Part shown: piece by piece, positions 1 to 43,382 of the stretch | How the letters are laid out: every line of letters starts with the position of its first letter | Numbering within the stretch: position 1 is the first letter of the stretch | NCBI GenBank assembly: GCA_964354805.1 | Contig: CAYHBD010000043.1 | Span: forward strand, 1 to 43,382 | Origin: an uncultured archaeon | GTDB taxonomy: Archaea; Iainarchaeota; Iainarchaeia; Iainarchaeales; GCA-2688035 | Length of the DNA: 43,382 nt | Direction: 5' to 3' | Translations under genes and position numbers: made by a program | The notes under the pieces: generated by a model | Told to the model about the DNA's origin: nothing | The model's database searches: none | The model's input: only the letters and a program-made list of their open reading frames with translations

Positions 1-251
1 AAATCAATGACCTTGAACGGAATGCCGAATTGCCCAGCAACCGCCTTTGCATGAGCCGTGTCCAAGTGGTGGCTGTTGCAAGGCAGCATCAATGCAAGGC
101 AATTTTCCGGAAAAGCCTTTTTGCACAAAACAGCTACAACGCTGCTGTCAATGCCTCCGCTCAAGCCGAACAAAACGCCCTTTGCATTCGCCCTGCGTAC
201 CTGTTCCTGGAGCCAGGAAACAATTCGCCTTTCTATTTCAGGCATGTTCAT
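1..251 (-). CDS. nadE: NH3-dependent NAD+ synthetase-like protein, 5' part (runs off the left edge)
   Basis: Manual translation gives MNMPEIERRIVSWLQEQVRRANAKGVLFGLSGGIDSSVVAVLCKKAFPENCLALMLP..., with the SGGxDS PP-loop in a NadE-like context. The ATG at 251 overlaps the TGA of the upstream gene (ATGA). Not in the ORF track. Confidence 0.85.
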   Translation of the reverse strand, partial: MNMPEIERRIVSWLQEQVRRANAKGVLFGLSGGIDSSVVAVLCKKAFPENCLALMLPCNSHHLDTAHAKAVAGQFGIPFKVID

Positions 252-1576
252 TCCAGCCAATGGGCATCACCTGCCTCATGGTATTCAATGCGCTCCGGCA
301 AATGCATGTCTCTCCATGCCCCCATGTTGTCCATTATCAGCCTGCAGTTTTTCAGGCTTGGCAATATTTTCCCCTCGTTTACATACCTGTATTGCATGTG
401 ATTCGCTGCAATAACTATTGTGTCAAATTCTTTCAAGCCTGATGGAAAATTGAAAGATTGCACGCCCAAAATTTCCTCAATCTCCTTTTTGCTGTAATAT
501 GGGTCGTGCACTTTAACTGTTAAGCCGGCTTGCCGCAATTTTTTTGCAATCGTAACAGCAGGGCTTAATACATGAACTTTTAGGTCAGCTGTGTAAGCTA
601 TGCCAAGAATAGCAACTTTTTTCGCACCCTTTTTTACAATGCTTTCAACAACCCTGTCAGGCTGCTTGAAATCCGTGGCAAGCGATGCATGCAGCAAAGT
701 AAGCGCCTCTGGATGCTTTGCCCCCTCCAAAACATATTGTGGTGCAAGGGGAATGCAGTAGCCGCCTGTTCCAAAGCTCGGGTGAAATGTGCCAATATTC
801 CATTTTGTTCCAACCAGGCGCAGAATTGAAGTCATGTCCAAATTAGGATAAGCAATTGACAGCTGGTTTGCAAGAGCGATGTCCATCTGCCTGAATGCGT
901 TCTCAATGCTTTTAACTATTGCAGCGTGCCTGTGGTCTTTTGCCGGCAAAACATTGTCGCAAATCAAGCTGAAAACACTGCACATCAAATCTGTTGTTCT
1001 GTTGTCCGTTCCGCCGACAACTCTGGGCAAGGACTTAAGGCCCTTATCCGCTGATGTAAACCAGTCTCTCCTCGGCGCAACGCCAAGCAAAATGTCTTTG
1101 CCAACATGCAAGCCATTGCGCTCAATCAAAGGAATAACAATGTTGTCAACAGCGTTCGGAGTCAAAGTGCTTTCAATTACCACAAGTGGCGGCTGTTGCA
1201 GATTTAGCTTTTTAACGCTGCAGATTTTTTGGATGACATCCTGCAAAATATCATGGTAAGGCTTCCCGCCCTTTTCCGTAGGAATTGAAATTAAGTGCAC
1301 TGCAATGTCATCTGCAATCAGTTCCCGCCAGTCGAGCGTTGCCCTCATCAAGCCAGCTTTCGCCAAAGCAACTGTGTCAAATCCAACCCAGTAATCAAGG
1401 TTTGGAATCGTTGCCTTGCCGTTATTTACATCATTGACCCTGTGCTTTGCTGTATCTGTTCCAATGCAGCTGATGCCTGCCTTTGCAAAGTGGGCCATGC
1501 TGCTGAAGCCGATGTAGCCCAGGCCCCAGACAGCTATGCGCCTTTCGCCTCTCCTCAGCATTTCTCGCAATTCCAT
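248..1576 (-). CDS. NDP-sugar dehydrogenase (UDP-GlcNAc/ManNAc dehydrogenase family, divergent)
   Basis: GLGYIG Rossmann motif, VVIEST, KSIENAFR, TKWN, catalytic GGYCIP, C-terminal LGIAY...HDPY. Confidence 0.9.
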   Translation of the reverse strand: MELREMLRRGERRIAVWGLGYIGFSSMAHFAKAGISCIGTDTAKHRVNDVNNGKATIPNLDYWVGFDTVALAKAGLMRATLDWRELIADDIAVHLISIPTEKGGKPYHDILQDVIQKICSVKKLNLQQPPLVVIESTLTPNAVDNIVIPLIERNGLHVGKDILLGVAPRRDWFTSADKGLKSLPRVVGGTDNRTTDLMCSVFSLICDNVLPAKDHRHAAIVKSIENAFRQMDIALANQLSIAYPNLDMTSILRLVGTKWNIGTFHPSFGTGGYCIPLAPQYVLEGAKHPEALTLLHASLATDFKQPDRVVESIVKKGAKKVAILGIAYTADLKVHVLSPAVTIAKKLRQAGLTVKVHDPYYSKKEIEEILGVQSFNFPSGLKEFDTIVIAANHMQYRYVNEGKILPSLKNCRLIMDNMGAWRDMHLPERIEYHEAGDAHWLE

Positions 1577-1709
1577 CCAAGCAGCCTCTCTTCAATTAGG
1601 GTTAAAAAACTATTATAAAACTACTTAATTGCGCGCTTTTTAAAATACTTTTTGGTTCAATGCTGGAAAAAGCATACCTTAATAACGATTTTAGCCCCTT
1701 TAGTTAAAT

Positions 1710-1916
1710 ATGGGCAGAAAGCCGAAAGAAAGCGGAAAAATGGTATATTGCATGTGCCCGTACTGCAACACTGTCAGGCAAAGGGTTAATGGCAAGTATA
1801 ACATAATCCAAAGGGGCTATGAAAGGAACGGTTTTGCGCGCTTTTTTTGCACCAAGTGCAAAACATGGTTCAATGAAAGGACTGGGAAATCAATGCAGTG
1901 GTATACAAGGTTTTAG
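1710..1916 (+). CDS. Stand-alone zinc-ribbon protein resembling IS1/IS1595 transposase N-termini
   Basis: CPYC...RG...GFARFFCTKCKTWFNERTG; AT-rich promoter-like region upstream; no DDE domain follows. Confidence 0.65.
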   Translation: MGRKPKESGKMVYCMCPYCNTVRQRVNGKYNIIQRGYERNGFARFFCTKCKTWFNERTGKSMQWYTRF

Positions 1917-1935
1917 AACGCAAAATTGGCGGGAT

Positions 1936-3468
1936 TCAGCTGAATCTTTTCATCACTCTTCTGAGGAAATTTACTCTGTACCCGGTTTTTCTTTCAATTG
2001 CCTTAAGGATTTCAATGTCCTCTTTCTGCAGGCCTTTTATCACAAGGAAAATTAAGGCGTAAACCGCCAAAAAGGCAATGCCGCATAAAGCCAGCAGCAA
2101 AAAGTCTATCGGAAAAGCGAATGAATTGAGACTTGGGATGAATTGCCGCAATGCATAGAACAAGGCGCCTGCAGCAAAAGATGCGATTATTGGCCTTAGG
2201 TATGCTGAACTGTAGGGGTGCATTCCTGTTCCCAGGAAAACCTCCAAAACCGATAGCAGGTTCAATACAAGGTAAGCTGTTGCTGTTGCAAGCGCTGCAC
2301 CGATTATGCCAAAAGGCGGAATTAAAGCAATGTTCAAGAAGACGTTCAGCAGGCTTGCAACAAATGTGTTCAGCAAAATCAGCTTTGTTTTTGCAATGCT
2401 TTCAAGCATTGGCCTTGCTGTTGTGCTCATGCTGTAAACAAAGGTGCCGAAGCTGAGGACAGCCAATGCGCCTGCTCCCTCGGCATAAACAGGCCCGAAC
2501 ATTATGCCCAGGATCTCGATTGAAAAAATAGCGGCAAACAAAGTGCAGGGAAATTCCAAAATAAAAATCCACCTGGTGATTGTCTTGTACATCCCGCTTA
2601 ATTCCGTTAATTTTTTTGTTGCATAAAGCCCTGTCACAACAGGCAGGAACAATGAAACAAGCGCAAATGCCGGGATGTCCAAGACCCTTGCTGTAGGGGT
2701 TGCAACATTGTAGATTCCGGTGTTGTATGCTGTGCTAAGTATCCCAAGTGATATCGTGTCAATGTTTTGCATCAAAACCATGAAAGAATCCACAGCCAGC
2801 AAAGGCCAGCTGTAGCTGAATAACTGCCTCAAATTGTAAACAGCAGGCGCTCCTTTTTGAAAAACAGCGTAAATCTTGCCCTGAACCAAATAAAGCGAAA
2901 CAACAAAAATGAAAGCAGCTGACAAAGCCAATGCCATGGAAGCACCGGCTGCGCCAAAGCCATAGAATACAAACAGGAAGGTTAAAACCAGCTTTGCAAT
3001 GTTTTCAAATATATTCCTCATCAAAACCTTATACTCGATTTTCTTGAAAGCCTGGGCAAGTATCATGAAATTTGATGTAATTATTTGGAATGGAATAGTG
3101 AAAGCCAGAATCTGCAAAACCAGCTCAACCTTTGGCTCGTTGAAGAAGAGCAATGCAATTGTTTTCGCTGAAATGAACAAAATGGCTGCAAAAAACAGGG
3201 AAAAGAACAATTGCAGTTTAAGGCTGCCTATGATTGTTCCCCTCACATTTGCCTTCTTTTTCTGGGCATCAAATACCGCAACGAAGTGCAGCACGCCCTG
3301 GTATAAACCGAGCGCTCCAAAAACAGTTGCTAGTCCAAAGACAGCTATGCCGATTGAGAAAATTCCCAACTCGCTTGGCAACAAAAACCTTGCAACTATG
3401 ATTCTGTAAAAAAATGAAATCAGTTTGCTTATGACCAGGCCGCCTAATACAAAAGCAGCCCCCTTCAC
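1936..3468 (-). CDS. Wzx/AglR-like oligosaccharide flippase (MOP superfamily)
   Basis: 510 aa, polytopic; ARFLLPSELGIF, FSYSWPL, IDTISLG..TGIYNVA, LIPPFGIIGAALAT. Start uncertain (see findings). Confidence 0.9.
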   Translation of the reverse strand: MKGAAFVLGGLVISKLISFFYRIIVARFLLPSELGIFSIGIAVFGLATVFGALGLYQGVLHFVAVFDAQKKKANVRGTIIGSLKLQLFFSLFFAAILFISAKTIALLFFNEPKVELVLQILAFTIPFQIITSNFMILAQAFKKIEYKVLMRNIFENIAKLVLTFLFVFYGFGAAGASMALALSAAFIFVVSLYLVQGKIYAVFQKGAPAVYNLRQLFSYSWPLLAVDSFMVLMQNIDTISLGILSTAYNTGIYNVATPTARVLDIPAFALVSLFLPVVTGLYATKKLTELSGMYKTITRWIFILEFPCTLFAAIFSIEILGIMFGPVYAEGAGALAVLSFGTFVYSMSTTARPMLESIAKTKLILLNTFVASLLNVFLNIALIPPFGIIGAALATATAYLVLNLLSVLEVFLGTGMHPYSSAYLRPIIASFAAGALFYALRQFIPSLNSFAFPIDFLLLALCGIAFLAVYALIFLVIKGLQKEDIEILKAIERKTGYRVNFLRRVMKRFS

Positions 3469-3541
3469 GATTACCCTTAAATTTTCAAGCAGATTCCATC
3501 ACAGCTCCGGCAAAAAACTGCCAAGATTTTCACACCAACAT

Positions 3542-5110
3542 TCATTTGACCTCATACAAGTTACTGCATTCATCGCTGTAAACCAGCAGGACTTTTCCTT
3601 CGGCAGCCATTTCCTCAATTGCCTGCATATTCCAGGGGTTCTTGTAGCATGTTGCCGCAATGTGCGTTATGCCCTCTTTCTTCAATTCATCGTAAAGCTG
3701 CTCTGAACCCAGCGAATCAAACCTTGTAACGTATTGGAAATCTTTTTTTTCGGATATGAATGAAACCTGCCTTGCCTTGTTTGGGTGAATTGCGACAACG
3801 CTGTCAGCCGGCAGGGTTTTAACGAATTGATACAAGGGAAGATGCTGTTCATAATCATCCCTGAAATGCATTGCATAAAAAGCTGAAAATGCAATTCCGT
3901 AGACTGCTGTAAGACAAAACAGGAACAGCATAAGCTGCAGCACTTTTTTGCTGTTCAATTCCTTGAAAGCAGCGGAAAAAGCAATTGCAAACAAGGGCAG
4001 GGCTGGAACAATCAGCCTGCTGTGAATGAATCTTCTGCCCCTTGCAAAAAGCAAAACAGCAAGCAAAATGAAGCAAAACAACAGCAGCGTGTGCTGCTTT
4101 TCTTTCTTAAGCACTCCCTGAAACAGCCCGAAGAAAATGAAAATCAGCAGAGGCCCTGTTACAAGGCTGAAAAGCAAAAATGCATCTGCCTCCTGGATGC
4201 CAAAAGGCATTGCATCAAAGGATTGGCTTAAAAAAAACCAGAAGCTGGCGTTGAATCTTGCAGGCAGGGCCAGAACAGAGTCAATTGAAAGCACAGGCAG
4301 GGCACTGCCTTCCAAAAGATAGGTTGTCTGTGTTTCTGTCAGCAAAAAGTCCCCTGTTCTGAAAAATGCCAGAAGAAACCAAACAGATGAAAGCAGCAAT
4401 GTTGCAAAAACAAATAACAGGACAATTGCCATTTTTTTGTGAGCATGCGCTTTGCCTTTTTTGATTAATTCAAACAGAAAAGCAAAAAAGAATGCGGGTA
4501 TGAGAATGGTTGCACTGACTTTGCTTAAAGCGCATGCTGCTATTGCAAAAGGCATTAAAACCAAAAAAACGCGTTTGCCTGTTTCAACAAAACGCCAGTA
4601 AACAAAAAAACAAAGCAGGACAAAAATGCTGGCAAAGGTTTCAGTGTAATTCAGGGCACCGAATATTATCAGCGAAGGGTGCACTGCAACAAAAGCAAGC
4701 CCAGGCAGGTAGTTTTTGGGAAAAAGCCTTTTCAGCAGCGCGAATGCCAAAAACAGCTGTATTGCCGAGAAAATGAATGGAAAAATCCTCGCGGTTGAAA
4801 GCGTGAAAGGCAGCTGAAAGAAAATGAATGGCAAAGCCGTTACAAAGTAATACAAAGGCGTGGTTATCGGGCCAGCAGACAGCATTTCAGGTGGCAACGC
4901 CCTGTTTTCCGCAACATAGCGCGTTATATTAAGGTGATACAAGGTATCGTTTAGCTCTGCATCAGGCAAAGTAAGCAGAACAAACAGCCTTGCAATCAAG
5001 CCAGCTGCAATTATTGCAACAAAAATTTTGTCTTGTGCGGGCAATGAAAAGAATTTCCCCCGCATTTCAATGGATTGTTGCTTCAAATATGGCAATATCG
5101 GTTTATTCAT
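3542..5110 (-). CDS. GT-C fold membrane glycosyltransferase (ArnT/PMT-like)
   Basis: Multi-TM; acidic first loop (DAELNDTLYH), TPLYY, ETFASIF, LSK, RLIVPALP; soluble C-terminal domain. Confidence 0.75.
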   Translation of the reverse strand: MNKPILPYLKQQSIEMRGKFFSLPAQDKIFVAIIAAGLIARLFVLLTLPDAELNDTLYHLNITRYVAENRALPPEMLSAGPITTPLYYFVTALPFIFFQLPFTLSTARIFPFIFSAIQLFLAFALLKRLFPKNYLPGLAFVAVHPSLIIFGALNYTETFASIFVLLCFFVYWRFVETGKRVFLVLMPFAIAACALSKVSATILIPAFFFAFLFELIKKGKAHAHKKMAIVLLFVFATLLLSSVWFLLAFFRTGDFLLTETQTTYLLEGSALPVLSIDSVLALPARFNASFWFFLSQSFDAMPFGIQEADAFLLFSLVTGPLLIFIFFGLFQGVLKKEKQHTLLLFCFILLAVLLFARGRRFIHSRLIVPALPLFAIAFSAAFKELNSKKVLQLMLFLFCLTAVYGIAFSAFYAMHFRDDYEQHLPLYQFVKTLPADSVVAIHPNKARQVSFISEKKDFQYVTRFDSLGSEQLYDELKKEGITHIAATCYKNPWNMQAIEEMAAEGKVLLVYSDECSNLYEVK

Positions 5111-5396
5111 ACATTAATACCTTTTTTTAATACAGCTAAGCTGAAAAGTTATTTAAACAACTTACTGCTTTTGTTTGGTACGATTGTCAAAAAATAAGTA
5201 TTTTTAATTAAATAATGCAATTTAGTCTTTAGGGTTTGGGGATGAAACCAATGCGATGGGAATTCGCAAAAAAAAAATTTAGTCTCTACAATAATTTCAC
5301 TTATATTTTCTGTTTGAGAATTTTCTAAAACAATTGCAGGCATTCAAGCTGAAAACAAGCTTAAAGCAGTTGCGGTAATGGATAGGTGGTAGAAAG

Positions 5397-6086
5397 GTGA
5401 GCATCACAGAAAAGACTTACAAAGAGGCCAAGCGTCATAGCAAAGCTTGGATAACAGGCAAAAAAAAGATGCGACCGATTTCCGAGATGATCATGGCAAT
5501 ATTCAACAAAGACAGCAGGGTAAACATTGCTGATATTGGCGGCATAGGGGAATCCTATTCTTTTTTCAAAGAACTGCTTCCTTACGCTGCGATTTGGACA
5601 GTAAACCATGTTGAAGAGCATATGAAGGGGTGCAAGAACTGCGTTTTGGAAGACTTCTCAGAGAAGATAAGCCTGCCTTCTGGAAAGTTTGACTTGGTTT
5701 TTTTGGGGGACACTCTGGAACATATGGCGGATACCGATACCCTTGTCGAGGAAATCTGCAGGATAACAAAATGCGGCGGTTTTCTCATATTGACCACGCC
5801 AAATATGGCAAGTTGGGTAAACCGCTTTTCACTGTTGTTTGGGTTTGCACCGACAAACTATCACCCATCGGATATAAGGTATGGGGCAATAACAGGCGCT
5901 AACCGCGCATCCTACCACAAGTCGGTATTTACCTTGCCGGCTCTGAAGTCGTTCCTAAAACAGCATGGCTTTGAGACCCTGAAAACCAGGGGCTTCAGTT
6001 ATCATAACATGCCAATTTGCAGGCTTGCAAGCCTGCTGCCCAAAACATGGCAGGAAGGCATAATAGTGTTGTGCAAAAAAAAATAG
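5397..6086 (+). CDS. Class I SAM-dependent methyltransferase
   Basis: IADIGG, FDLVFLGDTLEH, GGFLILTTPN. Confidence 0.85.
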   Translation: MSITEKTYKEAKRHSKAWITGKKKMRPISEMIMAIFNKDSRVNIADIGGIGESYSFFKELLPYAAIWTVNHVEEHMKGCKNCVLEDFSEKISLPSGKFDLVFLGDTLEHMADTDTLVEEICRITKCGGFLILTTPNMASWVNRFSLLFGFAPTNYHPSDIRYGAITGANRASYHKSVFTLPALKSFLKQHGFETLKTRGFSYHNMPICRLASLLPKTWQEGIIVLCKKK

Positions 6087-6103
6087 ACCGCAGGCGATAT
6101 AGT

Positions 6104-6196
6104 TATATCAAAGGACAAAAATAATTGTATAAAATGGTCCTTTGATATATATCAAAAGGCATTCAAAAAAAAACCATAATTAATGCCTTTTGATAT
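6104..6196. repeat. Tandem double inverted-repeat element, copy A
   Basis: Perfect 13-bp IR tatatcaaaggac (6104-6116) / gtcctttgatata (6137-6149), abutting a perfect 15-bp IR atatcaaaaggcatt (6149-6163) / aatgccttttgatat (6182-6196). Confidence 0.9.
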
Positions 6197-6229
6197 TAAA
6201 TTTGACAATAGCGCAGATATGTCTGGCGT

Positions 6230-7225
6230 TTGATTGCTATGCTTGCATCAAAAAATTTAGTAGTGCTGATTCCAGCATTCAACGAGCAGCAGACAATCGC
6301 AGGCGTAATCAAGCAAATCCCGAGAAAAATTCCCGGAATAAAAAAAGTTTTAGTGCTTGTTGTTGACGACGGCAGCAGCGATGCAACAGTGGAAAAAGCA
6401 AAGAAGGCAGGCGCTGACAGAATCGTTTCCCACAACACAAACAAGGGTCTTGGGGCAGCGTTCAAAACAGGCCTCAATGAAGGGCTTGCAATGGGCGCAG
6501 ACATAATAGTGAACATTGATGCCGACGGGCAATTCAACCCTGCGGACATTGAAAAGCTCATCAAGCCAATCCTGCAGAACAGGGCAGATGTTGTAACATG
6601 CAGCAGGTTCAAGGACAAGGCAATTTGCCCAAAAATGCCTTTCATTAAAAAATTCGGGAACAAGGTTTTCACTGCAGCAATCAACCTTTTCACAGGCAGC
6701 GGCTTCACTGATACGCAGTGCGGATTCAGGGCATACAGCAGGGAGGCTGCCTTAAGGGCAAACCTTTTCGCAAGATTCACTTACACCCAGGAGGTATTGA
6801 TTGACCTGATGCAGAAAGGCATGCGGATACGCGAGGTTGCATGCGAGGTCAAAGGCCAGAGGGAAGGGCAAAGCAAGGTCGTAAGGCACTGGTACAGCTA
6901 TGGGGCAAAGGCGCTGATAATTGTCCTGAGAACACTGCGGGACTACAAGCCGCTGCAGTTCTTCGGCTCAATCGGTTTGCTGTTCTTCTTAGCAGGCGCA
7001 ATCAGCGCATTTATTCTCTGGATAAGGCTTTTGCTGCTGCATAAAATCGACCCGTTTATGTGGGTTGTTTACGCTGACGTTATCCTAATTGTGCTTGGAT
7101 TCCTTTTGATGATTCTTGCACTGATTGCAGACATGCTGGACAGGCAGAGAAAGCTGCAGGAAGAGATATTGTACAAGCTGAAAAAGGAACAGCTGGAACA
7201 AATCCACGGCAAGCAAGGGCACTAA
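6230..7225 (+). CDS. GT2 polyprenyl-phosphate glycosyltransferase (DPM1-like) with C-terminal TM helices
   Basis: IPAFNE, VVDDGSSD, NKGLG, DADGQ, DTQCGFRA; alternative ATG at 6239. Confidence 0.92.
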   Translation: MIAMLASKNLVVLIPAFNEQQTIAGVIKQIPRKIPGIKKVLVLVVDDGSSDATVEKAKKAGADRIVSHNTNKGLGAAFKTGLNEGLAMGADIIVNIDADGQFNPADIEKLIKPILQNRADVVTCSRFKDKAICPKMPFIKKFGNKVFTAAINLFTGSGFTDTQCGFRAYSREAALRANLFARFTYTQEVLIDLMQKGMRIREVACEVKGQREGQSKVVRHWYSYGAKALIIVLRTLRDYKPLQFFGSIGLLFFLAGAISAFILWIRLLLLHKIDPFMWVVYADVILIVLGFLLMILALIADMLDRQRKLQEEILYKLKKEQLEQIHGKQGH

Positions 7226-7320
7226 CAACAGGCCAAGTAAATACTATTGGTAAAATTGTTTCTCTTCAATTGAATTTCAGCAAACCTTATAAAAACTTTC
7301 AAAGGGATTGTTTTAATACC

Positions 7321-8853
7321 ATGAACGCAAAAACACTGCTCATCCTTCCGCCGCGCACTGTGCAGATTACAGGGTCTTTGGAAGCGCACCAGCCGCCGCT
7401 TGGGCTGGCTTACCTTGCAGCAATGCTTGAAAGCAAGGGGCATAAAGTGAAAATAATTGACGCAGTAGCAGAGGGATTGAGCAATAAGGCAATGGTCAGC
7501 CAGCAATTTTTAAGGGTAGGCTTGAGTGATGAGGAGCTTGCCCGAAGAATCAAATCATATGCGCCTGATGTTGTAGGCATAAGCTGCATGTTCACAGCCT
7601 TTAAAGACGACGGCCTGAGGGTTGCGGCTATTGCAAAAGAAGCAATGCCTGATGCGCTTACTGTCCTTGGCGGAGCCCATGTTTCGGCAAACCCTGAGCA
7701 AACAGCCAGGGAACCAAACGCGGATATTGCAATATTCGGCGAAGGGGAATTGACATTGCTTGAAATCGTTGAACAGGTTGAAAAAGGCAAAAAGCCGGCC
7801 AAAATAGACGGCACTGCTGTCAAGAGCGGGAAAGGCGTTAAAAGAAACAAGCCCAGACAACTCCTGCCAAACCTTGACCTGCTGCCTTTTCCTGCAAGGC
7901 ATCTTTTGCCAATGGATATTTACTTCGGCCTGCAGAGGCAGAATTACGCTTTCAGCATGCGGTATCCCATAATAGAGCTTATCAGCAGCAGGGGATGCCC
8001 TGGCAAATGCGTTTTCTGCGCAGTACACGCAATCTGGGGGAGATGCTGGAGGCCAAGAAGCGCAGGCAATGTTGTCGATGAAATAGAATATTGCATGCAA
8101 AAATACGGAGCAAGGGAAGTAAATTTCACTGACGACAACATTTCACTATCAAAGAAAAGAATGATTGAAATCTGCAAAGAAATAATTGGCAGAAAGCTTG
8201 ACATTAAATGGCATACCCCGAACGGCATAGCAATCTGGACCCTTGACAAAGAAGTGCTGGCATGGATGCGCAAAAGCGGCTATTACAGGGCAAAGTTTGG
8301 CCTGGAAACAGGCAGCAGCAGAATGCAGAAATACATCGGAAAAAACATTGACCTTGCCTACGCAAAAGAAGTCATCAAAGAATGCAACAGGGCAGGGATT
8401 TGGACTGCTTCAAGTTTTATGATAGGTTTCCCTGATGAAACAGAGGAAGACATAAACCAAACAATTGAATTCGCAAATAGCACGCACCTCGACTTTGCCA
8501 GGTTTCTGATTGCACAGCCATATGCAGGCACGCAGTTATTCGACCAATTTGCGGAAAAAGGCCTGCTGCAGGGGAAACGCACAAAAGCAAGCAGCGCATT
8601 CCACACCTCTTACGATACAGCGCACCTCACGGCAAAACAGCTGAATGAAATAAGGATAAGCGCACACAAGCAATTTATGCGCAGCAGGGTCAAGCTGATG
8701 CTGAACCCAGGTTATTTCTTCACGGAATTCCTGCCAAAGGTTGCTTCAACCGAAGACTTCACGCATTTTGTGAGAAACGCGTTTACCCTGCTGAAAGGCA
8801 AAACCGCAGGGAAAAAGAAAACAGGCACAGTGCAGCAGGCAAGCGAAGACTGA
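7321..8853 (+). CDS. Cobalamin-binding radical SAM protein (paralog 1)
   Basis: PPLGLAYLAA, GGAH, GEGE, SRGCPGKCVFC, GLETG, FMIGFP, PYAGT. ATG 7321 preferred because a TTATAAAA box lies ~30 nt upstream. Confidence 0.92.
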   Translation: MNAKTLLILPPRTVQITGSLEAHQPPLGLAYLAAMLESKGHKVKIIDAVAEGLSNKAMVSQQFLRVGLSDEELARRIKSYAPDVVGISCMFTAFKDDGLRVAAIAKEAMPDALTVLGGAHVSANPEQTAREPNADIAIFGEGELTLLEIVEQVEKGKKPAKIDGTAVKSGKGVKRNKPRQLLPNLDLLPFPARHLLPMDIYFGLQRQNYAFSMRYPIIELISSRGCPGKCVFCAVHAIWGRCWRPRSAGNVVDEIEYCMQKYGAREVNFTDDNISLSKKRMIEICKEIIGRKLDIKWHTPNGIAIWTLDKEVLAWMRKSGYYRAKFGLETGSSRMQKYIGKNIDLAYAKEVIKECNRAGIWTASSFMIGFPDETEEDINQTIEFANSTHLDFARFLIAQPYAGTQLFDQFAEKGLLQGKRTKASSAFHTSYDTAHLTAKQLNEIRISAHKQFMRSRVKLMLNPGYFFTEFLPKVASTEDFTHFVRNAFTLLKGKTAGKKKTGTVQQASED

Positions 8854-8884
8854 TTTGCACTCTGGCCAATGGAGTACCATATTA

Positions 8885-10171
8885 TTAGTTCTTTTTTTTC
8901 CCGAGAACCGACAGCAAGTATTTTGCCCCGCTTGCCAGCAGTTTAGGGTTTTTTGCAATTCTTTTCAAAGCATAGCCTGGCCTGAGGTAAACGCTTTTGT
9001 ATGCTTTTTTGTACATGCTTTCAACCAATTCCCTGTTGAGGCAGCCGTACTCGTAGTATGCTTTGCCTGTGTAGCTTCCGTATTTGCTGAAATCCTTTAT
9101 CAGAAACTTCCCCTGTTTTTCAACCAAATCATATAACTGAGTGCCTGGGTAAGGCGTTGTAATAGTGAATTGGATTAAATCCAAATCCAGTTCCTTTGCG
9201 AAATCAATTGTTTCCTGCATTGTTTGCATGTCATCAAAAGGCAGTGCAATCATGAAGAAACCAATTGTTTCAATTCCAGCTTCCTTAGCCCAGCGCACTG
9301 CATCCCTAACCTGCTGCAAATTGATTCTTTTGCCTATTTTGTCCAGAACAGCCTGGTTTCCTGATTCAATGCCAAAGCTGAGCTGGTAGCAGCCAGCATT
9401 ATGCATCAGCCTAAGCAGCTGCGGGTCAACAGAATCAACCCTTACTCCATTCGGGCAATTCCACAAAATTTTAAAGCGCCTTTCAATCATTCCCTTGCAA
9501 ATTTCCTCAACTCTCTTCTTGTCAAGTGAAAAGTTGTCGTCAACAAAACCAATTTCCTTAACGCCATAATTTTCAATCAAATAGCCGATTTCGCTTAAAA
9601 CGTTTGCACTGCTTCTTTTCCTGTACGTGTTTCCAAAAACCCCTTTAAAGCAATAGATGCAGCTGAAAGGGCACCCCCTGCTTGACATAACAGAGAGATA
9701 GTTGTGCTTTCTTGTAACAGCCTTATACTCGTGCAAAGGCAGCCCGCTCCAATCAGGGAAAGGAAGAGTGTCCAGATCCTTGATCAGCTCGCTGTGCAGA
9801 ATTTTTTCCCTGCTTTCAAAAACACGCAAAATGCTATTTTCGCCCTCGCCAACAATCACCTTGTCAGCGTGCTGCAGGCATTCATTCGGAAAAATTGTTG
9901 CATGCGGACCCCCCATCACAACCTTTTTGCCTTGCCTTCTCAAATCGTCGCTCAGGGCAAAAGCCTTTGCAGCAGCAGGCGTGCAAACGCTCAGCCCAAC
10001 CCACTCGCTATCAATGCCTTCAATCTGCTGCCCTGCCTGCTGGTCAATCGGCTTCACAGCAATGCCCTGCCGCTTCAATACTGCTTGAAGGTAAGCGAGC
10101 CAAAGAGGCGGCGATGCATGCGCTGCGTAGACATCAGCAGCCAAATTTATTAAAGTGATTGAATCACGCAT
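8885..10171 (-). CDS. Cobalamin-binding radical SAM protein (paralog 2)
   Basis: PPLWLAYL, GGPHAT, GEGE, SRGCPFSCIYC, GIESG, PYPGT. Confidence 0.92.
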   Translation of the reverse strand: MRDSITLINLAADVYAAHASPPLWLAYLQAVLKRQGIAVKPIDQQAGQQIEGIDSEWVGLSVCTPAAAKAFALSDDLRRQGKKVVMGGPHATIFPNECLQHADKVIVGEGENSILRVFESREKILHSELIKDLDTLPFPDWSGLPLHEYKAVTRKHNYLSVMSSRGCPFSCIYCFKGVFGNTYRKRSSANVLSEIGYLIENYGVKEIGFVDDNFSLDKKRVEEICKGMIERRFKILWNCPNGVRVDSVDPQLLRLMHNAGCYQLSFGIESGNQAVLDKIGKRINLQQVRDAVRWAKEAGIETIGFFMIALPFDDMQTMQETIDFAKELDLDLIQFTITTPYPGTQLYDLVEKQGKFLIKDFSKYGSYTGKAYYEYGCLNRELVESMYKKAYKSVYLRPGYALKRIAKNPKLLASGAKYLLSVLGKKKN

Positions 10172-10240
10172 AGTTGAACCAACCGTTAATAAAAATAAAC
10201 AAAAACAAATTATTAAAAAAACATTAACAACAAAAAAAAA

Positions 10241-10312
10241 TTAATTTAAAAAAATCAACAAATTAATTAAAGTGATTGAGTTCGCCATAGTTGCACCAAT
10301 AAGTTAATAAAT
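10241..10312 (-). repeat. Decayed upstream duplicate of the 5' end and leader of the 8885..10171 gene
   Basis: The copy at 10288 reads MANSITLINLLIFLN* versus gene MRDSITLINL; leader ttattaacttattggtgcaact versus ttattaacggttggttcaact; offset 117 nt. Confidence 0.85.
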
Positions 10313-10376
10313 AATCAACAAGGTAAATTATTTTAATACCCTTAAATTAAAAGAACCTCTGGGTTGCTGATTTTTT

Positions 10377-11792
10377 ATGAACATTGTTTTCTTGAACCCT
10401 CCTTTCAAGGAGGGCTACAACAGGGAAGTCAGGTTCCAGGCTGTTTCACCCCAAAAAGCACTGCACCCGCCGATAATGCTTGCATATGCAGCTGCTGTCT
10501 GCAGGCAACAGGGCCACAAAGTCGACTTAATTGACGCGCCCGCACTCGAGCTTTCAGCAGAGCAGACAATTGAAAGGATTGTGGCAATTAAGCCAAGCTA
10601 TGCTGTTCTGCTTACATCAACAGCATCAGTGCAGAGCGATGCAGCGCTTGCAAAAAAAATAGCAGCCCTAACAGGCGCTAAAACAGTTGCAGTAGGAGTG
10701 CACGCTACGGCAGCTCCAGAAGACACCCTGCAGAAAGGATTTGACATAGTTGCAAGAGGCGAATATGATTACACAATAAGGGACTTGGCCAATGGAACGG
10801 AATTGCGCAAAGTGCTGGGCATTTCTTTCAAAAAAGGAAAAAAAATAATTCACAATGAGCCACGCCCTCTAATACGCAACCTTGATGAACTGCCTTTTCC
10901 AGCAAGGGAATTCCTGCCGAATGAAAAATATTACAGCGCATTGTACAAGAACCCATTCACTTTTGTCCTGGCAGGCAGGGGCTGCCCTAACCAGTGCATT
11001 TTCTGCGCCGGCCCGAAACTGATGTTTGGCAGGGCTTACAGGCTGAGGTCACCGCAAAACATTGTTGCAGAATTGAAGCATCTTAAGGAAAACTTTAATT
11101 TCAAAAGCGTCCTCTTCAATGACGACACTTTGAATGTAAACAAAAGCCATCTGCTTGAATTATGCAGCCTCATGGTAAAAGAAAAAATCGACTTGCCCTG
11201 GGCTGCCTACAGCAGGGTTGACACTGTTGACAGGGAGATAGCAGCAGCAATGAAAAAAGCAGGCTGCTTTTTGGTAAAGGTCGGCTTTGAGTCAGGCTGC
11301 AATGAATTGCTGCAGTCAATGAAAAAAGGCCCAAGGGCAACAACAGAACAGGCAATTAAATGCGCCCACTATTTCAAAGAGGCAGGCATCCAGGTGCATG
11401 GAACATTTGTTTTCGGAATGCCAGGCGAAACAGCGGAAACAATAAGAAAAACAATTGATTTCGCAAAAAAGCTTGACATTGATTTCGTTCAATTCAGCAT
11501 AGCCCAGCCTTATCCAGGCACAGAATTTTACAATTACCTTGAAAGCAACGGCATGCTATGCTTCAATGAATGGAGCGACTACCTTGATGCAGAGGGCAGA
11601 ATCACCCCTATATTTGAGTACCCGCATTTAAGCAAGAGCGAGATGTGCTACTGGATAAAGCAGGCATACAAAGAATACTATTTGAGGCCAAGCTATATCC
11701 TTAAAGCACTAAGGCAGAGGGCAACAAACTGGAATCTGCTCAAAACAAGCATTTCAAGCGCCTTCAATCTGATTCAGTACATGAGAAGCTGA
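10377..11792 (+). CDS. Cobalamin-binding radical SAM protein (paralog 3, HpnJ-like features)
   Basis: PPIMLAYAAA, GVHAT, RGEYD, GRGCPNQCIFC, GFESG, HGTFVFGMPGE, PYPGT. Confidence 0.92.
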   Translation: MNIVFLNPPFKEGYNREVRFQAVSPQKALHPPIMLAYAAAVCRQQGHKVDLIDAPALELSAEQTIERIVAIKPSYAVLLTSTASVQSDAALAKKIAALTGAKTVAVGVHATAAPEDTLQKGFDIVARGEYDYTIRDLANGTELRKVLGISFKKGKKIIHNEPRPLIRNLDELPFPAREFLPNEKYYSALYKNPFTFVLAGRGCPNQCIFCAGPKLMFGRAYRLRSPQNIVAELKHLKENFNFKSVLFNDDTLNVNKSHLLELCSLMVKEKIDLPWAAYSRVDTVDREIAAAMKKAGCFLVKVGFESGCNELLQSMKKGPRATTEQAIKCAHYFKEAGIQVHGTFVFGMPGETAETIRKTIDFAKKLDIDFVQFSIAQPYPGTEFYNYLESNGMLCFNEWSDYLDAEGRITPIFEYPHLSKSEMCYWIKQAYKEYYLRPSYILKALRQRATNWNLLKTSISSAFNLIQYMRS

Positions 11793-11806
11793 CAGCCGGC
11801 GATTGA

Positions 11807-11971
11807 ATGAAAATACTTTTCAAAACATCAGCCTTTTCAAAATCAAAAGAAGATGAACAAAATGAAAATCCTGTTCATAACATCAACTTTTCTGAAATCA
11901 AAAGAGGATGAACAAAAATGAAAATACTTTTCATAACCTCAACCTTCCTGAAATCAAAAGAGGATGAACAG
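11807..11971 (+). repeat. Three tandem copies (55-56 nt period) of the first 18 codons of the GT4 gene
   Basis: ATGs at 11807, 11862 and 11918 read MKILFKTSAFSKSKEDEQ, MKILFITSTFLKSKEDEQK* and MKILFITSTFLKSKEDEQL... Confidence 0.95.
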
Positions 11972-13165
11972 CTTGACTTTGTATTTGAGGTGGCAAGCGC
12001 TTTCAAAAGAAAAGGCCACGAGGTAATGGTGTTGGCTGCGCATGGCGCTGGCGCACAAAAACAGCATTCAATTGACGGAATAAAAGTAAGGCGCTTCCAA
12101 TACTTTTGGCCAGGCAAAATGCAAAGAATAGCTTACGGCGCTGGAATAGCCCAAAACATTAGAAACAGCCTGCTTGCAAAAGCGCAATTCATTCCATACA
12201 TAATAAGCTGCGCGCTTGCAACCAGAAAGGCAGTGAAAGAATTCAAGCCAGACATTGTCCAGGCATTGTGGAGCTTTCCTCAAGGCTTTGCTGCAGCGCT
12301 TGCAAGAAAGACAATGCGATTTCCGCTTGCAATGCACTTGTTTGGAGCAGAAATATACCTGGCCAAGGGCTTGCACATGCCTTTTCTTGCCACTTGGCCA
12401 ACAAGCCATGCTGACATGCTGACAGCAAACAGCGAGGCAACAAAAAAAGCGGCAATCTCACTTGGCATAAAGAAGCCAATAAGCGTTCTATTCTGCGGCG
12501 GAGTGAATATGCAAAGATACAATCCAAAAAACAACGGCAGTGAAATAAGGAAAAAACACGGCTTCCTGAAAGAGGAAATTATTTTTGTAATGGGCAGATT
12601 GGTTGAAAGAAAAGGGCATGTTTTTCTGGTTAGGGCAATGCCGTTAATATTGAAGCGCTTTCCAAACGCAAAGCTGATAATCGGCGGCGGTGGCCCGGAA
12701 GAAGAAAACATCAGGAAAGAAATAGGGAAACTAAATCTGCAGCAGAACGTGATTTTGACCGGAAGAATACCAATACCCTTACTCCCAAAATATTATGCCG
12801 CCTGTGATGTCTTCTGCCTGCCTGCAATCATTGACAGCAAAGGCGAAACAGAGGGGGGTCAAGGATTGGTCATAGGCGAGGCAATGGCATCTGCTAAGCC
12901 TGTTGTTGCATCAAACGTTGGCGGCATACCTGATGCAATAAAACACAATGAAAATGGCTTGCTTGTTGAACAACGAAACCCAAAGCAGCTTGCAGATGCA
13001 ATCTGCAGGATTCTCTCGGACAAAGCGCTTTCGGCAAGGCTTTCAAAAGCTGGAATTTCCTTTGTTGCCAGGGAAGCAAGCTATGATGTGTACGTTGACA
13101 GGTGCATTGAAAACTACGAAAAAATGCTGAGCAAGCTATCTAATCATGTTAAGGAAAATTCTTAA
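11918..13165 (+). CDS. GT4 (GT-B) glycosyltransferase
   Basis: MGRLVERKG, GGGP, DVFCLP, EGGQGLVIGEAMASAKPVVASNVGGIPD. Confidence 0.92.
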   Translation: MKILFITSTFLKSKEDEQLDFVFEVASAFKRKGHEVMVLAAHGAGAQKQHSIDGIKVRRFQYFWPGKMQRIAYGAGIAQNIRNSLLAKAQFIPYIISCALATRKAVKEFKPDIVQALWSFPQGFAAALARKTMRFPLAMHLFGAEIYLAKGLHMPFLATWPTSHADMLTANSEATKKAAISLGIKKPISVLFCGGVNMQRYNPKNNGSEIRKKHGFLKEEIIFVMGRLVERKGHVFLVRAMPLILKRFPNAKLIIGGGGPEEENIRKEIGKLNLQQNVILTGRIPIPLLPKYYAACDVFCLPAIIDSKGETEGGQGLVIGEAMASAKPVVASNVGGIPDAIKHNENGLLVEQRNPKQLADAICRILSDKALSARLSKAGISFVAREASYDVYVDRCIENYEKMLSKLSNHVKENS

Positions 13166-14569
13166 GTCTCTTTTATTCAAATCACGCAGCAAGAACAAAA
13201 TCGCTGCATAAAGCAACAGCAGCACACAATATTTTGCAGCCAACAACAGACCGCTTACACCCCAGTTGATTGAGACAAAGAAAACAACAAGCCCTGCCGC
13301 AAGTATTTTCAAAGCGCTCTTTGCTGAAACAAGGGTTTTGAATTTATGCAAAAGGAATATTCCTGCCAGGATTAAGCCCACAGTGCTGCCAGCAAGCGTT
13401 GCAAGCGCTGCGCCAGCCAACAGCATTGTTGGAACAAGCAGTGCATTCAAGACAGCCGATGTGCTTAATGCTGCAATTGATATTGCCATGGCTGTCCTCG
13501 GCCTGTTCGCTGCCGCAATTATCGTTGCCTCAACTATGAAAAGCGTGTAAATAGCGAAGGCAAAGCAAAGAATCGGCAAGGGTGCTGCGCCTGGCAAATA
13601 CCTTTCAGGGTAAATCAGTGAAATGAGCTCTGCAGGGGTTGAAGCAAACAAAAACGCGACAGGCGCGATGACAAGCAGGCAGTACCTCATTGTGTTTGAA
13701 ATGTAGAACCTGGTCTTTTGCAGGTTGCGCTGAAAGGTTGTTGCACTTACCAGGGGAAAAACAGCGAAAGCAATAGCTGAAATAACCATGGGGAAAATTT
13801 TTGCAATAGTTGCGGCAGCAGCATAATAGCCTGCGAGCAAACCGCTCTGCTCCCCGCTCAGGGCCTTTACAGCAAACAAATCAATGCTGGTTAAAAGGTC
13901 CAATACGATTGAAAACAGGAAGATCGGCGCCATGAATGCAACAAATCTCCCATAGTTGAATGCAGCAGCTTTTGGCTTTGCTTTGCTCCTTGTCAAGAAA
14001 AAACCGGCCAGCATCGAAACAAACGATGCAAGCACGAAGCCTGCTATTGCGCCGGCCAGGCCGTTCAGATAAGCCAGTGATACAATTAGAACAAGCTTTA
14101 ATGTTGCGTAAAAAGCCCTCAGCTTTGACTGCGTTGCAAACAGGTTCAGCCCATTCAGGCAGCCCATAAAAACAGAGAAAACAGGGTGCAGCAGCAGCAA
14201 GAGGGCTGTAAGCTGGATGAATGGCGTTAATGTTGTGTCGCCAAACGCTGCAGCAATAAGTCCGCTGAGCGCAAAGTATGCGATGAAAAGAGCAAACCCG
14301 AACAGAATCATCAGCAATGCAGCGCTTTTTCTCACAATTTGGACTGAAGATGGATCTTCGCTGACGAACTTGCTTACGCTCTGCTGTACTGATTTCACCA
14401 GAACCATTTCAATAATGCCGACAATCGAAATCACGACAGCGTAAGCCCCGAGCAATTCAGGGCCGATCAGCAGCCTGCCAAGGAAAAAGTAAATCAGATA
14501 GTTTGCTGCAAAAGAAAACCCGTTTGAGCTTACAAGCAGAAAAGTGCCCCGCTCAATCCGTTCAGCCAA
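13136..14569 (-). CDS. Wzx-like oligosaccharide flippase
   Basis: Polytopic; GPELLGAY, IDLFAVK..AGYYAAA, LVPTMLLAGAALAT; 3' end overlaps the convergent GT4 by 30 nt. Confidence 0.88.
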   Translation of the reverse strand: MAERIERGTFLLVSSNGFSFAANYLIYFFLGRLLIGPELLGAYAVVISIVGIIEMVLVKSVQQSVSKFVSEDPSSVQIVRKSAALLMILFGFALFIAYFALSGLIAAAFGDTTLTPFIQLTALLLLLHPVFSVFMGCLNGLNLFATQSKLRAFYATLKLVLIVSLAYLNGLAGAIAGFVLASFVSMLAGFFLTRSKAKPKAAAFNYGRFVAFMAPIFLFSIVLDLLTSIDLFAVKALSGEQSGLLAGYYAAAATIAKIFPMVISAIAFAVFPLVSATTFQRNLQKTRFYISNTMRYCLLVIAPVAFLFASTPAELISLIYPERYLPGAAPLPILCFAFAIYTLFIVEATIIAAANRPRTAMAISIAALSTSAVLNALLVPTMLLAGAALATLAGSTVGLILAGIFLLHKFKTLVSAKSALKILAAGLVVFFVSINWGVSGLLLAAKYCVLLLLYAAILFLLRDLNKRDLRIFLNMIR

Positions 14570-14575
14570 ATCAAA

Positions 14576-15250
14576 TCACTTCTTCCTGCACACAACAATG
14601 AAGTAGCTGCCGAAGAGGGTTAAAGGCGTTTTGCTCAGGCTGCGCTCAACAGCCCTTGTTATTTTGCCTATAACAGGCAGGCTGAAGAAAAACGAGCCAG
14701 GGGCAGCAATTCTGATTCCCTTAACTGCTTCAATTGAAAGCTGCCCTGGCAGAATGCGCTTGATTGAAGCAAGCGAATCATATCTTGTGAAAATTTTTTT
14801 CCTGATGAAAAAATTCGTCAGCCTCTTTATGCTCCTGCTGTTGTAGAATTCCAAAACAACAAAGCCATTGCTTTTTGCAAGCCTGGCTGCCTCATCCAGC
14901 GATTTTTCAATTTCTTTGATGTGGGCAAGAACCTTGAAAGAGCAGACAACATCAAAGCTGCCGCTTTTGAAGGGCAGGGCAACTGCATCCGCTCTTGCAA
15001 CAGAAAGCCCTTTTGCTGCCGCACTGTGCAGCATTTCCTGGGACAAATCAACTCCAACAGCGCTTTCCGCTTCTTTTCGTATTTGCTGCAATATCAATCC
15101 AGTGCCGCATCCGATCTCCAGAACACTCTTTCCCTTGGTAAAAGGTTTCACTGTTTCAATCTCCATTTCATTCACGAAGCCGAAGTAGCCGTGCAATCTC
15201 TTGCTGTCATATTCTTTGCTGAATTCATCATAGTAGTCTTCATTTTTCAT
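14576..15250 (-). CDS. Class I SAM-dependent methyltransferase (type 11)
   Basis: VLEIGCGTG, GVDLS, ADAVALPF..SFDVV. Confidence 0.9.
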   Translation of the reverse strand: MKNEDYYDEFSKEYDSKRLHGYFGFVNEMEIETVKPFTKGKSVLEIGCGTGLILQQIRKEAESAVGVDLSQEMLHSAAAKGLSVARADAVALPFKSGSFDVVCSFKVLAHIKEIEKSLDEAARLAKSNGFVVLEFYNSRSIKRLTNFFIRKKIFTRYDSLASIKRILPGQLSIEAVKGIRIAAPGSFFFSLPVIGKITRAVERSLSKTPLTLFGSYFIVVCRKK

Positions 15251-15254
15251 CCAA

Positions 15255-16337
15255 TCACTTCTTCACGGCTTCCGCGCAAATCTGCAAAAATTTTTCAGCA
15301 GAGGGCTTGATATCAAATTTGCGTTCAACTGTTTTTCTTGCAGCCCTGCCAAGCCTGGCCCTCAAGCTGGGATTGCTGTACAATTTTTTTATTGCCTCAG
15401 CAAGTTCGTCATCATCCCTAACCAAAAAACCGTTTTTGCCGTCCTCAATAATGCTGTTCAGGACGCTTACATCGCTGCCGACAACAGGCTTCCCAAATGC
15501 CATTGCCTCGATTGCAGCCATTGAAACTCCGAGAACCGAGCCGCTTGCCCTGAAGGGCAGAACAACGAAATCGCAGCTGTTCAACAATGGCAAGTGTTTT
15601 TGCGGTTCACCGAAGAAAGTAATGCCTTTCATTGATTTAATTTCCTGCTGCAACTGATTCGCCATTGTTCCGCCCTCGTAGTCAGTTCCGGCAAAAACAA
15701 GCTCTGCATTCCGCAAGCGCAGCTGCTTGAATGCCTGCAGCAGCCTGTCAGGGCCTTTGATATAATGGAAGTGCCCGAAAAAGCCGATCATTATTTTTCC
15801 GCTCTTTTTGATTTTTTGCTTTGGAAAAAGCGAAAGGTCAAGGCCTGGCAAAAGCAAAACAGCTTTATTGCCAGCTGCCTTCGAAAAATATCTGTACAGG
15901 GAATTGTTTGTGCAAATTACTTTGCCAACAAATGCAGTTCCTGTTCCAAGAAGCATTGGGGGAATTTCATTGTTGAATTCTGTTAACTGGTGCAGTATAA
16001 ATGGGGTGTTTCCAAGGGCAATTCTCATGCAAACAAGCAGTGGCGGAAGCAAAATGGAGGAGGAAAGCCCTGAGCCGAAAACAACAAGGTCAGGTTTCAG
16101 CTTTTTTGCCGCAATGGCGGCATTCAATGCAAACGGCTGCGGAACCCTGATTGTCTTGAATTCTGTTTCCTTCTTCTTATCCCTCTCTTCAAGGTTTTCA
16201 AGGGCAATTACAGTCAAGTCTGCCTTTTTGCGCAGCTCGGCGCACAGCCTCGAGGCATACTGCAGTGTTCCGCTCACCCTTGGCAGTGGGGGAAAATTCT
16301 TTGTAATGTAAACCAGCCTGAGTTTAGAAGAAGCCAT
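15255..16337 (-). CDS. GT4 (GT-B) glycosyltransferase
   Basis: FFGHFHYIKG, DFVVLP, IEAMAFGKPVVGSD, DGKNGFLV. Confidence 0.88.
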   Translation of the reverse strand: MASSKLRLVYITKNFPPLPRVSGTLQYASRLCAELRKKADLTVIALENLEERDKKKETEFKTIRVPQPFALNAAIAAKKLKPDLVVFGSGLSSSILLPPLLVCMRIALGNTPFILHQLTEFNNEIPPMLLGTGTAFVGKVICTNNSLYRYFSKAAGNKAVLLLPGLDLSLFPKQKIKKSGKIMIGFFGHFHYIKGPDRLLQAFKQLRLRNAELVFAGTDYEGGTMANQLQQEIKSMKGITFFGEPQKHLPLLNSCDFVVLPFRASGSVLGVSMAAIEAMAFGKPVVGSDVSVLNSIIEDGKNGFLVRDDDELAEAIKKLYSNPSLRARLGRAARKTVERKFDIKPSAEKFLQICAEAVKK

Positions 16338-16352
16338 GGCAATCAGTGCATT

Positions 16353-16426
16353 TTACCTTCCGATTCCAAAACAAATTTTTTTAAAAAATCAAAAAAATGT
16401 TACCTTCCGATTCCGAAATAAATTAT
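16353..16426 (-). repeat. Tandem duplicate of the last codons and stop of the 16400..17689 gene
   Basis: Gene end att tat ttc gga atc gga agg taa; copy 47 nt downstream att tgt ttt gga atc gga agg taa. Confidence 0.85.
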
Positions 16427-17689
16427 GCCTTTTTCGATTATGCCATGCTTGTCCAGGCAGTTCCTTGCATCAACAATGCTTTTAACCCTGTTTTTCTTGA
16501 GGAAAGCAGGGGAAAGCTTTTCAACAAATGCTTTATGATGCGTTGCCAATACAATGCAGTCTGCTTTGCTGACGGCCTGCTTGAGGGATTGCACAGCACT
16601 CAAGCCAGGCAGGAAAGGGTCGAATGCAATCGGCTTAATGCCCCTCCTTTTTAGCAGCTGGATTATTTTTATTGCAGGGCTTTCCCTTGTGTCATCGACA
16701 TTCGGCTTGTACGCAAGGCCCAATACAACAACCCTTGCCTTAGCAGGCTTTAATCCAAGCCTGTGCAGGCTCTTTGCAGCAAGCGAAACAACATGCAATG
16801 GCATTGAATTGTTTATCTCCCTTGCAAGCTGCAAAAACCTGTGGGTAAAGCCAGCTTCTTTTGCCCTTGCAATCAAATAGTATGGGTCCTGCGCAATGCA
16901 GTGGCCTCCAACGCCTGGCCCAGGCCAGAAAGGCATGAAGCCAAAGGGCTTTGTTGTCGCTCCCTTAATCACTTCGCTTAAATCAACCCCCATTTTTTCA
17001 AAGCTTTTCGCAAGCTCGTTCACAAAAGCTATGTTTATGTCCCTGAAAGTGTTTTCAACAACCTTCACTGCCTCGGCTTCCTCAGGCTTGCTGAGCGCAA
17101 CTATTTTCGCTTTAATTATTTTCCTGTAAAAGGAAAGCCCTTTCCTTTCGCCCTCCTTGCTCAAGGCAGAAAAAACCCTTGATATGTTCTGCAAACGCCA
17201 TAGCTTGTTGCCTGGGTCAATCCTTTCAGGGCAGTGGGCCAAAAAGAAGTCTCGCTCTGCTTTCAGACCGCTGCTTTCAATTATAGGCTTGACTATGTGC
17301 CTCAGCGTTCCAGGGTAAACAGTTGACTCAATAACAATAAGCGGCTTTTTTTCAGGCTGCAAATGCATGGCAATTGCTTTGCACGCGCTCCTCACAGGCT
17401 TTAAATCAGGCTTGTTTCCCTTTGCTGGAGTGGGAACGCAGACAACTATTATGCCGCAGCCCTGCATTGCGATTTTCGGATTGCTGCTCACCGCAATTTT
17501 TTTGTACACGCTTTTCAGATTTTTTTCCAGCATCTCATCCTTAATCGGGCTTTTTCCATTGCGAATCAAAGAAACCTTTTTTTTATTCAAATCAAAGCCC
17601 TTTACATTGAAGCCCTTTGCAGCGCAAAGGCATGCAAGAGGCAGGCCTACATAGCCCAAGCCAACAATGCAGACAGTATCTTTCACCAT
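16400..17689 (-). CDS. UDP-N-acetylhexosamine dehydrogenase (WbpA/WecC family)
   Basis: GLGYVGLP, CVPTP, ESTVYPG, CPERIDPG, KVVENTFRDINIAFVNE, TKPFGF, GPGVGGHCI, DTRESP. Confidence 0.93.
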   Translation of the reverse strand: MVKDTVCIVGLGYVGLPLACLCAAKGFNVKGFDLNKKKVSLIRNGKSPIKDEMLEKNLKSVYKKIAVSSNPKIAMQGCGIIVVCVPTPAKGNKPDLKPVRSACKAIAMHLQPEKKPLIVIESTVYPGTLRHIVKPIIESSGLKAERDFFLAHCPERIDPGNKLWRLQNISRVFSALSKEGERKGLSFYRKIIKAKIVALSKPEEAEAVKVVENTFRDINIAFVNELAKSFEKMGVDLSEVIKGATTKPFGFMPFWPGPGVGGHCIAQDPYYLIARAKEAGFTHRFLQLAREINNSMPLHVVSLAAKSLHRLGLKPAKARVVVLGLAYKPNVDDTRESPAIKIIQLLKRRGIKPIAFDPFLPGLSAVQSLKQAVSKADCIVLATHHKAFVEKLSPAFLKKNRVKSIVDARNCLDKHGIIEKGIIYFGIGR

Positions 17690-17802
17690 TTGAAAACCCG
17701 AAAAAATATAATTAAACTGTATTTAGAGCAATTAAAAAAATAGCGGGATTTTTTTAAAGCAATTACTGTGCGACTGTTGTACTACACTTATGCACCAGCA
17801 AC

Positions 17803-18027
17803 TCAACTCAAATCGCCAAATTCAAATATGTTCTCATCCCTTGAAATGCTGCTCCTGCACCAGCATTTTGCAGCATCAGCCTGCAGAACAGTGTCAAAGC
17901 CGTTTGCAGCGCATTTTTCAGTGCATGGGCCAAGGTAAGGGTTTGGCAAGCTGAGCAAGACAACGCCTGCAAAGAACCAAATTGCGAGAAATGCAACAAA
18001 AACTTTTACCAAAAAAGCCTGTTTCAT
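17803..18027 (-). CDS. Small membrane-anchored Cys-rich hypothetical protein
   Basis: N-terminal hydrophobic helix, then CTEKC...KCWC; co-oriented with its neighbours and fills the gap between them. Confidence 0.65.
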   Translation of the reverse strand: MKQAFLVKVFVAFLAIWFFAGVVLLSLPNPYLGPCTEKCAANGFDTVLQADAAKCWCRSSISRDENIFEFGDLS

Positions 18028-18076
18028 GCCGCAAAACCCAGAAAATGTTTTTCCCGCGCCGCTTTTAGTTATTTCT

Positions 18077-19489
18077 TCAGCTACGCATTATTGTAAGAAA
18101 GCCCTTTGCCAGGATTTTAATGTCCTCAATTCCCCTGATTGACAGAACCCTCTGCAAAAGGTAACTCGGCCTTAAATAGAATTCCCCGTAAGCCTTTTTA
18201 TGCAATTCTATTAACTCCGGCCCACTCAATCCTTTTGGAACATACAATGGCTTTTCCAAAAAATTGAAGTCTGGAACTATTTCATCCAGCCAATAAGATG
18301 GCCTGCTCAGCTCGCCGTTTTTCACTATCCGGCTGTAGGCATCAGTTCCAGGCCAAGGCATGAAAAAAGTGAATGTCGCAATAGTTGGATTCAACTGCTT
18401 TGCAAAACTGATTGTTTGCAGTATGTCCTGCCGTGTTTCACCAGGCAACCCAACAATGAAATAGCCCCTAATGCCAATGCCGACTTTTTTTGTCAAAGCA
18501 AATGTTTCCAAAACCTTTTCCTTTGAAAAACCCTTTCTAATTGAATCAAGCACTGGCTGGCTGCCGCTTTCAACGCCGTAAGCAATATACTGGCATCCTG
18601 CCTCTTTCAGGCTTTGCAGCATCGGCCTGTCAACGCAGTCAACCCTTGCCTCGCAGCTAAACGTTAGGTCCCAATGCTGCTCCTTAATCAATTCACAAAT
18701 CTTTATCACCCTTTTCTTGTCAACAGTGAAGTTGTCATCCCAGATGCCGATGTCCCTTGCCTTATACTTTTCAACCAACAACTGTATTTCCCCAATCACT
18801 CTTTCAGGCGAATGCGCCCTGAATGACCTGCCAAAGATATTCTTATCGCAGAAAGTGCAGTTAAAAGGGCAGCCCCTGCTTGTGATAAGGCAGTGCGAGG
18901 GCATCCTCTTGGACCTGGCCCCGCTGCCTGTGTACAAGTGCATAGGCAACAAGTGCCTTGCCGGCAAAGGCAGCTCATCAATGTTCTTGATGAAAGGCCT
19001 CTCTCCGGTGAAAACAGGCTTTTTGTTCTTTTTGAAATAAACCCCCTTGACTTTTGCAATGCTTTTTCCTTTCTCGGCAGCGCCGACCAGTTCGGTTATA
19101 GTCCTCTCGCCTTCCCCGCACACAACAAAGTCAACACTGCCCTGCCCTATTACCTCAAGCGGGATTGCCGTCGCGTGGGGCCCGCCGAAAATAATCGTTG
19201 CACCGCTTGCAGCTTTTATGGCGTCAACCGCTTCAAAAGCCCTTTTCACAAAAGAGGTGTAAGCGCTCACTCCGACAAAATCAAAATGCTGCGCACCTGC
19301 AGAAATTCTTTCTATGCTGGTTTCCTCAGCAATGCCGTCAATGATGCGCACATTGTGGCCAGCCTGCTCAAGAGCAGCAGCGATGTACGCAAGGCCCAAA
19401 GGCTCGACCTTGCTTTGGGCAACAGCCGCGCCTCTCCTGTAAAGCTCTGCCTTTGAAAGGGGCGGGTTTATGAGCAAAACACTTGCCAA
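18077..19489 (-). CDS. Cobalamin-binding radical SAM protein (paralog 4)
   Basis: EPLGLAYIAA, GGPHAT, GEGE, SRGCPFNCTFC, GVESG, YFIVGLPGE, PWPGT. Confidence 0.92.
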   Translation of the reverse strand: MASVLLINPPLSKAELYRRGAAVAQSKVEPLGLAYIAAALEQAGHNVRIIDGIAEETSIERISAGAQHFDFVGVSAYTSFVKRAFEAVDAIKAASGATIIFGGPHATAIPLEVIGQGSVDFVVCGEGERTITELVGAAEKGKSIAKVKGVYFKKNKKPVFTGERPFIKNIDELPLPARHLLPMHLYTGSGARSKRMPSHCLITSRGCPFNCTFCDKNIFGRSFRAHSPERVIGEIQLLVEKYKARDIGIWDDNFTVDKKRVIKICELIKEQHWDLTFSCEARVDCVDRPMLQSLKEAGCQYIAYGVESGSQPVLDSIRKGFSKEKVLETFALTKKVGIGIRGYFIVGLPGETRQDILQTISFAKQLNPTIATFTFFMPWPGTDAYSRIVKNGELSRPSYWLDEIVPDFNFLEKPLYVPKGLSGPELIELHKKAYGEFYLRPSYLLQRVLSIRGIEDIKILAKGFLTIMRS

Positions 19490-19732
19490 AACAAAACACT
19501 TCCAGTAAAAGATTAAGCAAAAAACGTTAAAAAGAGCTTTGCATGCCGCTTAGCGAAACTCCCTCTCCAAGAAACTTTTGGAAAATCGATTCATCAAAAA
19601 GCCTTTTTTGCTAATGCAAAAAAGCCTTGGGAAAAAAATGCCTTCGGCAAAAGTGGCAATAAATAAACTTTATATGCCACAAAAAAATGCCGGAAATTTT
19701 CATAAAAAAAAACGCCGATTGCAAAAGCGGCC

Positions 19733-21229
19733 CTATTGTTTTCTCTTCAGGACAAACCCGTAGTTGAATGTCTTGTAAAGGGGCTTCTGCATTTTCTGCG
19801 TTTTCACGACCTCGTAATTCTCGCGCAGGTATTCGTATATTTTGTCTTCTCCCTGCAGCGGCTGCTCTGTCCTGCTGAAATTAATCACAAAGAGCGGCTT
19901 TGTTTCGCGCATTGACTGGATTGACTCAAGCTCATACAACTGCTGCGCTTCAGCGCCAAAAAATGGCTGGTAAATGTAACGCGTTGCTGGCTTCCTCAGG
20001 CAGAAGAAATACATCTCCTCATCCCACCAGGTAACATGAATCCTGTCATCAGGAGAACTGTTCTGCTTTACGTATGCCGCGATTTCAAACAGGTCATTGA
20101 AATCGTTGTGGAAAAAGAACTGCGGAAGGTAGGCGGCCGGTCCCACAATGCTTGCAAAAAAAACCAGTATAACAAACAGCCGCAGCAAAGGCATTGCATT
20201 AAATCCCTGCAATTTGAATCTTCCACCCCTCAGAAAGGCAGCCTCAAAAAGCAGCCCGAAGAAAATCGAAAACGGCGGCACAAGTGGTGCAAAGTGGCCG
20301 CAGCAGCCCAGAACCGGCAGCAAAGTCGGTGCTGCAAGAATAAACCAGGCCAGAACAAGAGCAATCTTTTTTCTCTCTTTTTCAGGCTTTTCCCTGAAGA
20401 AAAAAAGCATGGCAAGCACTGGCACTGAGACAAACAAAAAAAGCGCGGCAAGCACGCCAACCGCGCCAATTGCTGTGGTCAATTTGAAGGCAAACAGCGG
20501 CGCGCTCTGCAAATCGTGCAGTATTGCCTGGCCTACGAAATCACTGAAAGCGTTGTTTGCGATGAGGTAAAGGAGGAAAATGAACGGGAAAAGAGCGCAA
20601 GAGAAAAGAAATGCGGCCAGGTGCCGCATGTTCAGCTTTGCCCTCAGCAGCATGAACAAAAGCAGCCCTATTGAGAGGAAAAGCATTGTCTGCTTCAGCA
20701 GAACCAAGCCCGAAATAAGAAAGCCGACTGCAAGCAGGCTGGGCATTTTTCTTTTCTCAAGGAAACAAAAAAGCGCATAGAACAGGGCAACGGAAAAAAG
20801 CATCAGGAAAGGCTCGATGAGTATGTTCCAGCTGACTGTGAAAGCGCCCCAAATGACGTAGAAAAAAGACGCAAGCAGTGCCGTTCTCTCATTAAGCATT
20901 TTTTTGCACAGCAGGAAGAAAACAGCCAGGGTGCACGTGTTCACCGCCAGAATGAACAGCCTGCTTATGACAAAATCCGGGGGGAAAACCGAATAGAGCG
21001 CCGCGAAAATGAAATATATGCCAGGCGAATACATTGAGAAAAATTCCTTGTACAAAACAGTGCCCTGCAGCAGCAGCCAGCCGCCTGTCGTGTAAATGCC
21101 CTCGTCAGGGTTTGGCCTTGCAAGAAGCAAAGCAAGAACCAGGGCAATCTGCAATAATGCGATAACCAAAAAAGCCGCCCTGGCATTGCTTGAAAATTTT
21201 CCGAAAAAACGTTTAAATGAAAAAACCAA
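19733..21229 (-). CDS. GT-C fold membrane glycosyltransferase (ArnT/PMT-like)
   Basis: NPDEGIY first-loop DE motif, LYKEFF..SPG, EPF, LKQ, HFAPLVP; soluble C-terminal domain. Confidence 0.82.
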   Translation of the reverse strand: MVFSFKRFFGKFSSNARAAFLVIALLQIALVLALLLARPNPDEGIYTTGGWLLLQGTVLYKEFFSMYSPGIYFIFAALYSVFPPDFVISRLFILAVNTCTLAVFFLLCKKMLNERTALLASFFYVIWGAFTVSWNILIEPFLMLFSVALFYALFCFLEKRKMPSLLAVGFLISGLVLLKQTMLFLSIGLLLFMLLRAKLNMRHLAAFLFSCALFPFIFLLYLIANNAFSDFVGQAILHDLQSAPLFAFKLTTAIGAVGVLAALFLFVSVPVLAMLFFFREKPEKERKKIALVLAWFILAAPTLLPVLGCCGHFAPLVPPFSIFFGLLFEAAFLRGGRFKLQGFNAMPLLRLFVILVFFASIVGPAAYLPQFFFHNDFNDLFEIAAYVKQNSSPDDRIHVTWWDEEMYFFCLRKPATRYIYQPFFGAEAQQLYELESIQSMRETKPLFVINFSRTEQPLQGEDKIYEYLRENYEVVKTQKMQKPLYKTFNYGFVLKRKQ

Positions 21230-21242
21230 AAAAAATCACACC

Positions 21243-21785
21243 CTATTTTCTAGGTATCTTCCTGAACTTTATTACATCGGTAAGGCCCCAGACGCTTTTC
21301 TCCATTTCCACGGCAAAGTAGCCTCTGAAGAATTTTTTCCATTCTTTCTTTGTTTTTATGTTCACGTGGTCGTGCTTGAAGTTAGAACCTGCAATGTTCG
21401 TGAACAAAAACCAGACAAGCTGCGCAAACAGGCTTCCGCTGAAAGAAGAGAAAACAAAAACGCCGTTGTCCCTGAGGACCCTGTGGACCTCGGCCCTGGC
21501 TTTCTCGGCTTTTGGCACGTGCTCGAAAATCTCTGTTGCGACAACCGCGTCGAAGTGCTTAGGGGGAAAAGGTATCCTCTCAATGCTGCCCTGCCTGAAA
21601 TCAAAATCAGCTTGCCTGCACTTCTTCAAGTCCATGCCTGTGCCCCTGCCAAGCATCTTCAAAAAAGCGCCGTCTTCAATGGTTTTGCATGGCCCGCAGC
21701 AGCCGATATCCAAAACCTTTTTTGCCCCGCCAACGAATTCAACAGCCGCCTTGTAGCGCCGCCTGTGCCATGACTCCCTGAACAT
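21243..21785 (-). CDS. Class I SAM-dependent methyltransferase
   Basis: VLDIGC, GMD, FDAVVATEIFEH, RVLRDNG. ATG 21785 follows a GGTG SD-like motif; the track start is 21812. Confidence 0.85.
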   Translation of the reverse strand: MFRESWHRRRYKAAVEFVGGAKKVLDIGCCGPCKTIEDGAFLKMLGRGTGMDLKKCRQADFDFRQGSIERIPFPPKHFDAVVATEIFEHVPKAEKARAEVHRVLRDNGVFVFSSFSGSLFAQLVWFLFTNIAGSNFKHDHVNIKTKKEWKKFFRGYFAVEMEKSVWGLTDVIKFRKIPRK

Positions 21786-21865
21786 TAAACACACCAACAA
21801 AGCATTAAACAAGGAAATGAATTAAATAACAAACGTTGACCTCAACCATCTTTTCAACATTTGTA

Positions 21866-22591
21866 CTACTGCCTGGACCTTAATGCCGAACGAAGCTTGA
21901 AAAGCTGCCACAGCATTTTTACTGTATTCAGGCCAACCCGCATCTTGCTTCCCTTGACATGGCTCCACTCGATTGCTATCACGCCTGTTCTTGCGCCTTT
22001 TGCTTTTGCCCTTGCAATTAATTCGACATCAAAAACCCACCTGTTTGAAACCATTTGCCTTGCAATTTCCTTTGCAAGCGGCGCCCTCATTCCCTTAAAG
22101 CCGCATAATACATCTTTTACATTGAAATTGAACAACAATGCAACCGTTGTGTTGAAGCCCCAGCTTAGAAAACGCCTGTACAACGGCTGCCCTGCAATGA
22201 TCCTTGCCTTTTCTGTTTTCCTGTTTCCAACAACAAGGTCATTGCCCTGCAAAGCATCAAACATTGCACTCAGCTGCGATGCGGGCGTTGCACCATCTGC
22301 ATCCATAAAGCAGACAAAGCTGCCTTTTGCTGCAAGTATGCCTGTTTTGACAGCGTTTCCCTTGCCCATGTTTGGCTTGTAGGAAATAATCTTTATCTTG
22401 CCTTCAAATTGTTTAAGGATGCTGAGCGTTGCATCGCTGCTGCCGTCATCTACCACGATTATTTCCTCAATGAAGTTATTTTTTTCCTTAAAAAACAAAA
22501 GGGTCTGCAGAAAGGGCTTTATTCTCTTTTCTTCATTGAATGCAGGAACTATGACAGAAATGGTTTCTTTGCTTTTAGTCATTTCAAACAA
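21866..22591 (-). CDS. GT2 dolichyl-phosphate glycosyltransferase (ALG5/DPG-synthase-like)
   Basis: VPAFNE, VVDDGSSD, NMGKG, DADG, DVLCGFK, WVFDVEL, GSK; alternative ATG at 22582. Confidence 0.92.
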   Translation of the reverse strand: MFEMTKSKETISVIVPAFNEEKRIKPFLQTLLFFKEKNNFIEEIIVVDDGSSDATLSILKQFEGKIKIISYKPNMGKGNAVKTGILAAKGSFVCFMDADGATPASQLSAMFDALQGNDLVVGNRKTEKARIIAGQPLYRRFLSWGFNTTVALLFNFNVKDVLCGFKGMRAPLAKEIARQMVSNRWVFDVELIARAKAKGARTGVIAIEWSHVKGSKMRVGLNTVKMLWQLFKLRSALRSRQ

Positions 22592-22642
22592 CTGCTTTTT
22601 TTCTTCAAATCACTAAAAAAAAATAAATAATTCTTTTTAAAT

Positions 22643-22731
22643 TATAGCAAATGGCATTAATTTTTGAACATTTTATTTTCATTTGCTATATGTAAAAGAC
22701 AATCGTTTAATTATTTATGTCTTTTACTATA
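22643..22731. repeat. Tandem double inverted-repeat element, copy B (homologous to 6104-6196)
   Basis: 11-bp IR tatagcaaatg (22643-22653) / catttgctata (22680-22690), next to a 10-bp IR gtaaaagaca (22692-22701) / tgtcttttac (22718-22727). Confidence 0.88.
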
Positions 22732-22788
22732 AAATGTTTTTTTAAACCCAAACCAATAAAGCAAAAAACCAATTTTAAAAATTTATAT

Positions 22789-23760
22789 TTAAAAAGCAAA
22801 GCGAACTTTTTTTTCAGCCTGAAAGAAAATAAAGCCTGTTAAGCCGAGCAACAGGGCGCAAAATAGTATAAGCAGCGAAAAAGAAACAGCTGAATCCGCT
22901 GTTATGCCCACCAAGCCAAGGAAAAAAATAAGGCCGGCCTCCCTTGTGCCAATGCCGCTGAATGCGATTGGCAGCACGCTTAACAATTCAACAAGCGGCA
23001 TTATTGCAATAAGGTAAACAAAGGAAACATTGAGGCCAAGGGAATTGGCAATTAAATAGTATTGCAATATTCCCACAATCCAGCAAAAAAAAGTAAGCAA
23101 TAAAATCATTAAAAGGAACAATTTTTTTGATTTATATACAGCCACCCCTTCAAAGAACTGGTTAAAGCCGCCCCTAAAATTGCTCTGCAGCCTTTTTGGA
23201 ATTAAATGCCTGTAAAAAGGCTTTACAAAAAACAAAACAATTTCTTTTTTCGTTAAAATGAACACAAGCGCAATAAACGCCATGAAAAACAAAAGCAATG
23301 GCAGAATCAGTTCAGCCTCTAAAATGAAATGAAAAGACACAATAGCAAAGCCAACCAATGAAAGCAAGAACAAAGCAGCAACATCAAAAAATCTTTCAAT
23401 TACAACAGCGGTAAGGCCTTTGCCTGCTACAACCCCTGTTTTGCTTGCAAAGTAGAAGCTTTTAACCAAGTCACCTGACCTGCCAGGGCTTATTATTGAA
23501 AAGAAAAAACCAATCAGCCAAATCCTGGCGGAATCAAATAAACTCAATTTAACAGCAAAGGTGTTAACCAAAAGAGCCTGCTTGAATGCTTTGAGCAAAA
23601 CACTTGGAACGATTGCGATTAACGCAATTGAAAAAAGCAACGGATTCAACCGCAAAAAAATCCCGATTATTTTGCTTGGGCCGATTGCGAAAACAATGAA
23701 AAGGAAAACAATCAAGCCAATTAATCCGAGGTAACGCAGTAACCGCATAAAAACCAACAA
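22789..23760 (-). CDS. UPF0104 / LPG-synthase TM domain flippase-like protein (AglD2-like)
   Basis: ISPGRSGDLVK, ERFFD, LPIAFSGIGTREA; probable ATG at 23748. Confidence 0.88.
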   Translation of the reverse strand: MLVFMRLLRYLGLIGLIVFLFIVFAIGPSKIIGIFLRLNPLLFSIALIAIVPSVLLKAFKQALLVNTFAVKLSLFDSARIWLIGFFFSIISPGRSGDLVKSFYFASKTGVVAGKGLTAVVIERFFDVAALFLLSLVGFAIVSFHFILEAELILPLLLFFMAFIALVFILTKKEIVLFFVKPFYRHLIPKRLQSNFRGGFNQFFEGVAVYKSKKLFLLMILLLTFFCWIVGILQYYLIANSLGLNVSFVYLIAIMPLVELLSVLPIAFSGIGTREAGLIFFLGLVGITADSAVSFSLLILFCALLLGLTGFIFFQAEKKVRFAF

Positions 23761-23775
23761 AGCAAAAGCAATTTT

Positions 23776-23943
23776 TTACATCCTGCTTTTTTCCAAAGCC
23801 AAGCCAACACCATCAACAATGCACAGCAATGCAATCCCCAAAAGCCAAGCCAACAATCTCAACAATGCACAGCAATCCCAATCCCTCAAACCAAGCACTC
23901 ACCCAAAGCCAACCCAACAATTTCAACAATGCACAGCAATTCC
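23776..23943 (-). repeat. Three tandem copies of the 3' end of the DegT gene
   Basis: LLCIVEIVGLALGECLV* (gene), LLCIVEIVGLAFGDC, LLCIVDGVGLALEKSRM*. Confidence 0.9.
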
Positions 23944-25019
23944 TTTTTCCTCATTTGAGGAAACAGCGGCAGTGTCACAATCCTCTTGCTTAATTCCTCC
24001 GTAACAGCAAGGCCTTTTGCATTGCAGCCAAGTGCAGTATAAAAGGTCTGCAGGTGAATCGGCGGATCAAAGTGAACAGACGCGCCAATGCCCTTGCTTT
24101 GCAGGAACGCCATGAATTTTGTTCTGTCAATTTCTTTTGCTAATTTTATTGTGTACATCTGGAAAACATGCCTGCATTTTTTTTCCTCAACAGGCAATTC
24201 AATAGCAGGGAATTTTGCAAGCTGTTTGCTTAGGAAGGCAGCGTTCTTGCGCCTCATTTCATTCATTCTGCCGATCTTTTTCAATTGGACAACACCAATC
24301 GCAGCCAAAACATCGCACATTCTGAAATTGTAGCCTGCATAAACAGCATCCCTAAACCAGGGCAGTGCTGTCAGGCCCCTTTCCTTTGCAGTTGATTCAA
24401 TTCCATGCGCCTTCAATGCCTTGCATTTTTTATACAATTTTTCGTCGTTAGTTGTAATCATTCCGCCCTCGCCTGTTGTGATGTTTTTGGTCGGATAAAA
24501 CGAAAAACAGCCTGTCGCAAAGCTGCCTGTCTTCTTTCCATCAAACAGGGCGCCAATTGCTTCAGCGCTGTCCTCAATCACAGCCAAATTGTTTTCGCCC
24601 GCAATCTGCATTATTTCGCCCATTCTGCAGCTTTGCCCTGCGAAATGCACTGGCATTATTGCAACCGTTTTTTCTGAAATCTTTTCCCTGATTTTCTCTG
24701 GGTTAATATTGCAGCTGCGCCACTCAACATCGGCAAAAACAGGGGTGCAGCCGGCATTAACTATTGCGTTTGCAGTTGCACTCATGCTGAAGCTTGGGCA
24801 GATAATTTCCCCGCGCAGGGCAGCTGCCTGGATTGCAATCTGCAAAGCCGAAGCGCAACTGTTCAAAGAGGTTGCATATCTTGTTCCAATGTATTCAGCG
24901 AATGACTCCTCAAACTGCTTTGTTTTCGGGCCGTGGGCTAGCCAGCCGCTTTTCAGCACATCTGCAACAGCGGCAAGTTCCTCTTTGCCCAGCATTGGCT
25001 TGCACAATGGAATCTGCAT
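23886..25019 (-). CDS. DegT/DnrJ/EryC1/StrS PLP-dependent sugar aminotransferase
   Basis: MPVHFAG, IEDSAEA, FSFYPTKNITTGEGG, GYNFRM, TLPLFP. Confidence 0.95.
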   Translation of the reverse strand: MQIPLCKPMLGKEELAAVADVLKSGWLAHGPKTKQFEESFAEYIGTRYATSLNSCASALQIAIQAAALRGEIICPSFSMSATANAIVNAGCTPVFADVEWRSCNINPEKIREKISEKTVAIMPVHFAGQSCRMGEIMQIAGENNLAVIEDSAEAIGALFDGKKTGSFATGCFSFYPTKNITTGEGGMITTNDEKLYKKCKALKAHGIESTAKERGLTALPWFRDAVYAGYNFRMCDVLAAIGVVQLKKIGRMNEMRRKNAAFLSKQLAKFPAIELPVEEKKCRHVFQMYTIKLAKEIDRTKFMAFLQSKGIGASVHFDPPIHLQTFYTALGCNAKGLAVTEELSKRIVTLPLFPQMRKKELLCIVEIVGLALGECLV

Positions 25020-25057
25020 TAAAAAAAACCTTTTTTTTAAAAAAAATTAATAGAATT

Positions 25058-26032
25058 TTACTCTATCGCTTTCCCCTCTTTAATGCCCTTAATGTAATTT
25101 GGAATCCCTTCTTCAATACTATAACGCGGCTTGAAGCCAAGCAGTTTTCTTGCTTTGCTGTTGTCCAAAGCGCCCCTGCTCGGCACCCTGTCACCGCTTT
25201 CTTTTTCCAGCAGCTTTGCGCCGGGAATATTCTTTGCAACAATGGAAGCAAAGTCTTTTATTGTTCTTCCATCGCCTCTTGTGATGTTGAAAACCTGGTT
25301 TGCCGCTTTTTCGCTTTTTGCAGCAGCTACAATTCCTGCCGCTGTGTCGCTTACGTAAGTGAAATCAAGCTTGTTTTTCCCGCCATCATACAGCAGCAAC
25401 GGCTTTCCACCCAAAGCGTTTTCAATGAAAACCTTTGAAACCCTGTCATAGCTGTCCCCGGGGCCATAGACAGCGCTTGGCCTGACAATAGTCCACTGCA
25501 ATCCGAATTTGCTGCCATAAGCTTTTGTAAGGATTTCGCAGCTCAGCTTTGTTCCGCCATAGACATCAATCGGGTTCGTCTGGTGCTTTTCATCAGCAGG
25601 CTCATACTGGAAGTCGCCGTAGACAAAGCTGCTTGAAGCAAAAACAAGCCTTTTCACCGAATCTGTTCTCCTCACAGCCTCAAGGACATTAATTGTCCCA
25701 TTCAGGTTTATGTCAATTGCGTCCTCCGGGAACTGATTGCTTTTCCTTGCATCAGGGATTGCCGCCAAGTGAATCACAATCTCTGGCTTTGCCTCCTGCA
25801 GCGCCCTTATTACCTCCAACTTGTACCTGACGTCGCCCCTGATGACATTCAGTTTCTCCTTCAAGTCATTGAAGCGCAGCGCCAATTGCTTTTCATAATC
25901 ATATTTTAATCTGTCACTATAGTTTACAAAGCTGTCGAAAACAAATAATTCGTCTTCCCCTTCCTTCAACAGATTTCTGCAGCAATAGCTTCCAATGAAT
26001 CCAGCTCCGCCGGTAATCAAAATCTTAGCCAC
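25058..26032 (-). CDS. NAD-dependent epimerase/dehydratase (extended SDR)
   Basis: [40 protein letters not shown] 26032 follows AGGGTG; the track start is 26041. Confidence 0.92.
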   Translation of the reverse strand: MAKILITGGAGFIGSYCCRNLLKEGEDELFVFDSFVNYSDRLKYDYEKQLALRFNDLKEKLNVIRGDVRYKLEVIRALQEAKPEIVIHLAAIPDARKSNQFPEDAIDINLNGTINVLEAVRRTDSVKRLVFASSSFVYGDFQYEPADEKHQTNPIDVYGGTKLSCEILTKAYGSKFGLQWTIVRPSAVYGPGDSYDRVSKVFIENALGGKPLLLYDGGKNKLDFTYVSDTAAGIVAAAKSEKAANQVFNITRGDGRTIKDFASIVAKNIPGAKLLEKESGDRVPSRGALDNSKARKLLGFKPRYSIEEGIPNYIKGIKEGKAIE

Positions 26033-26122
26033 AACCAACACCCTTCATTACACACCAACAATCAAAATCTTAGCCACAACCAACACCTTTCTTTACACAA
26101 CAACAATCAAAATCTTAGCCAT
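26015..26122 (-). repeat. Three tandem 45-nt-period copies of the epimerase 5' end
   Basis: Starts at 26122 (MAKILIVVV*), 26077 (MAKILIVGV*) and 26032 (MAKILITGG...). Confidence 0.93.
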
Positions 26123-26148
26123 ATTCAATAAAGCTATGGGAATGATAC

Positions 26149-26157
26149 TTTTTAAAA
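26149..26157. promoter_or_regulatory. Probable bidirectional archaeal TATA box
   Basis: TTTTTAAAA lies about 27 nt from both the ATG at 26184 (+) and the outer ATG copy at 26122 (-). Confidence 0.5.
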
Positions 26158-26183
26158 CAATTATCTAACATACAAATTTTGCA

Positions 26184-26888
26184 ATGAAAATCTCTCTTGT
26201 TTCTCCTGAAAGAAACGAAAAAGCTGTTTTGCCCGAACTGCTGTGCAGGGTTAACGCAGTGATGGCAAAGCACTTCAAGCAAAACGAATGGGAGTACATA
26301 ATTGTTGATGATGCAAGCACTGACGGCAGCAGCGAAACCCTGTTGCAGCTTGCAAAACGTTACAAGAACCTAAAACCGGTTTTCCACGGCGAGAGGAAAG
26401 GCCAGACAGGCTGCTTCCAGAGCGGGTTTGAAGCGGCAAAAGGCGAATATGCCATAACAATGGATGCAGACCTGCAGGTTCTGCCTGAAGACCTGCCGCT
26501 CTTTTTTGCAAAAATAAGGGAAGGCTATGAGCTGGTTAACGGCATCAGGGAGAACAGGCAGCACCCTTTTTTGGTGAGGCTTGCCAGCAGGGGCTACAAC
26601 CTGTTAATGCTTCTAATCTTCAACTGCCCTGTCCTTGATGCGGCAAGCAATTACACTGCAATAAAATCGGTTTATTTGAAAAATCTCCGGCTTGTAGACA
26701 ACGACCACAGGTATCTGATTCCAATCCTGCAAAAAAGAGGCCTGCTAAAAATAGGGGAAGCGGTTGTAAGGCACCAACGCAGGGCAAAGGGCAGGTCAAA
26801 CTACGTTGCCTGGAAGAAATACATAAAAGGCATTCCTGAAATCTTTTTGGCATACATTAGGATAAGGTTTGGAAACAAATACAGGTAA
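26184..26888 (+). CDS. GT2 polyprenyl-phosphate glycosyltransferase (ArnC/DPM-like)
   Basis: VDDASTD, RKGQT, TMDADLQ, HRYLIP, VRHQRRAKGRSNY. Confidence 0.9.
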   Translation: MKISLVSPERNEKAVLPELLCRVNAVMAKHFKQNEWEYIIVDDASTDGSSETLLQLAKRYKNLKPVFHGERKGQTGCFQSGFEAAKGEYAITMDADLQVLPEDLPLFFAKIREGYELVNGIRENRQHPFLVRLASRGYNLLMLLIFNCPVLDAASNYTAIKSVYLKNLRLVDNDHRYLIPILQKRGLLKIGEAVVRHQRRAKGRSNYVAWKKYIKGIPEIFLAYIRIRFGNKYR

Positions 26889-26920
26889 CAGGCATTGCAA
26901 AGGAATAAAGGGGGTTTTGG

Positions 26921-28384
26921 ATGAAAAAGGTTACTATTAAAAAGAGTGAAACAGACGTTCTGCTTATTACACCCCCGTGCATAGAGCTTTACAGCGGCAT
27001 GAGGGGAGGCGCCCCGATTTACCCGCCCCTGGGCCTTGCTTACATAGCGGCATTGCTGCTGAAAAACAATTTTAGCGTAAAAATACTTGATGCCTTTGCA
27101 GAAAACCTCCAATGGCCGGAAATAGAGGCGCGAATAAAGGAAGCAAATCCAATGGCCGTAGGCATTACAGGCACGACATCAACTTTTCGGGAAGCAGTGC
27201 AAATTGCAAAAATTGCAAAACGGGTTTTGCCCGGCGTTAAAGTTATTGCAGGCGGAATTCACACTACTGTTCTGCCAAAATACACGCTGCAGCGCCATCC
27301 TGAAATTGACATAATAACAATCGGTGAAAGCGATTTCACAATGCTCGAATTGGCTAGGGCTTTAAAAGAAGGGAAATCCCTTAAAAAAGTCAAAGGACTT
27401 GCATTCAGGGACGGAAAAAAAATAGTTTTCACAGAACCAAGGCCGAGAATAATGGACCTTGACCAGCTGCCATTCCCCGCAAGGCATTTGCTGCCAAACG
27501 AAAAATACAGGCCGCCTTCAAAGGCGCCGATTAAATTCCCATTCACAACAGTTATGACAAGCAGGGGCTGCCCAAGCGCCTGTGTTTTCTGCGCCTCCAA
27601 GGTAATGTGGGGCAGGCTGCTGGTGCAGAGAAGCGCTGAGAACGTTTTAAGCGAAGTAGAAGATATTGTAAAAAATTACCATATAAAGCAGGTCATTTTC
27701 GCTGACGACACTTTTACGATAAACAAGCAAAGGCTCTTTAAAATTTGCGACGGCCTTGCCAAGCTGGGCATTGTCTGGGGGTGCAGCAGCAGGGTCAACA
27801 CAATTGACGAAGAGGCAATTAAAAAAATGAAAGAAAGCGGCTGCATTTGGCTTGAGTTTGGAATAGAGAGCGGCAGCCAAAGGGTGCTGGACATAATCAA
27901 AAAAGGCATTAACCTGCAACAGGCAAGAGAGGCCATAAGGCTGGCAAAAAAATATAAAATCCAAACAAGCACTGCTTTCATGATTGGAAACATCGGCGAA
28001 ACAAAAGAAGACATTGAAAAAACAATCCAATTCATGAAAGAGCTTGACAGTGATTACCTTAACCTTTCAATTCTAACGCCATACCCTGGCACAGAATCCT
28101 ATGAGCTGGCGGAAAAAAAAGGCTATTTAAAAATCGGCTTCGAGTCATACACCCAGCCAAAGTACTCAGACCCTGTCATTGAATTGCCGGGCATTTCAAC
28201 GGAAGAGCTGAAAGCGTATTGGAAAAAAGGAATGCGACAGTTCTACCTGCGGCCGAGCTTCATAATCAGGATGCTGAGGCGTAGCCTTACAGATTTTGAA
28301 GAATTCAAAAAGCTGGTCCGGACAACAAAACCATTCTTGGTGATGGTTTTTTTCAAGAAAAAAGGCAAAAGCGAAAAAAAATGA
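26921..28384 (+). CDS. Cobalamin-binding radical SAM protein (paralog 5)
   Basis: PPLGLAYIAA, GGIH, GESD, SRGCPSACVFC, GIESG, FMIGNIGE, PYPGT. Confidence 0.92.
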   Translation: MKKVTIKKSETDVLLITPPCIELYSGMRGGAPIYPPLGLAYIAALLLKNNFSVKILDAFAENLQWPEIEARIKEANPMAVGITGTTSTFREAVQIAKIAKRVLPGVKVIAGGIHTTVLPKYTLQRHPEIDIITIGESDFTMLELARALKEGKSLKKVKGLAFRDGKKIVFTEPRPRIMDLDQLPFPARHLLPNEKYRPPSKAPIKFPFTTVMTSRGCPSACVFCASKVMWGRLLVQRSAENVLSEVEDIVKNYHIKQVIFADDTFTINKQRLFKICDGLAKLGIVWGCSSRVNTIDEEAIKKMKESGCIWLEFGIESGSQRVLDIIKKGINLQQAREAIRLAKKYKIQTSTAFMIGNIGETKEDIEKTIQFMKELDSDYLNLSILTPYPGTESYELAEKKGYLKIGFESYTQPKYSDPVIELPGISTEELKAYWKKGMRQFYLRPSFIIRMLRRSLTDFEEFKKLVRTTKPFLVMVFFKKKGKSEKK

Positions 28385-28503
28385 ATTAGCAGCGGAGAAA
28401 AAGCCTTTCTTTAGAAAAGAAAGCCTTGGGAAAGAAAGAATCAATCGGGAATAAAAATGAAAACTATTTATAATCTATCCGATAAGTTATTTACTTAATT
28501 TGG

Positions 28504-29025
28504 GTGAATTGCTTGCCGCCAATAAACCAGAACATCGCGAACCCTATCGCAAAAATCTATTTCAAGTCGATTTACAAGAATGCAGTGAAAATGGCTGAAC
28601 TGAGGCCGGACGATACCTGCCTCGATTTTGGCTGCGGCAGCCAGAGCCTGCGTGCTTACATCCGCTGCAAGAACTATATCGGCTACGATATTTTGCCGGA
28701 ATTTAGCGACATCAGTGATTACCGGAAAACAAAACCGACTGTTGTGTTCGCATTGGCTGTCCTGGAGCACCTTACAGACAAGGAGATTGCAGAGTTTGCC
28801 GACTGGCTGTGCCTGGCAAAACCCAGGCGCATAGTCATCAGCATGCCGTGCGACTACTTCACAAACCGGTTTTTCAAGTTCATCACAGGCAGGGATTTCA
28901 TAAACGACATAGAGCACATCAACCACTGGAAAAACACCGGCAGGATCCTGATTAAAAAGCTGCGCCTGCTGGGCTATAAGCGGGTCTGGATGATGCAATG
29001 GATAAGCAGCTGGGAACCGCGCTGA
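28504..29025 (+). CDS. Small class I SAM-dependent methyltransferase
   Basis: LDFGCG, YIGYD, AVLEHL; TTG at 28513 after GGGTGA is a plausible true start. Confidence 0.8.
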   Translation: MNCLPPINQNIANPIAKIYFKSIYKNAVKMAELRPDDTCLDFGCGSQSLRAYIRCKNYIGYDILPEFSDISDYRKTKPTVVFALAVLEHLTDKEIAEFADWLCLAKPRRIVISMPCDYFTNRFFKFITGRDFINDIEHINHWKNTGRILIKKLRLLGYKRVWMMQWISSWEPR

Positions 29026-29038
29026 GCGCAGAAAGTGA

Positions 29039-31009
29039 TTGGAATTGCGGCATCTCTTGCAACAGCGTGAACCGCTGCTTTTTTTTGCGGCTTACTTCAT
29101 TCTCGCAAGCATTGCGACGTTCCCGCTGATTTTAAATTTCGGCACAATGATTTACGGCACGCATGGCGACCCCACGCTTGCAATCACCACCATTGACGCA
29201 CTTGCAAAAAACAATTACCTTTTCACAGGCAACAGCGTGGACAAAAGTGTTGGGGCTCCTTTTGGCACAGATGTCAAATACACTGATTTCATGCCGTTTA
29301 TAGTGTATCTGCTTGCGCCCTTATCCCTTGTTATTGGAGCTGTTGCTTCCTATAACCTGATTCAATTCCTGTCGCTGCCTTTGGCTGCATTCGCAATGTA
29401 TTTGCTGGCGAGAAAGTTCTCTTTGAGCAGGAAAGCCTCTTTCCTCGCCGGATACATCTTTTCTTTCTATCCGTTCCACCTCCAGCACACTGTCAGCACC
29501 ACACTTAACAAAAGCCAGACTTGGGCCATTCCGCTATTTGTGCTCGCTTTGATAAACTTTGACAAAAAAAAAGACGCAAAAAACGCCACTGCCCTGGCAG
29601 CGGCAGCATTTGCAACTGCATTCTTTTCATACTACCACTTCTTCTTTGCCGTGCTTTTCACAGCAATTTTCTACATCTATAAGCTGTTGTACAAGCAGCC
29701 TATTGCAAAGAAAAGCGAGATAAAGCACTTCGCAATAGCGGGTGCGGTTTTCTTCATTCTGTTCGCATGTCTGATACTGCCCATCTTGCAGAGCGCAGCT
29801 GAAGCCGGCGAAGCCAGCGCTACGTCTGTTTTCTCCAGTGAGCACTCAACTGTGCTAAAGGCAGCCATTGGCTCTGCTCCACCGGAATTCTTTGTAATTC
29901 CACCAGCTCAGCACCCGCTGTTGGGCAGCATAACCATGCCGCTGCTGAATATGCCGGGCTGGAATATTGAGTCCACAGCGCTTTACCTCGGCTTCAGCGT
30001 GCTGGCGCTTGCAGGATACGCCCTTCTCAAAGTAAAGAACGACGATAGGGTGCGCTTCCTCTTGTTCTCAAGCGTTTGCGTTTTCGTTCTAGCGACAGGG
30101 CTTTTCCTGCGCTACATCGACCTGTTTGGACTGCACATTGCTGCAGCGCCACTTGTGGTGGCAATCTATTTCCAATACACCGGAAGAAAAAAGCTGGCTG
30201 CAGGCGCTGTTGCCCTCGGCCTGCTGTTCGCGTTGCTGCCGTTGTTTTACCCTTACCTTATCCCGATTGCAATCGCGCCCGGCAAGCTGGCTACAGGCAT
30301 AAACTTCAGCGAATTTTCCGCAATGGATGTCATAGAGCATCTTGACAAATACCACTACTTTCCGATTCCAATGCCTTCGCTTGCAACATTCTACATTGCG
30401 CCATTCTTCAGGAGCTATGCCAATTTTGCGCTATGGCTCATCCTGTTCATTGCCCTCATTGCCGCAATTGGCTTTGACAAAGCATTCAGCCATTCAAAAA
30501 ACAGCAGGCTAATGTTTGCGATTGTTTTTTTGGTGCTTTTGTTTGATTATGCAAACGTTCCGCCCTGGCGCACTACAGACTTGTCGCAGGTTCCGGAGGA
30601 ATACGGCTGGCTTGCATCGCAGCAGGGCGATTTCATTGTTGCAGAGTATCCGCTTGACTATTACTCTCTTTACTCATACTACCAGCTTGTGCACGGCAAA
30701 AGGCTTTTCAACAGCCAGTATTCGCAGCAGATTGTTGAACTTGGAAAGCAGTTGTGGGACATCAGGAAAGAGGAAACAGCAGAAAAGCTATCGGAATTGG
30801 GCGTGCAATTCGTTATACTGCATGATGAAACCCTTGCCGACAGGGTGCCGCCAAATATAATCACCAGGGCAATGTTTGAAAGCTGGTATAGGGGCAAGAG
30901 GGTGGATGCTGTCCAAGAATTCCTGAAAAACAACTTAAATGGCACAAAACTGCTGCGCCCTGTTGCAAGATTCAGCCATGCCACAATATTTGAGGTTGTA
31001 AAAGAATAG
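29039..31009 (+). CDS. Large polytopic membrane protein, YfhO/GT-C-like
   Basis: HGDP loop, YNL, AMYLLAR, AGYIFSFYPFH, YYHF, LYLG, and a C-terminal EYP...YQLVHGKRLFN...LGVQFVILH, as in YfhO-like GT-C proteins. Confidence 0.7.
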   Translation: MELRHLLQQREPLLFFAAYFILASIATFPLILNFGTMIYGTHGDPTLAITTIDALAKNNYLFTGNSVDKSVGAPFGTDVKYTDFMPFIVYLLAPLSLVIGAVASYNLIQFLSLPLAAFAMYLLARKFSLSRKASFLAGYIFSFYPFHLQHTVSTTLNKSQTWAIPLFVLALINFDKKKDAKNATALAAAAFATAFFSYYHFFFAVLFTAIFYIYKLLYKQPIAKKSEIKHFAIAGAVFFILFACLILPILQSAAEAGEASATSVFSSEHSTVLKAAIGSAPPEFFVIPPAQHPLLGSITMPLLNMPGWNIESTALYLGFSVLALAGYALLKVKNDDRVRFLLFSSVCVFVLATGLFLRYIDLFGLHIAAAPLVVAIYFQYTGRKKLAAGAVALGLLFALLPLFYPYLIPIAIAPGKLATGINFSEFSAMDVIEHLDKYHYFPIPMPSLATFYIAPFFRSYANFALWLILFIALIAAIGFDKAFSHSKNSRLMFAIVFLVLLFDYANVPPWRTTDLSQVPEEYGWLASQQGDFIVAEYPLDYYSLYSYYQLVHGKRLFNSQYSQQIVELGKQLWDIRKEETAEKLSELGVQFVILHDETLADRVPPNIITRAMFESWYRGKRVDAVQEFLKNNLNGTKLLRPVARFSHATIFEVVKE

Positions 31010-31045
31010 AATGCGTTGTTAACCCTTTACCTTGGAGTTATTGAA

Positions 31046-31987
31046 TCAATGCCCCTTAAACCGCTTTATTGTTTTAAGCAACCCTTGCTGCAGTGAAACC
31101 TTTGGTTTCCACTTCAGTTGCTGTTGCGCAAGTTGTATGCAAGGCTTCCTTTTCTCAGGGTCGTCTTGCAATGCTGGCTTGAAAACAATGGCAGAACTGC
31201 TTTCGGATAATTTTTTAATCAATTGCGCAAGCTGCAAAACAGTTATTTCATGGGGATTCCCCAAATTCACCGGCATATTGTAGTTGCTTTCCATCAGCCT
31301 AACAAGTCCGGCAACAAGGTCTGTTACAAAGCAAAAGGACCTCGTCTGTTCGCCGTTTCCAAAAACAGTCAAAGGTTGCTGCAACAAGGCTGCATTGATG
31401 AAGGATGGAACAGCCCTGCCATCATCTTTTCTCATCCTCGGCCCAAATGTGTTGAAAATCCTCGCAATCCTTGTTTGGGCATTGAATTTTCTATTATAGG
31501 TCATTACCAATGCCTCAGCAAAACGCTTGCCCTCGTCATAGCAGCCCCTTGCACCGATTGGATTAACATTCCCCAGATAAGTTTCTCTCTGCGGGTGCTG
31601 CAATGGGTCGCCATAAACCTCGCTTGTTGAGGCCTGCAAAAAAATTGCATTCTTTTCAACAGCAAGGTCAAGCATGTTTTTTACGCCAACGCTGTTCGCC
31701 AACAAAATCTGCAAAGGAATTTTTGCGAAATCAGCAGGCGAAGCAGGACTGGCCAAATTATACACTTGGTCAATGCTTTCATCAAGTTTAAGTGGCTTTG
31801 TTATGTCATGCTCAATCAAGGAGAAGTTTTTTTCAGCAACCAAATGGCGGATATTTTCTTTTCTGCCTGTGACAAAATTGTCAACGCAAACTACTTTGTT
31901 TCCCTCTTTCAGCAGGGTTTCGCACAAATGGCTGCCGATGAAGCCAGCTCCGCCTGTTACAACAATGCTTAAACCACTGCTTTTCAT
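31046..31987 (-). CDS. uxs: UDP-glucuronate decarboxylase (UDP-xylose synthase)
   Basis: [67 protein letters not shown]. Confidence 0.9.
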
Positions 31988-32059
31988 TTAATCGCCGGAA
32001 AAAATTGAACAAATAAAGTAATAATCGGTTTAGCTTTTAAAACGTTAATTTGCCTCGCT

Positions 32060-32794
32060 TCAAGGCACAAATTGTTTTCTCGCTCTCTCAAGCGCTGCAG
32101 GCCATCCAATGTCAAACCATTTTTCAAAATAAGTGTAGCCATACACAACGCTGTTTTCAATCAGCCAAATCATGAAATAACCCATTTTGTCAGCATTGTT
32201 CCCTTCAGCAATAAAGCGGTGCAATAATCGCACCTTTTCTCGCGGAAAGAAGTAAATTCCAAGCGAGGTAAGCGTGCTCTTCGGATTTGGGTCTTTCTCC
32301 TGGAACAAAACGAATTTTCCGCCCTTGCCAACAACAGCAATGCCCTGCTCCCTTGCAACCTCCATGCTTTTGCTGTCCCACAACGCATTCACAATTGCCC
32401 TCTTTTTCTTAAAGAAATTGAATACAGGCAGCAGGCCGAAATTGTACAAATTGTCTCCGGCAACAACAAGCAGGTCATCGTCAATCTTTTCCCTTTCAAC
32501 CACAAGCTGTATGTCCCCAACCTGGCCGAGCCTGTCATCGTTGCTTGTTGTGCCGTCATTCAAAATTTTTATCTGCAGTCTTGATTTGAAACCTTTAATC
32601 CACTCGCTGAAATTTTTGAAAAACCTTGCATTTGTAACAATAAAAACCCGCTCAACACCAGGCAACTGCTCAATCCTGTGAACAATGTGTTCAATGATTG
32701 GCTTTCCCTTAACATCAAGCAGCGCCTTTGGCTTATCCTTAGTCAAAGGATAAAGCCTTGTTGCATAGCCGGCCGCCGGAATAATTACCTGCAT
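32060..32794 (-). CDS. Sugar-1-phosphate nucleotidyltransferase
   Basis: AAGYATRLYPLT..PKALL, AGDN, WFDIG. Confidence 0.9.
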   Translation of the reverse strand: MQVIIPAAGYATRLYPLTKDKPKALLDVKGKPIIEHIVHRIEQLPGVERVFIVTNARFFKNFSEWIKGFKSRLQIKILNDGTTSNDDRLGQVGDIQLVVEREKIDDDLLVVAGDNLYNFGLLPVFNFFKKKRAIVNALWDSKSMEVAREQGIAVVGKGGKFVLFQEKDPNPKSTLTSLGIYFFPREKVRLLHRFIAEGNNADKMGYFMIWLIENSVVYGYTYFEKWFDIGWPAALERARKQFVP

Positions 32795-32799
32795 CTAAA

Positions 32800-32859
32800 T
32801 CAACCTAGTTTATGGAAATTTTTTGCAGCAAAAGCAGCTGCCGGAATAATTACCTCCAA
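32800..32859 (-). repeat. Decayed upstream duplicate of the nucleotidyltransferase 5' end
   Basis: (TTG)EVIIPAAAFAAKNFHKLG* versus gene MQVIIPAAGYATRLYPLT; shared aggtaattattccggc; offset 65 nt. Confidence 0.85.
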
Positions 32860-32892
32860 AAAGCATTACTCCAAACAACAATTGCTTTTGCT

Positions 32893-34200
32893 TTACAGCC
32901 TTCCGATGCTAACGTAATTGAAGCCAAGCTGCCTGAGCTTGGCCGGGTCAAAAATATTCCTCCCGTCGCACACAACAGGCTGTTTCATCAATTCCTTCAC
33001 TTTATTGAAATCAATTTTTTTGAACACGCCCCATTCCGTCAGAAAAAGCAGTGCATCAGCATCTTTTGCAACCTCATACATATCATTGCAGTATTCAATG
33101 CCTGGCAGGATTGCTCTTGCCCTCTCCATTGCCTCAGGGTCAAATGCCTTGACCTTTGCACCTTCTTTCAGCAACTCATTGACTATGTCAATGCTGGGCG
33201 CAAAACGCATGTCATCAGTGTCGGGCTTAAAAGCCAAACCCAAAACACCGATTGTTTTCCCGTTCAGAACCCACAAAATGTCCTCAACCTTTTTTACAAA
33301 CAAGCGCCTCTGCTGCTGGTTTATTTTCTGCACCTCTTTCAGCAAAGCAAAGTCATAGCCGCTTCTTTCCGCAATCCAAATGAATGCATCAACGTCTTTC
33401 GGGAAGCAGAAGCCGCCATAACCAAGGCCTGCATTCAAAAAGCTGGGTCCGATCCTTTTATCCAGGCCCATTCCCAAAGCAACTTCCTGCACGTTTGCAC
33501 CAGTCTTCTCGCAGATGTTCGCAATTGCGTTAATGAAGCTTATTTTCGCCGCGAGAAAGCTGTTTGAAGCATGCTTAATTATCTCTGCGCTTTTAATATC
33601 AGTAAAAACAATCCTTGCTTTCAGCGGCGCATAAAGTTTTTGCATAACAACACGGGCCTCTTCGCTGTTCGTGCCAATAACAATCCTGTCAGGGAACAAA
33701 AAGTCTTCAACTGCGCTGCCCTCCCGCAAAAACTCAGGATTGCTCACAACCATGTGCTGAATGCATTTCCCGGCTTTGGCGTGAGCATTGCTGCAATGCA
33801 GAATCTGCTCAATCCTCTCGCCTGTAAGCACAGGCACAGTGCTTTTCTCGACAACAATCTTTGGCTCGGTTGCGATTGCGGCAATGCCCCTGGCAACATT
33901 TTCCACAAAGCTTAAGTCAGCGCCGCCATCCTGCCTCGGCGGTGTTCCGACTGCAATGAAAATCGCTTCACAATGCTGCACTGCTTCCCTGAAATCCGAG
34001 GTGAAACGCAGCCTTCCGGCCTTTGCGTTCTTTTTAATCAGCTCCGGCAATCCGGGCTCAAAAATCGGGCAATTGCCGCTGTTCAACACCTTAATTTTTT
34101 TCTCATCAATGTCCTGGCAGACAACATCGTGGCCCATGTCAGCAAAGCAGCCTGCGGCAACCAGGCCGACATAGCCCGCCCCTATAACGCTGATTTTCAT
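32893..34200 (-). CDS. ugd: UDP-glucose 6-dehydrogenase
   Basis: GAGYVG, AVGTP, KSTVP, SNPEFLREG, KHASNSFLAAKISFIN, GYGGFCFPKD, FKPDTDDMR. Start MKISVIG at 34200; the track start is 34245. Confidence 0.95.
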   Translation of the reverse strand: MKISVIGAGYVGLVAAGCFADMGHDVVCQDIDEKKIKVLNSGNCPIFEPGLPELIKKNAKAGRLRFTSDFREAVQHCEAIFIAVGTPPRQDGGADLSFVENVARGIAAIATEPKIVVEKSTVPVLTGERIEQILHCSNAHAKAGKCIQHMVVSNPEFLREGSAVEDFLFPDRIVIGTNSEEARVVMQKLYAPLKARIVFTDIKSAEIIKHASNSFLAAKISFINAIANICEKTGANVQEVALGMGLDKRIGPSFLNAGLGYGGFCFPKDVDAFIWIAERSGYDFALLKEVQKINQQQRRLFVKKVEDILWVLNGKTIGVLGLAFKPDTDDMRFAPSIDIVNELLKEGAKVKAFDPEAMERARAILPGIEYCNDMYEVAKDADALLFLTEWGVFKKIDFNKVKELMKQPVVCDGRNIFDPAKLRQLGFNYVSIGRL

Positions 34201-34304
34201 TTGCCGCACCGTAAACCATTCTGAATTTAAAATTAAATCCTGCACCAGCCCTGTTTAATGGCCGATGCAAAAAGGCAATCCGGAATTAAATTGGGACAGA
34301 AGCC

Positions 34305-34348
34305 TTTAAATATATTACTAATTCATATAATGTATGAAAAGGTATGAA
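34305..34348 (+). promoter_or_regulatory. TATA box plus candidate RHH operator
   Basis: TTTAAATA 34305-34312; TCATAT 34323-34328; GTATGA 34332-34337 and 34342-34347. Confidence 0.55.
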
Positions 34349-34388
34349 TAGAGGCAGGGGCAATCAGCACAATTAGAGGTGAAGTTGC
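34344..34388 (+). repeat. Decayed upstream duplicate (45 nt) of the RHH gene 5' end, carrying the SD
   Basis: atg aat aga ggc agg ... aca att aga versus gene atg aac agg ggc agg ... aca atc agg; ends in GAGGTGA just before ATG 34389. Confidence 0.8.
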
Positions 34389-35204
34389 ATGAACAGGGGC
34401 AGGGTAACTATTACAATCAGGAATGACCTGCTGCAGCAGGTTGACAGGCTGGTTGACGGATTGAACATCAGGAGCAGAAGCCAGGCTGTCGAATTTTTGC
34501 TGAGCAAGTTTTTGTCTGATTACAGGGTAAGGGATGCATTGATTCTTGCAGGCGGCAGAAAGCGGGACATAATATTGCAGGGCAGGGCAAAATTTTTGGC
34601 TGACATAAACGGAAAAGCCCTGCTGCAAAGGGTCATGGACCAGATGAGCGGATTCCGGATAAACAATTTCATTGTCTATGTTGACAGCGAAGCAGAGCAG
34701 ATAATGCAGGCAGTGCAAAGAAGCAGCCTGCCTTATAATGTGGATTTCATTGCCGGAAAAAAGCCGAGCGGAACAGTGCAGCCACTGCTGTTGGCTAAAA
34801 GCAGGTTAAGCGACACCTTTCTTGCAGCATACGGCGATACTATAACAAACCTTAACCTGAATGACATGCTTTCTTTCCACAGGAAAAACGGCAGCATTGC
34901 AACAATTGCCCTTACAACAGTGAGCAACCCAAGGCAGTATGGGGTGGCGGTTCTGCAGGGCAACAAAATTGTCGAGTTCGAGCAGAAGCCAAAGCGGGAA
35001 GCCCACAGCTTTTTGATCAATGCAGGGATTTTTTTGTTTGAGCCTGAAATTTTCAAATACATCGGAAGAAAAATGCATGACTTGGAGAAAGAGCTTTTCC
35101 CGCACCTGGCTGAAAAAGGCCTTCTGTACGGCTACCCGTTCCAGGGAATTTACCTGAACGTGAACACTAAAGCGGACCTGGATAAAGCAAGGGCGCTACT
35201 GTAA
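34389..35204 (+). CDS. Ribbon-helix-helix (NikR/CopG-type) domain fused to a degenerate sugar nucleotidyltransferase domain
   Basis: N-terminus RVTITIRNDLLQQVD...RSRSQAVEFLL; then LILAGG, YGD, QYGV, EFEQKP, INAGIFLFEP; the GxGTR loop is absent. Confidence 0.85.
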   Translation: MNRGRVTITIRNDLLQQVDRLVDGLNIRSRSQAVEFLLSKFLSDYRVRDALILAGGRKRDIILQGRAKFLADINGKALLQRVMDQMSGFRINNFIVYVDSEAEQIMQAVQRSSLPYNVDFIAGKKPSGTVQPLLLAKSRLSDTFLAAYGDTITNLNLNDMLSFHRKNGSIATIALTTVSNPRQYGVAVLQGNKIVEFEQKPKREAHSFLINAGIFLFEPEIFKYIGRKMHDLEKELFPHLAEKGLLYGYPFQGIYLNVNTKADLDKARALL

Positions 35205-35316
35205 AAAAATTGTTCTTTCAAAACTTAAATTATTCTAATAAGCTTAAAATCCTTAAACTTCCTTTAAATCCCCCAGCAACACTTTTATTAATCTCAAACG
35301 CAATTACTACTATCGC

Positions 35317-36288
35317 ATGCAAACCAAAAAAAAGCACAAACCATTGGCTTCACTTACCCAAACAGCTCAAGCCTCTCTCGAATACCTTCTTACATATGGC
35401 TGGGCCTTGATTCTAATTGCAACAATTGTGGGAATCATAGTTCTAATAACCGCAACTCCTGGCGGATACGCCTGCAGCGGAACAGGCGACCTAATATGCA
35501 GGGCACTGGGAGCAGAAGGCGAAGACCTAATCCTCACATTCCAAAACAAGCTGCCGTTTGACATAATCATAAACCCATTCACCGGCATTGCATTTGACGG
35601 CAGAACGGGATATGCATCAATCAGTTACAGGGGCAAAGAATACAGATTTGAAGAAGCAACAATCGCAAAAGGAGACACATTCACAATAACAGGAATAGGC
35701 TTGGGAGCCGCAAGCACAATAACCATAACATACACAGAAACAGCAACAGGCTTTGAAAAAACATGGACAGGAAACATAAGCACACCACAGGAAGAAATTT
35801 GCAACGATGGAATAGCAAACACGCCGAGCGGAGAAGTGGACGTCCTGAACCCAGAATGCGAAGAAACAACATATTTATTTACGCCGCCGGCACCTGGGGC
35901 GGGGGAGGAGTTTTTTAACATAAACTCCGACCAAGGCACAGGCATAAATTTAAACCCAATCACAGGCGACCCCTATAATGGAAAAGTGAAGGTCATATCA
36001 GCTGAATTTTCATTTTATATTATTGATATTATTGGAGATCCACCCCTTAGGGCAAATATTGGTCACCAAGAGTATGCAGACATAGCGAGGTGGAATTGGC
36101 AGGATGCTGAAATGTTGGAGGACCTTAAAGAAGGGTGGAATTATTTACCATTGGTCCCAGAGGAAACAAAGGATTCATTGCCAGGGTATACATTATTTAG
36201 CTTCGAGGGGCAAGAGGAATCTTACACAATTGCTTGGGGGAGTTCACCCAATGCACCAAAACTGACAGTGAAGGTAAAAAGCTCATAA
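35317..36288 (+). CDS. Class III signal peptide (type IV pilin-like) surface protein
   Basis: Basic leader, then TA|QASLEYLLTYGWALILIATIVGIIVL. Confidence 0.8.
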   Translation: MQTKKKHKPLASLTQTAQASLEYLLTYGWALILIATIVGIIVLITATPGGYACSGTGDLICRALGAEGEDLILTFQNKLPFDIIINPFTGIAFDGRTGYASISYRGKEYRFEEATIAKGDTFTITGIGLGAASTITITYTETATGFEKTWTGNISTPQEEICNDGIANTPSGEVDVLNPECEETTYLFTPPAPGAGEEFFNINSDQGTGINLNPITGDPYNGKVKVISAEFSFYIIDIIGDPPLRANIGHQEYADIARWNWQDAEMLEDLKEGWNYLPLVPEETKDSLPGYTLFSFEGQEESYTIAWGSSPNAPKLTVKVKSS

Positions 36289-36375
36289 TGATGCTGCAAA
36301 ACTAAATTGTAAAAGCCAGTAAATTTCTCAAACAACGTTTAATTAATTCCTTTTCTTCTCCAGTCTGTTCTTCGC

Positions 36376-37245
36376 TTACAATTTCTTCAAAAAACATTCA
36401 ACTATCTTTTTTTCTTGCCCAACCTGCGCTTCGCTAACATTTGTCCCGTGCTCGAAAATAATTGGAATGCGCTTAATTTGGTGCACTTCTCTGAACAGCT
36501 GCAATTGCCTTTCCGAGCAGATTGCGCTATGGTCATCCCTGTTGTGGGCGCCGCTTTCTATTTCGCTCCAGTGCATGTGCACTTCCGCAATCCTTTCGCC
36601 GAATTTTGCAACCAGCTCTTTCGCTTTGCCCTCAAAAAGCGCGTGCCCGAAATCAAATAAAAGGCGCAGTTCAGGAAAAAGCGCAAATGTTTTCGCAAAT
36701 TCATCAGGCTTTGCTACAATAGGCCTTGCCTCTGCTCCATGAATGTTCTCAATTGCAAGCGCTACGCCGGTATCCTGCGAAAGCTTTAACGCGTATTCAA
36801 TCACTTTGCAGAAATTCTGCCAGCTTTTCTCAGGGTCAAGCTGCTTTTCCGCAATCAGAACATCAAAGCCCTTCACGCTGTCAAAACCCCAGCCAAGCTC
36901 ATTCAGAAAGCCAGGGTGAATTCCCACAACGCTTGCTTCAACAATCCCCGCTGCCTTGAACAAATTGTCAATTGTTTCCTTGTTCTGTTTGTTCAATCCA
37001 AGCGATGGATTGAACCAGAACCTTTCCCTTGGCGCTGGAAAAAGGCTGTGAATAGTGTAATTCTTTTCAGGAAAATCGCGCTTTATCCTTCTCACTGTTT
37101 TCCAGGCATTTGCTTCAAACCTGTGCCCTGCCCCCAATTCAGCTGTTTCAAAGCCCAAACCAAAAACGCTTTTAACAGAATCATACAATCCCTTGCCCCT
37201 GAAAGCAAAATAGCTGCTGCTCAGGCCAAGCAAAGGGCAAGACAT
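36376..37245 (-). CDS. Xylose-isomerase-like / AP endonuclease 2 TIM-barrel protein
   Basis: TIHS, IHPG, LAIEN, FDFGHA, EVHMH, DDH, IFE metal-ligand pattern. Confidence 0.85.
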   Translation of the reverse strand: MSCPLLGLSSSYFAFRGKGLYDSVKSVFGLGFETAELGAGHRFEANAWKTVRRIKRDFPEKNYTIHSLFPAPRERFWFNPSLGLNKQNKETIDNLFKAAGIVEASVVGIHPGFLNELGWGFDSVKGFDVLIAEKQLDPEKSWQNFCKVIEYALKLSQDTGVALAIENIHGAEARPIVAKPDEFAKTFALFPELRLLFDFGHALFEGKAKELVAKFGERIAEVHMHWSEIESGAHNRDDHSAICSERQLQLFREVHQIKRIPIIFEHGTNVSEAQVGQEKKIVECFLKKL

Positions 37246-37367
37246 TTCAGGTCAGATTAATAGGTTATTTAATTCAATTTAAATGAATTGGTGCAGCGGT
37301 TGAACAGTTCCCAAGCAGCACTAACTAATAATATAAATTTTTACTAACCCAATTTACTTTGGTTTCA

Positions 37368-37414
37368 ATGGACCTGGGAATAAAGAAAGCATTCATTCTG
37401 GCAGGTTGGTCTGA
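37368..37414 (+). repeat. Upstream duplicate (47 nt) of the nucleotidyltransferase 5' end
   Basis: MDLGIKKAFILAG versus gene MGIGISKAFILAG. Confidence 0.88.
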
Positions 37415-38188
37415 ATGGGCATTGGAATAAGCAAGGCATTCATTTTGGCTGGAGGCTTGGGCACTCGGTTAAGGCCTGTTACTTATGAGCTTAGCAAGCT
37501 TATGCTGCCAGTGCAGGGAAAGCCAATACTGCAGTGGAACATTGAGCTTGTTAAAAGATTCGGCATCAGTGACATAACTCTTGCAGTAGGCTTCAAGCAC
37601 GAGCAAATCCAGCAATTCTTTGGAAGCGGGGAAAAGCTTGGCGTAAAAATTCACTACAACATTGAGAAAGAATACATGGACACAGCAGGTGCATTGCGTA
37701 TTGCGGAACAGCATTTAAAGGGAGAAAAAAAATTCATTGGAATGAACGGCGATGAATTGAAGGACATTGACTTCAGCGCAATGAGCGCAGTGCATGAAAA
37801 AAACAATGCGATTGCAACAATTGCATTGGCCAGTGTTCCGTACAGGCACGGCGGCGGCGTAGTGAAAACAGAAGGAAACATTGTTACTGAATTCAGCGAA
37901 AAGCCTGCTGACGAGCAGCCTGGAAACAAGCTGATTCACGCAGGCGCATACATCCTCTCGCCGGAAATTTTTGGATTCATTGAAGGGGGCAAAAAAGTCA
38001 GCATTGAAAAGGAAGTATTCCCGCTGCTCGCTGAGAAAGGCAGGCTGTGCGGAGTTGACATGGCAGGCAGGCAGTTCCTGCAGACAGACAACTTTGAAAG
38101 ATACGAAAAAGCAATTTTCGAATGGAAGGGATTTTCAGCAAACGGCAAAAACAAAAAGATTGAACAAATCCAAAAGAGCGAAGAATAA
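37415..38188 (+). CDS. Sugar-1-phosphate nucleotidyltransferase (Man-1-P guanylyltransferase-like)
   Basis: LAGGLGTRLRPVT, DTAGAL, NGD, FSEKP, AGAYIL, SIEKEVFP. Confidence 0.9.
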   Translation: MGIGISKAFILAGGLGTRLRPVTYELSKLMLPVQGKPILQWNIELVKRFGISDITLAVGFKHEQIQQFFGSGEKLGVKIHYNIEKEYMDTAGALRIAEQHLKGEKKFIGMNGDELKDIDFSAMSAVHEKNNAIATIALASVPYRHGGGVVKTEGNIVTEFSEKPADEQPGNKLIHAGAYILSPEIFGFIEGGKKVSIEKEVFPLLAEKGRLCGVDMAGRQFLQTDNFERYEKAIFEWKGFSANGKNKKIEQIQKSEE

Positions 38189-38232
38189 CAAGCCTTTAAA
38201 TTCCTTTTTAAAATAAAATTAATTGGTTTGAT

Positions 38233-38328
38233 ATGCTTGCTAAGGGACTTTTCGGGAAAAGGAAAAGCATGTTCGGTGCCTTGAAAGGCAAAATTTCAGT
38301 CAAGGACATTAGAGAAGGTGTGATTTGA
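38233..38328 (+). CDS. Possible 31-aa small ORF abutting apt
   Basis: MLAKGLFGKRKSMFGALKGKISVKDIREGVI*; its stop is immediately followed by the apt TTG. Confidence 0.3.
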   Translation: MLAKGLFGKRKSMFGALKGKISVKDIREGVI

Positions 38329-38859
38329 TTGGATCTTGCTAAAAAAATCAGGACTGTTCCGCATTTCCCGAAGAAGGGAATAATGTTCAAGGACATTACC
38401 ACGCTGCTGCAGGACAGCGCTGCTTTCAGGCAGGCGATTGATGCTTTGGTTGAATACTTCATGAAAAAGGATTTGCATTTTGACAAGGTTGTCAGCACTG
38501 AAAGCAGGGGCTTTATTCTTGGCGCTGTAATGGCTTATGAGTTCCACGCCGGCTTTGTTCCGCTGCGAAAGCCGGGAAAGCTGCCGTACAAAAAAATAAG
38601 GCAGGAATTCAGGACAGAGTACAGCACTGATGCCTTTGAAATACATAAGGATGCAATAGAGAAAGGGGAAAGCGTTCTGATTGTTGATGATCTCTTGGCC
38701 ACATCGGGGACAGCTCGGGCTGCGGTGGACTTGGTAGAAAAGTTAGGCGGGAAGGTAAATGGCATTGCATTCCTAATAGAATTAACTTTCCTCAAAGGCA
38801 GGGAAAAGCTAAAAGGATATGATGTTTTTTCCTTAATAAAGTATAATAAAGAAGAATAA
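38329..38859 (+). CDS. apt: Adenine phosphoribosyltransferase
   Basis: FPKKGIMFKDIT, ESRGF, RKPGKLP, LIVDDLLATSGT. Confidence 0.95.
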   Translation: MDLAKKIRTVPHFPKKGIMFKDITTLLQDSAAFRQAIDALVEYFMKKDLHFDKVVSTESRGFILGAVMAYEFHAGFVPLRKPGKLPYKKIRQEFRTEYSTDAFEIHKDAIEKGESVLIVDDLLATSGTARAAVDLVEKLGGKVNGIAFLIELTFLKGREKLKGYDVFSLIKYNKEE

Positions 38860-38887
38860 TAATAAATTTCTTTGAATTCTAAAAAAG

Positions 38888-39430
38888 GTGTCTGCTATAA
38901 CAAAACTCAACCTTGGCTGCGGCCAGGAGTACCTGCCTGGATACATTAACATTGACAGCAACAGGAAAGTAAAGGCAGACAAGTATTTGGATGTAACCAA
39001 AAAGCTGCCCTTTGCATCCAACACGGTTGGGGAAATCAGGGCGCACCATTTGATTGAGGACTTTGGGGAACTTGAACCTGTTTTGAGGGAATGGTTTAGG
39101 GTTTTGCGGCCAGGCGGCGTGCTGCGCGTGTGGGTGCCTTACGCTTTCAGCAACCACGCTTTCGTAAACCCGGAGCACAAACATTATTTTGTTTGGAACA
39201 CCCTGATTTACTTCACTGACAGGGCAAGGCCAAGCTATTTCTATGATTTTCACTTCAGGCTGCGCAAAAGGGAATTCCAGATGCTGGGCAAATACAAGAG
39301 CGTGCTTTCGCTTTTCTCAAAATTTGCCACTGCATTCCCGGAATTTTACGAAAGGTTCCTGAAAGGATTCTTCTCTGTTGACGTCATATACTATGAACTG
39401 GAAAAGCCGGCTGAAAGCGGGAAAAAATAG
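38888..39430 (+). CDS. Small class I SAM-dependent methyltransferase
   Basis: KLNLGCG, GYINID, RVLRPGG, VP...NPEHK. Confidence 0.85.
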   Translation: MSAITKLNLGCGQEYLPGYINIDSNRKVKADKYLDVTKKLPFASNTVGEIRAHHLIEDFGELEPVLREWFRVLRPGGVLRVWVPYAFSNHAFVNPEHKHYFVWNTLIYFTDRARPSYFYDFHFRLRKREFQMLGKYKSVLSLFSKFATAFPEFYERFLKGFFSVDVIYYELEKPAESGKK

Positions 39431-39538
39431 CCAGCATCAAACCGAAAGAAAAAGCAGCCACAGCAGCCCAACCAAACTACAAAAAAACAAACCAAACAGC
39501 AATTAAAACAAAAACAAACCCAAAAAAAATAAAAAAAT
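39431..39538 (-). terminator. Low-complexity tract between convergent genes; U-rich on the minus strand, possible archaeal terminator
   Basis: Oligo-T runs directly follow the stop of the 39539..40051 gene. Confidence 0.4.
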
Positions 39539-40051
39539 TCAAATCCCCAGAAATCCAAGCCCTGCCGTTCCCAGCAAAACAATCGCTGTAACAATCACTG
39601 CCGCAATTAATACGCCTACGGTGTTTGCTGCAACCGTTTTCTTGAAATTCATCCCGAAGAGAAAGCAGGCAAGCGTTCCTGTCCAGGCGCCAGTACCAGG
39701 CAATGGAATGCCGACAAAAACCGCTATGCCCCAGAAGCCGTATTTTTCAATGTAGGGCTTTGCTTTCCTCTGCGCCCTGACAACAATCCTGCTGTAAAGC
39801 GAATTGATTTTTCTGCTGAGCAGAAAGAAATGCAGCAGGTGCTGCAATGCAAGGAAAACAATCGGCGAAACAAGCGCGTTTGCAATAACGCAAACAGCAA
39901 ACACCAAAGGCACTGGCAGGCCATAGCCAGTGATAGAGCCGAGAAAAGGCAGCTGAATTGAACCAGACAAAATCCCGAGTGGAATCGTTAAGCGTAACTC
40001 AAAAACGGGGAGCAGGGTCAGAACAAAAAGCCACAAAATTTTGTCGAACAT
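39539..40051 (-). CDS. COG2426 / putative small multi-drug export family membrane protein
   Basis: LPVFELRLTIPLG and FVGIPLPGTGAWTG signatures; ATG 40051 preferred over the track start 40159. Confidence 0.88.
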   Translation of the reverse strand: MFDKILWLFVLTLLPVFELRLTIPLGILSGSIQLPFLGSITGYGLPVPLVFAVCVIANALVSPIVFLALQHLLHFFLLSRKINSLYSRIVVRAQRKAKPYIEKYGFWGIAVFVGIPLPGTGAWTGTLACFLFGMNFKKTVAANTVGVLIAAVIVTAIVLLGTAGLGFLGI

Positions 40052-40149
40052 GAGAAAAAAGACAGGGGAAAACATTTTTATTGGCAACACGTTATTGCTT
40101 GTTGCCGTTTTTTTGCCTAAACCAGCTGAAGAAACACTACCCTTTCCAA

Positions 40150-40746
40150 TCAAAGCCACGCCGTGAAAACAACAAGCTCTTCAAAAAAAAGCCGCTTTCT
40201 CCCTGCAATCTCAAAAGCAAAGCCTTTTTCTTTCAGCAGCTTTTTCGTTTTGCTTTCCCCGTTCAAGCTGCTTTGGACAAAAAAAATTTTTCCATCTTTC
40301 TCCAAGTGCCCTTTCGCCTGCCTGAGAAACGCATCAAGCACCTGCCTGCCTTTTTTGCCGCCGTCAGTGTCCAGCCACTTTTTTTCTTTTCCGGAATCAA
40401 CATAAGGCGGATTGAAAATTATCAAGCCGAATTTTTTTCCTTTCAGCGCTGAAAACAGGTTGCTTTTTTTGAAAACAGATTTTTTTCCAAAGCCGAGGGC
40501 TTGCGCATTGGCTTTTGCGTTTTCAACGGCTTTTTTGTCAATGTCCGCAAACACGCATTTTTTTGCGCCAAGCAAAAGCGCGTTCAGCCCCTGTATCCCT
40601 GAACCGCATCCCAAATCCAAAACTGTTTTGCCTTTCGAATCGCTTTTTTTTATTGCATCAGCAAGCAATATCGAATCCTCCCTAGGCTCGAAGACTGAAT
40701 CGAAAACAGCAATTTCAATTCCCTTGTAAAAAAATTTTGCCGACAT
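40150..40746 (-). CDS. hemK: Archaeal HemK-family (release factor glutamine) methyltransferase
   Basis: VFEPREDS, LDLGCGSG, FNPPY, DGGKKG, LFFEEL. Confidence 0.88.
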   Translation of the reverse strand: MSAKFFYKGIEIAVFDSVFEPREDSILLADAIKKSDSKGKTVLDLGCGSGIQGLNALLLGAKKCVFADIDKKAVENAKANAQALGFGKKSVFKKSNLFSALKGKKFGLIIFNPPYVDSGKEKKWLDTDGGKKGRQVLDAFLRQAKGHLEKDGKIFFVQSSLNGESKTKKLLKEKGFAFEIAGRKRLFFEELVVFTAWL

Positions 40747-40991
40747 TTCAACACTCTCTCGGCATTAACTGTCTTGCATATATAAAACACTAATATATAA
40801 GCTTTTGAACCATTCAATCACGCGCTGTTGCCGTTCAAAACAGCAAAAAATTATGTAGCCCAGCCCAAAAAAAAGTTTAAAAACACTTGCATTAGGGAAT
40901 TGATAATACAAAGAAAAGTTCACATGCCATTAATTGAATCAACACAATAAAAATTGGCGAAGTCAACGGTGGGGTTGGGGGTTTTCAAATT

Positions 40992-43382
40992 ATGAAAAGA
41001 ACAGCATTACTGGCACTATTTCTAATTCTTGCAAGCGCAAACGCGTTTGCTGCAGCACCAAGTGTTTTTCCGGGCGGACCATACACCGGATACAGAAACA
41101 CAAACATTGATTTGAACGGATACGCAACTTGTGATGGATGCACAATAACAAGCATGGCATGGACTGTCCCAAGCGGATGCACAATCGTGCAGGAATTTAT
41201 TGATCTCGACCAAAACAGGGACAATGCGGTAATAACATGCACCAACATAATCACAGACAACGTCAGCCTAAGAGCAGAAAATAACAACACTGAATCAACA
41301 ACACAAAATGCCTCGCTCATAATTTCAAACAGGAACCCGAGAGCAGTTCTGAATCTCAGCCCGAGCAGCGGTAACCCAGTGCTTGATGTAACATTTACGG
41401 GCTTCTGCGAAGACCCTGACGGAAACTCTGACATTGCTAGCTGCAAAATAAATTTCGGAGATGGAAACACAAACATTGATTTCACAACAGGAATGACCCA
41501 CAGCTATTTCACGCCAAACACTTATGCTGCAACACTCACGGCAACGGATGCACAGAGCGCAACCGGAACAGATAGCGAATCAATTCAGGTAATCGCGCCA
41601 GCGGCTCCAACAATCAACAACAAGAGCCCAGCATCAGGCAGCTCAACTAATGACACAACTCCGACAATAAGCTTTGATGTAAACGACAACGGCAGTGGCG
41701 TAGACATCTCAACATTAAAGCTCTTCGTTGACAACGCACTTATCAGCCCGACAACAACAGCATTCGGAAACAATCATCATGTAAGCTGGACTCTTGCAGA
41801 CCAAGCAAACGGAAAAGTTATTTATATCGGATTAAAGGTTTCTGACACAAAAGGCAACAGCACAGGCGATGTGAACTGGAGCTTTACAGTTGATACTGAA
41901 GCGCCATCCTCTTTAAGCATTCAAATAAACAGCTACACAAACAGCACTGGCATAACACTTTCCCTGAGCGCAACAGGCGCAAGCCAGTGCAGATACAAGA
42001 ATGACGGCGGCGACTGGAGTGGTTGGGAAAGCTATAGCACAAGCAAAAGCAGCTGGACTCTTAGAGACAGCGACGGGACAAGGACAGTTTATTTCCAGTG
42101 CAAGGATAGTGCAGGCAATGAAAGCAGCTCTGTCAGCGATGACATTGTTTTGGACAGGCAAAGCCCGGACAAAGTAAGTGGTTTTAGCGCGGGCTATGAC
42201 AAGACAGATGATGAAGTTGATTTGGACTGGGACAAGCCGTCTGATAACGGGGCCAGTGGACTGGACCACTACTGCCTTTACAGGGGAACAAGCAGCTCGT
42301 TTTCCGATATGAGCCAAATCAGCTGCAGCATTGACAAGGATGATACTGATTTCGAAAACGATGCCAGCGGTCTGGATGACGATGAAACATATTATTACAG
42401 GATCAAAGCAGTTGACAGGGCTGGAAATTACAGCGATGCAAGCGATTATGTGAGCGTTACAATTGGAACATTGCCATCAGGCGACACAACTGTGCCATAC
42501 CTCAATTGGCGCTCGCCGGCCAACAACAGCACTGTAAAAGGAATTGTTACTTTGGAAGTTGAAACTTACGATCCGCAAAGCGACATCCAGCTTGTTTCGT
42601 TTTATGTTGATAACGCGCAAATCAATGTGCGCAACACAATTAGCGGCGACTACTACAGGATTGACTGGAACAGCGCCTCGGTTTCAAACGGCAGGCATGT
42701 CCTGAAAGCGCTTGCAAAAAACAACAGCGGCAACGCAGGCTATAATATAACCACGAGGGAAATCACTGTAACAACTGACAATGCCGGCACTGCTTTAACC
42801 CCGGAGCAGAGCACTGCAAGAAATGCGATTGATGAAGCGGACGATGCGAAGGAAGAGGCTGCTGCTTTGTTTAACGAAGCAAGCAAAATGGGGATTTCAT
42901 TCAGCGGAACAGCAGGCAAGCTGCTTTCCGATGGATCAGGATTGCTGGATGAGGCAAACGGGTTGTTTGATGACGCGAATTACAGCGGGGCTGTACAAAA
43001 GGCGGATTCTGCAAACGCGAAATTTGAGCGCTTGCTGGGCATTATTTCAATCGAAGAGTACAGCGGTGTTCAGGTTTACTCTTTCAGTTCCGAGAAGCTG
43101 CCGTTGCTGCTTCAGGGAATTGGCTTGCGCAAGGAATTGGCTGATGAAGCGCAGGCGTTGATGCAAAACTTCACAGTGAACAGAAGCACGGCATTCAAGG
43201 AAATCACTGACGGAAGCAACACTTACTACAAGGCGGCTGTCAGGCTGGTCATCAAAAACAACGGCACTGAAAGGAAGGCAGTGCAATTTATTGAAGTGAT
43301 TCCAAAGGCATTTGCTGCAGACGCAAACCAAATAGCAGCAAGCGCTAACTTCACTGTAATTGTACCAGACCCGGCAATTAAA
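40992..43382 (+). CDS. Large secreted cell-surface protein with PKD, Ig-like and FN3-like domains (runs off the right edge)
   Basis: Manual translation is open to the window end: signal peptide MKRTALLALFLILASANAFA, INFGDG..HSY (PKD), DTEAP / KDSAGN (Ig-like), LDWDKPSD..YYYRIKAVDRAGN (FN3-like), then a helical region. Not in the ORF track. Confidence 0.9.
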   Translation, partial: MKRTALLALFLILASANAFAAAPSVFPGGPYTGYRNTNIDLNGYATCDGCTITSMAWTVPSGCTIVQEFIDLDQNRDNAVITCTNIITDNVSLRAENNNTESTTQNASLIISNRNPRAVLNLSPSSGNPVLDVTFTGFCEDPDGNSDIASCKINFGDGNTNIDFTTGMTHSYFTPNTYAATLTATDAQSATGTDSESIQVIAPAAPTINNKSPASGSSTNDTTPTISFDVNDNGSGVDISTLKLFVDNALISPTTTAFGNNHHVSWTLADQANGKVIYIGLKVSDTKGNSTGDVNWSFTVDTEAPSSLSIQINSYTNSTGITLSLSATGASQCRYKNDGGDWSGWESYSTSKSSWTLRDSDGTRTVYFQCKDSAGNESSSVSDDIVLDRQSPDKVSGFSAGYDKTDDEVDLDWDKPSDNGASGLDHYCLYRGTSSSFSDMSQISCSIDKDDTDFENDASGLDDDETYYYRIKAVDRAGNYSDASDYVSVTIGTLPSGDTTVPYLNWRSPANNSTVKGIVTLEVETYDPQSDIQLVSFYVDNAQINVRNTISGDYYRIDWNSASVSNGRHVLKALAKNNSGNAGYNITTREITVTTDNAGTALTPEQSTARNAIDEADDAKEEAAALFNEASKMGISFSGTAGKLLSDGSGLLDEANGLFDDANYSGAVQKADSANAKFERLLGIISIEEYSGVQVYSFSSEKLPLLLQGIGLRKELADEAQALMQNFTVNRSTAFKEITDGSNTYYKAAVRLVIKNNGTERKAVQFIEVIPKAFAADANQIAASANFTVIVPDPAIK

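Follow-up and report, generated by a model that had tools for sequence, protein, structure and literature searches.

Four protein families, namely a GT2 glycosyltransferase, a GT-C membrane glycosyltransferase, a small class I methyltransferase (MT) and a B12-binding-domain radical SAM enzyme (rSAM), lie together at three sites of a 43,382-nucleotide stretch of archaeal DNA (the window), which raises the question of whether they form one recurring module, as the first-pass annotation had it. All twelve genes (12/12) are present: an ORF check of the window finds an open reading frame at each of the 12 coordinates, and Pfam and structure models place every product in the family proposed for it. 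Three disjoint four-gene sets are improbable by chance, arising in about 3.5e-5 of shuffles of the 28 island genes. A Pfam profile search reveals five B12-radical SAM genes in the window rather than three, out of nine in the genome.

Composition and history of the three sets

The radical SAM enzymes of the sets match the Pfam B12-binding and Radical_SAM profiles at 74-101 bits per domain, the three GT2 proteins match Glycos_transf_2 at 83-97 bits, and all three MTs retain an LDxGxG-type motif I. The GT2 proteins share a clade, here called group A, and sequence comparison supports their assignment as putative members of the ArnC/DPMS/AglJ/PpgS-like polyprenyl-phosphate sugar synthase group; ArnC ranks best for GT2_1 and GT2_3 among solved or curated families. 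The radical SAM enzymes of the window are, by sequence, HpnJ-like: four of the five find their top-scoring family in HpnJ (173-365 bits), as does the C3 copy (423 bits), though every radical SAM score is below the HpnJ family cut-off of 577.6.

Set 1 is laid over a conserved block in which Wzx and GT-C genes stand divergent from a GT2 gene and two radical SAM genes. The Wzx-type flippase Wzx_a (1936..3468, minus strand; Pfam Polysacc_synt, 83.5 bits) lies directly downstream of GTC_1 (3542..5110, minus), and its orthologues (48-53% identity) adjoin those of GTC_1 in the relatives G066, G032 and G121. GTC_1 scores 22.9 bits against PMT_2, below the cut-off of 26.1, and its GT-C fold is assigned from a structure model (pLDDT 85.6, pTM 0.84) whose best 40 PDB matches are all GT-C enzymes, among them STT3, PglB, AglB, ArnT (TM 0.54-0.56) and ALG9/12; superposition of the predicted model on ArnT gives a TM of 0.56. 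Orthologues of GTC_1 (41-85% identity), in which D55 is invariant, occur in Iainarchaeia/Diapherotrites. GT2_1 (6230..7225, plus; Glycos_transf_2, 90.6 bits), a polyprenyl-phosphate sugar synthase-like protein with two C-terminal TM helices, has AglJ (141 bits, cut-off 325), PpgS and a Dol-P hexose transferase as its best NCBIfam matches and ArnC and Pyrococcus DPMS as its best PDB matches; its orthologues (65-69% identity) are placed divergent from those of GTC_1. The fourth and fifth B12-radical SAM genes of the window follow, rSAM_x1 (8885..10171, minus; Pfam) with a 63% orthologue at the same position in G066, and rSAM_x2 (10377..11792, plus), the most HpnJ-like of the window (365 bits along the entire protein, cut-off 577.6), with a 79% orthologue in G066 and relatives of 37-44% identity in many phyla. 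The Wzx, GT-C, GT2 and rSAM arrangement is kept in G066, G121, G106, G114 and G049, while G032 retains Wzx, GT-C and GT2 without an adjacent rSAM. Into this block two genes are inserted in this genome alone. The SAM methyltransferase MT_1 (5397..6086, plus; Methyltransf_23, 36.6 bits; Methyltransf_11, 35.8 bits) lies between GTC_1 and GT2_1, and its best relative (35% identity) is found in another context; rSAM_1 (7270..8853, plus; B12-binding, 87.9 bits; Radical_SAM, 84.1 bits), which starts 44 nt past GT2_1, sits on a long branch and lacks close orthologues among the genomes sampled (best relative 36% identity; best NCBIfam match Sden_1168, 248 bits, cut-off 575).

Set 2, which like set 3 is co-directional in the window gene order, starts with GT2_2 (21866..22591, minus; Glycos_transf_2, 97 bits), a short group A protein with no TM helix and mixed NCBIfam matches. 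It is followed by MT_2 (21243..21812, minus; Methyltransf_11, 53.5 bits), by the PMT_2/ArnT-type GTC_2 (19733..21229, minus; PMT_2, 29.5 bits, above the cut-off of 26.1) and by rSAM_2 (18077..19489, minus; Pfam; HpnJ, 221 bits), which closes the run. Upstream of GT2_2, and outside the set as first drawn, a flippase-like membrane protein (22789..23760, minus; LPG_synthase_TM, 133.8 bits; TIGR00374, 98 bits, above cut-off), which also has a weak HpnL match, is a candidate Dol-P-sugar flippase. An orthologue of MT_2 (66%) adjoins orthologues of GT2_2 and the flippase in G032, one of rSAM_2 (70%) adjoins a GT2_2 orthologue in G041, and one of GTC_2 (52%), itself starting 13 nt after MT_2, has a small MT before it in G121.

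In set 3 the short ArnC-like GT2_3 (26184..26888, plus; Glycos_transf_2, 83 bits; NCBIfam ArnC, 91 bits, and PgfS, 64 bits), without TM helices, is followed after 32 nt by rSAM_3 (26921..28384, plus; Pfam; HpnJ, 288 bits), which has AprD4 as best PDB match (117 bits) and a 71% orthologue in G032. The small, divergent MT_3 (28504..29025, plus; Methyltransf_23, 26.6 bits, cut-off 27; DFGCG motif I) clusters with two small MTs from related genomes, and one of these directly precedes a GT-C gene; the MT-to-GT-C gaps in the window are of 13 nt. GTC_3 (29039..31009, plus), a DUF2079/YfhO/DUF6311-like GT-C just below the DUF2079 cut-off (27.7 against 28.2 bits), has few homologues, with DUF6311 or YfhO, and is shorter in the public gene call (620 rather than 656 aa), which puts its start near 29147. 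The leading PDB matches of its model (pLDDT 66, pTM 0.74) are all GT-C enzymes, those at the top (STT3, DPY19, AglB, AftD, ArnT) with a probability of 1.0 and a TM of only 0.3-0.4. The fold of the 3542 and 29039 proteins had been set as a test of the original proposal, and both models match GT-C enzymes. The sets themselves, first taken for one recurring module, are mosaics with different histories and nearest relatives, not duplicates.

Gene pairings among relatives

Adjacency was compared with shuffled order at 33 loci of about 30 relatives, with only labelled genes shuffled (3000 shuffles); gene families of the relatives come from a crude ORF caller and jackhmmer, and the related genomes are non-independent samples. 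Only two pairings exceed shuffled order in these relatives, that of radical SAM with GT2 and that of the ArnC/DPMS-like GT2 with GT-C or flippase-like proteins. The first is clearly non-random within the lineage and across phyla: radical SAM adjoins GT2 in 35 cases against 22.2 expected, a value reached in none of the 3000 shuffles, and in 29 against 12.3 at 42 loci from records not named Iainarchaeum, in several of which the stop and start codons of the two genes overlap; in the related clade sampled the pair is found in at least 11 other phyla. The second is clearly non-random within the lineage. GT-C-like neighbours are present for 18 of 48 group A GT2 genes against 7 of 102 in group B (Fisher 8e-6) and flippase-like neighbours for 8 of 48 against 0 of 102 (7e-5); the flippase-like protein adjoins GT-C-like genes 7 times in relatives (2.9 expected) and, among GT2 genes, group A only.

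The position of the MT beside the GT-C, noted from the start, holds in all three sets (0.015 of shuffles of the 28 island genes) but is at expectation at the 33 loci (9 against 8.5, or 6 against 7.6 once the window is left out), where radical SAM stands beside GT-C less often than expected (7 against 13.2). Beyond the window, the co-occurrence of the four families within four genes is only marginally in excess (6 against 2.6, P 0.06), so that of the proposed co-occurrence the two pairings stand and the four-family module does not. The four-gene sets are not copies of a single four-gene module; they are best explained as assemblies of two self-standing recurrent pairings, radical SAM with GT2 and GT2 with GT-C and flippase, to which the methyltransferase is an optional add-on.

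A proposed route and its known counterparts

We give about an even chance to a reading in which the genes serve several dolichyl-phosphate-sugar branches in parallel, all of the Arn/Gtr/AglD-R-S type, and the lipid-linked sugar undergoes radical tailoring. The GT2, ArnC/DPMS/AglJ-like by family, would on the cytoplasmic side charge dolichyl (polyprenyl) phosphate with a sugar from a nucleotide sugar, and the HpnJ-like B12-domain radical SAM enzyme, usually encoded right after it, would modify the lipid-linked sugar in the cytoplasm, a step for which HpnJ, acting after HpnI and HpnK on lipid-linked glucosamine, is a precedent. The small class I methyltransferase may attach an O- or N-methyl group, the flippase-like or Wzx protein would carry the lipid carrier to the outer face, and the GT-C, assigned by its fold, would pass the tailored sugar to a putative acceptor, be it an N-glycan, an S-layer protein or a lipid. 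The Gtr/Arn-type logic put forward at first is reasonable given ArnC/DPMS-like GT2 proteins with GT-C and flippase neighbours and a genome that encodes a cis-prenyltransferase and AglB, although it does not extend to a conserved four-family module. Neither CobS nor a PduO-type adenosyltransferase was found in the 88.5%-complete genome, so any cobalamin would need scavenging, a point against this reading.

A literature search returned no paper on a four-family system with radical SAM tailoring, in line with the claim that none is described; the part formed by GT2, flippase, GT-C and MT is nonetheless known from AglD/AglR/AglS/AglP of Haloferax. In the AglD/AglR/AglS system of Haloferax volcanii dolichyl phosphate receives a single sugar from a GT2 and is flipped with the aid of a Wzx-like protein, and the sugar is passed extracellularly by a membrane transferase to an already N-linked glycan; the cluster also includes SAM methyltransferase, UDP-glucose dehydrogenase and nucleotidyltransferase genes (with AglP, AglM and AglF). 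It is archaeal and the same families are present in the window, but the likeness is one at family level (AglJ, 141 bits against a cut-off of 325), and Haloferax has no radical SAM there, in contrast to three branches and five radical SAM genes here. ArnC/ArnD/ArnT, FlmF2/NaxD/FlmK and GtrA/GtrB/GtrC share the GT2, the cytoplasmic modification of a polyprenyl-phosphate sugar, flipping and GT-C transfer, and in the Arn and Flm systems the sugar is modified before flipping. Their tailoring enzyme is a deformylase or deacetylase rather than a radical SAM, their acceptor is lipid A or O-antigen, and among the families assigned in the window, which include no GtrA or ArnE/F-type flippase, an LPG_synthase_TM-type or Wzx protein takes that place.

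For the radical step C-methylation, the chemistry of MoeK5 and GenK, would be likeliest if the product is to stay a glycosyl donor, with deoxygenation or rearrangement as alternatives. That it is a methylation was an assumption of the first-pass annotation: the nearest characterised relatives, HpnJ (ring contraction) and AprD4 (dehydration), are not methylases, and with a sugar dehydratase, AprD4, as the nearest relative of solved structure, methylation is unproven. GenK, GenD1, MoeK5 and AprD4 resemble the window enzymes in radical chemistry on a glycosidically bound sugar and in a B12-binding or B12-like domain, although AprD4 is not known to use cobalamin; among solved structures AprD4 comes nearest to rSAM_3 (117 bits), and MoeK5 clusters with HpnJ. 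They belong, however, to actinomycete secondary-metabolite pathways, all lack a polyprenyl-phosphate GT2 or GT-C partner, and identity is low. Standing against the best explanation of the sets are the below-chance adjacency of radical SAM and GT-C, the lack of TM helices in GT2_2 and GT2_3 and the mixed matches of GT2_2.

Alternative readings and the nature of the island

Sequence alone leaves room for three kinds of substrate in this radical SAM clade, namely NDP-sugars, lipid-linked sugars and lipids. We consider it rather improbable that soluble NDP-sugars are what the HpnJ-like enzymes modify, by C-methylation, deoxygenation or epimerisation, with a dedicated partner GT2 then transferring the unusual sugar and the GT-C enzymes working separately. 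The commonest form of the widespread pair contains an MftF/EpsD-like group B GT2, not of the polyprenyl-phosphate synthase type, often with a nucleotidyltransferase just upstream, an arrangement that also suits NDP-sugar tailoring. A conserved operon clade, NTP-rSAM-GT2-GT4-GT4, has the rSAM before the GT2 and a sugar-1-phosphate nucleotidyltransferase and/or epimerase just upstream, radical SAM genes are not enriched beside GT-C, and Fom3, whose substrate is CMP-activated, clusters with HpnJ. The order is reversed in the window and on contig C47, where the GT2 comes first and is ArnC/DPMS-like, and the characterised relatives HpnJ, MoeK5 and AprD4 work on sugars already in glycosidic linkage rather than on NDP-sugars. 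HpnJ, MoeK5 and Fom3 share a cluster in a published similarity network.

Less probable again is remodelling of a glycolipid head group, in which radical SAM and GT2 would build an end-product (carbocyclic, cyclitol- or calditol-like) or modify the lipid itself in the manner of the methylase Gmm, with no transferable sugar donor made and the adjoining GT-C and MT serving other glycans. HpnJ is after all the best match noted above, the flippase-like gene has its HpnL match, and the known HpnI/HpnK/HpnJ and Cds systems offer a parallel in which a lipid receives a hexosamine from a GT2 before a B12-domain radical SAM remodels the lipid-bound sugar. HpnJ and the calditol synthase Cds form ether-linked cyclitols on membrane lipids, and a MoeK5-like B12-radical SAM enzyme methylates archaeal tetraether lipids. 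All scores here (173-423 bits) nevertheless fall short of 577.6. HpnI is not the family of the partner GT2 (about 25 bits) and is also absent among the matches listed for the GT2 of the widespread pair, and the window has no HpnK-type deacetylase and no hopanoid genes; hopanoid synthesis is not known from archaea. The ring-contracted ether product of HpnJ could not be a GT-C donor. The surroundings (Wzx, GT4, UDP-glucose dehydrogenase, epimerase and aminotransferase; Pfam) are typical of glycan assembly, and nine paralogues in a 1.4-Mb genome are easier to reconcile with varied glycans than with a core pathway of lipid synthesis.

Least probable is that the sets arose incidentally, as a gene-dense glycan island made of a small number of over-represented families rearranged rapidly, with membership saying nothing of shared substrates, since this agrees with mosaic sets whose relatives and contexts differ gene by gene and with the MT and four-family statistics of relatives, but not with the rarity of three disjoint sets, the tight gaps, the co-directional sets 2 and 3 or the two clearly non-random pairings.

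Returning to parallel lipid-carrier branches, the most likely reading of the window as a whole is that it forms, in a Candidatus Iainarchaeum (DPANN) archaeon, a hypervariable island for surface glycans, with at least three parallel lipid-carrier side-branch glycosylation routes.

Gene content of the glycan island

The first-pass annotation had described three four-gene sets, each with a GT2 glycosyltransferase, a GT-C protein, a methyltransferase (MT) and a radical SAM enzyme with a B12-binding domain (rSAM), and the twelve ORFs are present at every coordinate it gave. Set 1 comprises GTC_1 (3542-5110, -), MT_1 (5397-6086, +), GT2_1 (6230-7225, +) and rSAM_1 (7270-8853, +); set 2 rSAM_2 (18077-19489, -), GTC_2 (19733-21229, -), MT_2 (21243-21812, -) and GT2_2 (21866-22591, -); and set 3 GT2_3 (26184-26888, +), rSAM_3 (26921-28384, +), MT_3 (28504-29025, +) and GTC_3 (29039-31009, +). 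Pfam searches and fold models confirm the four families in all three sets, the GT2 proteins scoring 83-97 bits and the B12-binding and Radical_SAM domains of rSAM_1, rSAM_2 and rSAM_3 74-101 bits each, while the GT-C proteins, large and with many membrane passes, match PMT_2 or DUF2079 weakly. The claim of membership stands, since ORFs, Pfam families and GT-C folds or PMT_2 score agree. When the 28 genes of the island are permuted, three disjoint four-gene sets arise in 3.5e-5 of shuffles and an MT adjoining all three GT-C genes in 0.015. The window contains five B12-binding rSAM genes, however, rather than the three counted initially, the others being rSAM_x1 (8885-10171, -) and rSAM_x2 (10377-11792, +). 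The rest of this complete contig (43.4 kb, from a genome of 1.38 Mb that is 88.5% complete) is a typical glycan island, with two Wzx flippases, two GT4 enzymes, three UDP-glucose dehydrogenase-like genes, epimerases, a DegT aminotransferase and nucleotidyltransferases; a flippase-like protein (LPG_synthase_TM/TIGR00374; 22789-23760, -) is encoded directly upstream of GT2_2.

The GT-C fold of the proteins at 3542 and 29039 had been named as a point on which the assignment could fail. For GTC_1 the AlphaFold model is confident (pLDDT 85.6, pTM 0.84) and the fold is present in it, all of the top 40 Foldseek matches in the PDB being GT-C enzymes at a probability of 1.0, with ArnT at a TM score of 0.54-0.56; D55, just after TM1, is invariant in 26 homologues. 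The model of GTC_3 is weaker (pLDDT 66, pTM 0.74) and built on a shallow alignment, its homologues being few and carrying DUF6311 or YfhO. Only GT-C enzymes are nevertheless found among its top 25 PDB matches (probability 0.99-1.0), among them STT3, DPY19, AglB, AftD, PglB and ArnT, but at TM scores of just 0.3-0.4. GTC_2 is a predicted member of the GT-C superfamily by its Pfam match (PMT_2, 29.5 bits, above the gathering score of 26.1). Searches of the PDB sequences with the GT-C alignments as profiles gave no matches, the relation to the PDB enzymes being recovered solely by fold comparison.

The GT-A domains of the window GT2 proteins are most similar to those of polyprenyl-phosphate monosaccharide synthases of the ArnC/DPMS/GtrB/AglJ type. 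GT2_1 finds ArnC and DPMS as its best PDB matches and AglJ, PpgS and Dol-P hexose transferase as its best NCBIfam matches, GT2_3 best matches ArnC and PgfS, and GT2_2 has mixed family matches yet falls in the same tree group as the other two. This group A, which resembles ArnC, DPMS, AglJ and PpgS, is one of two in the GT2 tree, group B being MftF/EpsD-like with C-terminal TM helices. A mycofactocin-like system, as the MftF-like matches of group B might suggest, was rejected, because these matches do not reach the cut-off and the radical SAM enzyme is of another kind. The curated equivalog cut-offs are likewise not reached by the window GT2 proteins (AglJ, 141 versus 325 bits; ArnC, 91 versus 529), which resemble the polyprenyl-phosphate synthase family yet are orthologues of no named enzyme. 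Hydropathy gives two C-terminal TM helices in GT2_1 but none in GT2_2 or GT2_3; short curated members of the family that lack the C-terminal extension do exist, for example in the PpgS profile of 226 positions. The intergenic gaps directly before GT2_1 and GT2_2 measure 144 nt (including 6104-6196) and 197 nt (including 22643-22731) respectively.

The three MT proteins are predicted to be small class I SAM-dependent methyltransferases with a Rossmann-type domain. All three carry a DxGxG-type motif I, and MT_1 and MT_2 score above the Pfam cut-offs, MT_3 reaching 26.6 bits against a cut-off of 27. The sequences are too divergent for the methyltransferase tree to be informative.

Origin of the three sets and their recurrence in relatives

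The three sets are not copies of one module. The per-family trees proposed in the first-pass annotation place them in different, discordant subclades for both rSAM and GT2, with poorly resolved deep branches, and the GT-C proteins of the three sets do not match one another by BLAST, on which grounds an en bloc triplication was rejected. Pairwise identities are 29-37% for the five window rSAM proteins and 26-31% for the GT2 proteins. In a tree of 104 rSAM proteins four of the window copies each have an orthologue, in different relatives: rSAM_3 in G032 (71% identity), rSAM_2 in G041 (70%), and rSAM_x1 and rSAM_x2, which lie back to back beside set 1, in G066 (63% and 79%), where they are kept as a pair. 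The exception, rSAM_1, sits on a long branch, its best relative sharing 36% identity.

Comparison of gene order in these genomes tells the sets apart further. Behind set 1 lies a conserved block, arranged as in G066 (Wzx-GT-C / GT2-rSAM_x1-rSAM_x2-GT4); Wzx-GT-C / GT2 is followed by rSAM genes in G121 and G106, and Wzx-GT-C / GT2 only is found in G032. Half of set 1, MT_1 and rSAM_1, consists of insertions private to this genome, and rSAM_1 looks like a recent one, since it has no close relative. In the case of set 2, GT2_2, MT_2 and the flippase-like gene recur in G032, where the GT-C-like protein is another one and a radical SAM gene is lacking, and in G041 GT2_2 adjoins rSAM_2; for set 3, rSAM_3 alone is conserved in G032. 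Radical SAM matches interrupted by one or two in-frame TAA stops occur in four relatives (G114:C46, G134:C81, G106:C2 and G147:C32). Such copies may be paralogues in decay, consistent with a fast turnover of the family.

Of the 201 genomes sampled from the phylum, 125 encode homologues of rSAM_3 (E < 1e-30), often more than one. Co-occurrence was assessed in about 30 relatives, over 40 stretches of roughly 20 kb, with labels permuted within each locus and, in the most conservative form, which is the one reported here, among the labelled glycan genes alone. Genes in the roughly 100 loci were called with a crude ORF caller and assigned to jackhmmer families seeded from the window, and the genomes share descent; the P values should thus be read as indicative, and for GT2 with GT-C and flippase they overstate the association. 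The rSAM gene adjoins a GT2 gene 35 times against 22.2 expected, a number reached in none of 3000 shuffles, and GT-C-like genes adjoin GT2 genes 16 times (10.8 expected, P about 0.04) and flippase-like genes 7 times (2.9 expected, P about 0.01). The adjacency of MT and GT-C, constant in the window, is unenriched (9 versus 8.5 expected; outside the window 6 versus 7.6), and that of rSAM and GT-C is depleted (7 versus 13.2; outside the window 6 versus 12.3). All four families fall within four genes 9 times against 2.8 expected (P 0.004), or 6 times against 2.6 when the window is left out (P 0.06), and are found together in just 5 of 47 loci with titles lacking the name Iainarchaeum. The two GT2 groups also differ in their neighbours, a GT-C-like gene adjoining 18 of 48 group A members versus 7 of 102 in group B (Fisher 8e-6) and a flippase-like gene 8 of 48 versus none of 102 (7e-5). 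The association of rSAM with GT2 and that of GT2 with GT-C and flippase thus exceed the shuffled orders, while the placing of MT beside GT-C does not and the excess of the four-family unit is marginal outside the window. The recurrent units are therefore rSAM with GT2, and group A GT2 with GT-C and flippase, and the four-family set combines these two. What recurs beyond this genome is two gene pairs and not a four-gene set, which narrows the targets to GT2_1 with rSAM_1 and GT2_3 with rSAM_3.

HpnJ-like radical SAM enzymes and their GT2 partners

All five window rSAM proteins match PF02310 (51-88 bits) and PF04055 (84-101 bits), and all 20 sequences compared keep the cysteines of the CxxxCxxC motif (C217, C221 and C224); by domain architecture and motif they are predicted enzymes of the cobalamin-dependent (class B) type. 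Among solved structures AprD4 comes closest to rSAM_3; this diol dehydratase works on an aminoglycoside sugar, and TokK and OxsB stand lower down the same list. Four of the five score best, among curated families, on HpnJ (TIGR03471), at 173-365 bits, and a copy on contig C3 of the same genome scores 423 bits; the cut-off of 577.6 bits is reached neither by any window copy nor by that on C3. Bacterial and Hydrothermarchaeota relatives score 390-455 bits on the same profile.

The radical methylation assumed in the first-pass annotation would be one possibility among several, because the studied relative HpnJ remodels a sugar and HpnJ, BchE and OxsB are counted as non-methylases in a review, in which HpnJ co-clusters with MoeK5 and Fom3. 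To name these enzymes methylases is premature. HpnJ, the only studied relative of the rSAM-GT2 pair, remodels a lipid-bound glucosamine installed by the GT2 enzyme HpnI. A true HpnI/HpnJ hopanoid pair was rejected here: the rSAM scores lie below the cut-off, the partner GT2 reaches about 25 bits on HpnI or has no match, and the neighbours are glycan-assembly genes. Phosphonate tailoring, raised by a match of rSAM_1 to the P-methyltransferase Sden_1168, is rejected for now as unlikely, since the search of the 88.5%-complete genome turned up no PEP mutase.

The association with GT2 extends well beyond the phylum. A scan with one genome per species, which samples the rSAM_x2/operon clade only, finds relatives at 37-44% identity in at least 11 other phyla, among them the bacterial Myxococcota, Nitrospirota, anammox Planctomycetota, Chloroflexota, Thermodesulfobacteriota and Patescibacteria and the archaeal Aenigmatarchaeota, Hydrothermarchaeota and Njordarchaeota. 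In 42 loci with titles that leave Iainarchaeum unmentioned, rSAM adjoins GT2 29 times versus 12.3 expected, with overlapping stop and start codons in several. Five such pairs were scanned, and in these the rSAM is HpnJ-like below the cut-off and its partner belongs to group B and is not HpnI. rSAM-GT2 is a widespread, uncharacterised enzyme pair. In the anammox Planctomycetota (Scalindua and Brocadiaceae; loci L129, L133, L142 and L154) B12-radical SAM genes stand in arrays of four to six, with GT2 and MT genes after them (rSAM rSAM GT2 MT). Two loci, L080 (JAFCCG010000002, 'Chloroflexi bacterium AB_1215_Bin_59') and L081 (JAFCCH010000010, 'Thaumarchaeota archaeon AB_1215_Bin_64'), encode radical SAM proteins 73-74% identical to rSAM_x2; these MAG titles look mislabelled, and the same may hold for L079 ('Chloroflexota bacterium CSMAG_1825').

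Genome-wide there are nine B12-radical SAM genes in 1.38 Mb, five in the window and four outside it (L001-L004, on contigs C3, C46, C47 and C42), and eight of the nine lie in sugar contexts. Those on C47 (GT2 then rSAM), C3 (rSAM-MT-GT2) and C46 (GT2-epimerase-rSAM) accompany a GT2 gene; the exception, on C42, stands alone beside a prolyl-tRNA synthetase and an amino-acid kinase gene. The C42 copy may differ in function, since it groups with a copy in G112 (L070) that adjoins epimerase and MT genes. Neither CobS nor a PduO-type adenosyltransferase was found in the 88.5%-complete genome, so that any cobalamin would need to be scavenged; nine genes for B12-binding domains with no cobalamin synthesis gene found suggest dependence on a host or community for the cofactor.

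A possible route to modified surface sugars

The genome encodes a cis-prenyltransferase and AglB, so that a dolichyl-phosphate carrier and N-glycosylation are available. In the reading we favour, to which we give about an even chance, the group A GT2 would form a Dol-P-sugar, which the rSAM encoded 32-44 nt downstream would modify at the cytoplasmic face and which the small methyltransferase may modify too; a flippase-like or Wzx protein would then carry it outward, where the GT-C protein would hand the sugar to a surface acceptor. A product that has to remain a glycosyl donor agrees better with C-methylation or deoxygenation than with a ring contraction of the HpnJ type. Such a route would share its logic with ArnC/ArnD/ArnT and with AglD/AglR/AglS and AglP of Haloferax, the radical step being extra here.

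The rSAM might instead tailor NDP-sugars ahead of the GT2 step, for which the order NTP-rSAM-GT2 in the conserved operon clade speaks; we regard this as unlikely. Remodelling of a head group or lipid, independent of GT-C, seems to us slightly less likely again, and that the genes form no functional modules at all is the least credible of these views.

For the favoured route through Dol-P-sugars, the part formed by GT2, flippase, GT-C and MT is of an already known kind, and the undescribed part is the paired HpnJ-like radical SAM step; no paper on this combination of enzymes was found in the literature searched. DPANN archaea live attached to hosts, and surface glycans are likely to be central to that contact; to our knowledge almost nothing is known of the chemistry of these glycans. 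Tentatively, and with the odds somewhat against all of its parts holding together, the HpnJ-like rSAM proteins may be a large unstudied class of carbohydrate-tailoring enzymes that diversifies surface glycans, acting on polyprenyl-phosphate-linked or membrane-GT2-bound sugars to yield C-methyl, deoxy or carbocyclic sugars for surface display, and expanded in DPANN (and CPR) organisms with tiny genomes, as in the nine copies in 1.4 Mb here. If true, organisms unable to make cobalamin would in effect have a glycan code that depends on it. The island points to a testable and widespread pairing, in which a membrane GT2 accompanies an HpnJ-like radical SAM enzyme.

What the first reader, a model, noticed from the sequence alone, without database searches (positions are those of the whole stretch)
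6104..6196. ~90-nt double-hairpin element upstream of a GT2 gene (copy A), covarying with copy B
Seen: two abutting perfect IRs (13 and 15 bp, spacers 20 and 18 nt). All four arms are variants of ATATCAAA(A)GG, and the junction tttgatatatatcaaa is itself palindromic. The element aligns end to end with the reverse complement of 22644-22731 (first 23 nt 19/23 identical, last 19 nt 17/19). Arm differences are compensatory: tcaaaggac/gtcctttga becomes gtaaaagac/gtcttttac, and atcaaaag/cttttgat becomes agcaaatg/catttgct. Inference: symmetry is being maintained, as expected for a structured RNA or ssDNA element, a recombination site or a multi-site operator. It does not match the attC consensus ends.
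Basis: partly seen in the sequence, partly recalled or inferred. Interest (0 to 1): 0.8.

Follow-up and report, generated by a model that had tools for sequence, protein, structure and literature searches.

The report
Double-hairpin miniature transposon, DPANN archaea
The two look-alike hairpin pairs in front of the two sugar-transferase genes are copies of a small, gene-less jumping DNA element scattered through the genomes of some tiny Iainarchaeota archaea; they are not a switch dedicated to those genes.

Summary
Copy A (window 6104-6196) is two perfect inverted repeats, copy B is its diverged reverse-complement relative, and the arm differences are compensatory.

They are not a GT2-specific pair. 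This 1.38-Mb DPANN genome holds 10 full copies and one interrupted copy, in three subfamilies. A covariance model finds the family in 28 of 151 sampled genomes of the phylum, with 0 to more than 30 copies per genome and a patchy spread even within genera.

Across 46 copies, 91% of stem cells pair and 16 of 22 pairs change on both sides.

- It is about 90 bp, with ends TAGCAAA...TTTGCTA and no gene.
- It is always intergenic.
- It is flanked by a duplicated TA (57 of 72 copies) or a perfect 3-bp repeat (14 of 72). Copy A has TTA/TTA.
- The closed genome GW2011_AR10 holds an empty and a filled version of one site, differing by the element plus one TA.

Nine orthologous GT2 loci lack the element, and the neighbours of 29 copies are unrelated genes. 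None of ten transposase families tested tracks the family.

This scan found the family before on other DNA. It is a new member of a known kind, of modest interest.

The parts
6106..6195 (+). Copy A, element core (TATCAAAGG...CTTTTGATA, 90 bp), subfamily A
   Evidence: Covariance-model hit at 78.6 bits. It is 95% identical to the copy at contig C35:4010-4100.
6103..6105 (+). Left copy of the 3-bp target duplication TTA of copy A
   Evidence: Read from the sequence. TTA directly flanks both ends. The two sister copies have TCA/TCA and TAA/TAA.
6196..6198 (+). Right copy of the target duplication TTA of copy A, followed by AATTT. Together these read ATATTAAATTT, a TATA-like stretch 38-45 nt before the GT2 ATG.
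   Evidence: The promoter-like TTTAAA/TTTATA peak in this genome lies 26-40 nt before start codons.
6104..6149 (+). Hairpin 1 of copy A (13-bp arms, 20-nt loop)
6149..6196 (+). Hairpin 2 of copy A (15-bp arms, 18-nt loop)
22645..22729 (-). Copy B, element core (TAGTAAAAG...CATTTGCTA, 85 bp), subfamily B
   Evidence: Covariance-model hit at 85.6 bits. It is 85% identical to the copy on C10 and 82% to the copy on C28.
22730..22731 (-). TA flanking the 5' end of copy B (the TA/TA class of target duplication)
22643..22644 (-). TA flanking the 3' end of copy B
6239..7225 (+). GT2 glycosyltransferase gene downstream of copy A. It is a neighbour, not part of the element.
   Evidence: Pfam PF00535, E = 1.4e-25. 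Orthologues in 21 of 22 genomes of the family. The nine orthologous loci checked lack the element.
21866..22582 (-). Second GT2 gene, downstream of copy B. It is a neighbour and only 30% identical to the first GT2.

Best explanation
Both copies belong to a family of about 90-bp non-autonomous DNA transposons (MITEs) of Iainarchaeota (DPANN) archaea.

Shown:
- Each element has terminal inverted repeats TAGCAAA...TTTGCTA (TATCAAA...TTTGATA in copy A's subfamily).
- It consists of two palindromic half-units, each with a 9-15-bp stem and a conserved AT-rich loop of about 20 nt. Loop 1 carries TTGAAC and loop 2 carries GTTCAA.
- All four arms share the basal TAGCAAA. The outer 4-6 bp of each stem are specific to that hairpin and change together.
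- The element inserts at T(N)A in AT-rich intergenic DNA and duplicates TA or a 3-bp target.

Inferred:
- A transposase acting in trans makes a 2-3-nt staggered cut at the target. That enzyme is not identified.
- The stems are kept paired because the element needs the fold as extruded or single-stranded DNA during mobilisation, or because one arm is repaired from the other. The data do not point to host gene control.
- The position in front of two GT2 genes reflects a preference or tolerance for AT-rich, promoter-proximal spacers, not a shared function.
For: Dispersed family:
- The genome has 10 full copies and 1 interrupted copy.
- 12 of 61 relatives and 28 of 151 sampled genomes of the phylum have hits, patchy within genera (for example 4 of 17 and 1 of 7), with 0 to more than 30 copies per genome.

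Insertion shown directly:
- In the closed genome GW2011_AR10, one paralogous site reads ...CATTCGC-TA-GTCGC...
- Three others read ...CATTCGC-TA-[90-nt element]-TA-GTCGC....

Target duplication, 72 copies:
- 57 have TA on both sides.
- 14 have perfect 3-bp direct repeats (TAA x7, TTA x5, TCA x1, TAG x1).
- 1 has neither.
- Copy A has TTA/TTA; its sisters have TCA/TCA and TAA/TAA.

Other support:
- Elements are nested inside each other.
- All 31 copies examined lie between genes, in every gene arrangement.
- Fifty neighbouring genes fall in 66 unrelated Pfam families; GT2 occurs 3 times, 2 of them in this window.
- Copy A is 95% identical to the C35 copy but 69% to copy B.
- Nine GT2 orthologue loci lack the element.
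- Stems covary: 91.3% of cells paired, 16 of 22 pairs with two-sided changes, 0 of 500 shuffles as high.
- There is no Rfam match.
Against: - No autonomous partner was found. In five element-rich genomes none of ten transposase Pfam families tracks the element, and none was found in all five.
- IS630-type DDE_3, DDE_Tnp_1_2, DDE_Tnp_1_3, DDE_Tnp_4, rve and DDE_Tnp_2 were not found in any of the five. Y1, DDE_Tnp_1 and OrfB each occur in only two of the five.
- GW2011_AR10, which has the most copies, has only an 86-aa DDE remnant.
- TA is its own reverse complement, so for 57 copies a duplication cannot be told from a longer terminal repeat. The case rests on one empty/filled pair and the 14 three-base repeats.
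- A mixed 2-bp and 3-bp duplication is unusual for a single enzyme.
- An ordinary MITE needs only its two outer ends, so the strict upkeep of the inner arms is not explained by transposition alone.
- No population-level empty allele could be found for the window's own copies.
Confidence: 0.8

Rival explanations
1. It is a REP doublet (REPIN/BIME-like element) moved as single-stranded DNA by a Y1 HUH transposase (RAYT or IS200-type). The hairpins would be the recognition structures.
For: The element is a doublet of short palindromes and is dispersed between genes. Its stems covary, as expected if the fold is recognised. This genome has two Y1 transposase genes, one on the contig that carries a copy and about 3 kb from it. 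G.T and A.C mismatches show no bias to one strand (15 against 24), which fits a DNA fold.
Against: Y1/HUH transposition makes no target duplication, yet these elements carry TA or 3-bp direct repeats, and one empty/filled pair differs by the element plus TA. GW2011_AR10, G006 and G057 have many copies and no Y1 gene. The flanks of the two Y1 genes carry no copy of the end motif.
Confidence: 0.06
2. One reading: a cis-regulatory element (structured leader RNA or multi-site operator) shared by the two GT2 genes.
For: Both window copies lie 43 and 62 nt upstream of a GT2 start codon and point the same way as the gene. Arm changes are compensatory. One further copy array in GW2011_AR10 also sits beside a GT2 gene.
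Against: Only 3 of 50 flanking genes are GT2, and the rest are unrelated housekeeping genes. Copies occur in tandem, divergent and convergent spacers and in both orientations: 13 with and 7 against the genes' direction, p = 0.26. Nine GT2 orthologue loci lack the element. Copy number runs from 0 to more than 30 among relatives. Copies A and B belong to different subfamilies.
Confidence: 0.03
3. It is a mobile element that the host has co-opted at some sites, as a portable promoter or boundary module, or as a 3'-end RNA hairpin that stabilises or terminates transcripts. This does not exclude the MITE reading.
For: 28 of 31 copies adjoin at least one gene start. TTTAAA-like boxes occur within 22 nt of the right end in 21 of 71 copies, against 11 of 71 on the left. 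The genome's promoter-like TTTAAA/TTTATA peak lies 26-40 nt before start codons. In copy A and the C28 copy the first TATA-like box after the element lies about 34-45 nt before the ATG. In same-direction gene pairs the element starts 17-119 nt after the upstream stop codon.
Against: The right/left difference is weak (p = 0.07). Distances to the next start codon vary from 24 to more than 600 nt. The TATA-like boxes lie in the flank, not in the element, so they may only reflect a preference for AT-rich targets. There are no expression data.
Confidence: 0.2

Closest known systems
Prokaryotic MITEs in general (definition in PMC3184786; review PMC10969869), including the archaeal SM1-SM4 of Sulfolobus and haloarchaeal MITEs
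   Same: It is under 200 bp and has terminal inverted repeats, flanking target duplications and no transposase gene. It is multicopy, mostly intergenic, folds into stable hairpins, varies in copy number between relatives, and forms nested clusters.
   Different: The fold is two separate local hairpins with hairpin-specific, covarying outer stems, not one long foldback of the two ends. No parent insertion sequence was found. The host lineage (Iainarchaeota, DPANN) is not among the archaeal MITE hosts listed in the 2024 review. A bulk census (PMC11602168) counted MITEs in DPANN genomes, but I could not check whether it includes this family.
Correia elements (NEMIS/CREE) of Neisseria
   Same: From my own knowledge: about 100-150 bp, TA target duplication, no transposase identified, often just upstream of genes. 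The review PMC10969869 records promoters at their ends, RNase III processing of their hairpins and inversion of the element.
   Different: They are bacterial and unrelated in sequence. They have 26-bp terminal repeats around an IHF site rather than two stem-loops. No promoter or processing function has been shown for the archaeal family.
IS5-family subgroups (IS427, IS1031, ISL2) and eukaryotic PIF/Harbinger; IS630/Tc1-mariner
   Same: The target duplications match. From my own knowledge, IS630/Tc1-mariner duplicates TA, and the IS5 subgroups and PIF/Harbinger duplicate TNA or 2-4 bp.
   Different: No intact member of these transposase families (DDE_Tnp_1, DDE_Tnp_1_2, DDE_Tnp_1_3, DDE_Tnp_4, DDE_3) co-occurs with the element in all five genomes tested. 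The one intact DDE_Tnp_1 element, in G006, has no related ends.
REP doublets (REPIN/BIME) moved by RAYT
   Same: Both are doublets of short palindromes, dispersed between genes, with covarying stems.
   Different: The archaeal elements have target duplications and clear terminal inverted repeats. Y1 genes are absent from the genomes with the most copies.

Membership tests
MITE (miniature inverted-repeat transposable element) | Small size (usually under 200 bp, at most about 400 bp) and no transposase gene | tested here: met
   Element cores are 85-93 bp in 70 of the 71 copies tabulated; one row reads 96 bp. There is no room for a gene.
MITE (miniature inverted-repeat transposable element) | Terminal inverted repeats | tested here: met
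   TAGCAAA...TTTGCTA (or TATCAAA...TTTGATA) lies at the ends of nearly all of the 71 copies tabulated.
MITE (miniature inverted-repeat transposable element) | Flanking target-site duplication | tested here: met
   14 of 72 copies have perfect 3-bp direct repeats and 57 of 72 have TA/TA. One empty/filled pair differs by the element plus TA. For the TA class alone, duplication and a longer terminal repeat cannot be told apart.
MITE (miniature inverted-repeat transposable element) | Multicopy and dispersed, with presence/absence differences between related genomes | tested here: met
   This genome has 11 copies. Hits occur in 28 of 151 sampled genomes of the phylum and are patchy within genera. 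The element is absent from nine orthologous GT2 loci.
MITE (miniature inverted-repeat transposable element) | Mobilised in trans by a transposase whose own element has matching ends | tested here: not met
   None of ten transposase Pfam families tracks the element across five element-rich genomes, and none was found in all five. No kb-scale unit bounded by the ends was found in 200 kb of GW2011_AR10. Orphan MITEs such as Correia are accepted members, so this does not exclude membership.
REP/REPIN with RAYT | No target duplication, and co-occurrence with a Y1 (RAYT) gene flanked by the repeats | tested here: not met
   Target duplications are present. Y1 is absent from GW2011_AR10, G006 and G057. 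The flanks of this genome's Y1 genes lack the motif.
Integron attC site | Sites bound gene cassettes in an array next to an integron integrase | tested here: not met
   Copies are dispersed singly over 10 contigs beside core genes such as glutamine synthetase, PGK and SAM synthetase. There is no cassette array. I did not search for an integrase.
Any Rfam RNA family | Match to a curated covariance model | tested here: not met
   The window gave 0 matches at gathering thresholds. The C35 and C28 copies gave no match at E <= 1.

The most novel reading that the evidence does not exclude
The family is moved by an enzyme that is not among the known transposase families. The enzyme may even be supplied from outside the cell, by a host archaeon or a virus of these episymbionts. 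It would recognise the two extruded hairpins rather than duplex ends. This would explain why closed, element-rich genomes such as GW2011_AR10 show recent insertions yet carry no recognisable transposase, and why the inner arms are kept perfectly paired. A weaker version is that the elements serve as mobile promoter or boundary modules in these streamlined genomes.
Probability: 0.15. Interest if true: 0.6.

Novelty: new member of a known kind. Interest (0 to 1): 0.3.

Why it matters
It removes a tempting false lead: there is no shared riboswitch or operator for the two GT2 genes. It also documents an active-looking transposable element in DPANN archaea, whose tiny genomes are usually described as streamlined and poor in mobile DNA. 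The family has a clear anatomy, a direct empty/filled site, a T(N)A target and no known transposase. That makes it a usable marker for strain-level genome change in Iainarchaeota and a defined search problem for the missing enzyme. For annotation, a covariance model of the family would stop these hairpins from being reported again and again as candidate RNAs. This scan has already met the family on several other genomes.

Tried and rejected
- Rfam. Gathering thresholds on the window and E <= 1 on two other copies gave nothing on the element.
- tRNA/tmRNA scan of the window: none (for Rfam, for ARAGORN).
- RNA-strand test. G.T against A.C mismatches in the stems were 15 against 24, so no bias points to a transcribed strand.
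- Link to GT2 genes: rejected.
- Co-duplication of the element with a GT2 paralogue: rejected. The two GT2 proteins are 30% identical and the two copies belong to different subfamilies.
- Composite transposon bounded by copies A and B: rejected. Copy A carries its own TTA/TTA duplication and the two copies are only 69% identical.
- A 4-bp TATA duplication: rejected by the empty site, which reads TA.
- Transposase partners. Ten Pfam families were tested in five genomes and none tracks the element. The ends of the intact DDE_Tnp_1 element in G006 are unrelated.
- Autonomous long version. I looked for half-elements 0.5-3 kb apart in all loci held and in 200 kb of GW2011_AR10. Two gaps of about 2 kb hold unrelated genes, not a repeat.
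- Viral contigs. Ten pattern hits, none confirmed by the covariance model.
- Bacterial pattern hits in genome contigs: none confirmed.
- The supplementary MITE lists of PMC11602168 are not held as text, so I could not check whether the family is already in that census.

Full report
**1. The observation**

Copy A is as described. The repeat finder reports arms 6104-6116/6137-6149 (13 nt, 100% complementary, 20 nt apart) and 6149-6163/6182-6196 (15 nt, 100%, 18 nt apart). The two hairpins share one base at a palindromic TTTGATATATATCAAA junction.

The reverse complement of about 22643-22731 aligns over its whole length with copy A (69% identity over the cores). It folds into two 10-bp hairpins. 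The quoted arm differences are there and keep the pairing.

Folded as single-stranded DNA, copy A has z = -7.5 and copy B z = -4.5 against dinucleotide shuffles, equally on both strands.

**2. It is a dispersed family, not a pair**

The window is contig C43 of a 1.38-Mb, 49-contig, 44% G+C genome with an archaeal SSU rRNA. Earlier notes of this scan call it a DPANN (Iainarchaeota) archaeon.

A profile HMM and a covariance model built from the copies find 10 full copies on 9 contigs, plus one copy on C11 interrupted by a small insert.

The copies fall into three subfamilies:
- A, C35 and C9. A and C35 are 95% identical.
- B, C10 and C28, at 80-85%.
- C42, C2, C16 and C25, at 87-93%.

Copy A is far closer to a copy on another contig than to copy B, and the two GT2 proteins are only 30% identical. 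So the two window copies arrived independently and were not inherited through a gene duplication.

**3. Anatomy**

Forty-six best-strand copies from 12 genomes were aligned to the model (alignment printed). The consensus reads:

TAGCAAA-xxxx-[loop 1, with TAATTGAACA]-xxxx-TTTGCA-T(A/C)-TAGCAAA-yyyy-[loop 2, with AAAGTTCAAAAAT]-yyyy-TTTGCTA

- All four arms share the basal TAGCAAA, or TATCAAA in copy A's subfamily.
- The outer 4-6 bp differ between hairpin 1 and hairpin 2 but match within each hairpin.
- The loops are at least as conserved as the stems. They carry TTGAAC and GTTCAA, which are reverse complements, so the two halves are roughly inverted copies of each other.

**4. Covariation**

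On that alignment 91.3% of the 1012 cells form standard pairs, against 33-45% when the 3' partners are slid by 1-3 columns. Sixteen of 22 pairs have changes on both sides (132 cells). None of 500 column shuffles reaches these values. The alignment was fitted to the structure, which inflates such counts somewhat. The perfect arms seen in raw sequence show the same thing.

Non-standard cells give no strand signal: G.T 15 against A.C 24. This does not favour an RNA read from one strand.

In the C9 copy, the 20-nt loop of hairpin 1 is the exact reverse complement (20 of 20) of the loop in the C35 copy. That is a clean flip between the inverted arms, and it is a DNA-level event.

**5. Distribution**

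The model finds the family in 12 of 61 relatives and in 28 of 151 sampled genomes of the phylum at E <= 1e-6. All positive genomes are in the same order.

The spread is patchy even within genera: 4 of 17, 2 of 15 and 1 of 7 across. Match counts run from 0 to 66 per genome. Most copies match on both strands, so that is about 30 or more copies.

A loose pattern scan of 185,579 species genomes, followed by the model, confirmed only archaeal MAGs. Their labels are Iainarchaeum, Micrarchaeota, Woesearchaeota, Bilamarchaeaceae, Thaumarchaeota and 'uncultured archaeon'. It also confirmed the closed genome 'archaeon GW2011_AR10', CP010424.1. No bacterial hit and none of ten viral contigs was confirmed.

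**6. Evidence of insertion**

In GW2011_AR10 the elements are nested. One locus carries a composite of two older elements whose inner junction reads CATTCGC-TA-GTCGC. Three other loci carry the same composite with a 90-nt element at exactly that point, reading CATTCGC-TA-[TAGC...GCTA]-TA-GTCGC. This is an empty and a filled site that differ by the element plus one TA.

Flanks of 72 copies:

| Flank class | Copies |
|---|---|
| TA on both sides | 57 |
| Perfect 3-bp direct repeat (TAA 7, TTA 5, TCA 1, TAG 1) | 14 |
| Neither | 1 |

Copy A has TTA/TTA and its sisters have TCA/TCA and TAA/TAA. TA is self-complementary, so the TA class alone cannot separate a duplication from a longer terminal repeat. 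The empty site settles that one case, and a 4-bp TATA duplication is excluded by it.

I therefore read the target as T(N)A with a 2- or 3-bp duplication. This agrees with an earlier report of this scan on another genome (3-bp TNA) and adds the TA class.

**7. Context**

All 31 copies with enough flank lie between genes:
- 13 in same-direction gene pairs, pointing with the genes;
- 7 in same-direction pairs, pointing against them (p = 0.26);
- 8 between divergent genes;
- 3 between convergent genes.

Fifty neighbouring genes of 29 copies match 66 unrelated Pfam families, among them glutamine synthetase, PGK, SAM synthetase, HerA, Maf and an M50 peptidase. GT2 occurs three times, two of them in this window.

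The first GT2 has orthologues at 60-80% identity in 21 of 22 genomes of the family. None of the nine loci checked has the element, including one from a genome that carries the family elsewhere. Their upstream regions are conserved among themselves and differ from this window's.

Right flanks contain TTTAAA-like boxes about twice as often as left flanks: 21 against 11 of 71, p = 0.07. In this genome such boxes peak 26-40 nt before start codons. This fits insertion into, or survival in, AT-rich promoter-proximal DNA. It is too weak to claim that the element supplies promoters.

**8. What moves it**

This is unknown. In five element-rich genomes, none of ten transposase families tracks the element.
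- Y1/IS200 occurs only in this genome (two genes) and in G016.
- DDE_Tnp_1 occurs as one intact gene in G006, whose ends are unrelated, and as an 86-aa remnant in GW2011_AR10.
- OrfB occurs only in G057 and G006.
- DDE_3 (IS630), DDE_Tnp_1_2, DDE_Tnp_1_3, DDE_Tnp_4, rve and DDE_Tnp_2 were found nowhere.

No kb-scale unit bounded by the element's ends turned up in the loci held or in 200 kb of GW2011_AR10. There, 52 hairpin units (40 in one stretch and 12 in the other) form arrays of two to five.

The duplication argues against a Y1/HUH mechanism and for a staggered cut by a DDE-type enzyme. That is an inference.

**9. Comparison with what is known**

The element meets the working definition of a MITE in PMC3184786: small, with terminal inverted repeats and target duplications, no transposase gene, and able to fold. 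It shows the copy-number variation and nesting described for MITEs in the review PMC10969869.

That review lists archaeal MITEs from Sulfolobus, Halobacterium, Haloquadratum and Desulfurococcus, but none from DPANN. A bulk census (PMC11602168) counted MITEs in DPANN genomes. Its sequence lists are not held here, so I could not check for this family.

By features, the nearest analogue is the Correia element of Neisseria, which has a TA duplication and no known transposase and often sits upstream of genes. The TA duplication and the missing transposase are from my own knowledge.

What sets this family apart is its two-hairpin build with hairpin-specific covarying stems and conserved loops. Transposition through the two outer ends alone does not explain that.

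**10. Verdict**

The GT2-linked regulatory reading is not supported. The element is an orphan MITE family of Iainarchaeota, already met by this scan on other genomes. It is a new member of a known kind, of modest interest.

The open questions are which enzyme moves it and why the inner arms stay paired.

So I could not test whether the window's own two sites vary between strains.

Noticed in passing
window 3542-8853 and 18077-23760: There are two partly parallel glycosylation modules in mirror orientation. Each has a PMT_2-type membrane glycosyltransferase, a SAM methyltransferase, a GT2 and a B12-binding radical SAM gene. The window holds four B12-radical-SAM genes in all: 7270-8853, 8885-10171, 10377-11792 and 18077-19489.
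   Followed up: partly
contig C9:173655-173743 (L005:5656-5744, minus strand): The 20-nt loop of hairpin 1 is the exact reverse complement of the loop in the sister copy on C35 (20 of 20), while the arms are unchanged. This is a clean flip of the segment between the 13-bp inverted arms.
   Followed up: partly
contig C11:955-1106 (L010): This copy is interrupted within the 3' arm of hairpin 1 by an insert of about 50 nt that itself forms small GC-richer hairpins. The insert may belong to the other hairpin-repeat family that this scan reported for the genome.
   Followed up: no
contig C35:572-1015 (L058, minus strand) and contig C13:1382-1729: There are two intact IS200-type Y1 transposase genes (Pfam E = 1e-29). 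Their flanks have no copy of the double-hairpin end motif.
   Followed up: partly
G038 = CP010424.1 (archaeon GW2011_AR10), 1,100,000-1,240,000 and 70,000-130,000: Hairpin units cluster in arrays of two to five, with elements inserted into the loop or the central TA of other elements. One array lies beside an Mrr-type restriction endonuclease gene and an 86-aa DDE transposase remnant. Another abuts a 470-aa GT2 gene.
   Followed up: partly
L197-L204 (orthologous GT2 loci in related genomes), about 30-130 nt upstream of the GT2 start: Six of these eight loci (L198-L201, L203, L204; partly L197) share an upstream block, roughly TATTTAAAG...GTACGTTAATCAAAAAATAACGGTTTTAAAA...TTAAAG. It looks like a shared divergent promoter region and is absent from this window, where the element and a methyltransferase gene lie instead.
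   Followed up: no
L001:4103-4520 (contig C35, downstream of the C35 copy): An unusually long non-coding spacer of about 420 nt, with repeated 'ttttttctttcc...ttttgaa' stretches, precedes a small cysteine-rich ORF starting near 4526.
   Followed up: no

Follow-up and report, generated by a model that had tools for sequence, protein, structure and literature searches.

Probable short tandem duplications and the spare gene ends of a DPANN archaeal genome

Spare gene ends in a glycan-synthesis cluster

The window analysed here is a stretch of 43,382 nt, contig C43 of a 1.38-Mb metagenome-assembled genome of an uncultured DPANN archaeon (G000; 49 contigs, 88.5% complete), and it carries a glycan-synthesis gene cluster. 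A first-pass annotation had described eight loci in this window at which the beginning or the end of a gene is repeated a short distance away, and every one of them was found at its place, together with an extra weak pair that the annotation did not contain. The copies, with d as the distance between them, are the following:

10142..10182, minus strand: working copy, B12-binding radical SAM gene 8885-10171 (start ATG 10171, first 10 codons plus 11 nt upstream)
10259..10299, minus strand: spare 5' copy of the radical SAM gene, 117 nt upstream, 34/41 matches to 10142-10182
11804..11859, plus strand: oldest spare copy of the glycosyltransferase start (codons 1-18; unit of 55 nt with about 80% identity; ATG 11807)
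11860..11915, plus strand: second spare copy of the glycosyltransferase start (50/56 identical)
11916..11971, plus strand: working copy, GT4-family glycosyltransferase gene 11918-13165 (start 11918)
16345..16379, minus strand: spare 3' copy of the dehydrogenase-family gene, 47 nt downstream (d=47), stop kept
16392..16426, minus strand: working copy, UDP-glucose/GDP-mannose dehydrogenase-family gene 16400-17689 (last codons, ending YFGIGR, with the stop)
23758..23885, minus strand: two spare copies of the aminotransferase tail, periods 64 and 46 nt
23886..23940, minus strand: working copy, present C-terminal tail (ending LLCIVEIVGLALGECLV and stop) of the DegT-family aminotransferase gene 23886-25019
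26015..26059, minus strand: working copy, NAD-dependent epimerase gene 25058-26041 (SD-like GAAGGGTG, GTG 26032, first codons MAKILI)
26060..26130, minus strand: spare copies of the epimerase start, one full (42/45) and one partial
32758..32793, minus strand: working copy, nucleotidyltransferase gene 32060-32794 (codons 1-12)
32823..32858, minus strand: spare 5' copy of the same nucleotidyltransferase gene (d=65, 28/36)
34344..34388, plus strand: spare 5' copy of gene 34389-35204, a full 45-nt unit, about 70% identical when aligned by eye
36351..36439, minus strand: the extra weak pair, at the 3' end of gene 36376-37245 (d=59, 23/30)
37359..37405, plus strand: spare 5' copy of the nucleotidyltransferase gene 37415-38188 (47-nt unit, d=47, 79%)
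37406..37452, plus strand: working copy of that gene (AGGTTGG motif, ATG 37415, first 12 codons)

At the 5' ends, some spare copies form mini-ORFs and others place SD-like motifs ahead of the real start, as had been proposed; the motifs named in the annotation are present and originate in duplicated coding sequence. The spare copy of the radical SAM gene retains its ATG at 10288, which opens a 15-codon mini-ORF, and the 76 nt that separate it from the working copy are A-rich and contain a 31-nt repeat of their own. Over the glycosyltransferase start, three units of 55/56 nt follow one another (11804-11971), with spare ATGs at 11807 and 11862; the joints at 11860 and 11916 contain an extra one or two A residues. 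The coding differences of the 11860-11915 copy are all silent (5 silent, 0 replacement), the GAGGATGA preceding the real start at 11918 consists of the duplicated codons K-E-D-E, and the 19-codon mini-ORF from 11862 stops at the TGA of an 'ATGA' that overlaps this start, a layout also found at three other loci of the genome. About 2.5 units of 45 nt make up 26015-26130; the true start of the epimerase gene is probably GTG 26032, and the two spare starts annotated upstream are indeed there, with GTG 26077 opening MAKILIVGV-stop and ATG 26122 opening MAKILIVVV-stop. The copy at 32823-32858 sits between gene 32060-32794 and the end of its upstream neighbour, 32893-34245, and that at 37359-37405 holds an ATG (37368) for a 20-codon mini-ORF ending 16 nt beyond the real start. 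The copy at 34344-34388 provides the GAGGTGA preceding the real ATG of gene 34389-35204; this pair was missed by the automatic scans and is therefore the weakest locus.

At the 3' ends, the dehydrogenase-family copy at 16345-16379 lies directly ahead of the next gene, which starts at 16337. In each of the sister-genus genomes G012 and G001 this junction holds two spare copies, so that the gene end is present twice in G000 and three times in G012 and G001. Three copies of the aminotransferase tail (d=46 and 64) occupy 23758-23940. Translated by eye, the distal one ends in GLALEKSRM and a stop, it is similar to the one in L010, a relative with 72% identity, and its stop falls 4 nt short of the start of the next gene (TTG 23760), for which reason this distal copy looks like the ancestral end of the aminotransferase gene. 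L010 has an independent 57-nt duplication, of a non-homologous tail, in its version of this gene.

Entire units stand head to tail at 11804-11971, 23758-23940, 26015-26130, 34344-34433 and 37359-37452. The intergenic DNA of the region is thus partly built from spare termini, but the earlier statement that much of it consists of them was too strong, since spare copies account for 564 of 2490 intergenic bases (23%) in the range concerned and touch 8-9 of 24 junctions.

Placement, structure and decay of the copies genome-wide

Repeat pairs were scanned over the whole genome at periods of 30-200 nt with a threshold of 24/30 matches, which yielded 165 pairs against none in shuffled sequence; chance is therefore insufficient to account for them. 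The pairs are not evenly placed. Gene ends are spanned by 71 pairs where 29.7 are expected (binomial p about 1e-13), so that the enrichment there is real, and 23 pairs are intergenic against 8.2 expected, whereas in-gene pairs are depleted (71 observed, 127 expected). Those that do lie within genes are filtered for reading frame, with periods divisible by 3 in 64 of 71, compared with about one third (34/94) elsewhere. The ratio of end-spanning to wholly intergenic pairs depends on the reference: the same classification applied to random placements predicts 3.6 and 3.1 is observed, while a model of pre-duplication segments predicts 1.4 to 1 against the 3.1 to 1 found, an excess that could come from faster fading of pairs in which both copies are free. 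Periods run from 31 to 141 nt without a spike at any single value, the distance is 40-69 nt in 72 of 94 pairs, and the mode is 50-59 nt in this genome and 40-49 nt in its relatives. Copies of 3' ends are equally frequent at convergent (21/478 ends) and co-directional junctions (35/818), which argues against a link to downstream promoters.

Whole units are the minority form. About one third of the end-spanning pairs match across at least 85% of the unit, and in about two thirds the block that matches well falls short of the full period, with a median ratio of 0.67. Outside the block, identity in fixed register is 27.8% (control, 27.3%) and reaches 28.9% on the outer side, and gapped similarity to the flank predicted by tandem duplication is kept in only 20-27% of spacers. 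Certain blocks are exact across 27-35 nt while the adjoining spacers are unrecognisable; such well-kept cores beside unrecognisable spacers are not predicted by uniform decay of a whole unit. Looked at individually, several of these supposedly exact blocks proved to belong to entire units that carry indels. Among the two-copy whole units (n=9), whose divergence stands in the way of a firm judgement on microhomology arms, three extend 8-11 nt past two copies and six by 1 nt or less. The spacers have ordinary intergenic composition, and no template was found for them elsewhere except matches to a dispersed hairpin repeat.

The spare copies change in the manner of non-coding DNA and run free of their genes. 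Mismatches at codon positions 1/2/3 amount to 18.5/16.9/23.4%, and the pooled pN/pS of 0.52 (0.54 for 5' copies alone) is what a neutral copy paired with a constrained one should give. The start codon is retained in 18 of 30 spare 5' copies and lost in 12, and the stops of the mini-ORFs are scattered about the real start, at anything between -69 and +17. Loci with silent differences only (p<0.01) number 3 of 77 against 0.8 expected, the 11862 copy of the window being one of them. Stop triplets are identical in 32 of 39 spare 3' copies, compared with 54% for internal codons, and arrays of three copies show graded decay.

Frequency of the copies in the lineage

The density of end-spanning plus intergenic pairs, measured alike in all genomes, is 68 per Mb in G000, 53 in G001, 50 in both G004 and G016, 37.5 in the single-contig genome G038 and 15 in G009, against 2.6 per Mb in unrelated metagenome contigs with a similar GC content (774 kb). 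The genome under study thus stands at about 26 times the unrelated contigs, its family and order relatives lie between 15 and 53 pairs per Mb, and the excess of the lineage as a whole is 6- to 26-fold. A high frequency of these pairs is a trait of this archaeon and its order. The trait does not extend to fixed positions: copies at orthologous gene ends in G009, G016, G004 and G038, which belong to other genera, were found at 1 of 46 ends, with 26 of 835 among control ends, so that no excess is seen. The single-copy junctions of relatives show the copies of the window to be the derived state; the orthologues of the 11918 gene in G022 and G001 have one copy at an 11-nt or flush junction, and the orthologous spacer of G009 at the 10171 junction holds no copy. 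The independent duplication in the aminotransferase of L010, and the duplicated end of a different gene at the glycosyltransferase junction of G012, indicate that such events recur independently at the same junctions. No absent repair gene accounts for the high rate among those looked for in five genomes, FEN1 being found in 5/5 and NucS in 4/5, and no match to a Cas1 integrase was obtained in the 88.5%-complete genome.

Origin of the copies and comparison with known systems

The reading that we consider best, with a probability of roughly 70%, is that frequent short tandem duplications with a mode of 50-59 nt are filtered by purifying selection. Short local duplications, mostly of 40-69 nt, would form throughout the chromosome in this archaeon and its order, with a net rate that is unusually high. 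One lying wholly within a gene would shift or lengthen the frame and be removed by selection unless in frame, while one across a start or stop, or between genes, would leave an intact gene plus a harmless and slowly decaying fragment; because they are harmless, such copies would accumulate at gene ends. The accompanying features would be side effects that need no selection of their own. Flush or overlapping junctions would be forced apart, a 5' fragment would keep its start codon for some time and thereby form a mini-ORF, and codons resembling a ribosome-binding site would end up ahead of the real start. At 3' ends, a frameshift at the joint may make a new stop and strand the ancestral tail downstream, as seems to have happened in the aminotransferase gene at 23886. 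Their molecular origin we infer, as we do the cause of the roughly 50-nt preference: slippage during replication, or mis-processed flaps as in tandem duplication of the microhomology-mediated (MTD) type, may have produced the duplications.

It is also conceivable, if unlikely, that the order possesses a duplication process of its own with a product of about 50 nt, in which core blocks stay alike and the remainder of the unit is lost. If so, a fixed-size intermediate of replication or repair would be implied (a flap, a primer plus its extension or a staggered break), and short-patch conversion between adjacent copies may act too. Such a process would systematically separate overlapping genes and, within a streamlined genome, give rise to new ribosome-binding sites, C-terminal tails and mini-ORFs.

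The descriptive part of the first-pass interpretation holds, but the two causes that it put forward fit a few loci at most. One was imprecise replacement of alleles or genes by DNA from a related strain, with homology on one side and an illegitimate join on the other, so that the incoming end is inserted beside the stranded resident end. Glycan-synthesis regions such as the one in the window are of the kind known to exchange genes, many pairs consist of a block and an unrelated spacer as expected of an inserted foreign flank, and the three silent-only loci include the 11862 copy. Nevertheless, this excess is small, the pooled pN/pS of 0.52 is well above the 0.1-0.2 expected between working alleles, an illegitimate join would not be expected to give so narrow a range of distances, and 3' copies are no rarer at convergent junctions. 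The clearest cases of the window, moreover, repeat the entire unit with no foreign insert, and the 11862 locus is an exact tandem array whose silent differences would be explained equally well by later homologous exchange of the working copy; replacement is thus distinctly unlikely. The other cause, selection for function, would make the 5' copies translated leaders or suppliers of ribosome-binding sites and the 3' copies carriers of the following gene's promoter or ribosome-binding site, which once lay inside the last codons of the gene upstream. The ATGA layout of the 11862 mini-ORF and of the three further loci, the SD-like motifs derived from duplicated codons, the 16345-16379 copy ahead of the next gene, whose counterparts in G012 and G001 keep the ancestral ATAATTTATTT string, and the better than expected preservation of core blocks and stop triplets can all be cited for it. 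The ATGA overlap, however, arises of itself in any gene beginning with ATGA whose repeat has a period of 2 mod 3. The lost starts, the scattered mini-ORF stops, the 5' pN/pS of 0.54, the lack of excess at orthologous ends and the 3' copies that are as frequent where no downstream gene is to be served make selected function quite improbable.

Two further readings concern how a block and a spacer, or the copies as such, could come about. In animals, small tandem duplications are known to arise by fill-in of break ends, and a staggered double-strand break or paired nicks 30-45 nt apart, whose two ends are filled in and then joined again through 10-25 nt of filler, would create block, spacer and block at once. 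The sharp edges of certain exact blocks with unrelated spacers, the background-level identity outside the blocks and the extra A residues at the 11860 and 11916 joints would suit it. Against this stand the ordinary composition of the spacers and the want of a template beyond the dispersed hairpin repeat, the 20-27% of spacers that still resemble the flank predicted by whole-unit duplication, the several supposed exact blocks that proved to be whole units with indels, and the missing match to a Cas1-type integrase, so that break repair with filler is highly doubtful. That the copies are strain variants joined end to end during co-assembly, as the annotation had cautioned, is suggested by the origin of the genome as a 49-contig metagenome bin and by a period mode close to the common assembler k-mer of 55, but it is very improbable indeed: the periods have no single-value spike, the differences between the copies are those of a dead copy and its gene, in pN/pS, frameshifts and lost starts, rather than those of two working alleles, three-copy arrays decay in grades and in-gene pairs are nearly all in frame. 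Moreover, the phenomenon is seen again in assemblies made independently, among them a JGI contig and a genome that is a single contig, and the 16345 copy is common to G012 and G001 at the same place.

For annotation, the spare copies mean that the longest ORF may begin inside one of them, as is probable for gene 25058-26041, that mini-ORFs upstream of genes are here mostly debris, and that a present C-terminus may be the by-product of a duplication, as at 23886. The genome can be taken as a natural experiment in which selection sculpts a uniform mutational input into an apparent targeting of gene ends, and it illustrates how flush operon junctions gain spacers in a streamlined genome. The excess and the preferred length together offer a testable handle on replication and repair in DPANN archaea, which are not yet genetically tractable.

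Among known systems, homology-facilitated illegitimate recombination has been described for Streptococcus pneumoniae, Acinetobacter baylyi and Pseudomonas stutzeri. It resembles the present case in leaving a resident fragment beside the incoming copy, possibly as a block with a foreign spacer, but it predicts silent differences and variable distances, in contrast to the pN/pS and the 40-69 nt clustering seen here. Displaced gene ends at the integration sites of mobile elements likewise consist of a spare, silently different end beside a working one, yet here there is no intervening element, the spacing is of tens of bases and no integrase takes part; insertion of the CRISPR or integrase type is also set apart by the lack of a Cas1 match and by spacers without a source other than the dispersed hairpin repeat. 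Upstream ORFs and leader peptides with termination-reinitiation coupling are known from archaeal and bacterial gene pairs (PMC10666635), and some spare 5' ORFs resemble them in ending at or near the real start (ATGA, TGATG). Unlike leader peptides, those described here lack conservation and a constant geometry and often have lost their start, and the arithmetic of the period accounts for their layout.

The closest likeness is to short tandem duplications, which are reported from bacteria, archaea and fungi (Dan et al. 2021, PMC8639346; PNAS 2026, PMC13167724; bioRxiv 10.64898/2026.02.28.708716). Tandem duplications are reported to be universal, nearly neutral, depleted from coding regions and locally recurrent, and in yeast the loss of Rad27/FEN1 is reported to raise their number (PMC13167724, PMC8639346, bioRxiv 10.64898/2026.02.28.708716). 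Like those of the MTD type, the copies described here are local and nearly neutral and, at the whole-unit loci of the window, head to tail; they are scarcer than expected within coding sequence, with survivors in frame, they expand to three copies and they recur at the same spot in independent lineages. They depart from it in that many pairs keep the core block only, with microhomology arms that are not demonstrable at the present divergence, and from the yeast cases in that FEN1 is present. Short tandem duplication as such is a known phenomenon; what is unusual in this archaeon is the density of the copies, about 26 times that of unrelated contigs, and their preferred length of 50-59 nt.

Copies of gene ends in the window

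Tandem copies of gene ends, which the first-pass annotation had claimed at no fewer than eight loci between 10141 and 37460, are confirmed. Arrays were recovered by Tandem Repeats Finder together with a direct-repeat search and the pairs were then read in the sequence, where every pair proved to consist of a gene's first or last codons (the working copy) and a second copy outside that gene (the spare copy).

Arrays and pairs recovered in the window
11806-11970: tandem array, period 56, 3.0 copies
23795-23896: tandem array, period 46
26015-26121: tandem array, period 45, 95% matches
37359-37449: tandem array, period 47
10142/10259, 16350/16397 and 32758/32823: direct-repeat pairs

The weakest copy, at 34344, is a whole 45-nt unit of ~70% identity that was missed by the automatic scans. 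Seven loci of the window lie outside or across the end of a gene, against three expected (Poisson p = 0.03). The coordinates first reported are exact for every spare start and stop codon, for the spare starts at 26077 and 26122 on condition that the epimerase begins at GTG 26032, behind GAAGGGTG, and not at the first in-frame GTG 26041, where the longest ORF begins. Two features favour GTG 26032 as the probable true start, the conserved N-terminal MAKILI… and the SD-like GAAGGGTG. Copies do contribute to the intergenic DNA, but to say that they make up much of it was too strong, since within the range they account for 564 of 2490 intergenic bases (23%) and 8-9 of 24 junctions. SD-like motifs are indeed supplied by copies, but they derive from codons, GAGGATGA before 11918 being K-E-D-E and GAGGTGA before 34389 belonging to I-R-N-D codons.

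The genes across the duplicated-end range form a glycan-synthesis cluster with the following content.

8885-10171, 10377-11792, 18077-19489 and 26921-28384: four paralogous B12-binding radical SAM genes
Glycosyltransferases of GT1/GT2/GT4 type
Two UDP-glucose/GDP-mannose dehydrogenase-family genes
Three nucleotidyltransferases
One DegT-type aminotransferase
One NAD-dependent epimerase

The first two radical SAM genes are divergently arranged, and 9118-9213 matches 11449-11544 at ~72% in inverted orientation. Gene 34389-35204 carries its nucleotidyltransferase domain from residue 50 on, behind a 49-residue N-terminal extension (MNRGRVTITIRNDLLQQVDRLV…) that matched no Pfam family and whose first codons are the duplicated part. 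After the spare 3' copy at 16345-16379 comes, at 16328-16339, ATGCACTGA, a two-codon ORF (M-H-stop) directly preceding the conserved upstream string TGATTGCCATGG of the next gene. A-rich low-complexity tandem repeats with periods of 21-31 nt occupy parts of the spacers 10186-10262 and 39481-39538, the former sitting between both copies of the 10171 gene start.

Placement and decay of the copies across the genome

The window's contig, C43, is one of 49 in a bin of 1.38 Mb (G000), which contains a full-length archaeal 16S rRNA gene. All 49 contigs were scanned for direct repeats offset by 30-200 nt with 24/30 matches, low-complexity sequence being removed, and 165 loci were obtained against none in locally shuffled sequence (221 against five at 23/30 matches). 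Genes were called simply as longest ORFs, which gave 1344 genes and 89% coding sequence and is a limitation above all for start codons. On this call, 71 loci span a gene end where random placement predicts 29.7 (binomial p ~1e-13), and the enrichment at gene ends over background is borne out genome-wide. Intergenic loci are likewise in excess (23 vs 8.2 expected), and in-gene loci number 71 against 127 expected. Periods are divisible by three in 64 of the 71 in-gene loci and in 34 of the 94 others, about one third. End-spanning loci outnumber intergenic ones 3.1 to 1, compared with 3.6 to 1 for random placements under the same classification and with 1.4 to 1 under a stricter null that models the pre-duplication segment. 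Slower fading where one copy is under selection, or a modest real preference for ends, could lie behind the end-spanning excess over this stricter null. This pattern of placement and frame is the mark that purifying selection leaves on an input spread evenly along the genome. Survival is open only to duplications that keep the reading frame or that leave a whole gene next to a fragment, and the seeming targeting of gene ends is such a survival filter. The commonest periods in G000 are 50-59 nt (36 of 94; median 55), those in its relatives 40-49 nt (median 49).

The way in which spare copies change bears on allele replacement, one of the two causes initially offered. Working and spare copies mismatch at 18.5, 16.9 and 23.4% of codon positions 1, 2 and 3, respectively; such counts alone are too crude because synonymous first-position changes of Leu and Arg are missed, and they were replaced by Nei-Gojobori counts. 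For 86 gene-end pairs these yielded a pS of 0.336 and a pN of 0.174, and the resulting pN/pS of 0.52 falls where an unconstrained copy paired with a strongly constrained one is expected (~0.5-0.6) and not where two working alleles are (0.1-0.2). This value, the narrow distance distribution and the whole-unit arrays disfavour allele replacement. Premature stops and frameshifts occur in spare copies, and the start codon is gone at the beginning of 12 of 30 spare 5' copies; stop triplets are kept in 32 of 39 spare 3' copies, against 54% for internal codons. Silent-only loci (p<0.01) amount to three of 77 testable, with 0.8 expected. Among them is the 11862 copy, whose five differences are all silent; since it belongs to an exact head-to-tail array, its pattern is explained equally well by chance, by a later homologous exchange that involved the working copy, and by illegitimate replacement. 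No A/T-ward decay from gene to spare copy was found (192 G/C-to-A/T changes vs 173 reverse, p=0.35), and block identity against unit coverage, at ~78% in all classes, was uninformative as an age test owing to the detection threshold.

About two thirds of the end-spanning pairs have a matched block that falls short of a full period and measures ~30-45 nt at ~78% or sometimes 27-35 nt of exact identity. Outside the block, same-register identity equals background (27.8% vs 27.3%; 28.9% on the outer side), whereas two free-running non-coding copies would, from a pS of 0.34, still be expected to be ~65-70% alike. By gapped alignment with permutation, some similarity (z>2) persists in no more than 20-27% of spacers, and several apparently exact blocks turned out on inspection to be whole units with indels. 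Contributions could come from any of indel-rich non-coding turnover, short-patch conversion between neighbouring copies and filler at the original joint. Templated filler was rejected, the only spacer matches being to a dispersed hairpin repeat family. One member of this family is inserted in the spacer of a 27-nt exact pair with 86-nt spacing (G000:C16:23248-23360), which shows an interaction between the genome's two kinds of repeat. The window's intergenic stretches 19566-19687 and 22629-22732 (~105-120 nt) match C8:49808-49925 and C10:38353-38459 of the same genome at 83-84%; they are dispersed repeats, probably of the hairpin family. At 19618-19652 there is a 16-nt tandem, AAAAAAGCCTTCGGAA.

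Density, polarity and recurrence in relatives

Density of pairs in harmless positions (end-spanning or intergenic) per Mb, by one method for all sources
G000: 68
G001 (sister genus; 74 kb sampled): 53
G004: 50
G016: 50
G038 (single-contig genome, another family of the order): 37.5
G009: 15
Unrelated metagenome contigs of similar GC (774 kb): 2.6

In G012, also of the sister genus, 11 such pairs were found in 44 kb, a sample too small for a reliable rate. By these samples G000 exceeds its family and order relatives 1.3- to 4.5-fold, and it is unrelated organisms with which it contrasts strongly. In a search for same-species sequence, an exact-protein look-up with the glycosyltransferase gave no match, and a metagenome scan with the aminotransferase gave no relative closer than 72% amino-acid identity. 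In the G022 orthologue of the 11918 glycosyltransferase the duplicated codons occur once, 11 nt past the upstream stop, the G001 junction is flush (TGAATG), and the G009 spacer orthologous to 10172-10376 is without spare copy. These junctions mark the window's copies as derived. Orthologous ends were sought in ~1.2 Mb sampled from G009, G016, G004 and G038, and orthologues of copy-bearing ends carry a copy in one of 46 cases, compared with 26 of 835 control ends, so the copies are not conserved over the long term. A single exception was looked into, the 16345-16379 junction, with two spare copies in both G012 and G001; these hold ATAATTTATTT, which matches the G000 gene end and not their own.

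The same junctions have also been struck by independent events. On the metagenome contig L010 (2019-2150), a 72%-identical aminotransferase has its own nearly whole-unit 57-nt duplication of non-homologous C-terminal codons, and in G012 (contig C73; L180:1108-1280) a 121-nt spacer built of the upstream gene's last codons precedes the glycosyltransferase orthologue. In yeast, tandem duplications are reported to recur locally in independent lines (PMC13167724). The tail that the window's aminotransferase now has (…GLALGECLV*; 23758-23940) seems to have arisen as a side effect of the duplication. The distal spare copy, with the sequence …GLALEKSRM*, is nearer to the L010 tail (…ELALKKSGSCA*) than the present tail is, and retains a 4-nt junction to the next gene's start (23760).

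Causes weighed and molecular origin

Selected leader peptides, the other cause proposed at first, are disfavoured by the frequent loss of starts and the lack of conservation across genera. The short ORFs formed by spare 5' copies end at scattered points, between -69 and +17 as counted from the real start, which argues in the same direction, as does the fact that an ATGA overlap follows automatically from a period of 2 mod 3 in a gene beginning ATGA. The idea, raised by the 16345 locus, that spare 3' copies are kept as promoter or ribosome-binding site of the next gene fails as a general rule, since they are equally frequent at convergent (21 of 478 ends) and co-directional junctions (35 of 818); the missing cross-genus conservation also counts against it. 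An assembly artefact joining strains into a mosaic is highly improbable. Such a mosaic would juxtapose working alleles with mostly silent differences, ignore reading frames in genes and yield no three-copy arrays with graded decay; neither in-place sharing with other genera nor recurrence in independently assembled genomes, one of them a single contig, would be expected, and the periods have no spike at any one k-mer length.

The copies represent a known kind of mutation that this archaeal order shows with unusual frequency. A missing flap or mismatch endonuclease was rejected as its cause, NucS being present in four of five genomes and absent only from G009, the genome with the fewest copies. 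Off-target CRISPR-type spacer integration was rejected, no Cas1 having been found, and microhomology arms were not demonstrated on these diverged copies. Any account of their molecular origin and ~50-nt preference is therefore an inference. In the published picture, short tandem duplications arise in replication, often between microhomologies, and are 7- to 10-fold more abundant without the flap endonuclease Rad27/FEN1 (PMC13167724). This replication-borne process is the closest model for the G000 copies; FEN1 is found in all five genomes tested.

Follow-up and report, generated by a model that had tools for sequence, protein, structure and literature searches.

Genomic Context of the GT4 Gene Start

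The window, by which we mean the whole 43,382-nt stretch of DNA analyzed, is an entire 43-kb contig of a metagenome-assembled genome (1.38 Mb, 49 contigs, 88.5% complete), and its relatives carry the name Candidatus Diapherotrites archaeon (DPANN). A gene for a B12-binding radical SAM enzyme is followed here by a gene for a GT4 glycosyltransferase on the same strand, the two probably sharing an operon, and the start of the GT4 gene is present three times in tandem (Table 1). The surroundings form a surface-glycan cluster with further radical SAM enzymes, methyltransferases, a flippase-like protein, a second glycosyltransferase and a UDP-glucose dehydrogenase. Four genes for B12-binding radical SAM paralogues were found within 12 kb of the glycan cluster (window 7270-11792 and 18077-19489). 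The methyltransferases are separate genes in the window (5397-6086 and 14576-15250); in the 76% GT4 orthologue, P0003 (L003, G022:C105), which has 634 residues, a methyltransferase domain is fused at the C-terminus.

Table 1. Features at the junction of the radical SAM and GT4 genes, in window coordinates.
Feature	Position	Strand	Remarks
B12-binding radical SAM enzyme gene, 471 aa	10377..11792	+	Pfam B12-binding and Radical_SAM
Spacer before copy 1, 14 nt	11793..11806	+	Relatives have 10-17 nt from the radical SAM stop to the GT4 ATG
Copy 1, 55 nt, apparently an old decayed relic of the gene start	11807..11861	+	I6K, T9A, L11S, GAG>GAA
Copy 2, 56 nt, apparently a young relic of the gene start	11862..11917	+	Matches the allele working in sister strain L034
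GAGG, Shine-Dalgarno-like motif at -14 of the working ATG	11904..11907	+	Supplied by codons 15-16 of copy 2
Copy 3, first 54 nt of the working GT4 gene	11918-11971	+	ORF start
Working GT4 glycosyltransferase gene, 415 aa	11918..13165	+	Pfam Glycos_transf_1 (1e-44) and Glyco_transf_4

An exact look-up of the GT4 protein returned no record, and a search for short N-terminal GT4 fragments found none. The N-termini of GT4 orthologues at 87%, 76% and 63% identity align with it from residue 1, and since they begin with the same residues at position 1, we take 11918 to be the true start of the gene. In the 76% relative (L003) the GT4 ATG follows the radical SAM stop by 10 nt without a repeat, and in the 87% relative (the P0002 contig) the two genes are 17 nt apart, a gap from which a single copy was judged. 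With intergenic distances this short in the relatives, copy 1 would occupy the ancestral start position and the repeat would be specific to the lineage of the window.

Structure of the Triplicated Start

TRF describes the array at 11806-11970 as a repeat with a period of 56 nt, 3.0 copies and 87% matches. The copies are 10-17% diverged from one another, and that all three lie on one molecule is read from the assembly. An earlier note, made from the letters of the window, had claimed that copies 2 and 3 encode the same 18 residues with six synonymous differences and no replacements, and the comparison bears this out: both give MKILFITSTFLKSKEDEQ, and exactly six differences separate them, every one synonymous and at a third codon position (copy 2/copy 3: ATC/ATA, CTG/CTT, ACA/ACC, ACT/ACC, TTT/TTC and CAA/CAG). 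The last of these coincides with the duplication junction and does not count as a substitution. Copy 1 encodes MKILFKTSAFSKSKEDEQ, with three replacements plus GAA in place of GAG, and differs at nine sites from each of copy 2, copy 3 and the sister strain described below. Residue T9 is invariant across the orthologues and position 6 is always hydrophobic; because copy 1 is so diverged and is altered at both of these conserved positions, it is best read as an old decayed relic, in agreement with the suggestion in the note that it is the older copy.

Two short open reading frames precede the gene. That of copy 1 has 34 codons (11807-11911); it crosses copy 2 in another reading frame, and its stop codon at 11909-11911 falls 6 nt short of the working ATG. 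The frame of copy 2 covers 11862-11921 and has 19 codons, or 22 if it begins at the ATG at 11853, and the TGA that ends it (11919-21) overlaps the ATG of GT4 (11918-20). Both this ATGA (11918-21) and a Shine-Dalgarno-like motif, GAGG at 11904-07, had been pointed out before and are indeed present. The overlap is not independent evidence of design, since a unit length of 3n+2 and a gene beginning with ATGA force it to occur. Before long ORFs across the genome, GAGG has a peak at -14 to -11 and GGTG a peak at -12 to -9; the ATG of copy 1, at the ancestral start position, has no GAGG-like motif. Two other functions for the array were considered and rejected: nothing supports a programmed -1 slip at CAAAAATGA that would join copy 2 to the gene, and a phase-variable contingency repeat does not fit an array in which an ATG comes with each copy, the intact frame is always begun by the last one, and the copies have diverged to the degree given above.

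A Single-Copy Start in a Sister Strain

Searching with the C-terminus of the upstream radical SAM protein identified a partial protein, 97% identical, encoded by a JGI metagenome contig of 980 nt (L034), the sole sister-strain sequence, which ends 111 nt into the GT4 gene. Apart from the protein of L034, the protein cluster of P0038 has a single member, which is that of the window itself. Across the final 771 nt of the radical SAM gene the two strains are 96.6% identical, with 26 differences. In L034 the radical SAM stop is followed by a 16-nt spacer and one GT4 start only, which reads ATG AAA ATC CTG TTC ATA ACA TCA ACC TTT ... CAG.

This working start matches copy 2 at 52/54 bases and copy 3 at 50/54. 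The two sites at which it departs from copy 2 are site 27 (ACT in copy 2, ACC in L034) and the junction site 54 (CAA/CAG), leaving ACT as the one private substitution of copy 2. Against copy 3 it differs at gene positions 9, 12, 21 and 30 only, and beyond position 30 there is no difference between L034 and the window through the next 24 nt and a further 58 nt past the unit. L034 shares with copy 2 four of the six states that separate copy 2 from copy 3. A search for strain variants with a gene start like copy 2 was among the checks proposed in the earlier note, and the match found in L034 supports its view that copy 2 is the relic of a diverged allele. As far as sequence comparison can tell, the spare copy 2 is a match to an allele that is in use as the working start elsewhere, and we regard the comparison with L034 as new direct evidence for reading the differences at this locus as allelic. 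Derivation of copy 2 from a paralogue elsewhere in the genome was also considered and rejected, GT4 itself being the only match there. The 76% orthologue was tried as a codon outgroup; its third positions are saturated and uninformative.

The spacer of L034 ends in AAA before the ATG and reproduces the junction GAAC/AAAATG exactly, so the duplicated unit can be placed at AAAATG...GAAC. If the L034 arrangement is taken to precede the duplication, microhomology at the borders amounts to 1 nt (the unit, then A). A pair of 5-nt ATGAA motifs serving as microhomology arms would give a period of 46 nt, which differs from the period observed. Five of the 14 aligned bases of the window spacer differ from the L034 spacer, in addition to a 2-nt indel, and copy 1 together with the spacer is far more diverged from L034 than are the flanks. 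Since L034 has no copy 1, though copy 1 looks older than the split between the strains, a loss or an import in one of the lineages has to be assumed.

Differences between the strains are also patchy within the radical SAM gene. Of its 26 differences from L034, 13 fall at 11510-11559 and 8 at 11285-11378, while the last 233 nt hold only 1; a cluster of 13 differences in one 50-nt window was equalled in 0/20000 permutations. Counted by codon, 18 of the strain differences in this gene are synonymous and 7 non-synonymous. Such patchiness points to recombination, as it would be the signature of short imports from diverged relatives.

Tandem Repeats and Spare Gene Ends across the Genome

Scanning the whole genome (G000) yielded 117 short tandem repeats, whose periods are most often 42-66 nt. 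Of these, 51 lie inside genes, where 94 were expected, and 66 at gene borders and in spacers, where about 23 were expected, an enrichment of about threefold. Many of the repeats are clean duplications across a start codon, and those outside the window include cases at genes resembling PurC, AroE, CoaD, Rpo7 and a P-type ATPase. In two relatives, with 200 kb sampled from each, repeats are fewer and the border bias is the same; one of these relatives is a single-contig genome.

The window itself holds several more of these repeats. A 47-nt tandem duplication at 37359-37449 (+) crosses the start of a sugar nucleotidyltransferase-like gene at 37415-38188 (MGIGISKAFILAGGLGTRLRP), and the relic at 37368 (MDLGIKKAFILAG) has four silent differences in the conserved KAFILAG, with replacements only in the first six codons. 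The pair at 37368/37415 looks like another case of the allele-type pattern. At 26015-26121 (-) three 45-nt copies cross the start of an epimerase-like gene at 25058-26041 (AKILITGGAGF). Its relics read MAKILIVVV* and VAKILIVGV*, and 15 coding bases are identical in 3/3 copies, with flanks that differ. Spare 3′ ends were found at 16348-16427 and 23795-23896, with periods of 47 and 46, respectively; the first adjoins the UDP-glucose dehydrogenase gene (16400-17689, -) and the second lies downstream of a gene at 23886-25019 (-).

Comparing relic with gene at 33 border loci gave 38 silent and 46 replacing codon differences (dN/dS about 0.3). Without the GT4 locus there are 33 synonymous and 46 non-synonymous differences, and most pairs are ordinary mixtures of the two. 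The silent excess is uneven: three loci reach a per-locus P <= 0.004, the GT4 start among them, and finding three such loci among 16 has P = 3e-5. The other two are spare gene tails after a stop codon, each retaining a stop codon of its own, one at C9:108355-108909 with 6 synonymous differences and 1 D/E, and one at C9:147846-149171 with 7 synonymous and 0 non-synonymous. Individual spare tails, for example those at C9:108302-108414, C9:147788-147903 and C2:7160-7247, have 7/7 differences at third positions, 7 silent and 0 replacing, and 3 and 0, respectively. Because spare tails are untranslatable in that frame, the silent pattern cannot in general be put down to selection on a translated peptide, and copies of other alleles can, on this sequence evidence, account for silent-only tails.

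Source of the Silent Differences

Whether the all-silent pattern at the GT4 start could arise by chance was calculated under a null in which copy 2 is a neutral relic and copy 3 a constrained gene, so that each difference is synonymous with a probability of about 0.33-0.35. Under this null, 6/6 synonymous differences have P ~0.001-0.002, and 5/5 without the junction site have P ~0.004-0.005. The test of the synonymous fraction that the earlier note had called for thus gives a silent excess beyond chance (P ~0.001-0.005). The note took this as divergence built up under coding constraint, which is correct insofar as the constraint is real; it appears to have acted on working alleles and not on copy 2. 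Four of the six differences are shared with the working start of L034, one lies on the junction, and one is private, and for this reason we read the all-silent pattern as being mostly the differences between two working alleles, not selection on copy 2. That the private change in copy 2 is silent is unremarkable, as it is a single change (chance P ~0.2). Gene conversion between the copies was rejected as a source of the silent bias by reasoning, because it erases silent and non-silent differences alike and leaves their ratio unchanged.

If the array had arisen by plain duplication in place followed only by point mutation, with no exchange of alleles, the all-silent pattern would be luck. In favour of this explanation, the genome has many tandem duplications at gene borders, and its relic/gene pairs are mostly mixed (the 33 synonymous and 46 non-synonymous differences given above). 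We nonetheless consider it very unlikely, given the probability of the silent pattern at the GT4 locus (0.001-0.005) and that of three silent-only loci in one genome (3e-5), together with the four specific states common to copy 2 and L034. The distribution of changes is also the reverse of what it predicts. Taking the L034 state as ancestral, copy 3 has 4 private changes and copy 2 has 1, whereas a neutral copy 2 would be expected to hold about 83% of the changes (P = 0.004 for the observed split). The working copy would thus have changed four times within 22 nt and the free relic once, in a region whose flanks contain 1 difference in 315 nt. ATA and CTT are also found in copy 1, so exchange within the array could explain two of the four changes in copy 3.

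A similarly improbable explanation in our assessment is that the ORF of copy 2, and perhaps that of copy 1 as well, is a translated leader whose peptide is under purifying selection and which is translationally coupled through ATGA to the synthesis of GT4, as the earlier note had offered as its second reading. Copy 2 has 0 replacements in 18 codons, neither upstream ORF stops more than 7 nt from the working ATG, and GAGG stands at -14 of that ATG, all of which would be consistent with a leader. The comparison does not support it, as the upstream ORFs are absent from L034, the 87% relative and the 76% relative, and the overlap follows from the 3n+2 unit length. With four of the six silent differences common to a working allele, all that is left for peptide selection is the one private change, and the silent-only pattern recurs in the spare tails behind stop codons. 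Additionally, the own ATG of copy 2 is preceded by GAAG and not GAGG, a search of the locus against Rfam gave no match above threshold, and the RNA fold of the locus is not unusual (z = -1.48).

The least likely of these alternatives is an assembly chimera, in which two strains with fewer copies were threaded into one contig and copies 2 and 3 sit on separate molecules; the source is a metagenome-assembled genome in 49 contigs and a strain with a copy-2-like start does exist (L034), but both junctions (GAAGATGAACAAA joined to ATGAAAATCC, and GAGGATGAACAAAA joined to ATGAAAATAC) are unique and must occur in reads, and the private base of copy 2 (ACT) is absent from L034, which together make a chimera unlikely. 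Furthermore, identical stretches between the end of copy 1 and the L034 spacer are <=11 nt, too short for a false join at usual k, border repeats lie at true gene ends, a placement that selection would favour and assembly errors would not, and border-biased repeats also occur in the relative that was assembled as a single contig.

Proposed History and Significance

Considering the evidence together, it is likely that the three-copy start is a duplication scar and not a device, and that the differences between copies 2 and 3 are mostly a record of allelic exchange. In this history a unit of about 55 nt, consisting of the last 3 spacer bases and the first 52 bases of GT4, would have been duplicated head to tail twice in the lineage of the window. 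Each duplication would be harmless because the last copy retains an intact ATG before the whole gene, and as a side effect the last copy would gain GAGG at -14 from the copy preceding it. In the order of events that we infer, copy 1 is old and decayed and copy 2 young with one private substitution. Two working versions of the start may circulate in a recombining population. Copy 2 would keep the version that is the sole start in L034, and the first 30 bases of copy 3 would be the other version, most likely written over the original by a short recombination patch of the type seen in the neighbouring gene (~50 nt). Alternatively, the array could have been built through unequal exchange between two alleles. 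Either allele may be the import.

The repeat array is probably neutral and probably not a working part. It seems to be an ordinary relic of duplication and strain-to-strain exchange that would be useful as a marker of gene flow. One consequence of the duplication could nevertheless be functional, as it gives the working start a Shine-Dalgarno-like GAGG that is absent at the ancestral position; this motif could alter GT4 output and with it the amount of a surface-glycan enzyme. Translation begun on either relic ORF would end within 7 nt of the working ATG, and ribosomes could resume at 11918. For the study of small ORFs, the locus illustrates that an all-silent pattern does not prove that an ORF is translated, the pattern here being one of allele history. 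Spare gene tips with the codons of another strain indicate exchange of short DNA in an uncultured DPANN population; they mark the ends of exchanges and can be counted from assemblies alone.

Both the duplications and the allele patches measure about 50 nt, and we raise, as a speculation that we think improbable, that both result from a single, as yet undescribed way in which small DPANN archaea exchange DNA. As part of the same speculation, short single strands from relatives, possibly Okazaki-sized, would be built in at replication, and a piece out of register at a gene border would leave behind the tip of the donor gene. If this mode of exchange were true, gene-tip relics would provide a tally of gene flow among archaea that have not been cultured.

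Comparison with Known Systems

The array has some likeness to stop-start coupled leader peptides, in that the stops of its two short ORFs coincide with the working ATG or fall no more than 7 nt from it. Unlike in those systems, the ORFs here are unconserved and have neither regulatory codons nor a terminator/antiterminator structure, and the overlap appears as a by-product of unit length.

The resemblance to microhomology-mediated tandem duplication (MTD; Wei et al., PNAS 2026, PMC13167724) is closer. As in MTD, a segment that is otherwise single-copy has been duplicated head to tail and then reached three copies, is polymorphic between strains, and belongs to a class of repeats that is depleted within genes and persists at their borders. 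L034, L003 and, judging by its 17-nt gap, the 87% relative each have one copy of the segment, and the depletion within genes and the tolerance at borders are both seen in this genome (51 against 94 expected, and 66 against about 23). The differences from MTD are that the border microhomology here is only 1 nt, with L034 as the pre-duplication state, and that the copies represent different alleles, an outcome that MTD by itself does not give.

Short patches can also be compared with SPDIR (bioRxiv 10.1101/2023.11.22.568220), a short-patch recombination that yields clustered polymorphisms, which was defined in Acinetobacter and in which ectopic single strands anneal at microhomologies. The likeness lies in the dense patches of ~20-50 nt in which the two strains differ while the DNA around them is identical, one such patch being the first 30 nt of the GT4 gene. 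The present case differs in that it concerns an archaeon, is known from sequence alone, and has patches that look like allelic replacement at the homologous place.

Displaced gene ends that arise by homology-facilitated illegitimate recombination are known from the orphan 3′ regions of rhs and T6SS effector loci (PMC5361080, citing de Vries & Wackernagel 2002 and Prudhomme et al. 2002). Relative to those orphan ends, the spare end here is short (55 nt), comes from the 5′ end, encodes the same residues and brings no new cargo, and its comparison with another strain draws on one 980-nt sister contig. Independent signs of exchange are present at the locus, both in the 13 differences within 50 nt of the radical SAM gene and in the diverged spacer and copy 1. 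In the same way as the orphan 3′ ends described there, the GT4 array appears to place a spare gene end from another allele beside the working gene, where it would record exchange between diverged relatives.

Follow-up and report, generated by a model that had tools for sequence, protein, structure and literature searches.

Several metabolic enzymes, among them PutA, BirA and NadR, are fused to DNA-binding domains and repress their own pathway, the domain in PutA being a ribbon–helix–helix (RHH), and GalF is a non-catalytic sugar nucleotidyltransferase paralogue that is used as a regulator. To our knowledge, the sugar-1-phosphate nucleotidyltransferase (NTase) fold is unreported in the role of an enzyme-fused repressor. 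GMPPA is described as a paralogue without catalytic activity, which binds GDP-mannose, the product, and acts as a feedback regulator of GMPPB (PMC11228364). Among proteins of solved structure, the closest to the N-terminal domain considered below is NikR (Escherichia coli, 1q5v/2hzv; Pyrococcus horikoshii, 2bj1), whose operator in E. coli reads GTATGA-N16-TCATAC (PMC7055735).

The gene described here lies in a window of 43,382 nucleotides, the whole stretch of DNA that was analysed, from an uncultured archaeon of the Iainarchaeota (contig CAYHBD010000043.1). It occupies positions 34389–35204 of the forward strand, where an intact open reading frame encodes 271 amino acids plus a stop; Pfam, full-length homologues and an AlphaFold2 model support its description as an RHH joined to an NTase fold. 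Proteins of this kind were grouped by head and loop: type A, to which this one belongs, has an RHH and a degenerate signature loop, types B and W have an RHH and an intact GxGTRLxPxT loop, and type C has the intact loop and no RHH. The earlier note had known of no characterised regulator with such an architecture, and a literature search for RHH–nucleotidyltransferase fusions, with subscription journals outside its coverage, likewise found no published description.

The type A protein resembles NikR in its RVTIT strand and in the GTATGA hexamer found at its promoter, and thus the same hexamer goes with the same strand in both. There is also a likeness in logic, with an RHH followed by a C-terminal ligand-binding or oligomerising domain and repression at a promoter, which is predicted here. 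However, NikR carries the nickel-binding, ACT-like NikR_C tetramerisation domain where type A carries a PF00483 fold; the two NikR half-sites are 16 bp apart, whereas type A has three adjacent boxes with N3 and N4 spacers; and the ligand of NikR is nickel while that of type A is presumably a sugar nucleotide. Judged by its C-terminal domain and its box spacing, the type A protein is not NikR. With GMPPA, a structural neighbour, it shares the features of an apparent NTase-fold pseudoenzyme with an altered signature loop that stands beside a catalytic paralogue, here the gene at 37415. GMPPA and GalF act by protein–protein allostery and have no DNA-binding domain, whereas the output of type A would be transcription, and the C-terminal beta-helix domain of GMPPA is absent from type A. 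Like PutA, BirA and NadR, the protein joins a DNA-binding head to a metabolic enzyme domain and appears to be autoregulated, and types B and W look like proteins of this kind, but the enzyme part of type A is without the catalytic signature and would represent a derived, sensor-only form.

Architecture of the protein and its signature loop

The fusion of an N-terminal RHH with an NTP-transferase fold, which had been proposed from the translation, is supported by Pfam, by a family profile and by the AlphaFold2 model. PF00483 (NTP_transferase) matches residues 50–244 with 73.4 bits against a cut-off of 21.2, and the complete NTase-fold domain, the proposed sensor, takes in residues 50–271 (34536–35201) by PF00483, Foldseek and conservation tables. 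The RHH domain (residues 5–42; 34401–34514) is matched weakly by RHH_1 in single-sequence hmmscan, over residues 5–40 with an E value of 0.0045 and 17.3 bits, below the 20.5-bit cut-off; in the genome scan the same model gave 20.1 bits alone, just under that cut-off, and 20.8 bits with neighbours in frame. A family profile built from 32 N-termini and searched against the PDB matched the N-domain of E. coli NikR (1q5v/2hzv; E 7e-6), Pyrococcus horikoshii NikR (0.024) and CopG (0.075). The beta-strand reads R-V-T-I-T-I, of which RVTIT is identical to E. coli NikR, and a single-sequence alignment covers NikR residues 3–41; R5, T7, R30, S31 and E35 are invariant in alignments of the family RHH. 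The AlphaFold2 model of the 271-residue protein, made from 118 homologues (pLDDT 93, pTM 0.81), places an extended segment at residues 5–10 and helices at 12–21 and 30–41 (pLDDT 79–92) ahead of a Rossmann-like enzyme fold. The beta-alpha-alpha topology of an RHH is therefore present, with the strand unpaired in the monomer model, as expected, and by sequence match and topology alike the N-terminal domain belongs to the RHH fold. From the conserved operator described below we infer that it dimerises and binds DNA sequence-specifically through paired strands.

The closest Foldseek matches of the enzyme fold were the GDP-mannose pyrophosphorylases VTC1/GMPPB (E 3e-20) and the non-catalytic GMPPA (7d72_A, TMq 0.73). 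The GMPPA and GMPPB chains run to 350–407 residues, of which only about 230–247 columns aligned to the type A domain. The type A protein ends at residue 271, right after the NTase domain, and the C-terminal left-handed beta-helix of GMPPA and GMPPB is absent.

Reading of the translation gives LAGGRKRDI in the place of LAGGxGTRL, exactly as the earlier note had claimed. After LAGG the loop continues RKRDIILQGRAK where xGTRLxPxTxxxPK would be expected, and the whole degenerate loop, GGRKRDIILQGRAK (residues 55–68; 34551–34592), replaces GGxGTRLxPxTxxxPK. Assignments of loop and RHH across the family rest on aligned residue tables together with a reading of the N-termini, and the table used here set 113 type A sequences against 80 intact-loop relatives. 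Residues G58, T59, R60 and T63, at least 95% conserved in the 80 relatives, are free across 113/113 type A sequences, among which no residue is conserved at positions 58–66 and the length of the loop varies too. Pairwise identity in the signature loop is 18% for type A vs 71% for the intact relatives; for the remaining enzyme domain it is 52–61% vs 65%, and for the RHH, the most conserved part of the type A protein, 69% vs 55%. Several pocket residues are retained: position 68, where the PK motif has its lysine, carries K in 87 sequences and R in another 23 (together 110/113), D150 of the GD motif is kept in 111/113 and K200 of EKP in 113/113, and G128 is also retained. The position of E199 is Q in the 271-residue protein. 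T151, N180, N257 and N259 are new clade-wide fixations in type A, replacing E, D, D and G respectively, and G131 is replaced clade-wide. One of these changes was considered as proof of inactivity and rejected as a diagnostic: position 257, the second metal-binding Asp (W-x-D-x-G), is N in 113/113 type A sequences, but also in 12/80 intact-loop relatives.

In these alignments the loop is lost and the rest of the domain is kept, which is the pattern of a domain with some specific remaining role and not one of decay. The NTase fold is present and the signature loop G-x-G-T-R-[LFM]-x-P-x-T, with its catalytic Arg, is not; on this comparison the type A protein is not a bona fide nucleotidyltransferase, and canonical catalysis has probably been lost. 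Some residual nucleotide chemistry is conceivable because K68, D150 and K200 are retained and the loop is still basic.

A predicted three-box operator beside a UDP-xylose operon

A TATA-like box, TTTAAATA (34305–34312), and a Shine-Dalgarno-like GAGGTGA (34376–34382), 6 nt before the ATG, were read from the forward strand upstream of the type A gene; the TATA-like box has the same layout in orthologous loci and is presumed to act as the TATA box of the gene's own promoter. The predicted operator (34323–34347, forward strand) has the sequence TCATAT-AAT-GTATGA-AAAG-GTATGA, in which the three boxes, at 34323–34328, 34332–34337 and 34342–34347, have centre-to-centre spacings of 9 and 10 bp. Box 1 begins 18 nt past the first T of the TATA-like box, and the operator overlaps the predicted transcription start. 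An operator was found in 19/19 type A loci, 17 of them clear (24–41 bits with a position weight matrix, PWM) and two of weaker or rearranged form (L039 at 17.7 bits and L047 at 23.0). As a negative control, 16/16 related loci with ugd–NTase–uxs but without a type A gene were devoid of any PWM match of at least 12 bits. Orthologous loci show the TATA box, then the palindrome, then the third box, with unconserved flanks, and in eight of them (L036, L037, L044, L045 and L048–L051) the start codon lies inside box 3. In the closest relative (G062, locus L035) a methyltransferase gene is inserted between the operator and the RHH gene, and the operator is still at the promoter beside ugd. We note that the inserted open reading frame (L035:7390–7990) is SAM-methyltransferase-like and that the RHH–NTase gene there is apparently the second gene of an operator-controlled two-gene unit.

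Similar boxes accompany the relatives with an intact loop. Type B promoters carry TCATAA-N3-ATATGA-N4-TTATGA between the TATA box and the ATG, and in Woesearchaeota and Aenigmatarchaeota at least two boxes lie within 136 nt of the start in 58/78 loci, at a modal spacing of 10 bp; the density of boxes in those 78 loci is 13.8 per kb vs a background of 1.29 per kb. From their distribution the boxes are a trait of the RHH–NTase family and not of type A alone. Where A and B paralogues share a genome, strand residue T9 changes to N9 together with a change of the outer box base from G to A or T; this joint change is a single evolutionary event, and it hints at a divergence of specificity between the paralogues. 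We consider it very probable that the type A RHH binds GTATGA-type boxes. That a separate NikR might bind the boxes was considered and rejected, as the assembly (88.5% complete) contains no NikR_C (PF08753), and the two RHH proteins that it encodes besides type A both have strands other than RVTIT. Most of the Woesearchaeota relatives (L055–L134) have tandem TCATAC boxes immediately upstream of the BRE/TATA and not downstream of it. Whether the bound protein represses or activates may therefore vary within the family, and the head domain in Woesearchaeota may act in another mode, by activation or by blocking TFB.

The neighbouring operon, on the reverse strand, begins with ugd (32893–34200), which is of the UDP-glucose 6-dehydrogenase type by Pfam and TIGR03026 (469 bits). 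Its second gene (32060–32794) encodes an intact sugar-1-phosphate nucleotidyltransferase with the loop AAGYATRLYPLT..PK, and its third is uxs, for UDP-glucuronate decarboxylase (31046–31987), to which NCBIfam gave no such name but which a PDB sequence search matched to human UXS1 (2b69, 4gll; E 1e-105). By these matches ugd–NTase–uxs is a module leading from UDP-glucose through UDP-glucuronate to UDP-xylose. An intact paralogous nucleotidyltransferase of type C, with the loop AGGLGTRLRPVT, is encoded at 37415–38188 on the forward strand. The two intact nucleotidyltransferases and the divergent arrangement of the type A gene with ugd–NTase–uxs that had been read from the window are thus as described, both signature loops being whole.

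The start of ugd is most likely the ATG at 34200 (MKIS...) and not the GTG at 34245, which makes the intergenic region about 188 bp long. Type A is divergent from ugd in 20/20 loci examined, and uxs is present in 31/33 genomes with type A vs 74/215 across the phylum, these being related genomes and not independent samples. Many relatives run the ugd operon without the regulator, and the operon is therefore independent of the type A gene. In most orthologues the ugd start codon lies 49–87 nt from box 1, so that both promoters must share that space, and ugd of the orthologues often has a Shine-Dalgarno-like leader. Here 122 nt separate the ugd ATG from box 1, more than in the orthologues, and ugd appears to possess a TATA-like element of its own near 34226–34238, some 85–95 bp from the operator. 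Direct control of ugd here, although plausible, is a weaker proposal than in the orthologues. The chances that the type A protein controls ugd at all seem to us evenly balanced.

Control of a whole glycan locus, as the earlier note had envisaged, is too broad a claim and was rejected. The operator PWM has an information content of 26 bits, and in the whole 1.38-Mb assembly the type A site scores 32.4 bits and the next independent match 14.0; the palindrome TCATA-N5-TATGA occurs once in the assembly, as does the tandem GTATGA-N4-GTATGA, and scans with the PWM and with exact patterns found no second operator elsewhere in the window or the assembly. With a single operator, any control would be of its own gene and at most of the divergent ugd–NTase–uxs operon.

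Three further features of the neighbourhood may be recorded. Directly upstream of the 37415 NTase start, a short open reading frame (37368–37414, ATGGACCTGGGAATAAAGAAAGCATTCATTCTGGCAGG...) reads MDLGIKKAFILAG, with a stop immediately before the real ATG; MDLGIKKAFILAG nearly repeats the N-terminus of that gene itself, MGIGISKAFILAG, as though the start of the gene had been duplicated. Downstream of the type A gene, at 35317–36288 (forward strand), lies an open reading frame of 323 amino acids with no Pfam or NCBIfam match, the N-terminus of which (…TAQASLEYLLTYGWALILIATIVG…) resembles an archaeal class III (pilin-type) signal peptide, and its product may be a surface protein and a possible substrate of glycosylation. 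An adenine phosphoribosyltransferase gene, which passes the NCBIfam equivalog threshold, lies at 38329–38859 (forward strand), and many relatives show it in synteny with the 37415 NTase.

Distribution and descent of the family

Homologues of full length (about 270 amino acids) number more than 110 and come from Diapherotrites/Iainarchaeota, Aenigmatarchaeota and Woesearchaeota. When 50%-identity representatives were searched exhaustively, 13,854 matches were returned; among the best 150 of these, about 130 include the RHH by matched range, most of them with a non-canonical loop. The RHH–NTase architecture is present in well over a hundred 50%-identity clusters, one of which has a member from the CPR (Berkelbacteria). 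Those members that have names are labelled 'sugar phosphate nucleotidyltransferase', 'NDP-sugar pyrophosphorylase' or 'mannose-1-phosphate guanylyltransferase'.

In a tree built solely from the enzyme domain (82 rows; quick search, with SH-aLRT values as the one measure of support), the degenerate type A clade is monophyletic (99%), has a long stem and is nested among RHH-bearing intact enzymes, and type C (98%) is sister to the RHH-bearing intact type B (96% jointly). The genomes of family f4 have types A and B at a distance of 2 kb, and there the orthologue of the 37415 gene is type B, which still bears an RHH. Since RHH-bearing relatives with an intact loop occur in three DPANN phyla and share the same promoter boxes, the fusion is evidently old, and the enzyme from which the degenerate form arose already bore the DNA-binding head. 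The topology of the tree indicates that the fusion preceded the decay of the loop, which happened once in the type A lineage, and that the 37415 gene descends from a form that lost its RHH.

Two observations on relatives concern the same history. Five loci without type A (L149–L153, in G058, G057, G100, G108 and G095) have, divergent from ugd, an intact NTase with no detected RHH, a type C gene like that at 37415, a position which suggests that type A arose in place from a type C-like gene. In a closed 1.24-Mb genome, a relative matching residues 23–268 of P0001 (G083:C1:541893–542642) has two in-frame TAG codons, which may point to a pseudogene or to recoding.

A former enzyme domain as a proposed sensor

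We propose, with a probability of about 0.62, that the type A protein is an autoregulated, local one-component RHH transcription factor in which a former enzyme domain serves as sensor and oligomerisation module. RHH dimers would bind the three GTATGA-type boxes, one helical turn apart, at 34323–34347; as box 1 starts 18 nt past the first T of the TATA box and the three boxes overlap the transcription start, a protein bound there should obstruct RNA polymerase at the promoter of its own gene and so bring about autorepression. Binding would probably also affect the divergent UDP-xylose operon, given the 49–87 nt between the ugd start codon and box 1 in most orthologues. The C-terminal NTase fold, without the catalytic GxGTR loop, would have been kept as a ligand-binding or oligomerising module, and the sensing of a nucleotide-sugar or a sugar-1-phosphate, at best guess UDP-xylose or UDP-glucuronate, would tune the binding of DNA. 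That DNA binding is tuned by a ligand has, in our estimate, slightly better than even odds.

One alternative is that the protein is a bifunctional enzyme–repressor in the manner of PutA, BirA or NadR, which still makes a nucleotide-sugar by way of a non-canonical basic loop and represses its own gene. Such a protein is likely to have been the ancestral state, intact GxGTRL relatives bearing the same RHH and boxes, and in type A the residues K68, D150, K200 and G128 are kept, the loop is still rich in K and R, and one orthologue (L045) has a half-canonical loop, GGKDSRMFPLT..PK. For the type A protein itself we nevertheless regard this as unlikely: a loop of 18% identity and variable length, with nothing conserved at 58–66 in 113 sequences, is hard to square with catalysis, the invariant GTR arginine has disappeared, the whole clade has other residues in place of G131 and of the acidic E151 and D180, and intact paralogues able to do the chemistry sit in the same loci. 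The structural neighbours bring in another possibility, namely that the RHH does no more than autoregulate and that the dead domain works through contact with a catalytic enzyme, be it the nearby NTases or Ugd, after the fashion of GMPPA and GMPPB, or is a mere oligomerisation scaffold, with no ligand switch in either case. The Foldseek neighbours of the domain, GMPPB/VTC1 and the non-catalytic GMPPA, would fit, GMPPA being a non-catalytic protein that binds GDP-mannose and regulates GMPPB (PMC11228364); moreover, a catalytic paralogue is always nearby and three adjacent boxes require higher-order oligomers. However, the C-terminal beta-helix domain of the GMPPA and GMPPB chains is missing, and the conservation of the pocket residues K200, D150 and G128 together with new clade-invariant polar residues suits a small-molecule site better than a pure scaffold, and we give this possibility the same small chance as the previous one.

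It is far less probable that the protein is a normal enzyme, its N-terminal extension being of no consequence, and that the GTATGA boxes are promoter elements or are bound by another factor. The database name, sugar phosphate nucleotidyltransferase, and the single-sequence Pfam match of the RHH, below cut-off, would agree with an ordinary enzyme, but the RHH is the best-conserved part of the protein, the boxes co-occur strictly with RHH–NTase genes (19/19 vs 0/16, across phyla), no other NikR-like RHH was found in the assembly and the catalytic loop has been lost.

The reading of type A as a sensor-only transcription factor bears on organisms in which regulation is hard to study. The genomes of DPANN archaea are tiny and encode few recognisable regulators, and these organisms have no genetics; a regulator for which operator and target are predicted and the candidate ligands are few is immediately testable in vitro. 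If the proposal is true, the sugar-1-phosphate nucleotidyltransferase would be a new sensor fold among one-component transcription factors, and the family would offer a clear case in which an enzyme–repressor has divided into a plain enzyme and a regulator that is a pseudoenzyme. Since named members of the family carry the names of enzymes, reconstructions of metabolism in these organisms are likely to include too many nucleotide-sugar enzymes and to overlook a regulator. More tentatively, and at somewhat less than even odds, the RHH–nucleotidyltransferases may be a large undescribed class of nucleotide-sugar-responsive factors in ultra-small archaea, and possibly in the CPR, which would have begun as enzyme–repressors that made a sugar nucleotide and repressed their own gene. 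Repeated duplication would then have split them into a sensor-only regulator (type A) and a plain enzyme (the gene at 37415), and type A may be the main switch by which these regulator-poor organisms match supply to demand for the sugar precursors of their cell surface.
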